NCBI GenBank assembly: GCA_964247055.1
Contig: OZ176052.1
Location: 1,736,001-1,800,000, forward strand
Source of the DNA: Paragordius varius
Lineage: Eukaryota; Animalia; Nematomorpha
Direction of reading: 5' to 3'
DNA length: 64,000 nt
Positions 1 to 64,000 of this stretch are shown in pieces (position 1 is the first letter of the stretch; the number at the start of each line of letters is the position of its first letter). A program made the translations under genes and the position numbers. The notes beneath the pieces are model-generated. The model did no database searches. It saw nothing but the letters and a program-made list of their open reading frames with translations, and had not been told where the DNA came from.

Positions 1-161
1 TGGAACAAATAAACTTATTTTTTATAAAAAAACGGTAAAAACGTAGTTAATTTTTACTCAACACACATAAAAATTCGAGTGTATTACCAAAACCTGTAAA
101 GCTACGAAAAAAAAATGCTAAAATTATTAATTCATTTAATAAAAAATAAATATTAACTCAC

Positions 162-3100
162 CTTTAGTGTGCCCAATATAAAGACAAATGTGATACAATA
201 ATTGATTGATTGACCAATAATAATCTGGCCTTAAGAATAATGGATTTTCAGGGATTGAAATAGCTGCCCCGTTCCAACACACCATGGGTTTATCATTTGA
301 CAAACAACTATAATATTTATAAATAAACGAGGAAGTATATTTATTCTTATTAAAATTTCTCTTTAATTATAGATCTAGTTTAATATAATTTGCTTCAGGA
401 CAAAACCTAAATATATAAAGACAAAAAATTTTTTCTAAAAGACAATGATACTTCTTACATCTTGTTGATTGATTCAGAAAAAACTCATTGTTTAAATGGC
501 CAAGTGTGAAATAGAGTTATATAACACTAACACAATCTATTTTATAATTTACGATTGTGAAATAGTTAATATACAAAAATTTAAGGTTTAAAAGTATGGT
601 TGTCTTTTAAATAAAAATATTTGTCTTTATATTTTTACGCTTTGTCCGTATAATTTCAATTTTTATTGTATAAAGAACAAGTTATTTAGCCCTTATTTTT
701 GTTTTAAAGAAATCGTTATTTCTATCAAATATATCGGTAAAAACTTAATTAAAAACAACTCCAATTCAAAAAAACTTTAAAATGTAAGGAAAAAAAACAA
801 AGTACAAAAAAGTGTTGTTTAAAAACCTTTTAGTGTCACCATCATCTTTATTGTTCCGACACTTATATTGAACAGAATAAGCTTGATCACTTGAGGGAAT
901 ATTGGTGGAATATCCTTTATTTTGGCCATTCATAATAATATAATAATTGGGTAAATTATAAAGATTTGTCAGGGCTGGGCAAACGTCTTTCCTAACAAAA
1001 CATATATAATACTTTTTAAATATTTGGAAAAAAAATGAAATATAAAAATATTACACGAATATTTAATTCCAAAATGAAACTAAATTATATAAGTTAGATT
1101 ATACTTTATGGAAGGGAATTAAAATATTCATTAATCAAAGGAAATCAACATAGGTAGTAGACAGTTGAGTTTAAATAAATTTTAAGAGTACAATTTTGTG
1201 TTCAGGTATTATTGATTAGAATTTATATAAATCTATATATTTTATTTTATGTGAGGAATGATGATTTTTACCATAGAGTTTCCATTAAAACATTTGACGT
1301 ATAGATATAATTATTTTTCGTAGCCATTAAAACCGTAAGTATACCATTAAAAGCTTCAAAAACGCAGCAGAGAGCTGAATTTGACCTATAGATATATATA
1401 TATATATATATATATAATGCTTTTTTCAAAAAAAATATCGATAAAAATATGTAAAAAATTAAATTTCTAAAAAAACACTATATTGTTTTAACCTTAATTT
1501 TTACATATATTGGGGTTTGAAAATAATAAAGCAATAGGGATCTAAATTGGTAAGAGGTTAAATTTCATGCATTACAATTATAATCATATGGGTAAAATAG
1601 TAAGATAAAATCATGGATTTAAAAAATATGGTTTGCTATTTAGCTTTTACTTATATTTTTTCCTTATAACTTTAATCTTTATTTTTATTTTAAGTAAAAA
1701 CAATTCTTACAAGAAAAATATTGAAAGATCAAACAAAACAAAAAAAACGACAAACTTGGTATTATAAAATTTACAATCATCCGATACGTAAAGAATGAGT
1801 TTATCAATATTTGCCATTATTTCTAGGTGTGAATATAAATTTTTATCATTAATTTGATCAGGGGTGATGGTTTTACTAGAAAAAGAATTAATTTCCGATT
1901 GATGATATTGAATGTAAGTTTGAAACATTTGAAAGATATTAATTCTAATGCGTTTTGTAAGCTGAGTTTCGTGGGTTACCGTTTCGTACGTTTGCAATAA
2001 CAGCTAAAAATTTTAAAATAATTACCGTTTAGAGTTCAAATTTACCCTCGAATTCATATTCACCCTAAAATAAATTATGTGTTTTTTAAGATTAAAAATT
2101 GCATATATTTTTTATATTTTTAAAAAATAAATTTAAGTTAAAAATTAATTTAATACTGAAAAAATAATAAACTATGCCATAAGAATATATTTCTTATTAA
2201 TGAGCCCAATAATTTATTTTTAGGGTGAATTTAAATTGTTCAAGGGTGAATTTGATTTGCAAATGGTATATTAAAAATATTGTGTTTTCAATAATAATAA
2301 AAAATTAAGTTTTGATTTCCTACCTTATAAATTTTGATAAATTGGCCAGGATGTGTAAAATGGTGAGGGTAAAGCGTGACTATATTATGGATCAGCTAAC
2401 ATAACAAATAATTAAAATGAAATATTTTATTCGAAAATATTAATAAATACAATAAAATATCTAAGGTATCCTGCATTTATATATAAATTATATTCATATA
2501 TATAGAAAGCGCAAAATAAGCCCTATATAATAGATATATATATATATATATATATAAATCGAAAATATATTCCAATGAATACTTAAATATCCTATTATAT
2601 TTCCATTTTTAGATATTGCAATTTTATTTTGATTCCCATATCAATTACACTATTATTCACCAAATATTTATTATTATTATTATTATTAAAAGCCTCTAAA
2701 ATTGGAAAAATCAAATTGGAGAGCTTTGTAATGACAATCTCTTATGCTAAGCTTTCGTGGAAAAACAGCACTTTTAAACAAAACATCTTATGAAAATAAC
2801 ATTATTTCCAATATTTAATAACTCAAATTCTTAAATATTATCAAAAGCGATAGAAAAAAATTTTAAATCATCATTTTTTCAATCAAAATTTGTTACAATA
2901 AAAAAATAAAATAATATGTTATGTTTTAATGACAAAAAATTGATTATAATCATAGTTTTATGGAAATAATAATATAATTTATGTTTTGTTTAACACTACC
3001 CTTATTTAAAAGCAATGGGTGCTTATAATTAATAAAAAAACCTGTATTATTCGAAATTTATCGGTTATTTCTTCAACTAAACCATGCGTTAGAGCAAATG

Positions 3101-4332
3101 ACACACTCATCAAAATGTTGTTGGTGAAATCGGGAGGATAGTTTGAATCAGCTTTATTTTTTACGCCATCTATTTTTTGGTGGACAAAAAACTTTTTTTC
3201 GCTCTCCGTTTCGCCCTCTTTTACTAAAATCTAGAAAATAATATATTTTTGTTTATAATTTGTCTTTTATCAGAAAAAAACTGATTAAAAAAATTAAAAA
3301 TTTACAAATTGTAATAATTACTTCAAAACCAGTCAAAGTTATAGCCAAGGGAATATCCCTACTCTTGACCATCAAATCCAAAATTTCAATATACTTTAAT
3401 CTAGTTATATAAAAAAAATATCGTGATTGAATTGAACTGACATACTTTAAAAGTTTTTGAGATAAATCCTGCCTTTCGTGAATTATAAATAAGTTTTGAA
3501 AGCAAAAACTTTTAATATCTGATTGTATGTATAAAAAATTTTCTCAACCAATCCTATTTAATTTCCAGGCTAGATTTACAGTTAATGTATACATTATTTT
3601 TATCGGCTATATTATCAAAACATACTGATAATTATCTAAACTTAATTTTAGTTCAACACAAAATTAACTTTATTTGATCAAATCTAATTCGTATAACTAG
3701 CCAAAATAAAGTATATTACGAGATATTTAATAGTATTGAAAAAAAGGAATTATTCATTGTCCAAATTCAGAAAAATATTAATGAATTAAAAAGTCATTCA
3801 TTTATTGTTGGAGAAAGAGTTTTAGTGAGTGTATTCAGGCATATAAAATATTATTTTTGCTTAAATCATCACCAAATTTTTCTTCTAATAGGAATCTATA
3901 ATAAAAAATGTGAAAGACTGTAAAAAAAGTATACCTGATAAAATCGTAATTTCCAATTTGTGGACGACTTGTTTGAAAATCTATCGATTTTAAATAACAT
4001 AATAATAATTGAGCTAAAAATGTTAATTAACAAAAAATATAGCTTTAAATAACCATATTAATAAGATCCAAGTTAAACATTTGTTAAAAGTTTATATAAA
4101 TCTATTCAGAACCCAGAAATTTTGACAATAACTATACCAGAGGAAAATTATTAAGCCATCATAATTTAATTTTTCATAATAAAATTTATAAATGTATATT
4201 AACAATAAATTTATTTAAGGAAATTAAAAATAATCACTAATAGCTCTCTCTATCTTTTAAAAAGATAAAACTTAATGAAATTTTAACCGTTTCCTTAATA
4301 ATTATATAAATAAAAAATAAATATATTTTTAT

Positions 4333-4363
<31 letters not shown>

Positions 4364-4376
4364 TATCAAAAAAAAG

Positions 4377-4419
<43 letters not shown>

Positions 4420-4536
4420 AGGTTAATGATCGGAAGGTATAATAAAATATTTTATCAATAAAAATCAACGAATCCCACTATGTGTGACAATTTTTTATCT
4501 CTTTAAAAATATAATATATAATACCCAAACATTAAT

Positions 4537-4581
<45 letters not shown>

Positions 4582-5136
4582 ATTTTGTATAAAAAAATTT
4601 GATTTTTTCAATATGGAATATAAAAAATATAATTGGGATATATGTAAATTGATATGTATTAACCTACGTTTCCAATTGTAATTAATTTACCTAATTTTCG
4701 CATATAAAAAAATATTGTGATTTAAATACACTTTCGTTCAATATCCTTTTTTTTGATTTTATTTTAAATATCTTATTGTTCCGATTCCGTTAAATGAGGT
4801 AATTTTATCGATTAATATTTTTTTAAAAAATAACATTTTGTTTAAAAAACCTTTTTATATTAATTCAGGCGTTGAATTTGAGTCAATTTTTTGTTATAAT
4901 TATTGAATTGAGTTTATTTATACATAAAAATCAAATCATACAAATTAGTCAGCAATTATATAGAATTATCGATTATATTTGTAAAGTGATATATGAAATT
5001 TACATTACTTTAAAGTTGATAAAGTTTATCAATTATTTATATTATATATAAAATAATTATTACTTTCAATTGCTTTAAAGATATCATTTTCTGACCCAGG
5101 CAAAAATTCTAAAACTTTTTCAAAAATATCATCCAT
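162..5136 (-). CDS. ARFGEF3: ARFGEF3/BIG3-like protein, copy A (5' part only; continues beyond left edge)
   Basis: Eight phase-consistent GT-AG exons: 5136-5064, 4013-3935, 3400-3322, 3230-3042, 2003-1756, 1385-1272, 991-827, 307-162 (about 364 codons). The translation (MDDIFEKVLEFLPGS..KAIE; ETESEKK; LLQTYETVTH; ETLWKDVCPAL; YWSINQLLYHICLYIG) follows the N-terminus of vertebrate BIG3 as recalled (MEEILRKL..GSKYKAIKE; METDSDEKQ; CIETYISSCH; DLIWKNLCPAL). Confidence 0.8.
2022..2270. mobile_element. MITE family A copy (in BIG3-A intron 4)
   Basis: TIRs TA(T)ACC(A/G)TTTA.A.TTCAAATT(C/T)ACCCT ... AGGGTGAATTTGA.TTG.AAATGGTATA; seven copies in the window. Confidence 0.85.
4333..4580. repeat. Compound (TA)n microsatellites
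   Basis: Several (TA)n runs are visible here; similar runs occur at about 1391, 2533, 16259, 27317, 42335 and 44440. Confidence 0.95.
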
Positions 5137-5189
5137 TCTCCAGTTGTTTCAATGTATAGGTGGATAAACTTATTGTTTTTATTAAATAG

Positions 5190-6178
5190 GAGCATCTATC
5201 ATCAAAGAAACGCTTGACTAAAATTTTTGCCTTTTAACAGGCAATACGAAAAATCTTTCTCGAATTTTTACAGTCTCATACCTTGGGCAAAAAAATACAA
5301 TCAAAAAAATATTTTTGTGGACTTTGATTTTTTTTTGAAAAAAATGGCATTTTACGGGGGTAGCGGGTAAAAAAAGGGCATAAATTAAAAAAGTGAGTCG
5401 ACTATGTTCAGCGCGATTAAAAATAAGTAAACAAAAATCATATTTGAAATTTAATGGTCCAACACGTTCTCCAAAAAATTGACTTAACCCATTTTTCACA
5501 CGGGGTGGGCCCAAACTGGGGACCTAATTCCAAAAAAGGCCAAGCTATTGTCGGGACATTCATTAATGATTAAATTTTTTAGATGTTTGGATTTGATTGG
5601 GTTCACCGGTTTTCCGGAAACAGATTACAAAGTTATATGAAAAATCAGTTTTTAGCGGGTAGCTCCTTACCCAGCAGCTATCATCAAATAAACGGTAGAC
5701 TAAAATTTTTGCCTTTTAACAGGGAATACGTGGAATCTATATAGAATTTTTACGGTCTCATACCTAGGGCGAAAAATCGATTTAAAAAATTATTTTTGTG
5801 GACTTTGTTTTTTGAAAAAGGTGGCATTTTACGGGGGGAGCGGGTAAAAAGAGGGCCTAAATCAAAAAAGTGGCTCGGCTATGTTCGGCGCAATCGAAAA
5901 TAAGTAAACAATAATCATATTTAAAATTGAATGGTCCAACACGTTCTCCGGAAAATTGTCTCAAAGACACGATTTTTGTGGACTTCTCTTTTTTAAAAAA
6001 AACCGTTTTTCATACGGGGTGGGCCCGAACTGGGGGCCTATTTCAAAAAAAGGGCGAAGCTATTGTCGGGACATTTATTAATGATTATATTTTTTCGATA
6101 TTTGGATTTGATTGGGTCTACCGGTTTTCCTGTACCAGATCACAAAGCCAGCATTTTCCATTTTTATAAATATATAGA
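5190..6178 (-). mobile_element. Non-autonomous Helitron H1 (3'-truncated) with ~2 tandem internal units
   Basis: 5' end A|TCTATATATTTATAAAAATGG at 6178 on the minus strand; ~480-bp units restart near 5190 and 5673; near-identical to H2 over the 5' unit; no CTAG/hairpin end found. Confidence 0.75.
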
Positions 6179-6479
6179 TTAAAAGTTCAAAAAAACATGA
6201 ATATATGGGCTTTGTTTGGTTTTAATTAAGGTCTGATATTAAACTTGAAAGATTAAAAATATTTAAAAGGTAATAAATCATTATTAAACACTATTTTAAG
6301 GTCTTTATAGTGTTTTATTATATAAATCTTGGGTATTTACCAAAAAATAAAGAGGGCCCAATTAAATATTTTTCTGCACAAACATTTGTCACATATACAG
6401 ATTTTTGTTCCCATATAACTGCATCAAAACTAAATCAATAATTGAGAACAAAAGCTCTTTTAGGAGGCATATGAATATA

Positions 6480-7300
6480 GTCGATATAATAACATACAAA
6501 AAAATTATCCTGATGAAATTTAAACACTGCGACCGAAATCAGGTCTTTCAAAATATCCTGGAAATTTATATATTATGATGGCAAAATCTAAGATTATTAT
6601 GGCGCTTTTAGTATTGAGACCCTTAGTAATAGGAAAGTTATTATTACTTTTCAAATACATGCGCCACATCAGATGACAAATTTTGCATACATTTTTTTAC
6701 AAATATTTTTCAAAGCTGAATCTAAAAATTACTAAATTATATCATATGCTACATATAAGAAAAACAATATTATAAAATCAATTTTTAGAAGTGGGCTCCA
6801 AAAGTTCTATTTTTTTGGTTCTTTTAAAATGTAGTTTTACAATAAACTCATAAATGCTGGGATTGCCTGATTTATGCTAAATTTTGATGTCAACCAAAAA
6901 TATAGAAAAAAAAATTTTAAAAATTAATTTTTATCAAATTTTGTTGAAGCGTTACATTATACTATTTTAAGGCATTAAGGAAACGGTAAAAAACGGTTTA
7001 AGATATTCACTTTTAATATATAATTGGATGATGTCGAACATTTATATCGCTTCAGTTTGATTTAATTTTTTTTTATTTGTAGATTATATATTTTAGTGAT
7101 ATTTTTTGGAATAAACTATTAAGCTTTCACCAAAAAAAAATTCGCGATTGTCTTTTTCTGATATGGACCTCTTACCACATAAGTCAAATATAACTTTATT
7201 ACTCACAAGGGCTAAAGCCATGTCGCCTTGATAATGATCCATTTTTCTATCAGAGTATATTTCGTCAGGATATTGTGGACTATGTATATATATACAGATA
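6480..7300. mobile_element. Degenerate long-inverted-arm (foldback-like) repeat, family C
   Basis: 6560-6810 (minus) and 7100-7270 (plus) both resemble 8660-8940 and 35130-35400; the arms are diverged. Confidence 0.4.
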
Positions 7301-7829
7301 GATAAATCTATCAGTATTGTCACATAGTCCTTTTGGTTTTGGGCCTTATTAGAAATAAAATTAAAATTTTTGTAGTACCTGTTTCAGAAAATAGAAAAAT
7401 TTGTTCTATTGCTAAAAAAATTTTTTTGGTGAAAGATAAATTGCTCTTAAACAAATTTCTGAATATATATCCAAATTTATCCATATATTGTCGTAAATCT
7501 TTTAGTCTTATATGGCATCATAAAACGCTTTTCGAATACGGCAAACCGAATTTTGGCATAAGGCCCGCGAACCAAGTGTGTTGGGCACCCTGTTCTGGAA
7601 GTTTTTTATATCACTAAGATTTAGGTTCCATTCCAATTTTTAACTTTTTAAGTAACAAAATTGATTTAAATTTAATGTTTTTATGTTGAAAACATTATAA
7701 TTTTTTTAACATGTTTAACAGTGGGAAATCGACTTTACTCATTTAGAAAAGTATAATATAGTCATAAAACTACAGCGTCTTTGAACAAAATATCCTTAAT
7801 ATATATATATATATAAATATGCATCACGA

Positions 7830-8950
7830 TTATCAATTATTGGTTTTGGCCCTTCGAGGGATTTAAGAAAGCTATTTACAGTTTTTGGTAAGTGCTGCGT
7901 ATCAAAAATGTGGAACGTTTTTCAACTAAAGTTATTTTGGTAAAAGCTTATTGTTCCCTTCCGAAAAATATTATTAAATATAACTTCTATAAAAAAACAA
8001 TATTTTTACAAAATTTTAATTGTTACAAGTGGGTTTCTAATGTGTAGTTCTCATAAAGCAAACGCAAAAATGCCGAGATTGGGACAAAAGGTTTAATATA
8101 TGCTAAATTTGTAACAAAAAATATTTTTGAAAAAAATGCATACTTTGCAGCTCAAAAATTTATTTTTTTACAAAATTTTGACAAAGTGTTATGGTATTTT
8201 GAGGCATGGTGGTAACGGTAAAGAATATTTAATATAATAAAAGCCCTTTTTATATATAATTCAAAGATGCAGAATATTTTTATCACCCATTTTGATATAA
8301 ACTGCTTTTTAATATGGGTAAGTCTTGCAAAACATTTTGTATATAACATAAGGATTACTGCGACGCATGAATATAATCAAAATGAGATGAAAGAATGTTC
8401 TGATCATATAGTTATATAGAAAAAGTTTTTTTATAATATCTTCAAGCGCATTTATATAGCTTCCTACATGCATCAAAGAAGTGATAAGTACTCCTCAACA
8501 AATTTTCCATAAATTAAATTAAAGGCATGCATTTTCGAAAAAAACATTTCATATTTTCATGTCAAAATTGAGTATATTTGAAACTTTTATCCAATTTCGG
8601 CATTGTGTATATTTTAAGAGAACTAACTCATTTTAGAAGGGCGAAAAAATTTTGAACTTTGAAGCCCACATCTAAAAAATAATTTAAATTGTTTTGCTTT
8701 ATTTAGTGATTATTTTTGTGATAAGGCATTTAGCTTTCACCGAAAATTCCATTTAAGAATGCGCAAATTTTGCCTCTTTCTGATATGGAGCAGTTACAAC
8801 ATGAGTGTGAATGACTTTCTTAAATAACTGATAAGGACCCAAAAGTAAAAGCGCCATGACAATCATACATTTTCCTATTAGAATATATAAATTTTATCAA
8901 AATAATTTATATACCCCCGATTTTGGGTGCAGTGAAATATATCTTTAAAA
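7830..8950. repeat. Family C dispersed repeat
   Basis: Shares blocks (GAAGCCCACA, GCATTTAGCT, TATGGAG, AAAAGC.CCATGA.AATCAT) with 35130-35400 and 7100-7270. Confidence 0.5.
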
Positions 8951-9485
8951 AAATTAAAAACTTACATTTTTTTCAAATAAAACTTTATAATCATTTGATA
9001 TAGTTTTGCACGCCAGAGCGGTTAAATTCGATTATTTCAATATAATATGACATTGTTCAAATTTATTATCATCTTTGGCGCATGGTTGAAAAAAATTTAA
9101 ATATAATAAATCCTCATCGTAAACGTTTTTGCCTCCATTTTATTAAATTCTTTAGATTGTTAATACAACAGGCAAATGAATGTATATTATGGATATATAA
9201 TAAAATAATGAACTTTATAAATTTTTTGGATTACATCTAACAAACTTTTTTATCGATTTTAAATCAACTGTTTGTTTCAATCGTATTTGGAGCTATTCTT
9301 TGATTCACCGATATAGCACACATGATTGTTATTATATAATCTTAATATTTTAAATCGTCTTTTACATTTAACACCCGTCATTTGATAAACGATTAAAAAA
9401 ATGCTTCTCCGGCCTTAAGATTAAATTAATTTATAATACATAATTTATTATCTCTTTTCCAACTTTTTAGATTTATCGTTTTGTA

Positions 9486-11950
9486 ATGAGTCCCACATTA
9501 TCAATTATTACTAGTCTTTTATTGATTGTTCCCTTGTGCATGGCAGCAGATAGGGAATATTGTCCGCATAATGCAATACCCAGCATATGTAAATGTTTCC
9601 CAGACAACAATTCCACCAAAGTCATTTGTTACAATCAAAAGCATTTGGATTTACGGGCTGAATTACGCCTCTATGAGCCATTCAATATTACATATTTATT
9701 TTTGAAACTCAACCATATACCCAAAGTGGAACGGGGTTTACTCAAGAATCTACGAGTGAAAAAACTAATTTTAACCAAAAATCACATTGAGGAATTCGAT
9801 GATGACGCTTTTGAAGGTTTGGAAGACAGTTTGGAAAGCCTTAAAATTTCTGAAGATTTGACAGAAGTCGATAATAAAACTTTAGCTACAATACCTGTAA
9901 AAGCCATATCTAAATTACGAAATCTACATGATTTCCTTATACTGAGTGCCAATATAGAGGATATTCCAGACTTGGCGTTATCACATTTACCAAAGTTAAG
10001 TGAGCTATATTTCGTTACTTTCAATCTTAAAACTATACACCCACAAGCCTTCATTGGTTTAACGGGCCTTAAAAGACTATACATAGCCTCCATGAATTTG
10101 ACCAACCTGCCAAATGATATATTTGCACCACTGATCAGTTTAGAAAATTTGTATTTGTCACTCAAGGGCCTAAAAACGTACAATCAAAATGCTTTCACTT
10201 CCCTACAACGCTTGAAATACTTGAATTTGGATCAAAGTGGAATCGAAAATTTGGATAGGAATATATTCGTGAATTTGCGTAATATGAGCACTTTATCAGC
10301 CAGTAATAATAAATTGTTTGAAATCAATAATGTATTCAACCATCTACCACAACTCAGGCATTTATTCCTCTCTGATAACCGTATTATTCGGGTTCGGGAT
10401 AATGCATTCCAAAATTTACCTGCTCTTGAATACCTCGATTTAAGTAACAACAAAATTAAAGCGATCGAGGACAAAGCTTTTTACGGGACGCGGAATATAA
10501 AGTATATTTTTGCGAAAATTATCATTTTTAAAATATTTTTTTAGTTTTTTCGGAAGTTTCAATCAAAAATAAAGACTTATATATGCATTGTGCATGAAAT
10601 AATTAGCAATTTTAATTTTATACAGAATATTGAATATGAGATCCAATCATTTAGTTGAGTTACCCAGACACTTTATCAGAACTTTAAAGAATTTGACTCG
10701 CCTCTATTTAACCAAAAATTTCTTGTATCGCCTCGATAACTACATGTTTGAAGAGAATGACAAACTCTTAACGTTAGATTTATCCAATAATATTATTGAT
10801 GCCATCCTACCAAACACGTTTGATTCCTTGTCTGGGTTGGAGAAATTAGAACTTTCCGATAATTACATTTCAGAAATCCCACCGATGGCATTTGCATCTC
10901 TGCAAAATCTAAAGGAGCTCAATATAAGTCGGAATAACCTTTCAAGCTTTGATACTAATCTTGTGGCTCATACAGATGATACCTTAAAGTTCATTGGATT
11001 ATCAGGTAAAATATATAATTTATCTTAGAAATTATCATGCCAAAATTATTTTTTCATCAAGTATTGTTAAAAACCATAATTAAATGTCAAACGAACACCA
11101 TATCTTTTTAACTTTTAGATTTTGTTGCTTAGAAAGGAGCATTTTTTTCTCTTATTAACCAAAAATTTTATAAACAACTTTTTATTACACAAGTTGTGGC
11201 GTACCTCTAAATGTCTATTATATACCAAATCAACTCTCAATAAAATTTGTTTTAATTTTGGTTGAAATGCTTTTTACAAAGAATGCATATATATATCACT
11301 ATTCAGGTAACCCATGGGTGTGTGATTGTAATATGGTAAAACTACGTACATGGTATGAGCTATGGTCCTTTGAGCTAACTCACAATGAACGTTATCGTCA
11401 AGAAGAGAATATGAAAGAGGCCCGTTGCGTTTTACCCAAAACTATGGCGGGAATTCCCATTTTAGAAGCACCTTTAGATGACATTGATTGCACTAATTTC
11501 ACATCCCTCCATATTATTTCAGGCGGTCAAAGACTTACAATGGCTCAAGCTCTGGAACTTAGAAAACAGAGGCGTCAACGTGGGCGAAGCTTTAAATTGT
11601 CAAGTGATGAGAACTCTATAACTAATAGCAACAATTGTTTATCATCATACAAATTATCCGTCATAGCTATAATTTTATCGGTTTTAACCCTGGCCATATT
11701 AGTCACGAATAGCTGCCTAAGGAGTGGTACGGCCAAGGGGCCAATATCTTCTTTCCTATTATCACATGGCCATAAAAAAGGTTTTAGCAGCTCCCCATCG
11801 TCTTTTCCTTCGCTAAAATTTGCCTTCGGTCAACAGCCAATAAATAATTTCCGCGCAAACGGACACACTGATACAAACGCAACTAATCAAATTCAAACGC
11901 ATGATACAGCATCAATCACAAAAAATGAATATATTTCATCGCATGAATAA
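9486..11950 (+). CDS. Single-pass leucine-rich-repeat membrane protein (signal peptide, LRRNT, LRR array, LRRCT, TM), ~679 aa
   Basis: Exons 9486-10501, 10626-11005, 11307-11950 (phases 2 and 1 fit; 2040 nt). Hydrophobic N-terminal signal, CP..CKC..VIC cap, LxxLxLxxN repeats, GNPWVCDC LRRCT, TM segment SVIAIILSVLTLAILV. Confidence 0.92.
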
Positions 11951-12121
11951 CAAAAAATAATCAGGATAAATCACATTTCCATAAAACGGACAGGGAGAAC
12001 TAAAATTAAATATATTAGCATTTAATTAAATATATAATTATTTATTCATTCTTATAAATATATATATATATTGTATAAATATAGAGGTATACAATGAAAA
12101 ATTTGTATAGAGGTACATGAT

Positions 12122-15100
12122 TTATAATTTCGTACAAATCAAATTAGTTTCATTTCTTTGATCTTGAAATGCACCATAATTATTTGTCGCTTTATAGTAT
12201 AAATCTTCGATTGAATCGTAACAATTTTGTATATTATTCTCTTGTAAATTTTGATTCTTTTGTTTAATAGGGGAGCAGGAAATTTGATTTTTCTCAGTGC
12301 TTAACAAATCATTGTGGTTTTGATTTTCAACTTTTTTAATTTCATCAAACAGTGTGACATGTGCCAAAAGACGTCTAGAATTAAAATATTAATGCCATTT
12401 CACATAATAAAATCTATGGTAAAATTTTGTTTAGAAAAGTGTAAGCTTAATTATTTTTAACTCTAAACAATGTAACAATTTTTTTTCCAATCAAGCGGAA
12501 GGAAAAATTCATTAAAGCATCGAAGCAAAGTGCCAGAATTTTGAGATTAGATTGAAAAAAAAATAAATTAAATTCACCGCATCTGAACTTCCATTTACTT
12601 TTCTATTGGAAAGTTAATCAAAAGATGAAAGATAAGCCATAATATTAAAACTTTAAAATTACATTTTCTTTCAAAATGAGGTTATCATCTACATTTTATG
12701 TGTGTTAATTGTATATATTTCAAGATTAAAAATTAATAATATATTAAAATGCTTTAAGATTTGAATCTAAATAAATCCAATTAAAATTGTTAATTTTCAA
12801 CACACAAATATTTCTTTACTCAATTACCTTTCATTACTACGCTGATTATTTCGCAGGGTTGATAAGGTACTAATGGATAAAGTATCTAAAATTTGGTCAA
12901 TTTCTTGGATTGTGTCGCCTTCGTCCAAAATGCTTTGTAAGATATTGTGCGCAGATAATGCTTTTTGTTGAATGGTAACTGTGTAAATTTACACATTTAA
13001 TAAAAATACTTTAAGTAAAATCAAATTTTGAAATTTTCTCCGGCCTATTTTTATTCCTTAATAATTAATATCAAGAAATTATATTATCGAACGAATTTGG
13101 ATAGCTGTCCTAATCTATAAATTTATAAAGCGATACACAGAAAAATTAATTGTCTCCGCATGACTTTCACACGCAGCGCTAAAAAATTTTAAAATAGTTA
13201 TGTTTGACAACCTGATAAACGCGATTTTATGAAAATAGAAAATAATTTTTTGGCATACTATAATGAAAAATAGTTTCAAAAAGTTTGGACGTATGTCACA
13301 AAATCCGAAAAAAGAATTATTTTTATTTTAATACCTTGTATTAAAACGAAAAATAGCGTTTAAGTTTATGGTATCTTAGGTTAAATGTTATAAAATAAGA
13401 TTTTATTATTCATACTCTTTAATTGATGGGGAAAAGTCTCATGACAGATCACCATTTAAAATACCTTGACCAAATATAATAAAACGAAAATTTAAGTATA
13501 CCGATGAGGATAACTACATACCGTAATTTTTTCCGAAACCACTAATAATCGAATCGGATTTTATTAATAATTGGATTAGGCTCATTGTAAACTATTAAGT
13601 TAAAAGATACCATACTTTTTGGCGAAAATATTGACATTCTGACATATGAAAAAATATTACGGGTATACCTTACCAGGTGGTTTGCTTTTAAAACTTTTTA
13701 TTGATCTTGGTTAGTACGAAAATATTTTTTTAATTTGGTTGAATTACCTGGTAGTTTGGTGGTTCCATCATTTAGCTCAAGTTGGGAATCAGATCTGTCT
13801 TTTGACTCAGCTCCTCCACCACCATTTGGAAAAAGCATTGAATGATGCAGTAAAGATGGTCGTTTTGTGGTTACACTTGTAGAATAACCACTATATTTTA
13901 CATCCCCATTTTTACATGCACCATTTAAGTCATTTATATTAGTTTTATCATTGCAACTTTTGTCATTTAATTTGTTTAGAGATGACAAGTCCTCAGGCAC
14001 TTTGTAGCCATTTATTACAGTGTTGTTTTCAATAATAAAATTTTTATCCTTTTCACCAGAAACAGAATGTGTAGTAAGTGTATTGTAAATACCATTATGA
14101 TAAGTATTTGCCAAATTTTCTTGATAAAGTTTGTTAAGGTGTCCCATGGATGACATTGAGAAACGATTATGTTTGCCCAACGTTGTGTTTGATTGTGGGA
14201 AAAAATGTTTTTTAATGTGTTGAGAATGATATTTTTCATTACTCATATCATGGTCGTACATCATTGTCAACACATGGTTATTGTTTAAATCAGGTAAAAG
14301 ATTGTTGTCATTGCGGTGTAAAGACACGTTTTTACAATATTTTGGGGACGTAAAGGGGAGTTTGTGGTAAGAAGTCGACATAGCATTTAAACCATTTTGC
14401 ATTTGTATTGGATTCGTAAAATCATTGTCACCATTAATGATGCTAGTAGTATTATAGTTAAAATTTTGAGCATTAGAAGTATACTCATCGTTAAGTAAAG
14501 TTGTTGTGGTTGTTGAAATGGCATTCAAAGATCCCAGACAGCCGCCATTTATTTTTGGGCGACGATATAAACCCGAACTGGAAACAGTCGAATACCAATT
14601 TATTGGTTGGGTAACACGGCGGTTTTTGATGTGTCGCGGAGTCCCGTGGGTGCCTATGGAGCAATTTGTCGTAGAACAATAAGTTGACCTTATATCAGCA
14701 TCATCATCCTTGTACATATCAAATGAACAATGCTTGAATAGCGCGGATGATACTACAGGTCTAGCAGCACAATGTTGACGTCGTTCAGTATTGAAATATT
14801 CATAACTAAAAAATAATTATGCTATTAAAGATACATGCATATAAATACTCAAAAGTTTGACATTATATCTAAAATATTTGGGTTATTCTGATTAAATGCA
14901 GTTACAGCTCCAAAATAACGTGTGTCAAAAGAAAGTTAGATATGTTAAAATCATGCGAACCAATAAAATTAATCGTTTGAGATTAAATAAAATATAAAAT
15001 TTAAGATTTTGAATTTATCAAATATTTATCACATAAATCTGTATTGTTAAACGGTTACTGTTATTATATTAACCTAGTTAAAAACTTACTTGAATTAACT

Positions 15101-17668
15101 TAAATATTTATGCCATAAATTGTCCAAAAAATATTATAGTTTTTCGAATCAAAAAAATGTGAAACAAACTTTGGTATAAATATCCCATTTCCTTCATACA
15201 AACCGGGTGCTTTAATTAGAGGACAAGATTTAATATTATGTAATTGAGCAGGGGCCACACCATTTTCCCCTTGTCTTTCAACATCGTTTTTATCATTTTG
15301 ATCTTTGGGGGAACTACCCGATGGAGGCGTAAATAAATTGTTTGTGGACCTTCGTTTACGTGAGAGCGTTAAAAATGGTTTCGATATCGAAAATTTATCC
15401 ATAAGCCCTTGAAATGATGTTCGTTTACTACGTAACTTTGAATGCTCTAAATTTACACTGTTAAACTGTTTTTTGTGGGGTGCGTGAGATGCATCATTGG
15501 TGGACGATATGGATTCATACGCTAAGCTGGAAGAGGTGTCATTATTTTCAAAATGTGTATTCCCATTTATATTTGATAAAGTATTCGCTTCAGATATTTG
15601 TGCCATCTCATTGATGGCTTTATAGGTTGGCGGCGTTAAAACTTGTTGATAAGTAGTAGAGGCGTCTGGTGGGTATGTCCTTTTAAGCACATAATTTTGA
15701 TAATTTGTAGGCAGAGACGGTGGTGATGATGGAAGGAAATTACTTAGGTTTGGGTGACCATTTAACGTTACATTCACATTCACCTGACTATTGGTCCAAT
15801 TGGGTTCATTCTCAGACCCATTAACATTGAAATTCTTATTGCGTTTGGCAGGGGAATTATCCAACTCTTCCCTATAACGTGAAAAGTTGAGAGAGATTGG
15901 AAAACGTCGAGCTTTAATGCGTTTAGTTGCATCGCGTAAACTTTTATCCTTGAGTTTAGTTATTTTGGATCCTTCACTGCGGATCCTTTCAGCAATTTTG
16001 TAATCCAAATACTCGAGTGTTGTAAAATGTTCACCCAACGAAGCTAAATCAAGCGCCGTTTTAAATTCATTATCAAGGGCCCAAAGATTTGCCCCAAATG
16101 AAACGAGGAAAGAAACACAATTGAGATGTCCATTCAAGGCTGCGTGATGAATGGCGGTTTTCCCATCTTTGTCCGTTTTTTCAATGTCACCTCTAATTAC
16201 ATATAAAAAATGGGCAATTAAAATCTTTTTAAGTAATTTTATCAGAAAATATGAGTAATATATATATATATATATATATATTGGGATGTTATAGTGAACA
16301 AATTTTGGTATTGAATAACGCAGCTTTATAAATTAGAAAAATGGTGGTAAGTTATATTGCTTCTAAAAACATCTCTTAGAATTCAGTTATCAACAAATTT
16401 TTATTTAAGAATAATGGCTAAAAGGTCCAGATAGATACCATTAGCCCAAAATTGGAGAGTGAATCCAAATGTAATAAATAGATTTTTATAAAATTATAAA
16501 TAAGTAAGTTTTTATTTTAGGTTTCATCGCCCTGAATGCAAATCCGAATATTTTAAAAGTCGTGTTATATTAAAAATTCAATTACAAATTATTTACCAAT
16601 TATAAATAATGAGGCATCTCAAATAAATTTGAAAACTTTCCAATTTTAAAAATAATTATATACGATCCTTGAATTTAACATTGATATTTTACTTTTTCAA
16701 ATTAACGCATTTAGGTTGACAAAATAGGCAGAATATAATTAAGCTCAAAAGTTGACCTATAATTCATAATTCGGCCACTCTTTATATCCACTTATATTTT
16801 TTATAAACAAAACGTTTTTATGTTTTTTGCAAAACCTATAAGACACACTGACCTTAACAAATTTGTGCAAAAATAATAGAATTATTATTGTACCAAGAAT
16901 ATACATTTCCACACTATTTATTTATTAAGAGGAATTAATATTCGGCTGATAACTTCTGCAGTTATAATATTCTTTAACCTGTTCTAAATCAAAATCACCC
17001 AAAAATGGGAATTTTTCGCATATAATATCTGCCCAAGCGTCTTTTGCGTGTGATGTCCAAATCAAAATTGGACATTTTAAAGCAATTTTATAGACAATCA
17101 AATTTTAAATGTTAATTTATTAATACTACTATTATTCTGGATCAAATAAAAAATCTATAATGAGTTTTCACAAATTTTGCTTAAAAAGTATCCAAAAAAT
17201 GTGTATAAGTGTACATTTTAATGGTTATTACATAGTGATTTAAAATTAGTCGGGTGCAAATTAAGTAAACTAAATTGGGCAAGCGCATGTCAAAGTATTT
17301 TAGCCAAGTTAAAACATTAAAGATTGGATGTACAATTTAATTTTTTTACGTAAAGCCTTCAAAAAGTTTTTTCAAGTTTAAACAGTCAATAAATGAGAGA
17401 GTCATTTACGAAAAAAAATTAGGACCATATTTTAAACATTAAAGGATTAAAAAATTCTACTTTGACATACCATAAGTTATAATATATACCCTTTTCCAAC
17501 AATCATCCTTAGGGAACTGAGATGTCCTTTATGAGCTGCCCAATGTACAGGGCTCATTCCAAAATCATCGGGTAAATTAAGGTCTCTAATGTTGGCTCTT
17601 TTGATTAGTTCGACCATATCTTCACGAGCTGCTTTATGAAATATGGTATCGTTATCAGTTTTTGTCAT
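12122..17668 (-). CDS. USH1G: USH1G/Sans (ANKS4B family) ankyrin-repeat scaffold, ~887 aa
   Basis: Exons 17668-17490, 16192-15170, 14805-13748, 12978-12828, 12374-12122 (2664 nt, phase-consistent). The N-terminus FHKAARED..DDFGMSPVHWAAHKGHL..GHLNCVSFLVSFGANLWALDN..KLKDKSLRDATKRIK matches Sans; it ends in a class I PDZ-binding motif (-TKL*). Confidence 0.85.
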
Positions 17669-19881
17669 TTTTTAGGATAAAAGGAATTATTTTAAGATTG
17701 CAGTTTTGTGTAAAGTTTAATTATAATCCAAAATAAGTATCGTGGATATATGGACAAATATAGCACAGGGTGTGAAGATTTCAAAGCTAGAGCTATAGTT
17801 TAATCCGAAAGAATGGAAATGCCTGAATATACTTTTTCATCATCATAATTACACCCAATTTTTAAGGAGAATAAGCAAAATGATCTAAAAATCAATATTC
17901 TGTCTATATACGAAGAAATAATGTGTGAGTGTGGCATGTCCCAATTTAACAGAGATTGGAGCGAAAAAAGAATGTTTTGTGATATTACCTGTAATTATTT
18001 TTCAGGTTTATATATAAAAGGATAAGGGTGTATCGGAATACAATAATTTTTAAGGTGTTTAATATTTATTAACTGTAATTTAGGCATCGATATAGCAATT
18101 TAATCCGATAATGTTGGCAGATATTTAGAAATGTAAAATATATCCCGGATATTTGATTCAAACAGCTAATTAATTGCTTGCATATTCTGGGAGGAGAGGC
18201 AGGCGTATTAAATTATCAAAAAAGACGACATTTATTAAGTAAGTTAAGGAAATAAAATAAAATATACTAAATTCTCATGGAGTTAATAAAACTAAATGTG
18301 GATGAATAAATTATTATATATGTTTCTTCATATATTGATAAATTGATATTTCATTTTCTATGGTATTAAAATAAAATTATATTGATAGTTGATAATAATT
18401 TCGCTTTAAGTCTCTTCTCTGCTGTTGAAATGTGAAAAAAATGCATAAAAAATACATAAATATGAAGTATATAAATTTTATTATTATCTCTCACCTTTTC
18501 AGGTGTGCTGAAAAAAAGAAACAAATATTGTTTTGAAATAAATATTTATGTTAAAACATTTAGGCTTAGTGTTAAGTATATATATATATATATATAAATA
18601 TATGTGATATTATAATAAAAATTTAAAACAGAGCAATTAACACATATTTAGATTGATTGATATAATTAACAGTTTTAGGCATAGTAAAAAAAACTTAAAC
18701 TGTTTTATAATTGAATGATTAATTGACATTATTCGTTTAAATAATTATTATTTAAATATGATCAATAACTGAAACATATATATAAGGCATAATAATATTC
18801 CTAATTAATAATAAACTTAAAAATGGGTGTTTAATTAATTCATGGTTAGTAAATAAATTAAAGTTGAAATTTTTTGTTGCAAATAATAAAACACTATGTA
18901 CTTTATGAAAAAAAATCGATACACCTATAATTACTTAACTAAAGTATGTGAAACAAAAGAAAAACAATAAAAGTTAGACCATTTAGTTTTACCTGTATAT
19001 TTATAACATGTACGCAACAAAATAAGTGGTTTACCTTATTTATTTTGTAAACCCCTTTGTATAGCAAAAAGGCTTAATACCTTTAGCAATTTATATATCA
19101 AATTTATAAATATGGTAATAAATACAGCGGAAATTCAGTAGAAGTCATTTTTTATTTTATTGTAAGTAAGTTTAAAAGTTAAGGACAGTTTGTAGTAATG
19201 ACTTTACTTTTGAAAAAAATTGAGTTAAGATTCTAAATATTAATAATAATTGACACAAAGTTATGGCAATCACGTTTAATATTATATGTGTTAGTATAGA
19301 AAGTTTAACAATTTTTTTTTAAAAAAATTTAAAGCGTTAAAAGGTGACATACGTTATATGTTATATATATGAGAATTAAACAAATTATTTCATATAAAAC
19401 AAACTTGAATAGATATTAAGGCAACATCGGTTTATATATTAGATAATATAATATAAAAAATCCTCTTTTAATTTCATTTGATATATGTGTAATAAGTAAT
19501 ATACCTAATTTAGCTAACAAGGCTAAAATTAATTGGTTTGCCATGTGTAATCAATTTTACAAAAAATTTGTTTGTCTATATCATAAAAAATATAATTTAT
19601 TAGTTTATTTATATTAATTGATTGATTGGAAAGAAACATATTTTTAATCATAAAGCGAAAATCGAAAATCGGCGCAACTCAATTAACACCGCGCGGTGCG
19701 CCTACTTACCTTTCAACCTTTTGTGTTATACAAAATAAACATGTCTGTTTTTAAAAAGTATTTTTGTTAAAAATTTAATTGCTTTTAGATAAAAAATAAT
19801 TTTACGATTACCGGTTAGCAGAAAATAGACTCCAGGGACAAAGTTGGAATGATTAATATCTAAAATTTAGAGAGCAATATA

Positions 19882-20063
19882 CAGTAGCGTATGCAGTAAA
19901 AGATTGTTAGTGCAAAATAATCTTAATGAACACAAAACAGGGGGACAATTTTCATATATTAATTATCATTCAGTCCTATTATTAAACATATCCATAATTT
20001 CCCCCTGTTTTGTGTTCATTAAGATTATTTTGCACTAACAATCTTTTACTGCATACGCTACTG
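19882..20063. mobile_element. Tc1/mariner-type MITE with perfect 64-bp TIRs
   Basis: TA|CAGT...ACTG|TA; arms 19882-19945 and 20000-20063 are exact reverse complements; 54-bp spacer. Confidence 0.88.
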
Positions 20064-20279
20064 TATATGCATATAGTAAGAATTTTTAAGTTTGTATGTT
20101 TTGGGAGAATGAATTAATTTTAGAATATTTACATTAAAATTTTTTAAATTATTTTAAAAGATATGGATGTAATTTTTACATAAAGGTATACAAAGCATGT
20201 TAAACAAAATAATCTCTGTATATAATACATATAATGTAGATGTAAAATGTTAGCTTTTCGGAAAACGTGTAAATCCATA

Positions 20280-20800
20280 GATGGATGGAATTGACAAATT
20301 GGGGAATCTAATTACCCCAGACAATATTTATGTTGAAATTTTTATTCAAAACTACTGAAAGAACTGGTATATCAATATAATTTTATGCTTCTATCCTATA
20401 TTAAATTATATAAATCAGCCAAAATATCTAAATTAGTTTGGAAAAAAGGTTTCGTAATTACTTGAGCGCCATTTTTATTTTACAAATTTTTGCAAAATAT
20501 CGTGTTTATTTGATACTAAGCCTAAAATTTAGTTTACTTTTTTATCATATTTAACATTGATAAAAAAGAAAACGTGGTATATTTTCCATTATTTTTATGA
20601 GCTTATGCACACATGTGATGTTGGCTAAATTCCTTGGATATCACGTATTTTTTATAATTTTTGTTATTTCGGTTCATAAATGTTATAGTGCAATTTTGCC
20701 ATCAATTTATTTTATATTTATTTAAACAAGCCTGGGGATCTAACTAACCCAATTTGAATCGAAGGACTGAAATGAATTTGTTTATCCAAGTATTATATGT
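20280..20800. mobile_element. Degenerate copy of piggyBac-like MITE family B
   Basis: Collinear in reverse orientation with 50462-51025; a terminal fragment also lies at about 26330-26400. Confidence 0.65.
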
Positions 20801-20829
20801 GATTTTTAGTTTTTGAGTTCTGCCAGAGT

Positions 20830-21900
20830 TTCATTGGTTTTGTTAGAATATTCTCCATACACCTTATTCTTCATCGGCGCCACTTTAACGTATACCACTA
20901 ACTTTTTCTAATGCCAAGAACCTTTTTCAATGAACTATTATATTTTATAATGTAGCCAAAGTAGGATGCTTGGTACGGATGGACATTCCAACCTATTTAA
21001 AATTGTGTTGATTAGTTATATTGCCCGTCCATTATGTTTGAAGGAGCTTTCTTTTCACCCAGATTTCAAATGAATTTGGTATCCGTTCGTCGGATTTTTT
21101 TAGGGTCCATCCTTCACAACCGTAAATTAAAGTTGGAAAAATAATTACCGCAATCCGATTTTAACTGCTATCATGGGATGTCCAAATTTTATTATAATTA
21201 CCTGTGTGCGTAGTGATTCTACGTATAGAGTAAAATTATTCGTCTCGTATTAAATTTCCATATGTGTAGTTTTTACTATTTTGATATACTAAAGCGTTGA
21301 CAACTTTTGGGTTAATTTATTTTTGAAAGATTGATTTGTAGCTCATATTTTTGACACTCATCTTCAAAATGTTGTTGCAGTGATAGCGATAATGAGCTTG
21401 GGTCGTCTGCAAAACAGAGGCGTAGCTAGGGCGGGGACTGATCACCGGGCGCCATAGTTGAATTAACGTCGGATTTTAATTTTTTTTAATTCCATTTCAA
21501 ATAAATTGGTATTTAAAAGTTATTATTTTAAAGAATACATGAAAATCACCCATTTATGAGTACGATTTGAATTCGATTAATAAAATGCAAGGGGTTGCAT
21601 AGAGAGGGAAAGGGGCTCCAGAAATGCAAGCCACGACTCTGTTGAAAAAATAACCGTATCGTCGGCATAATGAATAGAAGTTAAAGCATAACTACCTACG
21701 TGTATGCCGAATGTGTCGGTTAGCAGAATAGGCTATTACAAAGTGGAATTTCATTTATAAATGCGCCACTGGGGCCGATTTTTGACTAAGTCCCTCAATA
21801 AAGCCCACCTAAGAAAAATGTTTTTGAAAAAGACTGACAAGCTGGTGTCTTTGAGACAATTAGATACATGTTGGCGCATTAAATTTAATTAATGAATTGA
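20830..21900 (-). pseudogene. RTE-clade non-LTR retrotransposon relic (RT domain and C-terminal region)
   Basis: Minus-strand fragments KIGP..FINEI, IHYADDTVIF / ADDPSS..KYELQINLSK, IFPTLIYGCEGWTLKKSDERI..FEIW..RKLL, YFGYI; contains stops and frameshifts. Confidence 0.8.
21415..21641. mobile_element. hAT-type MITE inserted in the RTE relic
   Basis: TIRs CAGAGGCGTAGCT / AGCCACGACTCTG (11/13 match); 8-bp TSD CTGCAAAA / TTGAAAAA (6/8). Removing it with one TSD restores the RT reading frame. Confidence 0.8.
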
Positions 21901-23217
21901 GTTATTCGCCGAATATAATCGGTCTACATTTATAAACCATACCTGTATTTAGCCACTCCTCAAGAAAAATAGCATTTTTTTCAAAACTAAATCCCAATAT
22001 ATAATTTTTTAAGGCAAACATTCGCCGAAGTTATGAGACTATTGGTTTTAATTATTCCCCCATAATTTTAGGAATGTACTTCATCCACTGAGTAGGGCTT
22101 CCCATTCAGTAGAATGCCCAACATATAAAAAACGTGGCTATGCAGCAAATAATTGCGACCATAAAGATTCAATAGAGTTTTAGTTATCTATTTCAGAATA
22201 AAAATAATTATTAGCTAAACATTTTTTTAAAAGCCGATGATTGGTGCTCCATCTTCTGAAAACACCATTAAATACTACCGTCACTTTGAATCCAATTTTT
22301 GAATATAGGAGATCATGAAGACTCAATAAGAATTGCAGCTATATCCAATACAAATATAAAAATTTTATTTTTCTTAAATAAACCCCTGGTAAGATCTCTA
22401 GCCTCTGAAAATACGCCAATGTCATATAATATCGTGGCTTTAAAGCGAACTTCGGCCTAAGTTGTGAAGCTATTAAAAATTAATAATGGTTTTAGATTAT
22501 CCATAAATAAAGTAGGAAAAATTTAAGCCTCTTATGTTAATCCCTTGGTAGGTGGTCCCACTTTATATCAAATGACCATATAAAACGACGTGGCTTTGAA
22601 GCAACCTTTCGGAAAAGCTATAAAATACCTTTAAGATTCAATAAAATTACAAAAATAAAAGGGCTTGGAAAAAATTTTCAAATTTGTCAGACCTAAAAAA
22701 TTAATTAAAATATGAATCCCAAGAAAGCAGTTATGAGTTTACACGGAGAGGGTTATAGCGTGGGGTAAAAATTTTTTTGATTGTACTGTCTTTTTTGGTT
22801 TTAGGATTATGTTTGCTTTTTGAGGGGTGCATATTAAAATAAGATTGCGCCACTGGTAAAGTTCGTATTTTGCTTTATTATATTTAGCTAATGCCAACAT
22901 GTCATATTCAGTGGCGTACCGAGCATTTGCAGCGCCCGGGGCATAAAACTCTTATGGCGCCCCCCCCCCCCCCCCCCTCGTCTCCTTAAAAGCCAATAAA
23001 ACAATTTAATATAAAAAAAACGTTGCAGCCTAAACACCATGGATAAGAGAGCATCTGAAACTAAATTTATTCATATTCAAATACATACATGTAAATATTC
23101 GAATATAAATTCTATAATATGGAAATGCACATTGATTTTTGTAGCATATATTGAATTGATTTTATATTGATTTTGTAGCATGTATTGCATTGATTTTATG
23201 ATAATGGCGAATAATAA

Positions 23218-24597
23218 ACTATGTATTTATAAAAATGGAAAATGCTGGCTTTGTGATCTGGTACAGGAAAACCGGTAGACCCAATCAAATCCAAATATCG
23301 AAAAAATATAATCATTAATAAATGTCCCGACAATAGCTTCGCCCTTTTTTTGAAATAGGCCCCCAGTTCGGGCCCACCCCGTATGAAAAACGGGTTTTTT
23401 TGAAAACACAAGTCCACAAAAATCGTGTCTTTGAGACAATTTTCTGGAGAACGTGTTGGACCATTCAATTTCAAATATAATTTTTGTTTACTTATTTTCG
23501 ATTGCGCCGAACATAGTCGAGTCACTTTTTTGATTTAGGCCCTCTTTTTACCGGCTACCCCCGTAAAATGCCATTTTTTTCAAAAAACAAAGTCCACAAA
23601 AATAATTTTCTAAATCGATTTTTCGCCCTAGGTATGAGATCGGAAAAATTCAATAAAGATTCCACGTATCCCCTGTTAAAGGACAAAAATTTTAGTCAAG
23701 CATTTCTATGATGATAGCTGCTGGGTAAGGCAGCTAAAAACTGATTTTTCATGTAAATTTGTGATCTGTTTCCGGAAAACCGGTAGACCCAACAAATCCA
23801 AATATCGAAAAAATATAATCATTAATAAATGTCCCGACAATAGCTTCGCTCTTTTTTTTGAAATAGGTCCCCAGTTCGGGCCCACCCCGTGTGAAAGATG
23901 GGTTAAGTCAATTTTTTGGAGAACGTGTTGGACCATTCAATTTCAAATATACTTATTTTTGATTGCGAACATAGTCGAGTCACTTTTTTGATTTAGGCCC
24001 TCTTTTTACCCGCTACCCCCGTAAAATGCCATTTTTTTCAAAAAACAAAGTCCACAAAAATAATTTTTTAAATCGATTTTTCGTCCTAGGTACGAGACCG
24101 TAAAAATTCAAAGATTCCACGTATTCCCTGTTAAAGGGCAAAAATTTTAGTCAAGCGTTTCCATGATGATAGCTGCTGGGTAAGGCAGCTAAAAACTGAT
24201 TTTTCATGTAAATTTGTGATCTGTTTCCGGAAAACCGGCAGACCCAATCAAATCCAAATATCGAAAAAATATAATCATTAAAAAATGTCCCGACAATAGC
24301 TTCGCCCTTTTTTTGAAATAGGCCCCCAGTTTGGGCCCACCCCGTATGAAAAACGGTTTTTTTTAAAAAACAGATATCCACAAAAATCGTGTCTTTGAGT
24401 CTATTTTCCAGAGAACGTGTTAGACCATTCAATTTCAAATATGATTTTTGTTTACTTATTTTCGATTGCGCCGAACATAGTCGTCTCGCTTTTTTAATTT
24501 AGTCCCACTTTTTAACCGCTCCCCCCGTAAAATGCCATTCCTTCCCCCCCAGAAGTCCGAAGGACTTCCTCGGGCTGCGTAGCGAGATTCACGCTAG
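23218..24597 (+). mobile_element. Non-autonomous Helitron H2 with ~3 tandem internal units
   Basis: 5' (T>A)CTATGTATTTATAAAAATGG; units recur at about 23269, 23778 and 24232; 3' GAAGTCC-GAA-GGACTTC hairpin plus GGGCTGCGTAGC, then CTAG (24594-24597) followed by T. Confidence 0.85.
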
Positions 24598-24799
24598 TGA
24601 ATAAATAAATTGTAAATCTAGGCAAGTTTTGCATACAGATTTTAACGGAATTGAATTTTATGGCATTTTATGTGCAATGAGATTTTACTACTTGGAAAGG
24701 AAAGAGGCAACTAAGAGGAAAATATTTATATAAAAAAAATTATCTGGCTTTTGATATGGCAAATTATCAATTATATCATTTAAATCTATCATATGAAAT

Positions 24800-25400
24800 T
24801 TTTCTTTTTTCACACTCAACTATGTTAAGTCATTCAAATAATCTTGACCCATTGTCAATCGCATAAATTAATTTTAATTTGCTGAATGACACATCTAGCG
24901 ACTGACGTTGAAATAGCCCTTAAATTGGGATACAAATCTTTGCCGTATGAAATTATAAAGATTATGAGTTCTAACGGAGTTTTAGGTTCGACATCTTTTT
25001 GACTTAGCAGCATCACATCACAAATTTTTATAAAAAGATCTGTTCCATTAAAATCTGTAAAGTAAAAATCGCCTATAGATTTACAAATATTTTTTAAATC
25101 ATTATTGTTATTGTTATTACGCGCAATAAATTTGATATCAAACAAAAATCCAAATTTAGAATTTACATCTCTTAGCCAGAATTAGAGCGATCAAAAAGTA
25201 GGCAACAAAAACAAAACGCAGATCTGTTTTTTGGTGAATATAAAAGCCAAGACCTCTCAACTTCAAATCCTTCCTTTTTACCGACACGTCGAAAAAAACA
25301 AGATTGGGGCATTAAACGATGGTTTTTGAAAGAAATGGCATTTTTTATCCTTGAGATGCACGAAAAAATCCTTTCTGTGCGAAGTTGATTAGATACGGTA
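24800..25400 (-). pseudogene. hAT (ZMYM1-like) transposase relic: TTF zinc finger joined to hATC dimerisation domain
   Basis: ERSWLLYSPKNRSAFCFCCLLF (TTF-type finger), then DFNGTDLF..TPLELIIFIISYGKDLYPNL and frameshifted SFSKLKLI..RLTMGQDYLNDL. Confidence 0.8.
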
Positions 25401-27314
25401 ACATTATAATTAGTAAATTTTAAAAAGGCGACATCATTAAACTTTCAATGTATAGCGCTTGATATCACTAATGGTATATTTGTAGTTTTTTCAACTCTAC
25501 TTATTGGATCAATTAATAGGGTTTCAGGTATATTTCAGTTATTATTATTAAGAGGTACCGTTATGTTTAGGTCGCATACACTTTCAATGTTATGGTCAAA
25601 CATTTAAAGTAGATTTCATACTTATTCGCATTTTTTGTTTTATTCTTCCTGGATTTTTTGTTCCCTATTTGCGTAACAGGCATTGATATCTGATGAAAAT
25701 GAAAGTAACAAGGCTATATTAATAATAAAAACCTACCTTGTTAGAGATGGAATGATCTTGGGGATTTAAATAAATAAAATCGGGTTTCAAAATTGAATAT
25801 GATTAAAATAAAAATGCATTTATAAATTATAAGAATAAGAGTATGGTTTTTAACAGAGAGAGAAGTTAAAATAATTTAATTGAAGGCAATAAAAGAATTA
25901 ACAATATGTGCATGATAAAGAAACGTTTTTTAAGCGAAAAAATAAGTGTGCACATGATAGGAATACCTACATGAAATTTGTTTTTTGCTTAAGGTTTGCT
26001 CTTGATTTCATTTATATAGTTTTTATATTATTTTAGGGATATTACGTAAAATGCAGAAAAATCTTACTTGAAAGTTGTTATTATTTTTGCTTAATTAAAG
26101 TTTAATTTTTTAACATCTTTTAGGCGTCTCTAAATAACGGCGCCCGTGGCATGATGCACCCCCTTGCCCCCATTTGGTACGCCACTTTCCATATTGGCCA
26201 AAATTTTACCTTCAGGTTTATCCTTAAAATAAATAATAAGTTCTTTTTAAAACAAATCTTTTTTTCGGTGCATCAATGCTATACAACTGTAAACATATGG
26301 TTTAAATTTGTTTCATTTGAAAATTTAAGTTTAAACTGTGGGCTCACACCCCAGTTTAAATCGAAGGACTAAAATGAATGTCTTGTATCCAAATGTTAAA
26401 TATAACGAATATAACTAAGCAAATAAAGGAAAATCATGTGATAATATTACCAATTATTGGTCTAAAAATAGCAGATTTTGTCATTTTGAACGGCAAAGGA
26501 GTTCATAATATTTTTTAAGTAAAATTAGTGATAATTAAACATTTTCATAGATTTGTCATTAAAATATTGGCCAAGTAACCATAACTTTCCCCAAAATGCG
26601 GGTCAACGGAATATTAAAGTGTAACTCCTTTCAATTAGCTTAGACATAAAGAGTATCTAAAATCATAAATTAGTTTTTTGAATAAAAATCACAAGCATTT
26701 GAAAAAATTACGTAAAAATCAATATATGGAGATAAATATAAAAATATAATAAAGCATTAATTTGTCTTCAAACATGTTATTGCACATTAATTAGTCTTTT
26801 AATTTGTATAAAAAAACGTGAATAAGCAGTTCGATATTTGAGATGGAGAAATAATAACATTATTAAATTAGTCATTGTATTACAAAGCTTACTTATTTTT
26901 GCATTAATAATTCAAAATACTAATTTTCTGTAATAACGATTATAATTTATTATTCTCAAGTAATTGTTTTTTATACAAATTTAGAAGCTATTGTTTAAAA
27001 ACCAAGTGTTAAACAAAACTGAATGGTATATATTTTATTTAAACCAATATATTTTTGAAAATATAGATTTGTTATTTTTTTCAGCTAATTGCATTAGACG
27101 CTTTGAATTTAAATGTCGAAGCTTTTTGAAATACATGGCTATTATTAGAACTATGATTTGCAATTGATTAAATTAAGTCTTTTAACAATTTTTAATAAGA
27201 AACAATTGACTGCTTAAAATCTATCTTTTTTTCCACATGTCCACCGGAGTCCCAAAATTTTCGTATTCACTCTGGCGAGTTCTTGTATCAAATGTACGAA
27301 AATCTAAATTTAAA

Positions 27315-27348
<34 letters not shown>

Positions 27349-27349
<1 letters not shown>

Positions 27350-28460
27350 TAGCGTAAATCTTGTGCTGCTACGCAGCCCGAGGAGGTCCTTCAGACTTTT
27401 GGGGAGAGGGGTAGGGGGAGCTATTTGAAAAAAGGGATCATTAAAATAAATATATAGATGATACAGTATGAATAAGTATACATTGCCAAAAATAATTATT
27501 TCCAAATAGCATACATAATAAAAGGCAATTTTAAAAAACCGCACGACCTAAATATTTGCCTTGTTACGAGTAATATTTTAAGCACCTATTGAACTCATGT
27601 GGTTAGTTCCAAAACGTAATTTCTATATAGTGGCAGTTTTAGGCGGGTAGCTCCCTACCCAGAGGCTGATACAAAAAAGCGCTTGATTAAAATTTTTGCC
27701 TTTTTACGGGGATTACCTGGAATCATAATGATTTCATATGCTCTCATTAGTTTTCGGAAAAATTGCCTGAAAATTAAAAATCATTCTATAGTGGCGCATT
27801 TTTCAGGGCGTAAAAGACCTAATTAACGGCTAATTTAAAAAATCCGTCGACTTAAATTTTTGACTTTTTACGGGTAATACTTTAAGCATTTATTGAACTC
27901 ATATGGCCTGATAGGTTTTTCAGAAATTCAGCCCCAAAGGCACGCCATTTCGATATGACGGATCAGTTTTTAGCGGGTATCTCCTTATCCAGCAGCTTTC
28001 ACCAAAGAAACGCCTTACTAAAATTTTTGCCTTTATACCTCGTATTCTTATTGAATTTTTACGGTTTCATACTTTATGCGAAAAATAGATTCAAAAAATT
28101 ATTTTTGTGGACTCAATTATTTTGAAAAAAGTGGCATTTCACGGGGAGAGCGGGTAAAAAGAGGGCCTAAATTAAAAAAGCGAGCCGACTATGTTCGGCG
28201 CAATTGAAAAAAATAAATAAAAAGCATATTTGATCGAACGGTCCAACAGGTTTTCCGCAATATCTCAAAGTCACGATTTTTGTCGACATGTGTTTTCAAA
28301 TAAACACGGGGTGGGCCCGAACTGGGGGCCTAATTCAAAAAAGGGCTAAGCTATTGTCGGGGCATTCATTAATGATTATATTTTTTTGATATTTGGATTT
28401 GATTGGGTTCACCGGTTTTCCGGAAACAGATCACAAAGCCACCACTTTCCATATATATAT
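27349..28460 (-). mobile_element. Non-autonomous Helitron H3
   Basis: 3' end on the minus strand: GCTGC-GTA-GCAGC hairpin about 12 nt before CTAG (27349-27352), then T; same internal unit as H1/H2; the 5' end merges into (TA)n near 28460. Confidence 0.8.
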
Positions 28461-28756
28461 ATATATGTTTATTGGGCTACCAGCTAAGAATATTAAAAAT
28501 TTCTCTAACATAGAACCAAAGGTGATAGATATAAACAAATTGGCATTTAAATATCAGAATGCAACATTTAGTGCTATCGTGGTGTGCAAATTACTGAAAT
28601 AAAATTTTATTAATAAAATCATTTATTGGTAAAATATTAAACAAAACATAACTTTTTTATTCATCTAATAGGGGGATATTTACACTGATGGTATAAGCAT
28701 TAAATAATTAGCGAAAGATTTTTTGTCGGTAAATTTACAAAACAACACCATGGATG

Positions 28757-29416
28757 TTATCGATTGAGCTTGCTGCTAGCACCTTTACCATGACGACGTA
28801 ATCTCTTGGTTTGATTCTGATAACTTGCATGTTTTCTGCCAAAACTATGACTAGGTCTGCCTTTTCTGTTACCTCTTTTGAGTCCAAAGCTCTTTCTAGA
28901 CCTTGATCTACCACTTCGCCTACTCCGACTTTTACTTCGGGCACTTTGCCCTGAACCACCTGCATGTCCTTTACGTCTTCGATGGCTTTTACTGCGTTTA
29001 GACCGGCTTCTGGATCTCCGCCGTGAACCTGATCTGGTGGAGGATGCTTCTGAGACATCTGTAGCCGATGATGATGAGCTACCCGATGTATTGTGCAAAT
29101 TATGTCGCTTTTTACCACGTCGTTTACCTCGGCCACGTTTTTTTGGCGTAGACAAGTTCATAGTACTGCTAGCACTCGATTTTAGCCCTTTGCGACTTTT
29201 GCTGCGCCGTTTTCGTCCTCTGGCAGATCGACTATTATCCCTAAGGCCAGACTTATGGGTTTTCCCGGAAAGAATTGATGTGGTTTGTCTAGAACGTCCA
29301 CGAGATCTGCCGGATCTTGCAGACCTTGGAATCGTTGTGTTGCGTAATACGTATGTCACATCATCTCGATTAAGTTGATGTAAATCAAAGCTGTCATTAG
29401 GTGGCATTTCAGTCAT
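28757..29416 (-). CDS. Intronless Arg/Ser/Lys-rich basic protein, protamine-like / sperm nuclear basic protein candidate (219 aa)
   Basis: ATG-initiated ORF in a GC-rich island; manual count about 45 R, 47 S, 22 K; RS/RG repeats; no globular domain recognised. Confidence 0.75.
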   Translation of the reverse strand: MTEMPPNDSFDLHQLNRDDVTYVLRNTTIPRSARSGRSRGRSRQTTSILSGKTHKSGLRDNSRSARGRKRRSKSRKGLKSSASSTMNLSTPKKRGRGKRRGKKRHNLHNTSGSSSSSATDVSEASSTRSGSRRRSRSRSKRSKSHRRRKGHAGGSGQSARSKSRSRRSGRSRSRKSFGLKRGNRKGRPSHSFGRKHASYQNQTKRLRRHGKGASSKLNR

Positions 29417-29923
29417 AATATTTGGTTGGTTAGGGGCTATTTCAATATTTAAATTTTCAATAATGGCTGTTTATTGTGACGCAGTAATATTTTGTATATA
29501 TAGATTATGCATAAGATTAATTCAAGTTTAAATTTATATGCAATGGATGATTGTTAAGTATTGTGATGTGACAATTATCACATAAAATAAAGAATATATT
29601 GTTTCTAAAAATATGAATAAAATATAATTATATTATATATGATACCCATTATTTTTACAAATATTCCATAAAAATTTAAACAAAACTTTGATAAAATATT
29701 TCTATTCCCATAAGTATGCAAAGACAAAAATTTTAATCCAAACTAAAGATAATGTGAATTTAATTTAATATTCCTCAAAAATATAAACTTATATGTTAAT
29801 TTCTAAATCGCCTCATAATTTTTTTGTAAATGTGACAACGACTTATTACGAAAAAAATATACATTTACCAAAAATTATTAAACATTTATTGATTATATTA
29901 TTGCAAATGTATTCTCTTTCTGG

Positions 29924-32900
29924 TTAAATGAGAAAGGTATCTGGCGTAGCCATAGCATACACTTTGTGTAAAGGTAGATTAAAAATACCAAGCTTTGATT
30001 CCACATTTTGTGGTTCTATGCATTCATTTTCAGATTTTTTGCTATTTACCTTTTGGTGACTTTCTGGTTTCTGAATGAGATAGGTGCGATAAATATCGGC
30101 AAATGGGATAAAACCTAAGTTTTTCAGGATTTGACCAACGTTAGTTCCCCATTGCCCACACAAAAAGGCTGTTTCAACTTCAATCTGACTAGGAAAATTT
30201 GTACAATTTTTATCATTGAAATTTATATTAGTAATCTTTTTATTGTAATTTTGCATAAGGTCATCTGCCAATTTTTCTAAAAGATTGAGAAGTATGCTAT
30301 GTGCTATTTCTTCCGTTTCAGCGTACAAAGGTCCTATGCGCCAACCACCATATTTTTCGCACATGAGACCGTAACCTTGTAAGATATAAATTTAAGTTTT
30401 ACAATTTTTTTCACTCAATTTAAATGTAATTTTAAATAAATATTGCCCGCTTTAAATATATAATTAACGAAAACTAGTTCAAATCCCAAAAAAGCTTAAA
30501 ATTATTATGTTATAACAATTAAATTGTAAAACCTTGAAGATTTGATCCTGAAAATGAGTTCCCAGTGTGTGCAATACAACCAACTAATCTCTCCATAACA
30601 TGAGTTGTTTCTAAAGGTGCATTTTGATTAATGTTAGCTATTTTAATTTGGGTTGAATTCGACCAAAAATGCGTTTGAATAAATTCTCTTCTTACGGACC
30701 CATGAATTTCTGCATCATATTGTGTCAAAACATCTTCAGAAATAAACTGATCCATATTTGTATACTCGTTAAATTTGTAATATTGGACACAGTTTTTTTC
30801 CATATGCTGATTTATGTATTGCTTGTGAAACATCGCTTTGTATAAGGGTAAAGTAATCTGTAAACCGACAAGATCAATGTTCGCTCGCAAGACCTGGGCT
30901 ATAATCATAAAAAAATATCTATGCGTAGCATAAAAAAATCATATTATCGGAATTTTATGACAAAACCTTAATCCAAAAAATTGAAGCTTTTACAAACCAC
31001 TAAGTTAAAATAAAATAGCTCTAACCTGCAAACAACGGATATGTCATCCCTAGTTTTAGATTCGGTTGAATTCTAGATTTTACAGCGTTAACACCCAAGG
31101 TTCGGGTCCCAATATGTTTTAATCTTGCATCCCAAAGCAAAGTACCAACTTTTAGATTTCTGTACTCAGGTTTGACAATATAAAACCCACCAAATGCCAT
31201 TGAATCATTTAAATTTAAGCCAAGGATTGTTCCTAGAAATATATACAAGTTTTAAAAGTTGACTCGATTTGTTTAAATAAGGAAAAACCATAAATTATAC
31301 GATCAACAAAAAGTATTGAAATATGGAATGCAATATCGTTCTCACACAATCGGTACTGTTATAAATTTGAAAACGTGCATGCCATACCTAGGGAAATATA
31401 AGAGATGTCTTTTTGTTAACAGGTGAATTCATAAGTTTTTACCGGTTTTTGTAAAAAACATGTAATTTTGAATGGGTATTAATCATTTATTTTATAATAT
31501 TAAAATCGGTTTCTACAGATTTCACCTTCTCTCCGGTAATAATAGCGCCAGAAAAACTGATTGTTTTTTGCGGAAAATCCTTCGTCTGGGCATTTTCCAA
31601 CGTCTTCAAAATTATTGGAGTGCTGCTCTGCTAGGATGTGCTACATTCTGCGAATATCTATTAGTCAAATGGCACTAGGTCAAAAGAGTTCAGCGGATGC
31701 GAAGAAAATACCCATTGAAGCGATTTCAAGGTATCATTCACTTTTTTTTCATGTATGAGACGGATCATTGCCTTTTAGCAAAATCACTTTGCAATGTCTT
31801 TTGGCTTATTCCGGTATTTCTCGATTAAAGTATGATTTAAATTAATAATTTTTTGGAGATAGCGTTTCTATTAACGGTTTCACCGGGTTTCAAAAGTTCA
31901 TAATGCACAATACCGCTAGGGTAACAATGCATGATTTTCCCGCTGAAGCGAGTTGTATTCCATATGGAATGACTTGATAAGATGAAATCATGATTTTTCC
32001 GCTTTTACAAAAATAAGTCAATTACTCATGATCCGCCCTAATTCGATGCAAAAATGATTTCTTTTCATGACCTTGAAGCAAGAAATTATAATATTTGCGT
32101 TTTTAAATTGGACCTTCATACAAATGTTAGGGACCCGTTAGTTTAGTGGTTCCCCTTTCTCGTAGGCATATTTTTTTGTGATACAAGTAATGCTTATGCC
32201 GATTGTTAAGTTTGAGTTGAGTCATCATTCAATAACTCTTGGGCTTTATCGCAGTAGGGTCTATTAGAGCGCCCATACGCTTTTATATGAAAATCCAAAC
32301 TTTTAATATTTATAAACGATGTTTCACATGCCATAATCGATAGAGCATGTTGACCATATGTTTCTGCCCGCAAACTAAAACTTTTCACAGCCCTTTTCTT
32401 CTGATGACAATGTGTGCCGCAAACGTTTCTTTTCAGGCACAAATTCGACATGAATAATGAATGATAAAAATAAGTCTTTTTGGCGGAGGCAAATTTTGTG
32501 CTTGTCGTTTAATGGACAAAATGGGTAGCATCAAGTTCGTCTGCTTTTTCTGACGTCAATTCTTATTTAAACAGATAGAACTTATGAATACACCTGGTAT
32601 ATATATTCATTAAGTACGGCTTTTATATTTTCATGAAAAAAATACATGTTTCATGTACAATTTGGGGGAGAAAGCTAACGAAGCGCGTTGATCGAGTTGA
32701 TAATTAAAACAGATTATATATGAAGGTCCAGAAACAGCATTAATATCAGTGGTGAACTGTAATTTTGCTACATGCAGACCCTGAAATAAAACAAAAAACC
32801 CCTTTTCTGGCGCCTCCTATCCCCTTAATGCTATTCGGCGGGCCCGTATTCCACAGATATGCCCTCACCTCTTTGATAAATGCGACCAACTTTTTGTTAA

Positions 32901-33252
32901 CATTATAAAACCAAAAACCGAAAGTTTCGTTTCGAAATTTAATTATATTCATACCAAATATATGATTCTAAGCTACCATATCTACAAATATATTTATTTT
33001 TTAATGACCTTACCTCTTAAATTTTCTTCTTTAATAAGATAATAATTTTGTGTAAAATTATATTTTACCTATTATCCCATATCCCGGTAGTTCTGCAATA
33101 ATCCATGATTCAGGGTCCATCATTAAACAACAACGAAGGAATCGGATGGAACAAAACCATTTAACCGCATTATAAATCCATTCTGGCAGAATTGCGATAT
33201 CATCTTCGCAGATATAACGGATAACAACATCTTTTAGATCAAAATTATTCAT
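29924..33252 (-). CDS. GNAT N-acetyltransferase with C-terminal YitH/HolE-type domain, ~402 aa
   Basis: Exons 33252-33069, 31232-31026, 30898-30533, 30375-29924 (1209 nt, all phase 1). Motifs FGGFYIVKPEYRNLKVGTLLW, LGVNAV, YDAEIHGSVRREFI, GYGL..WRIGPLYAETEEIA. Confidence 0.85.
31419..32597 (-). mobile_element. Mariner (Mos1-like, mauritiana subfamily) transposon relic in GNAT intron 1
   Basis: ~29-bp TIRs (A/C)CAGGTG(A/T)ATTCATAAGTT.., TA on both sides; decayed transposase MSN..ETYGQHALS..ELLNDDSTQT, IVHYELLKPGETVN, HCKVILL..HPLNSFDLVPFD, HILAEQH..QFFWR. Confidence 0.92.
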
Positions 33253-34679
33253 TTTTTATCCCAAAATGTTAAAAAGTCAAATAGTAGATATTAAATTTGA
33301 TGTTTAGTAATATATTTTTAGAAGACAAAAATTAATTATTCATGTTTAAAGGAAGTTTTTCTCTTTGAAGTTAGTGAAATAATTACGTAATCTAAAAAAT
33401 ATCCATATTATTTTAATTTGAAAAAAGTAAAGTAGCCTTGATAAGCAATTTATATATATTGTGTGTTGTGATTTCTAAGCGAGCTTTCGAAATTTTTTTT
33501 ATAAAATTCAATACTATTACAATTTTTATTACAAATAATTTTCATATAGTAGCTATTGCCAAAACATAATAAAAGGCTCTAGTTTATTTAAAAAATGCTA
33601 AAAAAACTTTATCATTTAATCAAATCATTCAATCATGAAAAACAATTTCAACTGCCAATAAAAAGACTAATAAATTTATAACTAGAATAAAAAGTTATGA
33701 AATTTTTGTTCTTAATATATTTTAGTGGATTTCGAATTTTATATAAAAAAACATGCTATTGAAAGCACCCAAAAAATATTATAGTGAAAAAAGGAAATTA
33801 TCTCATTTACTGAGAGAAAATATAACAGTATATTTTTGACCTTAGGCCTTTTTGATAGTAAATAAAGTTGTCAAAATAGTTTTGGATGATTAAGTAAAAT
33901 AGTATTATCCAGTATTACATATATACATTGCTAATTTTTCATTTATTATTGCCAGATAACAGATACAACAAAGGGCAATAATTAGCAATGAGAAATTACT
34001 CACCCAGTAATAATTATAAGAAACTTACTAAATAATGTTTGACCTTCATTAAATAAATGATGATAAAGTATAATTTAAATTGTAAATTCTCCATAAAAAA
34101 ACGAAAAATCAAGTGCAATCGTTGATTAGCTTGTGATCACCCTAGTTATATTATATTTTTTGATTTCAAGCCTGTAATAGCTACTAAAATTTAAAAAAGG
34201 CTATAATATAACTTTTGAAAATTGCTATTTGTCACTGTTTCTATTCTACGTTCAATAAATATATATTTATGAGTTATGTAAAAATTTGCCTGAAAATATT
34301 GCGCATATAAAATTATAGTAAATCAGATTATATTGAAAAATTGTTTTTTGCCAACTTGTCAATCGGTTTTTTGAATTTTTAACCTGTTTACTCCGTAAAA
34401 TGGTCAGGAATTTCATTATTGATAAATAATTGATCTCACATATTTTGCATCTATATACTATATACCAAATACACAGTTTTGTATCGTTGTCGAAAATTTG
34501 TCACACAACCAAAACCAGTAAATTCTAAAATATCACAGTATTTGATTCTTTTTTCATATATTTAGTTTGGGAAAAAATTTAAGACCGGATACGTTATTCA
34601 AAATCAGCTTTGTGTAAAAAAACCATCAATTGTTTTATTTAAGTCCCAGTTCAAAATCCTTTTTATAGGATTTATAAAA

Positions 34680-35400
34680 AATATCCTGATGAATATTATA
34701 TGATAGGTAAATTCATCAGGACCATCACGGTGCTTTTGGTTTGACCCTTACGAGTGATTTAAAAAGTTTATACACGAATGTCGTAACAATATTAAAAATT
34801 GCAAAATTTGCGAATATTTTTGGAATAAAATTTTTTGGTGAGAGCTAAATGCTTCATGCCAAAAAATATCCACCAAAATTTATCATGAACCCCCCTAAAA
34901 GTAATTTATTTAGCATAATCAAATTATAAAGAAAAGTGTTTTTCAAATATCTAAAAGCGTTTTTATACCGTTTCCATCCTGCCTAAAAATAGTACACTTC
35001 AAAAAAACTAAATTTTATAAATGCATTTTTATTAGCATATATTTCAAATTTTTATACTATAATCCTATCATTTCTGCGTTTATTTTAAGAGAAGTAGCCC
35101 ATTTGAGATGAGCAAAAATATTTGGGACTTTGGAAGCCCACAACCAAAAATATTTTTTTAAAAATTGTTTTGCTTTTTATACGTAGTTTAGAATATATTT
35201 GAAATTTTTTGAAATAAAGCATTTAGCTATTATCAAAAAAATTTATTTCAAAAAAATATGTCCAAGTTTTGCCATTTTATTATATGGAGTCACCGAAAAG
35301 TTTGCATATATTTATATCACTCAGGGCCAAAACCAAAAGCATCATGATAATCATAATATATTTTACCTCCCCCCTCCCGATTTCTGATGCATTGTAATAT
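34680..35400. repeat. Family C repeat with internal inverted arms
   Basis: TTTTGGTGAGAGCTAAATGC near 34835 is inverted relative to GCATTTAGCT.. near 35219; similar to 7830-8950. Confidence 0.45.
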
Positions 35401-35973
35401 TTACGCTTTTAATCTATGTAGACCATATAATACTGAAAACTTTATTGTTAGTTATTAAAATTTTGGATATCCCTAAATTTTAATTTTTTAATAGGGCTGA
35501 TTTTTCTCAACATTACATTCGGTCAAATTTTATCTTATTTGAGCTAATCTAATATTTTTGACAGTGATTAAAACGTTACAAAAGTCAGTATTAAAATTTT
35601 TCGAATAACTTTTACAGTTTTACACACAGGTTTTTAACCCAGAAATTATACAAAACATATAGCTATTTAATCTTAAACCGCGATTAAAAATATAAAATTT
35701 TAATATTAACATTATTTATATATAAATAATTTAATGTGTAATTAACAGAAAAAACTTGTTTGTTTTTAAAAATTTGCTTCAATCGGATATATAATCGGCT
35801 AAATAAAACCAGTTCAAAGTTGGTTATATTAACTCTGCCTTAATACGATAAGTTAATAATTATTGACTAATTATTTGTTATTAATTAACTTATATTTGGT
35901 TGAATTAAATATATAAATACTATTATTATGAAACAAATCCGAGTAATTGTAAAAATAAAAATCAGATGGCCAC

Positions 35974-38900
35974 ATGACGAGCTTAAAACCTTATGGTATT
36001 ATAAACTCTGAGGAGAGTTTAGGTATATAAAATTTTGACTCCATAGAATATAGTTACAGAGAAAAATTTATTCTGGCAAATAATTTTTTAATATGGGCTG
36101 ACATCAACACCATACATTACGCACACAGTTTATTTTATTTAATTTTAGGGGTTAAAAACGATTTTACGAATATAAAAATTATTCAACATGAGGATAAAAT
36201 CACAGATATTGCATTAATAAATGTGCTTGCCGAGTATATTTTTAATATAATGTAAAGTATTGGTAAACCATGGCCAGCTCTGTTTGTTGGATATACTTCG
36301 GGTCTGATAAGGGCTTTTGAAAACGACAAAGAATTATTTTGTTACAAATTTGATGATAGCCCTATTGTTAGGATCAGTTTTGTCAAGATTTATAAAGATT
36401 CAGTATTATAATATTTGTCATATTTTAGTCTTATCAACTGGTTATATTATATACCAGTAGCATAGTTCTCATTGAAGATTACCATTTATTTCAAAATCTT
36501 AGGATCGCCAAATCTAAAATTAATTTATGTAAGTTTATAAAAAATAAATTTATTTATTTTTGATTTAATTGTTTTGCCTTTTAGCTCAAATGCAATATTT
36601 GATAAACGAATTGGCCGTTGAAGAGATTGGTCACAAAAAGATTTGGCTTAAAGGGAATCAAACTAACTATCAAGATTTCTTAATAAGCGGTATTATTTTA
36701 TTTGTTTTTGGAAGTTTTTAAAGATTTCCAAAAAGTATCCAGAATTAACATTTTTTAATTTAAGTTTGTATTTACTTAAAAATTCAAAAATATAAGATGT
36801 AAATTTGCAAAGAAGATAGATCTATTAATATTCTATATACCATACTGGAAAAATATCAGAATTTTATAAAATTCATATTTTATCATCTTTAATTTTATCT
36901 ATATAGCCTAATTATCGTGGTACTAACAATATAGGCTCTAAATAAATATGGTTGATTTGACTTTTAAAATATAATCACGCTATTAATTTTTAAAATTACT
37001 GAAAAATTGACTTTCCATATTTTGAGTTTAAACTTTTGTAAAAGACAAATATTTTAAATAAGAAAAACGATATATTTTAATTCCTTGTTTTTTTCTATGT
37101 AACCTATATTATTACAATTGTAATAAAATTAAATGTTTTCACCCTAACGATAGGTTAAAAATATTAGGGTGCTGTATTAAAAATATTATAGTTTTTTTTC
37201 CATATAAAACAATATATTTGCAAATTTTCATCAATATTATTATAAATCAAATCACATGAAACACAGATGCAATGCAATTATCGACATTTGAACAATTACG
37301 CCTAATCTCATGTTATGATTCCTTTAAACTTAATCCACCCCCTACGGATTTGTTTAACATGCTTATCGTGGCCGGTGATAAACCATTCTTGGGAATTTAT
37401 TATTTGGAACAAGTATAATTTTTATCAAAAAATATAATGAAAAAATTAAAAATATTAATTTTCCCTTCATTAATTTATACAAATTTTATGAAAAAATTTA
37501 ACATTCAGATATATTTAGCGGTCTTTTGTTTGAATTGTTGTTTTATTAGGTTAATAGTTTGTTTCAAAACCATTCATTAAAAATTGAAATTATTTTGAAA
37601 AATAAAAGGTAAAAAAATAATATATGTAGAAAACCAGATTATTTAATTTATAAATTTTTCCTAATCATAATCCATATAATAACAATGTGAAATATATAAT
37701 TAATTCTATTACCAATTTAAATATTTATTCTTTTCGTGACCCATAATGATAGAAATATACTAAGGTTTAAAATATATTGATTCCTTTATTATTCATCTTT
37801 TACTGCCTTGTATATAAAAGCTTTATTATTACCGCATTTTTTTTTAGAAATCTATAGATTCTAATGATGATAGTTTATAATAATATATCAAGGTGGTACG
37901 AACATGTAATTTTCATGATAAAAATTTCTTTTTTTTGAAAAAACATTTATCTTTAGTTACATTATGTGCATATAATTTTTAATTCTTTACCGTGTAAAAC
38001 ATTTAGAAATCGACAGATACTAATGATGAAAATATTGCAAATGCCAATCCTAATAATATAATACCCAAACAATTTTCCAACCAACTTTTGCGTATTAAAG
38101 GGACACTTTCGACTTCAAAGCATTTACTCGTTTCAAACCTGCCCGATTTTATAAGGTCTGGTCGATTGGCCAGCAAAACTTCAGCCCTGGCTAATACAAT
38201 TAGTGTAGCAACTTCAAAAATTATCTCAAAACTTACCCTTGAACACATGGAATTAAAGTTTGCGCTTTGGTTTATTAATGGTTTTTGGCTAATATAATTG
38301 GTTACAATACACAATTAATGTATAGATTATAAAAGTTATCTCTATTGGGTTTTAGGATGATTATTTTTGATTGTTTATATAGTTTTGGCGGGTTTTTTGT
38401 ATTCTAATTGTTAATATTTTTATGCTTATGTTAATTTGAAGCATAAAAATTATTATTTAGAATTGAATTGATCTTTTTCAAATATTTTTTAAGTTATGTG
38501 GATTAAACTATACGAACATTGAATAATTTTTGAAGCTTTATAAAAAAATCTACCACAATACATTACGAACTTGATGCAATTATTATTATAAATCTTTTTA
38601 GGTTTTAAAAATTGGGTATTAAAATTTAAATACTACATATATTGTAACTAATTTCTCATAAAAAAAGTTAATTCACAATAATTTTGCCATTATTTTTTTT
38701 ATTTTTTTAGATGTGGTATTTTTGATAATGCACGGACAGGCCGAAAATTATACTTGAGTCCTGATTCAAAATATCTGGCTGTTTGCGACAACATCGGTCG
38801 AATATCGATTGTTAATGTTTCTACTAACCTCATAATTTATATGTTAAAGGGTAAATTACTTATTTTTTTAAATACGATAAGAAAATATTTTTTTCTTTTT

Positions 38901-41900
38901 ATTTAATTTCATTTTTTGAAAATTATATTAATAAATATTGTAATTTAAAATTGAAATCAAGATGCAAAGCATATAAACATAAAGATGAGTGTTTTTAGAA
39001 CACTAATGTACTTGTTTACATTTGTAATTTTTATACAACTACTCATTGTTTTAAATTGCAAAGTATGAATTATGGGTGAGAATTGTTCAAACATTAAATA
39101 TATCCATTTTAACAATTTTTTGATTATAATTATGCATCATATTGATAATTTGTATTATAGGCTATAGAGAAACTTCTTGTATTTGGATTCCAAATCGTTA
39201 CGATATCCCACAAAAGGTTTCCATTTCAAGCTTTTTTATTTGCCTTATAATAAAATATTTCACATTTGAAAAAAAAAACAAAATATGATTAAATATAAAA
39301 GTTTTTTAAAAAATATTTTGAAATAATTATATAGGAGAAAGAAAAATCAAGGCTCAACCAAATTCCATATTTCCTTTTGATATATGCACCGAAACGTGGT
39401 CTTTTAGAGGTTTGGAGTATTGGTGATGATAAAACGCCTTACAGGCTAGATGCAATCCATGTTCCTAAAAATGGATGGTAATCTTAAAACAATTAAAAAT
39501 TATATTTTTGTCTTTTTACTCTTAATTAAATGGTTTAAATATATTGCAAATTAATAAAACTTTTGAGTGATTTATATTAAATTAATTTCGGTACCTTTAA
39601 AATCCTGGCTAGTTAAAATGGAAAAAATAGCTTATTTTATGATTTTTAACAATTTATACATATAATGTTTATGCCAAAACTATAATATATATATATATAT
39701 ATATACCATTTACACCAATTCACCCTTATAAATTTCATTTACCCTTAAACATTTCATATCTTTAAAAATAAATTATTTTTTTGGAAAAAATAATAAACTA
39801 GAATAAGAATACATTAATAATGAGTTTTTAGTCCAAAAACACAATATTTTTTTGGTGAATTTGAAGTGTTTAAGGGTAAATTGTGTATATTCTAAATTTG
39901 TTAAAAAAATACATTAAAAATATATCATATATGGTTTTTTGTTTTAAAAAAAGATATTTATATAATTTTAAAATTAAAATACTATTTTAAAATTTTTTTA
40001 ATACATTATTTATATAATCCTATCCGTTTTAGTTTATTGTGTTCGAACCACATTACATTGGGTGGTGAAGTCTTAGAAGACAATGATATCAATATAAATT
40101 CTGCTGCAGGTACAAATATTCTTTTTTTAGATAAAAAATATTTTTACTTAAATTTTTTTTTATTTCATTAGAATTTTACTTATATATTTTTATCTTTTAG
40201 AAAATTCAAGCGTGAATGATTATTTTTTCATTGATTTAATGAGTCGTCAAATATCTTCGATCGTTTTGGAACCTCACAAGTTTGGTATAGAAATATTAAT
40301 TATATCCATTTTAAACTAATTTGATTTGGTTTTTCTTAAATTGTATTCCAGCTATGTAATAAAAAAATTTTTAACGAAAAATTATATTGATGATATTTTT
40401 GTACATGCTTTTCATAGTTAATTTAATATTAAATTGATTTTTTAAGCCTTGTTTAAATATTAAATTATATAGTATTATATTCAAGCTAATTACTGTTTAA
40501 TTTGGAAAAAAAACATTCTTAATTTACATATTTTCAAGATTTCAATATGGCTCAGGGGAAAAAATCTCTGCAGATTCAAACCTTGGACGAGAGATAACGC
40601 AACAGAGTGTAGTATTTGATGACCTGTTTTCAATAACTGGTTTATATATTAATTTATAATTTTATTTGTTAAAATATAAAATGATTATTTATATACCATT
40701 TACAATTCAAATTCACCCTTGAACAATTCAAATTTACCTTAAAATAAATTATGTGCTTTCTAACTAAAATAACTCATTATTAAAATGAAATATATCTTAT
40801 AGCATTATTTTTCAGTATTATTTTAATTTATAAAAAAAATTAGTTTTTTAAAATACATAAAAATATAGGAAATTTTAAATCTCAAAAAGCATATATATTA
40901 TTTGAGGGTGAATTTGAATTGTTCAAGGGTGAATTTGAATAGTAAATGGTATATATTTATATATATAATATATATATTAGATTCAATCAATAATAAATCT
41001 CAAGATATTGGGACACCTCAATTAATTAATAACTTTATTGAAACTTATGAACCCTATTTAGCTTCCCAAATTTTACATGATCAAAGAAAAAATTTTCAAG
41101 TATAGTTTTTTTATAAATAATACTTTTTAGTTTTTTGAAGAAATTATTAAAACTGCGGCAAAATTATATGAAAACAATAACTCTGAAAATTCAACAAAAA
41201 CTCTAATTTACGAAAAAGTTCTCTCGGTTCCTATTGTCATGTTGGAAATTGTGGATAAATTAATGGGTAAAAAATTTTAGATTTTATTGAAAATTTAAAA
41301 TTATTAGCGCAGAAAGCGAAATGAAATTATCTATATAAAATTTACGCATATTGATAATCTGCAGAAAATCAATATTTTCATATTTATATTATTTAAAATT
41401 TTCCAATTTCATAAAAGTATTTGTTTTATAAAATATTTTATTTGATGTTTTACATATATATAGATAAAATGGGTTTAGATTGGCAACGCAAGAATGGATA
41501 TAATCATCCACAAATACCATATCAATCATTTATAATTTTATATTCTTTGCTCAATTTATCAAATCTATATTGCAATGGTCCAAATAGGACATCAAACATT
41601 ACGCCTAAAATTATTGATGGAAATAATATAAAACAAGACATAAACCAAATATTAGCCTCTTTTGAATGCTTTTCCCCTACTGAAATTACAGAGTTTTTTA
41701 CTCAAAATTTGGATTTAAACAATCATCTATTGGTGGATGATTATATGGAGAAAAATCTTAATTCTAAGGATATTTTAAATGAAACGTTAACTTTAATAAA
41801 ATTCTTTACGATAATGCCAAGCAATAAATATTGTGTGGATCAAACACAAAAAGCGGTCAAAAAATTACACAATAATCATGTTTCAAAAAATATAATTACC

Positions 41901-42323
41901 CAAATTTTGGATTATATTGGGCATATTTTAAGTTTTAAAGACTTGAAATTTGAATTGAATGGTTGCTTTATGGAATCAAATGCTATTCTATCATATTTTG
42001 CAAGGTGCAATAATCACGAATCAGGAAATAATGACGATGGGATTGTGCTTTTTATGCCAGAAACTTTGATTAAAGATATTATAAGCGTAAATTTTTAGAT
42101 ATAATTTATTTTTATCAATTTAAATGTATAAATCATTTTTTAAAAGTTATTGATTTAATATATATGTATATACATTACATAATTATTTAAAAAAATTATT
42201 TATTTAATACAGAAATTGATTGGATTGGCTCTCAAATATGATATTTTTATGCCCACAATATATACAATCATTGAAAAATATTATATCGAAATATATGCAA
42301 ATGGTAATATTTTACACCTTACT

Positions 42324-42368
<45 letters not shown>

Positions 42369-45300
42369 CGCAAAGAAAATTTATAAATTTTTAAATTATT
42401 TTTTTTATTGTTATATCAATTTAGATAACTTATTAGACCTAATAACTGAGAATAATGGCAATGATTTCAAAACAAATTTAATCCTCTACGCCTTACTTTA
42501 TCGTTTATCATTGAATCATTGCAATGAGGATTTTTTACCTCATGTATGTATAATATATTACAACATAATTTAAACTTATATATTTTTTGTTTTGCTATCA
42601 AATTTTATCTTAGAATCTGAGTGTTTAGTATATTAAATTTTTTTATAATAATGTTAAAATATAATTTTTTAATGTATAATTTTTTTTTTTCATTTACAGT
42701 TTGCATTTTAATGGTCGCCTATTGCACACTATGATTGGGCAATTTGCAACAACACAGGAGTGTATGGAAAAAAGAAAGGAAATAATTGTTTATTCAACAT
42801 TTTGTTGTTTCTTCCATACACTACTCGTGTGTTGCAAATTGCCCTACTATAGTGTAAAATAAGCAACCATTAAAATGCATACTGTATAATTTATATATCT
42901 TGTTTTAGATTAAATTGCCTTTCTTGCAATGCCTTCTCATGTCTCAGCTAAATAATTGTTTAAAAAGCTTGATGACCGTTGGAGAATTGAAAAAAACCAA
43001 TCTTGATGATTCTTTGAATATTAAGGGTATGAATATTGTATGTGAAATGAATCAATCATCTTGTGCATATATTTTTGTGTGTTATAAAAATTTGCTATTT
43101 TTACCTCTAATATCATCTCATTTATTTTATCAAATTATACCATTTAAACTTGTAATTCACCCTAAAAGAATTTATGTGTTTTTTAAGATTAGAAATTACC
43201 AATATTTTTTATATTTTTAAAAGAATGAAATTTTGGTTAAAATTATATTGAAAAAATTATAAACTATGTCACATAATAATATATTTCATATCAGATAATG
43301 ATTTATATTAGCCCAAAAATTCATAATTTATTTTTAAGGTGAATCTGAATTGTTAAACGGTTAAATTTATAAATGATATATAATTATGTTATTTTCTATA
43401 TAATTATAAATTTTAGATCCCAATAATTTCGATATGACTCAACTAACCTTTGAATGCATTGCAAAACGGATTGTTTTGTTACACGACAGTAATAAAAATT
43501 CTACCCAATACTTTTTCGATAGTAGAGATTTAAATTTAGCTAATCCACAATACATATATGAAGTATTAACTGATAAAACACGTGCTCATCAAACCAAACT
43601 TAAAGAACAAATATGCTTACTTTGTTTTATAGCCGATTTAATCCATTATACTCTAAGTTATGAGAAAAATGGAAATGATAAACCTCCCAAAATTATACAA
43701 TATCAAGATTTCAAAACCTTTGTTTCACCTAATATATATCCAATCCTTAAACTTTATGTCTGTCAACAATATAAGTCGCAATGGTTAAAATTGCTTTATG
43801 AACGGAAAAATGAGAATCTTACATCTGGAAAAGAAATGGAAAATGTAATCATTGAACCAATTTGGAATATCTTTAAACATTTATTGTCCATGCCTCAACA
43901 AAATAGCCTACTTCAGCCATATTATCTTGGTAAGTTAGGTACCATTTGATAATGTTGAAAATTTGTCTTCTGATTTTATATAAACCTCCGCTATATTACT
44001 TTTTAAAAATGTCAATATATCTCTCTCAAAAGATTTAATATATACCATTTACAATTCAAATTCGCCCTAAAAATAAATTATGTGTTTTCTGGTTAATTTA
44101 ACTTATTATTAATATGAAATATATATCTATAGCTTGGTTTATTATCATTTTAATTTTAAACGAAATTTCATTTTTTGAAAATATTAAATATAGGTATTTT
44201 TTAATCCTAAAAAACACATAATTTATTTTAGGGTGAATCTGAATTGTTCAAGGTTATATTTGAATTGTTCAAGGGTGAATTTGAAGTGTAAACGGTATAA
44301 CTTAAATATGGATGTAGATTTTTATCGATATATTAGCCATTCAAAATCGCTTAATTCAATAATTTTATGAGCACACAATTTGTTAAAGGGTTCGTAGCCC
44401 CCGATTATAATAATAAAAAGAACTCATTTTTAAAGCTTATATATATATATATATATATATATATAGCATTTATTCAAGATTTATGGTGTGATTGTTTCAG
44501 TCCCCTTATGATATCTACCATTGGATTGATAGATAATTACGGACAGCAATACGATAATACAGACATTGCTGATGATAACATTTTAGATCCAAAAAGTGAC
44601 AAATATATTCAAACGACTGGATGTACTCATTCAGAATTGATTAGTTTTTTCGCATTTTCAGCTCATATCTTACGTCTCTGTTATTTAACGGTATCATAAA
44701 ACTTAAATATTTTGGGTTAAATATGGAATTTGCATCGTGAATGAAAATATTTTAAAGCTAAATTGAGATGTTTTAGAGTTTTTGCTTTTATATTATGGAA
44801 TATTTGTGGTAGTTATATATATAAAATCTTTAATAATTAATTTTTGTTAATTCTACTAATAAAACCAATTTTATTCTAATAAATAGATTAATTCCGATTG
44901 CGTAAAAAACTCAAACAATCTTTTTGAAGAAAAAACTGCAAAATCTACGGTTATTAATCGCCTCTTCAAGAATATAACGCTTAATACTATTGATGTATCA
45001 TTATGTGATAGAGAAAAATGTAATCAACAGCTAAGTTATTACATTGGTATAAATTTTGTGTTACAAGCCTTTCTCCAATACCCATCTATACAATTGTCCG
45101 GATTAAAACCTGCGTTTTTATTTCCCTCAAAGGTAAGTTTTTTCAATTTTTTTGCATAGTTTAATTTTTTCTTTTTAAAGAGTAAATAGGACATATACTA
45201 TGATAGCAATCATATCTTTTTTATGTGCTATGAATTCGTTAAAACTTTATATTGTAATAATGGATTTGTCAAACTTTATATTATCAAGCATGTATATTAA

Positions 45301-46993
45301 ATCTGATTTAGAGAAAAAATATTTATCTATGAGTTGAATTATATATCCTAATTTTATCATTTTATTATAAAGTGTAATAAATGGACAAAACTTCTTAGGA
45401 ATTTTTTTGTTTTTTTTAGTGTCCGCGCGCGGGTTTTCCCGTTAAAATTTGTTAACAATATAGACCCAAAATATTAAAATTTATTTTGTATAAATGAATT
45501 TTATTCAATACTATGTAAAAATTATATACATCAAATTTTTAACCAAAACCGATATTTTTATTCCAATCTCAAATGTTATAAAATGCCAAATATTGGATAT
45601 TTTTTATTATATGTGATTAATATGCTATTTTTTTAAAAAATAGTACGATATCTATCTTTCAAAGGACATGTGCAATTTTTTCGATGATTCAATCATGAAA
45701 AATCACAAAGAAATAACGGAAACACACGATTCACAGGATACTGGTGGGGTAAAGATTGAATTGACAGAATTGTATGTTGATATCTTATTGGTGAGAATTT
45801 ATTTTTACAAAAATTTTCTAGACGTTATACCAGTTCAATATTTACAAAATTTTATTTTTATATAATAATGCAGCATTGGTAGACTTCTTCTAGTTCATGT
45901 TAAATTATTAAATTTCTGATTATCAGAAATTATTTTATTAAAACATAAATAGATATTAGATTACATATTTAAACTGCTGCCTTATATATTTTGTTTTTGA
46001 TTGCTTAGTTTTGTAAAACTTTAATGGAACAATGCATCACAAATGTCAGAGCACAAGAGCTCTCATCGTTAAAACACAATATTTCAAAGACAATTGTTTT
46101 AACTGACAAAAATACTCTTAAGACATCATCTAATGTGGAATATTTTTCATACAATCAAATAAGAATAATTGATTCTATACAAGATTGCTTCTCAAAACAT
46201 AATCACCCGAGCCAGTTTTCTTATTGGTTAAGAATTTTGTATGGAAGTTTGGGCCCTTTTTGGGGTCCGGAATATTTTAATGGGCAAAAGTTGATACTTC
46301 ATATAACTTCGTTCATTTATGCCCTTAATTTGGATCCATTAATTAACATAGTATGTCAATTTACCATTCATATTATATATACTCGAATATTAAAAAATTT
46401 TAAAATATTTTTTTTGTTTTATAACTTTAAAGGCGTATATATTTTATAAAGGCAATCATATTTTCCTATACATATTATCCTTTGGATTGCGGTAAAAAGA
46501 AATGAGATTTAAATTGGGTGGGAATACACTTAATTTTATATTCCACAAATAAATTTATATAAGGTATGAAAAAATCTTTAATTAGTCTTTTGGTATTTAC
46601 GTTTTGTTCTTAGGTATTCACAATGTTACCACAGTTTGGACAGTTATTAGCATGCCATATAATGACTCTATCTGTCATTAGATTAAAACGATACATATCA
46701 GAAAATAATCAAAATATTACGTTTCCCTCATCTATAGAACTGTGGTTAGAAGGAGTAATTTGATTATTTACAATAATTTTTATGGTTTTTGAATAAAATT
46801 TATTAAATCTAAAATTTGTCAAAATATATTTTTTTATATATTTTAGACGGACACCAATTTGGAAGATATCCCTACCTTTAAGTTAACCGCTCGTGAAAAT
46901 TTGATTGAAATGTGGGATTTAATTTTAAATAATTTACCCGCATCCCATACCTCCTGTAAAATGGCTCAAGAATTGAAGGAAATCTTTTTATAG
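35974..46993 (+). CDS. RAB3GAP2: Rab3 GTPase-activating protein non-catalytic subunit (multi-exon)
   Basis: Spliced segments match recalled RAB3GAP2 motifs: PWPALFVGYTSG, LVILYTSSIVLIED, STFEQLR, CGIFDNARTGRKLYLSPDSKYLAVCDNIGR..MLKGYRE, FLLIYAPKRGLLEVWS, LACHIM..ELWL. Putative ATG at 35974, stop TAG at 46991-46993; some 3' exon borders are uncertain. Confidence 0.88.
36023..36046 (+). other. 24-nt spliceosomal intron (RAB3GAP2 intron 1)
   Basis: GTATATAAAATTTTGACTCCATAG; in-frame TAA if retained; splicing links the ATG exon to an open downstream frame. Confidence 0.65.
36234..36257 (+). other. 24-nt spliceosomal intron (RAB3GAP2)
   Basis: GTATATTTTTAATATAATGTAAAG; in-frame TAA if retained; splicing gives ITDIALINVLADIGKPWPALFVG, collinear with RAB3GAP2. 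Confidence 0.75.
36403..36428 (+). other. 26-nt spliceosomal intron (RAB3GAP2)
   Basis: GTATTATAATATTTGTCATATTTTAG; a frame shift between homologous exons is required here. A weaker GTCAAG donor at 36382 (47-nt intron) is an alternative. Confidence 0.65.
39702..39890. mobile_element. MITE family A copy (degenerate right end), RAB3GAP2 intron
   Basis: Starts TATACCATTTACA..TTCACCCTT; internal sequence matches other copies. Confidence 0.7.
40692..40953. mobile_element. MITE family A copy, RAB3GAP2 intron
   Basis: TATACCATTTACAATTCAAATTCACCCTTGAAC ... GTTCAAGGGTGAATTTGAATAGTAAATGGTATA. Confidence 0.9.
41100..41130 (+). other. 31-nt spliceosomal intron (RAB3GAP2)
   Basis: GTATAG...CTTTTTAG; TAG stop if retained; splicing joins two open exon frames. 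Confidence 0.7.
42697..42884. mobile_element. Tc1/mariner-type MITE (imperfect hairpin), RAB3GAP2 intron
   Basis: TA|CAGT...ACTG|TA with ~80-bp imperfect inverted arms (GGGCAATTTGCAACA / TGTTGCAAATTGCCC; GTGTATGGAA / TTCCATACAC). Confidence 0.8.
43136..43380. mobile_element. MITE family A copy, RAB3GAP2 intron
   Basis: TATACCATTTAAA..TTCACCCT ... AGGTGAATCTGAATTG..AAATGATATA. Confidence 0.8.
44041..44299. mobile_element. MITE family A copy, RAB3GAP2 intron
   Basis: TATACCATTTACAATTCAAATTCGCCCT ... AGGGTGAATTTGAAGTGTAAACGGTATA. Confidence 0.88.
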
Positions 46994-47050
46994 CGTCCAT
47001 TGTCACGATAATTTTACAATTTAAATTTATTTTAATATATGACATTTTTT

Positions 47051-47056
47051 AATAAA
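47051..47056 (+). terminator. Putative polyadenylation signal (AATAAA) of RAB3GAP2
   Basis: AATAAA about 58 nt after the stop codon; the motif is common in AT-rich DNA. Confidence 0.35.
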
Positions 47057-47232
47057 GCGACACTCTTACAATATTATTTTCATAGAAACTGGGTTTCTAA
47101 ATGTATAAAATATTTTTAATCACATACTTATATTGGACCACATAACTTTTTTTGTACATACTGCTCTGGCTATTTATTAATTAATTATTACATTCAAATA
47201 AATTGATATCAATCTAAATTATTTTATACCTA

Positions 47233-48629
47233 ATGGATCACTTAAATGATTCACCTAATACAAATAATAATAATTATAATAATGCAAACAATAGCAATAC
47301 CGTTAGCACTAATTCAAGTCTCATGGGCACGTCGTCGCGTCACCATGAACGGATAGATGTGATACATTTCCCTAAGCGTAATATTTCCCTATTTCCACAA
47401 CACAAAAATTATTTGGATCTATTGTTGATTATAAATACGGGTTGGATATGTCTCCTTTTAGTAGCGTGTTTTGTATGTTCTTGGACCTTTTTTGCTTTTT
47501 GGTGGTGGCTTATAACAGTGATTCATGGAGATCGTGAACTCATTGCCATGGGCAAAGAAAATCAAACTTGCTTAGGTCATGTAAGCAATTTTGCTTCCAT
47601 TTACTTGTTTTCGATTGAAACGCAACACACGATTGGATATGGATATCGATACATTAATGACACTTGTCCATTCTCAGTGGTTATTCTTATGGTTCAATGC
47701 TTAGTGGGCGTTATCATTGAATGCCTGACCACAGGGTTGCTTTTTATCAAGATTTGTTACCCTAAAAAACGGGAACAATGCATAATTTTTAGCAATAAAT
47801 GTTTGATAAATCAACGTGATGATGATTTGTATTTGGCTGTCCGTATAGCTGATACCAATAAAATATCACTCATTGATGTTAGTATTCGGGCCGAACTATT
47901 TAAACGACGTATAACACATGAGGGTGATGTTATACCCTTTTATCCCTACAACCTTACGCTGTGTAAGTACGATTTGATGGAAAGTGTTGAACGATTAAAC
48001 TTAACCCTACCCCAAATTATTATGCATTGCATTGACCGGACATCACCCATGGCAGATTTAGTCATTCGCGAAGACGATATAATCCACGAGAATTTTCAGA
48101 TTGTTTTTAGCGTTAACGGTTACTCCAAATTGTCGGGGATTCCAATCCAGGCCCAAAAATCTTATTATGCCGGTATGTGTTTTCATAATGTTAGTGAGAA
48201 GTTTTTTACCTTAATTTTAGCCATGTAATACTGATAATCTTCATATTTTTACTTTATACAGAGGATTTGATTTGGGGCCATCGTTTTGTCAATATGATTA
48301 AGGAGGGGGCACACGGGGAAGTTTACATTGATTTCCTGAATTTTCACTTGACAACACCCATAAACATTGATATTGGGCGTTATTATACCCGATGTACGGA
48401 AAGGGAGAATTTCGCAGCTCAAAGAAACGAATACAATCTGTATAATTCTTCACCAAGTCGAAATAATTTGTTAACTTCACCGGAGAATGTCGAAAGGCTG
48501 TCCATAATTATCAAGGAAAATACGGAACTACTGAAACGTTTGGGACGCGGAGACTTGCGGGTTGATAAAATGTGGCTCAACATAAACAACAATAATAGCA
48601 CCGACAATTACAACAATGATATATCATAG
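47233..48629 (+). CDS. Inward-rectifier potassium channel (Kir/KCNJ family), ~435 aa
   Basis: Exons 47233-48172 and 48262-48629 (1308 nt). M1, SIETQHTIGYGYR filter, both pore cysteines, M2, PKKR C-linker, SYYAEDLIWGHRF. Confidence 0.93.
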
Positions 48630-50461
48630 CTGTAAAAAATAACCGATTGTATACTAAAAATATTTAGATGTGAGAATCGATTATAATATTTTAGTTTTAA
48701 TAAATTGTGTTTGTAAAAAATGTCATTTTGTTAAGAGTTTTTCACGTTTGATGTAATTGAAATTATTTCTTTTGTAGTAAAAAGTGCAATTATAATTGTC
48801 TATTTTTATTAATATACTGCGTGCAAACATTTTAAGCGATCATGTATCCTGATGTCTATATCCGAAATTGTATTTTGTCCTCCAATTATTTGGTTCAATC
48901 ATTTTTTGTTAAATATTTCTATTTTATTACTTCATCTTCAATTATTCTTCTACCGGATGATTTTAGCACCTATCTTCTCTGCTATTTAATCATATCACTC
49001 CTCTTTATGTAAAAGCATGGTTTTAAATTTTCAAAGATTTTATATGTATTGTCTCTGGTACTGCTAAAAAAATATTTTTCGGCTTATTTTTGTTGAAAAA
49101 AAATGGTTTGGGTTGCACATAATTAAATTTTTCCGTAAAGTAGACATAAAACGTAATCAAACGTTTGAATAGGAAATAGTTGAATAAACAAATATGGTGC
49201 TAACATTCGCATAAATTAATGAAACATAAAAACTTAAGAACAAACATTTTGTTAAAAAGACAATTATACTTTTTTATACTTTGTATCCATTAACTTTACC
49301 TACAATTTGAAATTTATGATCATAATTATTCCACCTAACAATCCTATCTAACGGCAATTTAGAAAATAAAATATGGTTGAAAAAAATAAGCATCTTTAGG
49401 TTTCACGTTTTGTCTGTAAAATTTCAATTTTTACTGTAAAAACAAAAATGGGAAAATTAAATGTTACGTTTATGAGAACTGTTACCCTGGTTTTTTCTTT
49501 TGATTGTAAAACGGTTACGAAACAGCTAATGGTTTGGGTGCAAAAACCGTCCCGATTCCAATCCCTATTGTATTTTATAATTTATACATATAATTTTATT
49601 CAACCAAATTGAGATTTTTTAGTAGTTATCGGGATGTATTTATAGCTGAGTGACTATGGCACAGAGATTGTTGGTTGCGCCGTAAATACTCACGACATTA
49701 GTTCTCTTAAGTAATTACTGTAAACTTATTTTTTGGGGTAAAAAAGTCAGTTGGCAACATTCTATACATGAATAAGAGAAATGTTTTTATTTTAAATTTA
49801 TAAAGAGATTGTTTAGTTGTGGCATGTTAAGATATTGACCGTATTTGATGAATTGATTTCTGCAGGTAAATAAATATACAGAATTTAAAAGTCAAATCAA
49901 AAATATTTCTGATATTGTGCAAAATAGGCACTTATGGCCCATTAAACCCATTAGTAAATTTCAATACCTTTTAGGTAGTTTTTAAAGCTTGTATTAGGCC
50001 AAATACAAATAGGACTTGTACTTCTGAAAAAAATTAAATTATAATAAATTTCTCATCTCAAACTTTCTCACAATCATTTTTTTCTTTAATTTTATAATCG
50101 TTAATACAAAAATGTATTATGGTTAGAAAAAGCAAATAATTTAACTTTATAAGCTTTCAGGTTACCAGTAGCGCCAAAAGCCATATATTAATTTAAATGA
50201 GCTGTTTATTTCAATCACGTTTCAAAGCTGTCCTGATTTTAGACTCTATACGGGGTGTCCAACCAAAATATCTGGCGGCTGAGACAAATTTGGTTATTTT
50301 TTATTTTTTGAGCCCAACTTTGGATCATATATTTTTTTAATAATCATTTTAACAATTTTAAAGCTCTAGTGCGTACCTCATCCCAAGAAGTAAAAAACTG
50401 TAATAAATAAAGGCTTTTTGTCTTGAACAAATGTTTGATATATAATACGAACAACTATTAA

Positions 50462-51025
50462 CACTTGGATACAACACATTCATTTTAGTCCCTCGATTCA
50501 AATTGGGGTAGTTGGATACCCCAGGCCTGTTTAAAATCTAATTTTTTAAAAAATATGCAAGGAATTGAGACCATAGCAAAATTTTGCACTTATATAACAT
50601 TAATAAACCGGAATATATAAAAAAGAATTTTTAAAAATACTTGATATTACTTATTTTAAGCTAAAACCCAAAGGTGAAAATTTAGTCAACCTGACATATG
50701 TGCAATGGCTAAATTGAAAAATAATACAAAATAAACCACTTTTTTTATTTATATCAGTGTTAGATATTAAATAAAAAATTAGCTTTAACTATACTTTGAA
50801 AAGATATTTTGCAAAAAGTTTGCAAAATAAAAATGGCGTCCAAGTAGTTTGAGATGGAGCTTTTTTTTAAAACGAAATTTTATGAAAATATTTTAGCCTA
50901 TTTATATAATTTTTATTGGGATAGAAGCATAAATTTAAATTAGGACCGTTTCCTTCAGTAGTTTTTAAAAATTTTAAATTTAATCTGGTCTGGGGTATTT
51001 AGATAACCCAAATCGAATCAAAGTG
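50462..51025. mobile_element. piggyBac-like MITE family B (564 bp)
   Basis: TTAA|CACTT ... AAGTG|TTAA; subterminal inverted TTGGG..ATACCCCAG motifs; degraded homologues at 20280-20800 and about 26330-26400. Confidence 0.78.
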
Positions 51026-51899
51026 TTAAAACAGTATTGTTTGCAAGATAATGTGGTAGAAACTCGCAAAACGTCATCGTGTTCAAAAAATTTCAAAAAT
51101 TACATAAAGCACACAACTATAAGTATTTTCTCCTGCACTATTTTTGGAGATGTTTGTTTTTGGAACTGTTTTAATTTTAACACATTAATTGGAGCATCTA
51201 GCGACTATAAAATATATATAATGATATTGTTAATATTGAAAGATACGGTTCCCATTTGAAATTAAGCTTCGAAAAAAATTTCGGAAAGTTTCCAATCATA
51301 AAACTACGACCCAATTTTTATTTTATAATTTTGTAGATGTGTGTTTGATATTTGATTCATAATAAATATCAAGCTAGTTTGGTATTTATATCATATAAAA
51401 AATAGTAGATTTTGCATTATGATCAAATTTAGCTAATGCACATGTGTCATGTGCCTAAGTTTTTATCTTCGATTTTTATATTTTTATGAGCAATGTATTA
51501 TAAGTGCAAATCTTTGCAATGATATAATTTGTTTTATATATAAATATTAGATTATAAACAGGCATTGGGTTCTCAAAGACCCTATTTTGAGTCGAAGTGC
51601 TAAGCCGTTTAAAAATATCCACTTTATTTAATAAATGAGCCTATATTTTGATTTAGCAAAAACTATTTTATAATAAACCTATAATTTATTTTGTATTCTT
51701 ACGGATTTTTATATCAAAAAATATTATTTTTTAAAAAAATTTTGCTTGCGTGTGACAATATATCATATGCTCGACTATGCATTGATCCATCATCAATTTT
51801 AAATTTTTATTTTTGGCTCAAATATGTGGTACTTATAATTCCCATTTCAAATTTCACACTAGTCTGTCTTTCCCTATTGTATTTAAAATTAATTAAACT

Positions 51900-54800
51900 A
51901 TGTGGATTTTTGGATACGGATCGCTTTTGTGGAGAACCAATTTTCCTTATGAAGAAAAACGCCATGGGTACATTACCCATTATGTGAGGAGATTTTGGCA
52001 AGCTAGTCTTGACCATAGAGGAACTTTAGATCACGTATATTTGTATTTTTATTATTTTAGCCTGGTCGAGTCGTAACACTCATTTATACCGGTCAAGAAA
52101 AGGTATTTTTTTTTATAATTTAGTAAATTATTTTCCCCAAATTTTATATATATATGCTCTCTGTTCTTCAATAAAAAAACTACATCATAATACTTTACAT
52201 AGATAGGACCGCTTTAAACTAGTTTTCAATATCTATTGGTTATAATCAATATCTATGTTATGCGTTAATACAATAAAATTATCATCATGTGTCTTTAATA
52301 CATTGGTAGCGTTTGTTAACTTTTAACCTTTGCCTCTTTACACTGATATGTGTATAACAACAATGATAATGTAAAAAATATTTTAATTAATAAAATTCTC
52401 TGTTAAAAATCAAATTATTTAGTTCAATACATTACAGATAAAGTTGAATATCTTGATTAATTTTTGTCTCCAACTAATATCAAAATATTTTTACTATCAT
52501 TTTTATCGTGTTTTGTTTGACCCCTTTTTGCGACAATTATGTGCCACAATAACATTCAACTCTATTTATTTCCTTTCCGCCCATTTATTAATTAATCTTT
52601 GACCCTATCATATAAACTGATTTGAACTGGCATAATATATTATAAAATTATAATTTGATGTATGGGTTAAAATATTTTTTATCAATAATTATTTTGACAT
52701 GCGTAAGTTTTAAATTTAAAAATAACTATTGCGCATATTGTATTGTCAAAAGCAGGTGAATTAATATTTATGTCTCAAAAATACTTTTTTTAAGAGAATA
52801 AAAAAACATAGGAATAAAGGTAAATTAACAATATTACGATTATAATTAAGAGAGAATATGAGAACAAAGATAGGATTATATTTCGTAACCTATATTCTCT
52901 CGTTTATTAAAAATTGAATTATTTTTTTGTGTGTGAAAGTTTTATGTTTTTTGATAGTTTTTAACATTATTTAGCGGTGTTTAAAATTAAATCTCAATTG
53001 TAAATGATTCAACTTTGATTTTAGATAAATTGTCTTAAACTTTTATATCGATTGATATAATTAATATCAATTGATATATATTAATTGATATGATTAATTA
53101 TATATTGATATTATTGTTATTAAAAACCTTGAATATTTAAGTTTTATAGCTAAATTAAAATTAATTACTACAATCTAAATTAATAGTTAAATTGTAGCCT
53201 TTCAACATTGTTGTCATGTTTCTTTTGTGCCAATTTTGATTGGATGGATAAATTTCTTTTTTTTGTTCGTTTTTGTATTCAATGTTTAATTTTTAATCGT
53301 AAGCTTAATGTATATTAATTTTTAAATCCGCATAAAACAAGGATATATTAATTAATACAAGGTTTAGTTTAATCTTTTTACATATGCCTCAATTTAAAAA
53401 CCATTTTAAATTATTTCAATTAACTAGTAAAAGGGGTAGTAAATTTAAGCCTTTTTAATAATCTAGTTAGTAAATATAATCACGGAAGAATGTATAAAAG
53501 TTTTTTTTCATAAACGATTGAAAATTTGGTTGTGGAATTTAAACTGAAATCGTTTTGCAGTTTTGAGCAAATAAAAAGTCTAATTTATTCATTTTTTTAC
53601 ATATGCTCTTATATTTGCTTAGGATAAAGTATGGGGGACGGCATATCGAATCTTACCGGAACATTATGAAGCTGTGATTGAATACCTTGATTTGCGTGAA
53701 CAAAATGGTTATGATAAACGACGTATTATGTTTCACCCCGTTTCTATGGCAATTTGCGACAATCAAAACTCATTGGATACGTTGAGTACAAACATAAAAC
53801 AATTGGTACAACATAAAAATAGTCCTGAACGCCTATCAGGTAGTAGCACCAATAATGAAACCGCAGAACAACTCGTATTTCTGATGGGTAATGATAATGG
53901 ATTATTAGAAGAAGAAAATGATTCTGAAATTGATGATGAAGTTTGGGAATCGGAAAGTGAAAAGAGTAAGTGTTAAATATTATTAACTATTATGTTAAGT
54001 CTCTCTGAAATAATGATATAAATCACAAAACTAAACTGAAAACACGAAATGATATGTGAAACGCTTCGTCGTCAATAGTAATCGCTCAGATTAGTTTCCT
54101 GCTTGTTAGCACTACTTAATATATTTGTACTGCTTTTTGTTTGTGACAAAATTAATATTTTTGTAATTGAATTTTGAAAAAGTAAATGTTAAAAGAGTTT
54201 TTGGACCTAAAAACAGATTTAAGTGCGATTAAATGAGAAAGAGACGTTTACTTAATATAAAATATTGGTTGATATTTGACAATATTTATAAAAAGTCTTT
54301 GAAAGCGTGTCCCGATTAGAAACTGCTATTTAACGTTCGTATATTAAACAATAAGGTAAGTAAATATTTACCATGGTCAGTTTCATCAAACCTCACGACA
54401 TATTTAATCATACACTACATTACCTTATAATAGGTTTTTTTATTTTTTTATCTGCAACAGGACTTGACGTAATTATTACATCATTAAACCGGTTTGTGGA
54501 TTATTTTTTATTTTACGGAAGCAGTTCTTTAAGTTTTTGTATTGATTGATTATTGAACCGCCTAAATACGAGTTATCAAAATTGTTTTAGAAAAAGGCTG
54601 ATGACGAAAATAATTACAAACTGTTTTAAATCAATGATAAATGATGACGACCAAAATATACTATATATTGTGCATGATTTTGATGACGTCTCTAGTTGTG
54701 CTTTAATCTCACAAATCGAAACTTTTTACATTTGTTTAGTCACACATTGTTTTTTCTATAACTTAACTAAAAGGCAAACACGATTTCTGAAATTTTATTT

Positions 54801-56858
54801 ATGATAAAGTCTAAAATAAATTATTTTTGACCAACATTTTGCGCACAAAATGAAACATAATATATAATTTTTCGAGAGGCATAATTTATCCAAATATTGT
54901 CTTAGTAGTTAGGAGGTTCATCCATTAAATATTTAATTATTTATTTTTTCTTTCATTTTTTTTATTAATTTCGTTATAGGGGCTTCGCAAAATATTTAGT
55001 TATTTTAGGAGATTAAACCATTTTTGTAACTAATTAAAATTATTTAACCGGTTTGTATAATGTCGATTATAAGAGTTTGATAAATTTTACTTTTGAGAAC
55101 CATATTAGAATAAGTCCTTAACAACTTGTTTTAAGTAAGTTTTAATCTTTTAAGGCTTGAACCGGTTTTGTTTTAGATATATGATAAATAACTCTAAAGA
55201 TTTCAAATTCCAATCCCTGATTTAATCTATCTATCTGTTTTTTTATACAACAATTTTTCAAATATATTTTACCCACAAACATATATTTTTACAGGTAATG
55301 TTCCCATTAACATCCCTCTAATAACTAATAATCCTTCTACCATTTCGCCTGACAAACGCAACTCAAACGTCTTTGATCTCGATTGCGTAGATGTCCAACC
55401 ATTTTTGGTTGAAGCTTACATAGCTGAGGAAACGAATGAACATTACCTTGGCCCGGCACCTACGGAACACATTGCGCGTCAAATTAAACTGTCCCGTGGG
55501 ATCAGTGGAACCAATCTAGAATACTTGATTAACTTGTGGAAAACGTTGAAAGTCATTACACCACCGGGTATTAAATTTGATCCGGATGATCATTTGACTG
55601 AACTCATCCGTTGTATAAGTCGTCTAAAATTTGTGGCAAACACATCAAATATCAACGAGCACTATAATAATTTGGGTAATATTTCACCCACGACTGCGAG
55701 AGCAGTTATGCAAGAAATTTTATCTTTGGAAACGAAAGAGTTTGTGCCTCAAAGTCAAATTTCTTCAAGCAATTTGTCAACAGAATCGCAAACAACCATA
55801 ATTGATAATGACAAAAAGAAGACATCAACGGAAAAAATGGAACAGAATGATATTGACAAAAACAATGGTAAGTTAACACATTGGAAACCTAAAAAACATA
55901 TATTTTGTGACATCTTGTTTAAGGAGGTTTAATTAGGAAACGATATGTTATTTGTTTATCTGATAATGTTTAATTTATGAGCCTTAAAAGTGATGCGCGT
56001 GAATGATTTCTTAATTTTAAGGATTTTTAATATGACCTTGTGTGTATGCATACACGTAATATTAAACATATTATATGTTTTGTTTTGGTAAAATACGCAT
56101 CATATGATCAAATTTTTTTGATAAGTCTGTTAACATTGTATTTGAGTTGTATTAAGAATATTATTAAGTGCTTAAGTAGAATATTAATACAATTTGTGGA
56201 ATAGTCTTTTAAATTGCTGAACGAACACTTGTCAATTTTTAATGTAGCAATTCTTTAATGGAGAATTTTTTAATACTAATTTGATTTGTTGTTAATGTGA
56301 ATGCAACCAAATTTTTATACATATGGAACTGAATATCTTTATAAAGATTAACTCTGTAACTACAAGTTGAAAGTATCCCTACTAATTTTATTAGTTAGTA
56401 ATGCATTGCATAATATCTATATTAACGGTAAAAAAACTATTTTGCCTCTAGAAAACATAAAGTCTTAAATTATATGTATTTTAAATTTATTAGCAACACC
56501 AAATATTCACACCAATCACCCCCAGAAACAACCAATAAATAATGATGTATTAACCAAGAAAGTCAATTATCCTGATTTAGATTTAACTAAAGATATTAAT
56601 AATAATATACCTAAAAATCCATATATAGAGGATTACAATTATAGTCCTGATAAAAAAATTTCACCCTTGCATTTAAATTATGTCAATGATAAAACTACTA
56701 TTTCTCCTACAACAATTAATGCAAATGATCTTGCCCAACAAAATCAAACACATACATATCCAAGTCCAATAAATTTATCATCAAATACACCCAGTGTGGT
56801 TGACATGAGTACTTCTCATGTCATATTTTCCTCACTACCTCACCAAAAAGTTAATTAA
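51900..56858 (+). CDS. CHAC2: ChaC glutathione-specific gamma-glutamylcyclotransferase (ChaC2-like), enlarged, ~485 aa
   Basis: Exons 51900-52034, 52061-52102, 53623-53965, 55295-55867, 56494-56858 (1458 nt). [62 protein letters not shown]. The last exon is less certain. Confidence 0.88.
52035..52060 (+). other. 26-nt spliceosomal intron (ChaC intron 1)
   Basis: GTATATTTGTATTTTTATTATTTTAG lies between the conserved DHRG..H and PGRVVTL motifs; retention frameshifts to a stop. Confidence 0.88.
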
Positions 56859-59145
56859 AGAAACAATATTAAGTTTTAATTTCCTTAAATAAAAAGTAAA
56901 AAACAAATATTTTTTGTATTGTCTAAACCCTGATATTTTAGGATTAAGCCTATATCATTTTGGGTCCTGGACATAGGGAATAGATGTAAATTGGTAGTAC
57001 ACACTGAATAATTTATTTTGCAATCGTAATCTTATAGGTATAGGTTAATAAAATATTAAGGTTTAAAAAGTTGACTTTCTTTATAAAAATATTTGTCTTT
57101 TACTTAAAATATTTTGCCTATCAAATTTTAATTTTTATTATATAAATCATCAATGCAACACATCATCTTTTTGGCATCATCGTCGTCTGAATGTATCGAT
57201 ATGTATGTTACTTATTATGTCATTAATTGAATTGAATCAAATTGATTAATACTATTTTTTGTTTTTTTCATATTTAATTGAAAACATTATTTTACCCAAA
57301 AAAGATTTGAACTTTATTTAAAGTAACATATCATTTTTAAATCCTAATTATACTTGTTAAATTATAATAATATATATCCATAAAATGTGGCATATCTATA
57401 TACATATATTCATAAAATGTGGCATATATATATACATATAAATATTATTCATTTAATATATTGTATGGCATCTATCCCCTAAATACTTACTAATCTCATT
57501 CAATAACATGATTGATTTAAAGTCAAATATAATAAATTTTATTTATTGAATGTTTAAATATGGTGTAAAGGTGTCAAGACGGAAAAGACACGGGTATTAA
57601 GGCTATAATATATATAAAAAAATAGGTTTTTACACGTTCTATGTAGTTAATTTAGAAAATTTCGCAGATTTTTTGGTTATAAAATGTCTTAAATGCTATG
57701 AGAGACATGTAAAAATTAAAATTACAGTTGTATTACAGTAGAAACAATGAATAGTAAGAAAATGTTTATCAAAAATTAAAACGGTCACTCAATACAAAAT
57801 AACAAGTGGTCAAGTATATTAGAGATTCGATAAAACTCATTAATCAATTAACAGTATTTATGTATACTTACATACTCATAGTGTAGATATTCAACCATTA
57901 CAATATGTCCTAATTTTTTAGTATTCTTTCTCTCGTCTGCTTTTTTAATTATTACCCTTTGTTATGTCCTGCTCAAACATTAAATTTTTATTTTCAATTA
58001 TCATATTAAAAATTTTGCTTTTTCATTTTTTGTTTCAACTGTATATGGTAAAAATAATATTATACTGACAAAATGTAAAAATACAGGGCAAATATTAAAC
58101 GCTGTACTTTTCTTTAAATTGCGAAGTTAGAAATAGATATTTATATATTTTACATTCGAAATTAAAATAATTTATATAGGAAATATTAAAATTCAAAAAG
58201 TATGGCTGTCTTTAAAAAGAAATTGTTAATACCAAATGAAAAACTACTTAGCAATAGTTAATTTTTCACCGTTAAAGGATATTTATCCTGATGACAGTGG
58301 TGGCAAAAAATGAACCCAATTATTTTAACGAAAATAATGGCCAGAATTAAACTTAAAAGGGGCATTTCAAAACATTTAATTTAAAACCGTTTATATGTTT
58401 AAATGCAACTGCCCCAAAATCGATAGAAATTTCGAATTCAATCTCAAAAACATATTTTTCATTAATGGGAGTACCAATTTTATTTTATAAAGCTGATCAT
58501 ACAATTTAGCCTTACCCGCACATCTATGGATATTAAATTTCATATTAACAGTGGAATTATTCCCCTGGCAAAACACATATAATAAAAAAATTACACCATA
58601 AAGATATATAGTTTTAAGCTTTTAAATTTCATGAGATGAAGCATAAAAATTTATACTGGTTATTAAGTGTAATATGCCGCTCATTGAACAATAATTATAA
58701 AAACATATTGTTTTTTTAATCAAAATTAGTCAAAGTTTAAAATTTTCCAAATATGCCATCCGTATATAAAAATTTTTTAAATATTTACAATTAATTATCA
58801 TGCAAATACCAAGTTAAGCACAACCGGATTTTTTTAAAATATACCTATAAAGTTTAAAAAAATAAAAGCTTTTGGACGCTATGTAAAATTTTATTGATAC
58901 TTTCTATATTATAACTTCTAAATAAATCATTGAATTTATGAGTGTTGTGTAATGATAGCTGGACATAATTGCTTGTGGGAATTTGGCATATATGGTTTAC
59001 TTCATTGTTATCCGCTTCAATCCACTCTCATAGCTTCGATTAAACACTTTCATCGGACTATGTAAAAAAATATGATATAAAAATATATTTCTTAGTTCAA
59101 TGTTGAAATGGCTTATGTTTATTTCGATAAAATATGAGATATACA

Positions 59146-59374
59146 TACCATTTACAGTTTAACTAAAAATAGATTGTGTTTTTTAAGATTTAAAACTACT
59201 CATATTTTTATATATTTAAAAAAATTGAGAAATTTATATAATACTGAAAAAATAATAAACTATGCCATAAAGGTATATTTCATATTCATGCTGATATCTC
59301 AACCCAAACACATTAAATTTATTTTTGGGTGAATTTGAATTGTTTAAGAGTGAATTTGAAGTGTAAATGGGATA
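59146..59374. mobile_element. MITE family A copy (intergenic)
   Basis: TACCATTTACAGTT ... GAGTGAATTTGAAGTGTAAATGG; internal sequence matches other copies. Confidence 0.75.
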
Positions 59375-60629
59375 CAAGCGCATTAATTTATCCCAACACA
59401 TTTAAAATTGTTTATCTATAAATGTTAGAACTAAATCCGATTTTGAATATTTAAAACTTATCCATCTCATTATTTGTGAGATAATTATTGTAGAAGACTT
59501 TTAATTTTATCTAATTTTAACTGGAATACCTATATACTTTTAAGTGGATTGAGTTTTTTTAAAAAATTTACAATGAAGTGCTTATCATAACTTGCAATGA
59601 AAAAGAGTGTCACATTTATTTCATAATCAGCCAAGGTTTCTCGGAAAGTTGTCTTTGGAATTTGTGAGAAACCATATGGACCAATCTTCCGTAGTAAGGG
59701 AAAACAAACATGATCTATTATTGATCGTCACCTTATTTTTGCAAATTATTAGATTAACTATATATATTATAATCGAAAAAACGCTAAAAAAATTTTTTAA
59801 ATCTAAATGAGCAATGTTTTCATTAAAACAGAGTATTTTTAGGCAAACTCCACTGATTTTTAACAAAAATATTATTGCAACCTCAACTGGTTCTGGGATC
59901 CCAGGCACATAAAAAACTCGGTAAGTTTTAACATGGAAAAACCGCTAACCATTTTCACTTCGATCCGTATTCCACACCAAAAAGGGGGAAGTCAAATATA
60001 TTTGTGGATCTTATTAAAATACAATATGACAAAATTAAAAATATAAAACATTTTTTTTAAAAATTACATTTTTAGTTTTGGATTTTTCTCTACAAAAACT
60101 AACTTATAATTTTAAAATACCAATCCCCAGTCAAAAAGGATATAATTGAATAAATTAAGTTTTAGACATATGGTTGGCTTTTGTAAAATATATTTGCCTT
60201 TATTTAACGATTTGTATGTATATTATCAATTTTAACTGGTTAAAATACAATGCTTTATTACTTAACAGGTAACAGTTTACATTAAAAATTACTTTAATGG
60301 ACATTTTTGAAAATATTAATTTTAACCATCAATGAATAAGAAGGATAACCGTAAAAAAAATTAAAAACTGCTTTTTTTATGCAGACAAAAAAAGTTAATT
60401 TATTTCGCCGATTAGCCAAATCTAAATATTGGCCATTATTTTTATATAATCAATACACTTCTAAATGACCTTATAGTGTTTAATAATTCAATACCACTAA
60501 AATATTTAAAAACTTATAAGTTTTATATCAGACATTAATTAAAACTAAACCAAGTCCTATATATTTATGTTTTTTAAACATTTTGATAAAAACATAAGTT
60601 TATCACCTACGCACTGAAACGACTGAGAA

Positions 60630-63600
60630 ATGGATGATATTTTTAAAAAAGTTTTGGAGTTGTTGCCTGGGTCAGATAGTGTTATTTTTAAAGCAATAGA
60701 AAGTAACTATTATTTTATATCTAATATAAATATTTTATTTGATAACTTCATCTGCTTATATTAAATTTTGTATATCACTTCTGAATAATTATAATCGATA
60801 ATTGTATATAATTGGTGTCCAATTTTTATGATTTGTTTTGATGTAGAATTATATTTGCTTCAATAATAATAACAAACACATTTAACTCAAATTCAACGCA
60901 AAAATAAATTTGAAAATGCTTTAAAACAAAATGCCTTTTTAAAAAAAATTAATCGTTAAAATTTCCTCAATTAACATAATTGAAATAATAACATATTTAA
61001 AATAAAATTGAAAAGGATATTGAACAAAAGTGTATTTAAATCACATTTTTTTTGTATTCGAAAATTAGGTAAGTTAATAATTGGGAACTTATGTTAATAG
61101 ATATCAATTTAAATCTCGCTTACCTCCTTTGCAAGGAGAAAATAGCGTATAAAGGTGATATAATAAAATATTTTATTATACCTTCTGATCATATATATGT
61201 ATTGAAATCTTTTTTTGATTATTTTATATAAAAAATAAATTTTTTTATTTATAAAATTATTAAATAAACGGTGTAAATTTCATTTAGTTTTATTTTTAAA
61301 GATAGAGAGAGCTATTAGTGATTTTTTTAATTTCCTTACATAGCTACATTAAATTTATTGTTAATATAGATTTATAAATTTTATTGATTTATATATGGTG
61401 GTTAATTTTAAAATAAATTAAATTAATGACTTAATAATAATTTTCCTCTGGTATAATAATTGTCAAATATTTTGTGTGGATTTCGAATATTTATATATAT
61501 ATGTATTCGGTCGAACTGATACACTTTTAATAATTTAACTTGGATCTTATGAATATAGTTATATAAAACTTTTTGTCAATTAACATTTTTTCAATTATCA
61601 TTATGTTATTTAAATACGATAGATTTTCAAACAAGTCGTCCACAAATTGGGAATTATGATTTTATCAGGTACTTTTTATACAGCCTTTAAAGCACATTAT
61701 GGAATCTTATTAGAGTGAAAATTTGGTTAATTATGATTTAAGCAAAAATAACATTTTATATGCCTGAATACACTGACAATAAAACTCTTTCTCCAACAAT
61801 AAATGAATGACTTTTTAAGTCATTAATATTTTTTCTGCTTTTTGACAATGAATAATTCCCTTTTTCCAATACAATTAAATACCTCTTAATATACTTTATT
61901 TTGGCTAGTTATACTAATTATATTTAATCAAATAAAGTATTTTGTGTTAAAATAAAATTAAGTTTAGATAATTATCTGTATGTATTCACAATAATATAGA
62001 TAATAAAAATAATGTAGATACAATTAAAACTGTAAATTTAGCCTGGAAATTAAATAGGATTGGTTGAGAAAAATTTTTATACATACAATCAGATATTAAA
62101 AGTTTTCGCTTTTAAAACTTATTTTGAATTCACAAAAGACAGGATTTATCTCAAAAACTTTTAAAGTATGTCAGTGCAATTCAAACACGATATTTTTTTT
62201 ATATAACTAGATTAAAGTATATTGAAATTTTGGATTTGATGGTCAAGGGTGGGGATATTCCTTTAGCTATTACTTTGACTGGTTTTGAAGTAATTATTAA
62301 CATTACAATTTTTAATTTCCAAAAATTTTTTTTCAATAAAAGACAAATTATAAATGGAAAATGTGTCGCAAAATATTTATATTATTTCATAGATTTTAGT
62401 AAGAGAGGGCGAAACAGACAGCGAAAAAAAGCTTTTTGTCCACCAAAAAATAGATGGCGTAAAAACTAAAAGTGATTCAAGCTGTCCTCCCGATTTCTCC
62501 AACAACATTTTGATGAGTTTGTTATTTGCTCTAACGCATGGTTTAGTTGAAGAAATAACCGATAAATTTCGAATAATACAGGTTTTTTTTATTAATTATA
62601 AGCACCCATTGCTTTTAAATAAGGGTAGTGTTAAACAAAATAAAAATTATTATTATTTCCATAAAATTATGATTAATAATCAATTTTTTGTTATTCAAAC
62701 ATAACATATTATTTTATTTTTTTATTGTAACAAATTTTGATTGAAAAAATGATGATTTAGAATTTTTTTCTATCGCTTTTGATAATATTTAAGAATTTGA
62801 GTCATTAAATATTGGAAATAATGTTATTCTCATAAGATGTTTTGTTTAAAAGTGCTGTTTTTCCACGAAAGCTTAGCATAAGAGATTGTCATTACAAAGC
62901 TGTCCACCTTATTTGTTTTTTCCAATTTTAAAGGCTTTTATTAAAAATAATAATAAATATTTGGATATAAGTGTAATTGATAGGGGAATCAAATAAAATC
63001 ACTATATCTAAAAATGGAAATATAGTAGGATATTTAGGCATTCATTGGAATATATTTTCGATTTATATATATATTTATATATATATATATATTGTATAGG
63101 GCTTATTTTGCGCTTTCGATATATATATAAATGCAGATACCTTAGATATTTTATTGTATTTATTAATATTTTCTGTTAAAATAAATCATTTTATATATTT
63201 GTCATGTTAGCTTATCCATAATATAGCCACGCTTTACCCTCACCATTTTACACATCCTGGCCAATTTATCAAAATATATAAGGTAGGTTAACTAATTTTT
63301 TTAAATTTTTTTAAGTAAATAATATTTTTGTATAATATTTTATACCGTTTGCAAATATTCATTGACAATTCAAATTCACCCTAAAAATAAATACATTTGG
63401 CTCATTAATAAGAAATATATTCTTTTAGCATAGTTTATTATTTTTTCCGTATTAAATTAATTTTTAACTTAAATTTATTTTTTAAAAATATAAAAAAAAT
63501 ATGCAATTTTTAATCTTAAAAAACACATAATTTATTTTAGGGTGAATATGAATTTTCGGAAGGGTAAATTTGAACTGTAAATGGTATATATTTTAAAATT

Positions 63601-63862
63601 TTTAGCTGTTATTGCAAACGTACGAAACGGTGACCCACGAAACGCAACTTACAAAACGCATTAGAATTAATATCTTTCAAATGTTTCAAACTTACATTCA
63701 TTTTTATCATCAATTTTTGGAAAATGAATTTCATTCTAACGCAACTAATAATACCCCTGATCAAATTGATGATAAAAATTTATATTCACACCTCGAAATA
63801 ATGGCAAATATTGATAAACTCATTCTTTACGTATCGGATGATTGTAAATTTTATAATACCAA
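60630..63862 (+). CDS. ARFGEF3: ARFGEF3/BIG3-like protein, copy B (first five exons; continues beyond right edge)
   Basis: Exons 60630-60702, 61623-61668 (via downstream AG), 62211-62289, 62393-62581, 63606-63862; no stop codons; synonymous changes and an in-frame 9-nt indel relative to copy A. Confidence 0.72.
63341..63588. mobile_element. MITE family A copy (BIG3-B intron 4, same position as 2022-2270)
   Basis: Ends about 18 bp before the exon-5 acceptor, as in copy A, in the same relative orientation. Confidence 0.85.
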
Positions 63863-64000
63863 GTTTGTCGTTTTTATGGTTTTGTTTTCGATCTTTTAAT
63901 TTATTTCCTATAGAGAAATTATGTCAAATATGAAACAATCACAATAAAAATTAAGAATATAAAGAAAAATATAAAGAGTAAAGCTAAATTATTTTTTTGT

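Follow-up and report, generated by a model that had tools for sequence, protein, structure and literature searches.

Two gene starts that stand in mirror image at the two ends of a 64,000-nucleotide stretch of the Paragordius varius genome (the window analysed here) are the 5′ ends of two adjoining units, U2 and U3, of a tandem array. The account that we consider quite probable as a whole is that of a lineage-specific tandem array of seven genes, most likely divergent relatives of ARFGEF3/BIG3, which arose in an old burst and later switched direction. The array is a lineage-specific gene amplification and not an inversion scar.

A tandem array that turns within the window

The array occupies ~315 kb of contig C3 (1.66–1.98 Mb) and comprises seven full units of 34–40 kb plus a partial 3′ copy. 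U1 and U2 lie on the − strand and U3 to U7 on the + strand, and the direction changes inside the window. Each unit consists of one ~23-kb gene followed by a 5–10-kb tail and spacer, and a self-comparison of 260 kb shows homology over whole units (~29 kb) plus spacer; a normal array spacer connects U2 and U1. The 3.5-kb right arm in the window matches seven places on C3 at 83–85% identity and, as a whole, nowhere else in the genome. The genome contains exactly seven instances each of the 3′ part of the gene, of exon 9 and of exon 31, all free of stops and with 93–100% amino-acid identity. As repeated units at one locus that carry intact genes under purifying selection, the copies resemble lineage-specific tandem arrays formed by unequal crossing-over, in which head-to-tail units likewise have spacers in common, expand in a star-like burst, end in a partial unit and switch orientation within the cluster. 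This array differs in that the unit is unusually large (34–40 kb, ~34 exons) and in that the amplified gene appears to be a housekeeping-type trafficking scaffold rather than a receptor, defence or detoxification gene. The region also holds other inverted and partial segmental copies.

Within the window, the inverted homologues extend over positions 1638–5186 (gene on the − strand) and 60582–63989 (gene on the + strand), and are 80–85% identical and rich in indels. Inverted blastn alignments pair 1638–4338 with 63989–61225 (85.4% identity in 2,837 columns, including 208 gap positions), 4642–5186 with 61114–60582 (79.6%) and, past a 1-kb stretch inserted only on the left, 6190–6326 with 60575–60441 (80.1%). 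A repeat search recovered both arms at 81–97% identity. The initial annotation had described 1640–5185 and 60585–64000 as reverse-complement homologues with common exons, introns and a miniature element (MITE), and both searches bear this out. The ATG of the left copy is at 5136 on the − strand and that of the right copy at 60630 on the + strand; the copies are thus head to head and are transcribed outwards. Open frames and AG/GT splice sites are preserved in exons 1–8 on the left and exons 1–5 on the right, so that the earlier description of two outward-pointing copies with open frames also holds. The homology, however, does not end at the coordinates first given: when the flanks are aligned, it passes both ends of the window and spans the entire ~29-kb unit.

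The U2 gene begins with exon 1 at 5064–5136 (− strand, as are all exons of this copy), which was placed by the comparative gene model and in which the ATG and GT donor are conserved in 7/7 copies. Exon 2 (3935–3980) encodes an identical peptide and keeps its AG/GT sites in five of seven copies, the donor being ambiguous in the alignment for U3 and U5. It is followed by exon 3 (3322–3400), which encodes a predicted DCB-like helix, and exon 4 (2324–2395). The modelled end of exon 5 is at 1927, but indels beyond it come in multiples of three, which suggests that the exon reaches a GTAAAT donor at 1775 (1775–2003). Exon 6 (1272–1385), exon 7 (827–991), which carries a WK[DN]xCPAL motif recognized by comparison with BIG3, and exon 8 (162–307) complete the portion in the window; the gene runs on leftward to a stop at C3:1717980. 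On the right, U3 has exons 1 to 4 on the + strand at 60630–60702, 61623–61668, 62211–62289 and 63211–63282 and a long form of exon 5 at 63606–63843, and continues past the window to about C3:1818760. These exons rest on the gene model and on an exon check across the seven copies. An intronic element lies at matching positions in U2 (2051–2258) and U3 (63360–63583); we call it MITE-like because it has terminal inverted repeats of 20–27 nt and is dispersed through the genome in more than 100 copies.

Upstream of the two starts, the copies diverge in structure. A repeat-rich 1-kb insertion that is absent from the other units (5190–6190) lies 54 bp upstream of the U2 ATG; relatives of it occur elsewhere in the window at 23215–24539 and 28120–28466. 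Behind it, the last remnant of upstream spacer on the U2 side (6190–6326, − strand) ends where array homology stops, at 6326, and U2 lacks the 2-kb upstream region common to the other six units. On the U3 side, the upstream spacer (58482–60629, + strand) is common to the spacers of U1, U4, U5, U6 and U7. Between the two, self-comparison and Pfam define a ~52-kb non-array block (6327–58481) that contains genes for a leucine-rich repeat protein (LRR; 9486–10541), an ankyrin protein (15103–16137), an inward-rectifier K+ (Kir) channel (47233–48225) and ChaC (55405–55929), in agreement with the ~55 kb of unrelated genes originally reported between the arms.

The initial annotation had offered two readings of this arrangement, a retained pair of BIG3 paralogues or the footprint of an inversion. 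Paralogues have indeed been retained, but they do not form a pair; they are adjacent members of a seven-copy tandem array. An inversion of the 55-kb block by staggered breaks, leaving a short inverted duplication at each breakpoint, would account for arms that are inverted and bracket the block, yet we consider it very improbable. The inverted duplication is not confined to two breakpoints: homology covers the whole ~29-kb unit and spacer beyond the window ends, the unit is found five more times in direct orientation, and the direct array continues on both sides. Moreover, each arm is the complete 5′ end of a gene that is under purifying selection, and the arms end asymmetrically, with ~190 bp of spacer on the left and 2.1 kb on the right. 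An assembly artefact, whether from uncollapsed haplotypes or from misassembly of a repeat, is more improbable still, given seven distinct copies that are 8–17% diverged and have copy-specific insertions and indels, all within one 14.4-Mb contig with ordered spacers and differing unit lengths. The original view that this is an old, real duplication and not a haplotype artefact stands, with a 13–17% difference between introns, many indels, insertions specific to single copies and reading frames that have been kept.

Gene structure, selection and copy history

A comparative gene-finder run on five aligned units returned 35 exons totalling 5,922 nt with a score of 266, compared with 1,389 nt and a score of 56 for the antisense strand and 636 nt and a score of 17 for shuffled columns. 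Model exon 35 was dropped, as it lies in the unit tail past a conserved stop after exon 34, and model exons 11 and 25 are doubtful. The accepted gene spans ~23 kb, with at least 1,958 codons spread over ~34 exons; the model has probably passed over some exons that evolve fast and are acidic or rich in Asn. For 28 of the 35 exons, all five copies are in frame and stop-free, with length differences that are multiples of 3; exons 1–8 are intact in all seven copies, and the stop (...IIVN*) is conserved in the five. Single-base deletions in short homopolymers, which may be real frameshifts, occur in exon 17 of U5 and exon 25 of U2.

The comparison of exon dN/dS with intron divergence suggested in the initial annotation yielded, for the ten pairs among five copies, a dN of ~0.037, a dS of 0.10–0.145 and a dN/dS of 0.27–0.33, with an intron K of 0.13–0.165. 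Branch-specific omega values range from 0.24 to 0.40, although omega is biased downward because the gene model itself partly favours low dN/dS. Taken together, the kept frames, splice sites and stop, and a dN/dS near 0.3 on every branch, make the array copies look like working genes and candidates for function. The tree is star-like, with terminal branches of 0.055–0.09 and internal branches of at most 0.008, which points to an old, short burst of amplification after which the copies diverged by 8–17%.

Probable relationship to BIG3

The sequence comparison points to ARFGEF3/BIG3 as the most likely family of the array gene, which would be a divergent homologue. The initial call of BIG3 is probably right in that motifs are colinear with human BIG3, but profile searches with single exons were all blank. 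With Additional files 1 and 2 of PMC4096751 as the source of the human sequence, we found by eye about ten colinear BIG3-type motif matches across 1,800 residues, with exon order following residue order. One is at human residues 1774–1796, where 11/23 positions are identical (FDTSPGLKCLLKK versus FDRRPGLKFLLKR); by a hand BLOSUM62 estimate, only the best of all the segments reaches borderline significance by itself. Other by-eye matches are at 1805–1821 (7/17 identical, NLYR...), 257–273 (7/17, IWKNLCPAL versus LWKDVCPAL), 1011–1016 (5/6, WPHVFR versus WSHVFR), 1198–1207 (5/10, RPLLHVMRCW versus RPLIQIMNVW), 695–707 (7/13) and 728–745 (8/18), with further matching segments at 145–167 and 1–23. 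Exons 12 and 13 match human 672–709 and 725–748, also by eye, inside the region that Pfam or SMART recognizes as the Sec7 domain (human 592–798), which in BIG3 is degenerate and does not have the glutamate of the FRLPGE motif. Motifs flanking DUF1981 (Sec7-like_HDS, PF09324; human 1246–1303) are present at 1198–1207 and 1295–1304, with ~42 amino acids modelled where the human protein has ~90. This domain would fall across short exons, and the profile searches were carried out per exon.

The general plan of the protein also appears similar. The array gene encodes at least 1,958 amino acids compared with 2,177 in human BIG3 (Q5TH69), in the size range of BIG3 (about 2,000–2,200, largely α-helical), and its exon 26 is predicted to be all-helical, at low confidence. 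Judged by eye, the order of segments is alike, from a DCB-like N terminus through a degenerate Sec7-like region (672–748) to a C-terminal helical region (1774–1821). A DCB-like N terminus and a long α-helical body are shared by the superfamily members BIG1/BIG2 (ARFGEF1/2), GBF1 and MON2; the array gene carries BIG3-type motifs at places at which BIG1/2 differ. It has no detectable canonical Sec7 signature, which fits BIG3, a non-catalytic member of the Sec7 family with a degenerate Sec7 domain (PMC4096751). BIG3 and MON2 are related proteins without GEF activity (PMC4956616). By contrast, Pfam detects Sec7 and DUF1981 in human BIG3 but neither in the array exons taken one by one, and the array copies are very divergent, being rich in Asn, Lys and Ile, with low-complexity inserts and a DUF1981 region that seems to be shortened. 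The initial annotation took BIG3 to be usually a single-copy gene, whereas seven tandem copies are present here.

We weighed these matches against the idea that the genes form a lineage-specific orphan family of helical proteins and resemble BIG3 by chance. The blank searches favour that idea: a Pfam search with 30 peptides, from the ten longest ORFs and 20 model exons, assigned no family, although exons of neighbouring genes were recognized; a six-frame genome search with Sec7, Sec7-like_HDS, DCB, Sec7-like_HUS and Mon2_C matched other loci only and nothing in the array; profiles of exons 24, 26 and 31 had no match among PDB sequences; exon 9 had no meaningful match in the ESM Atlas; and hmmsearch with an exon 24 profile gave 0 matches among 1.84 billion proteins. 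AlphaFold returned only helices for exon 26 (pLDDT 48), at a confidence too low for a fold search. Chance resemblance nevertheless seems improbable to us, as about ten matches keep their order over 1,800 residues of the human protein, several fall on rare residues (W, C, P, H and M) or on motifs missing from BIG1/2 in the published alignment, and the protein is similar to BIG3 in size. In addition, the genome has relatives that Pfam recognizes, BIG1/2-like at C1:10.48 Mb, GBF1-like at C1:11.42 Mb and Mon2-like at C5:11.79 Mb, whose models find their own loci but not the array genes, and it offers no other candidate for BIG3.

Origin of the array and possible consequences

The unit may have been amplified by unequal crossing-over. 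A later rearrangement would then have set two units head to head with the rest, across the 52-kb unrelated block, leaving the rearranged pair with only about 190 bp of upstream spacer; the two candidates for this step are a partial inversion of the array and an inverted segmental duplication. Partial inversion of a once uniform array, for example of the stretch that runs from the block as far as U7, or of U1 and U2 with their flank, is plausible, at somewhat less than even probability. The − strand copies are not sisters in the tree: over the first 12 kb that were aligned, {U1,U2,U4} is separated from {U3,U5} with 100/100 support, and U2 is closest to U4, which indicates that the two sub-arrays did not expand separately; the ordinary spacer between U2 and U1 also fits an inversion. 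However, an inversion in its simplest form should have left a spacer orphaned behind the last + unit, and neither that spacer nor a copy of the left flank, downstream of U1, was found after U7. Furthermore, in a tree that is nearly a star the groupings are weakly defined and may stem from gene conversion.

An inverted segmental duplication, in which a reversed copy of a U4-like unit was placed 52 kb upstream and a further duplication followed, is possible but on the unlikely side. The nearest relative of U2 is U4, with support of 94/98 in the 5′ part and of 100/99 in the 3′ tail, where their distance is 0.058; the U2 copy begins abruptly ~190 bp upstream of its ATG, and inverted and partial segmental copies exist elsewhere in the region. 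Against this, U1 and U2 do not pair in the 5′ tree, and they are as divergent as any other two units.

Mammalian BIG3 is a binding partner of Rab2-GTP with a role in the biogenesis of secretory granules (PMC6639074). By analogy, the array proteins may serve post-Golgi or secretory-granule traffic as α-helical scaffolds, and the presence of seven copies may imply dosage, or specialization by tissue or stage. For annotation, the locus offers two lessons: an apparent inverted duplication around a block of genes can be the turning point of a 315-kb array, and exon-level profile searches can overlook a true family member in such a divergent genome. We propose tentatively, at close to even confidence, that the only BIG3/ARFGEF3 gene of this animal has become seven intact, individually selected paralogues. 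Amplification of such a giant, non-catalytic scaffold of the Sec7 family would be rare and would point to specialized secretory-granule or post-Golgi pathways; the head-to-head 29-kb repeats could also let the 52-kb block invert by recombination. Little is understood about BIG3/ARFGEF3, which is related to the Golgi Arf exchange factors but catalytically dead and is linked to Rab2 and to the formation of secretory granules; seven conserved copies in a small, AT-rich animal genome would, if the proposal is true, be a natural experiment. Positions fixed across the seven paralogues and human BIG3 are candidate functional surfaces, and copy-specific expression could reveal which secretory processes use a BIG3-like protein.

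A seven-unit array that turns within the window

The inverted homology of the window ends reported in the initial annotation is confirmed by blastn and repeat searches: positions 1638–4338 align with 63989–61225 (85.4%; 2,837 columns, 208 gap positions), 4642–5186 with 61114–60582 (79.6%) and 6190–6326 with 60575–60441, the left arm carrying a 1-kb insertion before this last match. Both genes point outward, with start codons at 5136 (− strand) and 60630 (+ strand). The intronic element shared by the arms (2051–2258 and 63360–63583) is a MITE, as proposed, because it has 20–27-nt terminal inverted repeats and more than 100 dispersed copies. Between the arms, Pfam identifies genes for a leucine-rich repeat (LRR) protein (9486–10541, +), an ankyrin-repeat protein (15103–16137, −), an inward-rectifier K+ channel (47233–48225, +; IRK and IRK_C within one exon) and ChaC (55405–55929, +).

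Genome-wide searches of the assembly (110.6 Mb, 44 contigs, about 25% G+C) place the right arm at seven sites on contig OZ176052.1 (C3), between 1.70 and 1.95 Mb and at 83–85% identity, with whole-arm matches nowhere else. Self-comparison of C3:1660001–1920000 shows that whole units are repeated, each of about 29 kb plus a 5–10-kb spacer. The start codons of units U1 to U7 lie at C3 positions 1706981 (U1, −), 1741136 (U2, −; the left copy in the window), 1796630 (U3, +; the right copy), 1833625 (U4, +), 1874010 (U5, +), 1912517 (U6, +) and about 1947.3 kb (U7, +; estimated from the right-arm match), a period of 34.2–40.4 kb, and the last unit ends near C3:1,975,100. Genome-wide there are exactly seven occurrences each of the 3′ part of the gene, of exon 9 and of exon 31, all of them stop-free. 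The suggested pair of retained paralogues is therefore replaced by seven array copies, a lineage-specific tandem expansion of a known kind.

Unit positions and strands establish that the array switches direction inside the window. On the U2 side, array homology ends about 190 bp upstream of the start codon (window position 6326; the 1-kb insertion is left out of the count); U3 keeps the 2.1-kb upstream spacer (58482–60629) that is usual for the array and common to U1 and U4–U7. The non-array sequence spans 6327–58481, about 52 kb. The insertion (5190–6190), 54 bp upstream of the U2 start codon, is a repeat-rich element of sub-repeats of about 100–400 bp; it is absent from the six other units and has inverted relatives within the 52-kb block (23215–24539 and 28120–28466). 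Together with the truncated spacer, it may have cost U2 its normal promoter.

The neighbourhood of the array is rich in segmental duplications. C3:1660481–1669812 is a partial copy of the non-coding tail of a unit and its downstream flank, and forms with 1673563–1682604 a partial tandem duplication of the last 3.5 kb of the array and 5.8 kb of downstream flank; an inverted partial copy of this flank lies 60 kb further left (C3:1610719–1614094). Each unit tail contains a degenerate internal tandem repeat of about 1.4 kb (for example, C3:1821379–1822822 and C3:1713658–1715326). Only the upstream spacer of U4 holds an inserted dispersed repeat of about 0.9 kb (C3:1832220–1833153), from a family of at least 35 copies at 75–85% identity on many contigs.

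Copy history and the change of direction

Across 1,636 codons in five copies, dN is about 0.037 and dS 0.10–0.145, and introns differ by 0.13–0.165. The dN/dS ratio is 0.27–0.33 in all ten pairs and, from copy-private changes, 0.24–0.40 on each of the five branches, values that are biased downward because model selection partly used the synonymous/non-synonymous contrast; frame, splice-site and indel evidence is independent of this bias. U2 has lost its upstream spacer, yet its branch falls within the same range.

The trees are near-stars (terminal branches 0.055–0.09, internal branches at most 0.008), and the − strand copies U1 and U2 are not sisters, U2 pairing with U4. Over the initial 12 kb of the aligned units, {U1,U2,U4} split from {U3,U5}. 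The array was thus amplified in an old, rapid burst, without separate expansion of the two orientations. Columns 9000–12000 (U2, about C3:1731500–1734300) hold two sharply distinct unit types with this membership, with divergence of about 0.22 between and 0.09–0.16 within types, which suggests that the unit has long existed in two types or that gene conversion has acted.

The homology covers whole units and recurs in seven copies, which rules out the staggered-break inversion that the initial annotation had offered as one of two readings of the duplication; the feature in the window is the turning point of an array, not an inversion scar. Partial inversion of a uniform array could have produced the switch. 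Under the simplest such model, either an orphan spacer or a left-flank copy should lie beyond U7; a search there found neither. Alternatively, a U4-like unit may have undergone inverted segmental duplication.

Gene model and probable relationship to BIG3

A comparative gene-finder, run on the alignment of five complete units, scored candidates higher for open frames, for synonymous differences and for splice sites shared between copies. On the sense strand it chained 35 exons (5,922 nt, score 266) and chose, unprompted, the start codon of the initial annotation; controls gave 1,389 nt (score 56) on the antisense strand and 636 nt (score 17) with shuffled columns. In 28 of the 35 exons the frame is kept and stop-free in all five copies, with length differences in multiples of three, and in nearly all seven copies exons 1–8 are intact with AG/GT splice sites. 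The stop ...FKMIIVN* is common to all five aligned copies, with AATAAA-like signals behind it, which places the end of the gene after exon 34; model exon 35, beyond this stop, is spurious. The gene has at least 1,958 codons over about 23 kb. The model is doubtful at exons 11 and 25, probably cuts exon 5 short and probably lacks acidic and Asn-rich exons from the middle of the gene. Two copies each have a single-base deletion in a short homopolymer (T or A) that would shift the frame: U5 in exon 17 (near C3:1886470) and U2 in exon 25 (near C3:1723246). Each may be a true frameshift or an error of the assembly; in U2, an alternative donor/acceptor pair restores the frame.

Family searches took single exons as queries. 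There were no matches for 30 exon-level peptides in Pfam, for exons in the PDB (by sequence) or the ESM Atlas, or for exon 24 by hmmsearch against 1.84 billion proteins. Six-frame searches for Sec7, HDS, DCB, HUS and Mon2_C found nothing in the array genes and recovered BIG1/2-, GBF1- and Mon2-like genes elsewhere in the genome. No single exon matched either Pfam domain of BIG3 (Sec7 and DUF1981; PMC4096751), and the model looks shortened in the DUF1981 region relative to human BIG3.

We compared the model exons by eye with the printed human sequence (PMC4096751 supplements; residues 1–582 in alignment, 1–1988 residue by residue). The matches are colinear: exon 1 (human residues 1–23), exon 3 (about 50–75), exon 5 (145–167, TY..H..R..QM), exon 6 (about 200–215, SLC...VLTVL), exons 6/7 (257–273, IWKNLCPAL versus LWKDVCPAL, 7/17), exons 8/9 (318–365), exon 12 (695–707, EVDTALQNFASTF versus EIDLALIKFSSQF, 7/13), exon 13 (728–745, 8/18), exons 18/19 (1011–1016, WPHVFR versus WSHVFR), exon 22 (1198–1207, RPLLHVMRCW versus RPLIQIMNVW) and exon 31 (1774–1796, FDTSPGLKCLLKK versus FDRRPGLKFLLKR, 11/23; 1805–1821, NLYR..., 7/17). 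The published alignment includes BIG1/2 only for residues 1–582, and there nothing in BIG1/2 corresponds to the IWKNLCPAL segment. By a hand BLOSUM62 estimate, no segment but the best reaches borderline significance when taken by itself. Resemblance may continue C-terminally beyond residue 1988, which we treat as a lead and not as evidence. Because about ten matches fall in the right order and the protein lengths are similar, the array genes are likely to be homologues of BIG3. The initial annotation was sound in its observation and probably right in naming BIG3/ARFGEF3; its structural reading was wrong in scale.

Possible roles of the amplified genes

The expansion is of moderate interest for how large the amplified gene is and for what kind of gene it is. 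The catalytic Sec7 motif is missing from mammalian BIG3 (PMC4096751), which has a DCB region in common with BIG1, GBF1 and MON2 (PMC4956616). The mammalian protein also binds Rab2-GTP and has been linked to the biogenesis of secretory granules (PMC6639074). The seven proteins may be helical scaffolds that serve post-Golgi or granule traffic, and the obvious options for the retention of seven copies are dosage and specialisation by tissue or stage.
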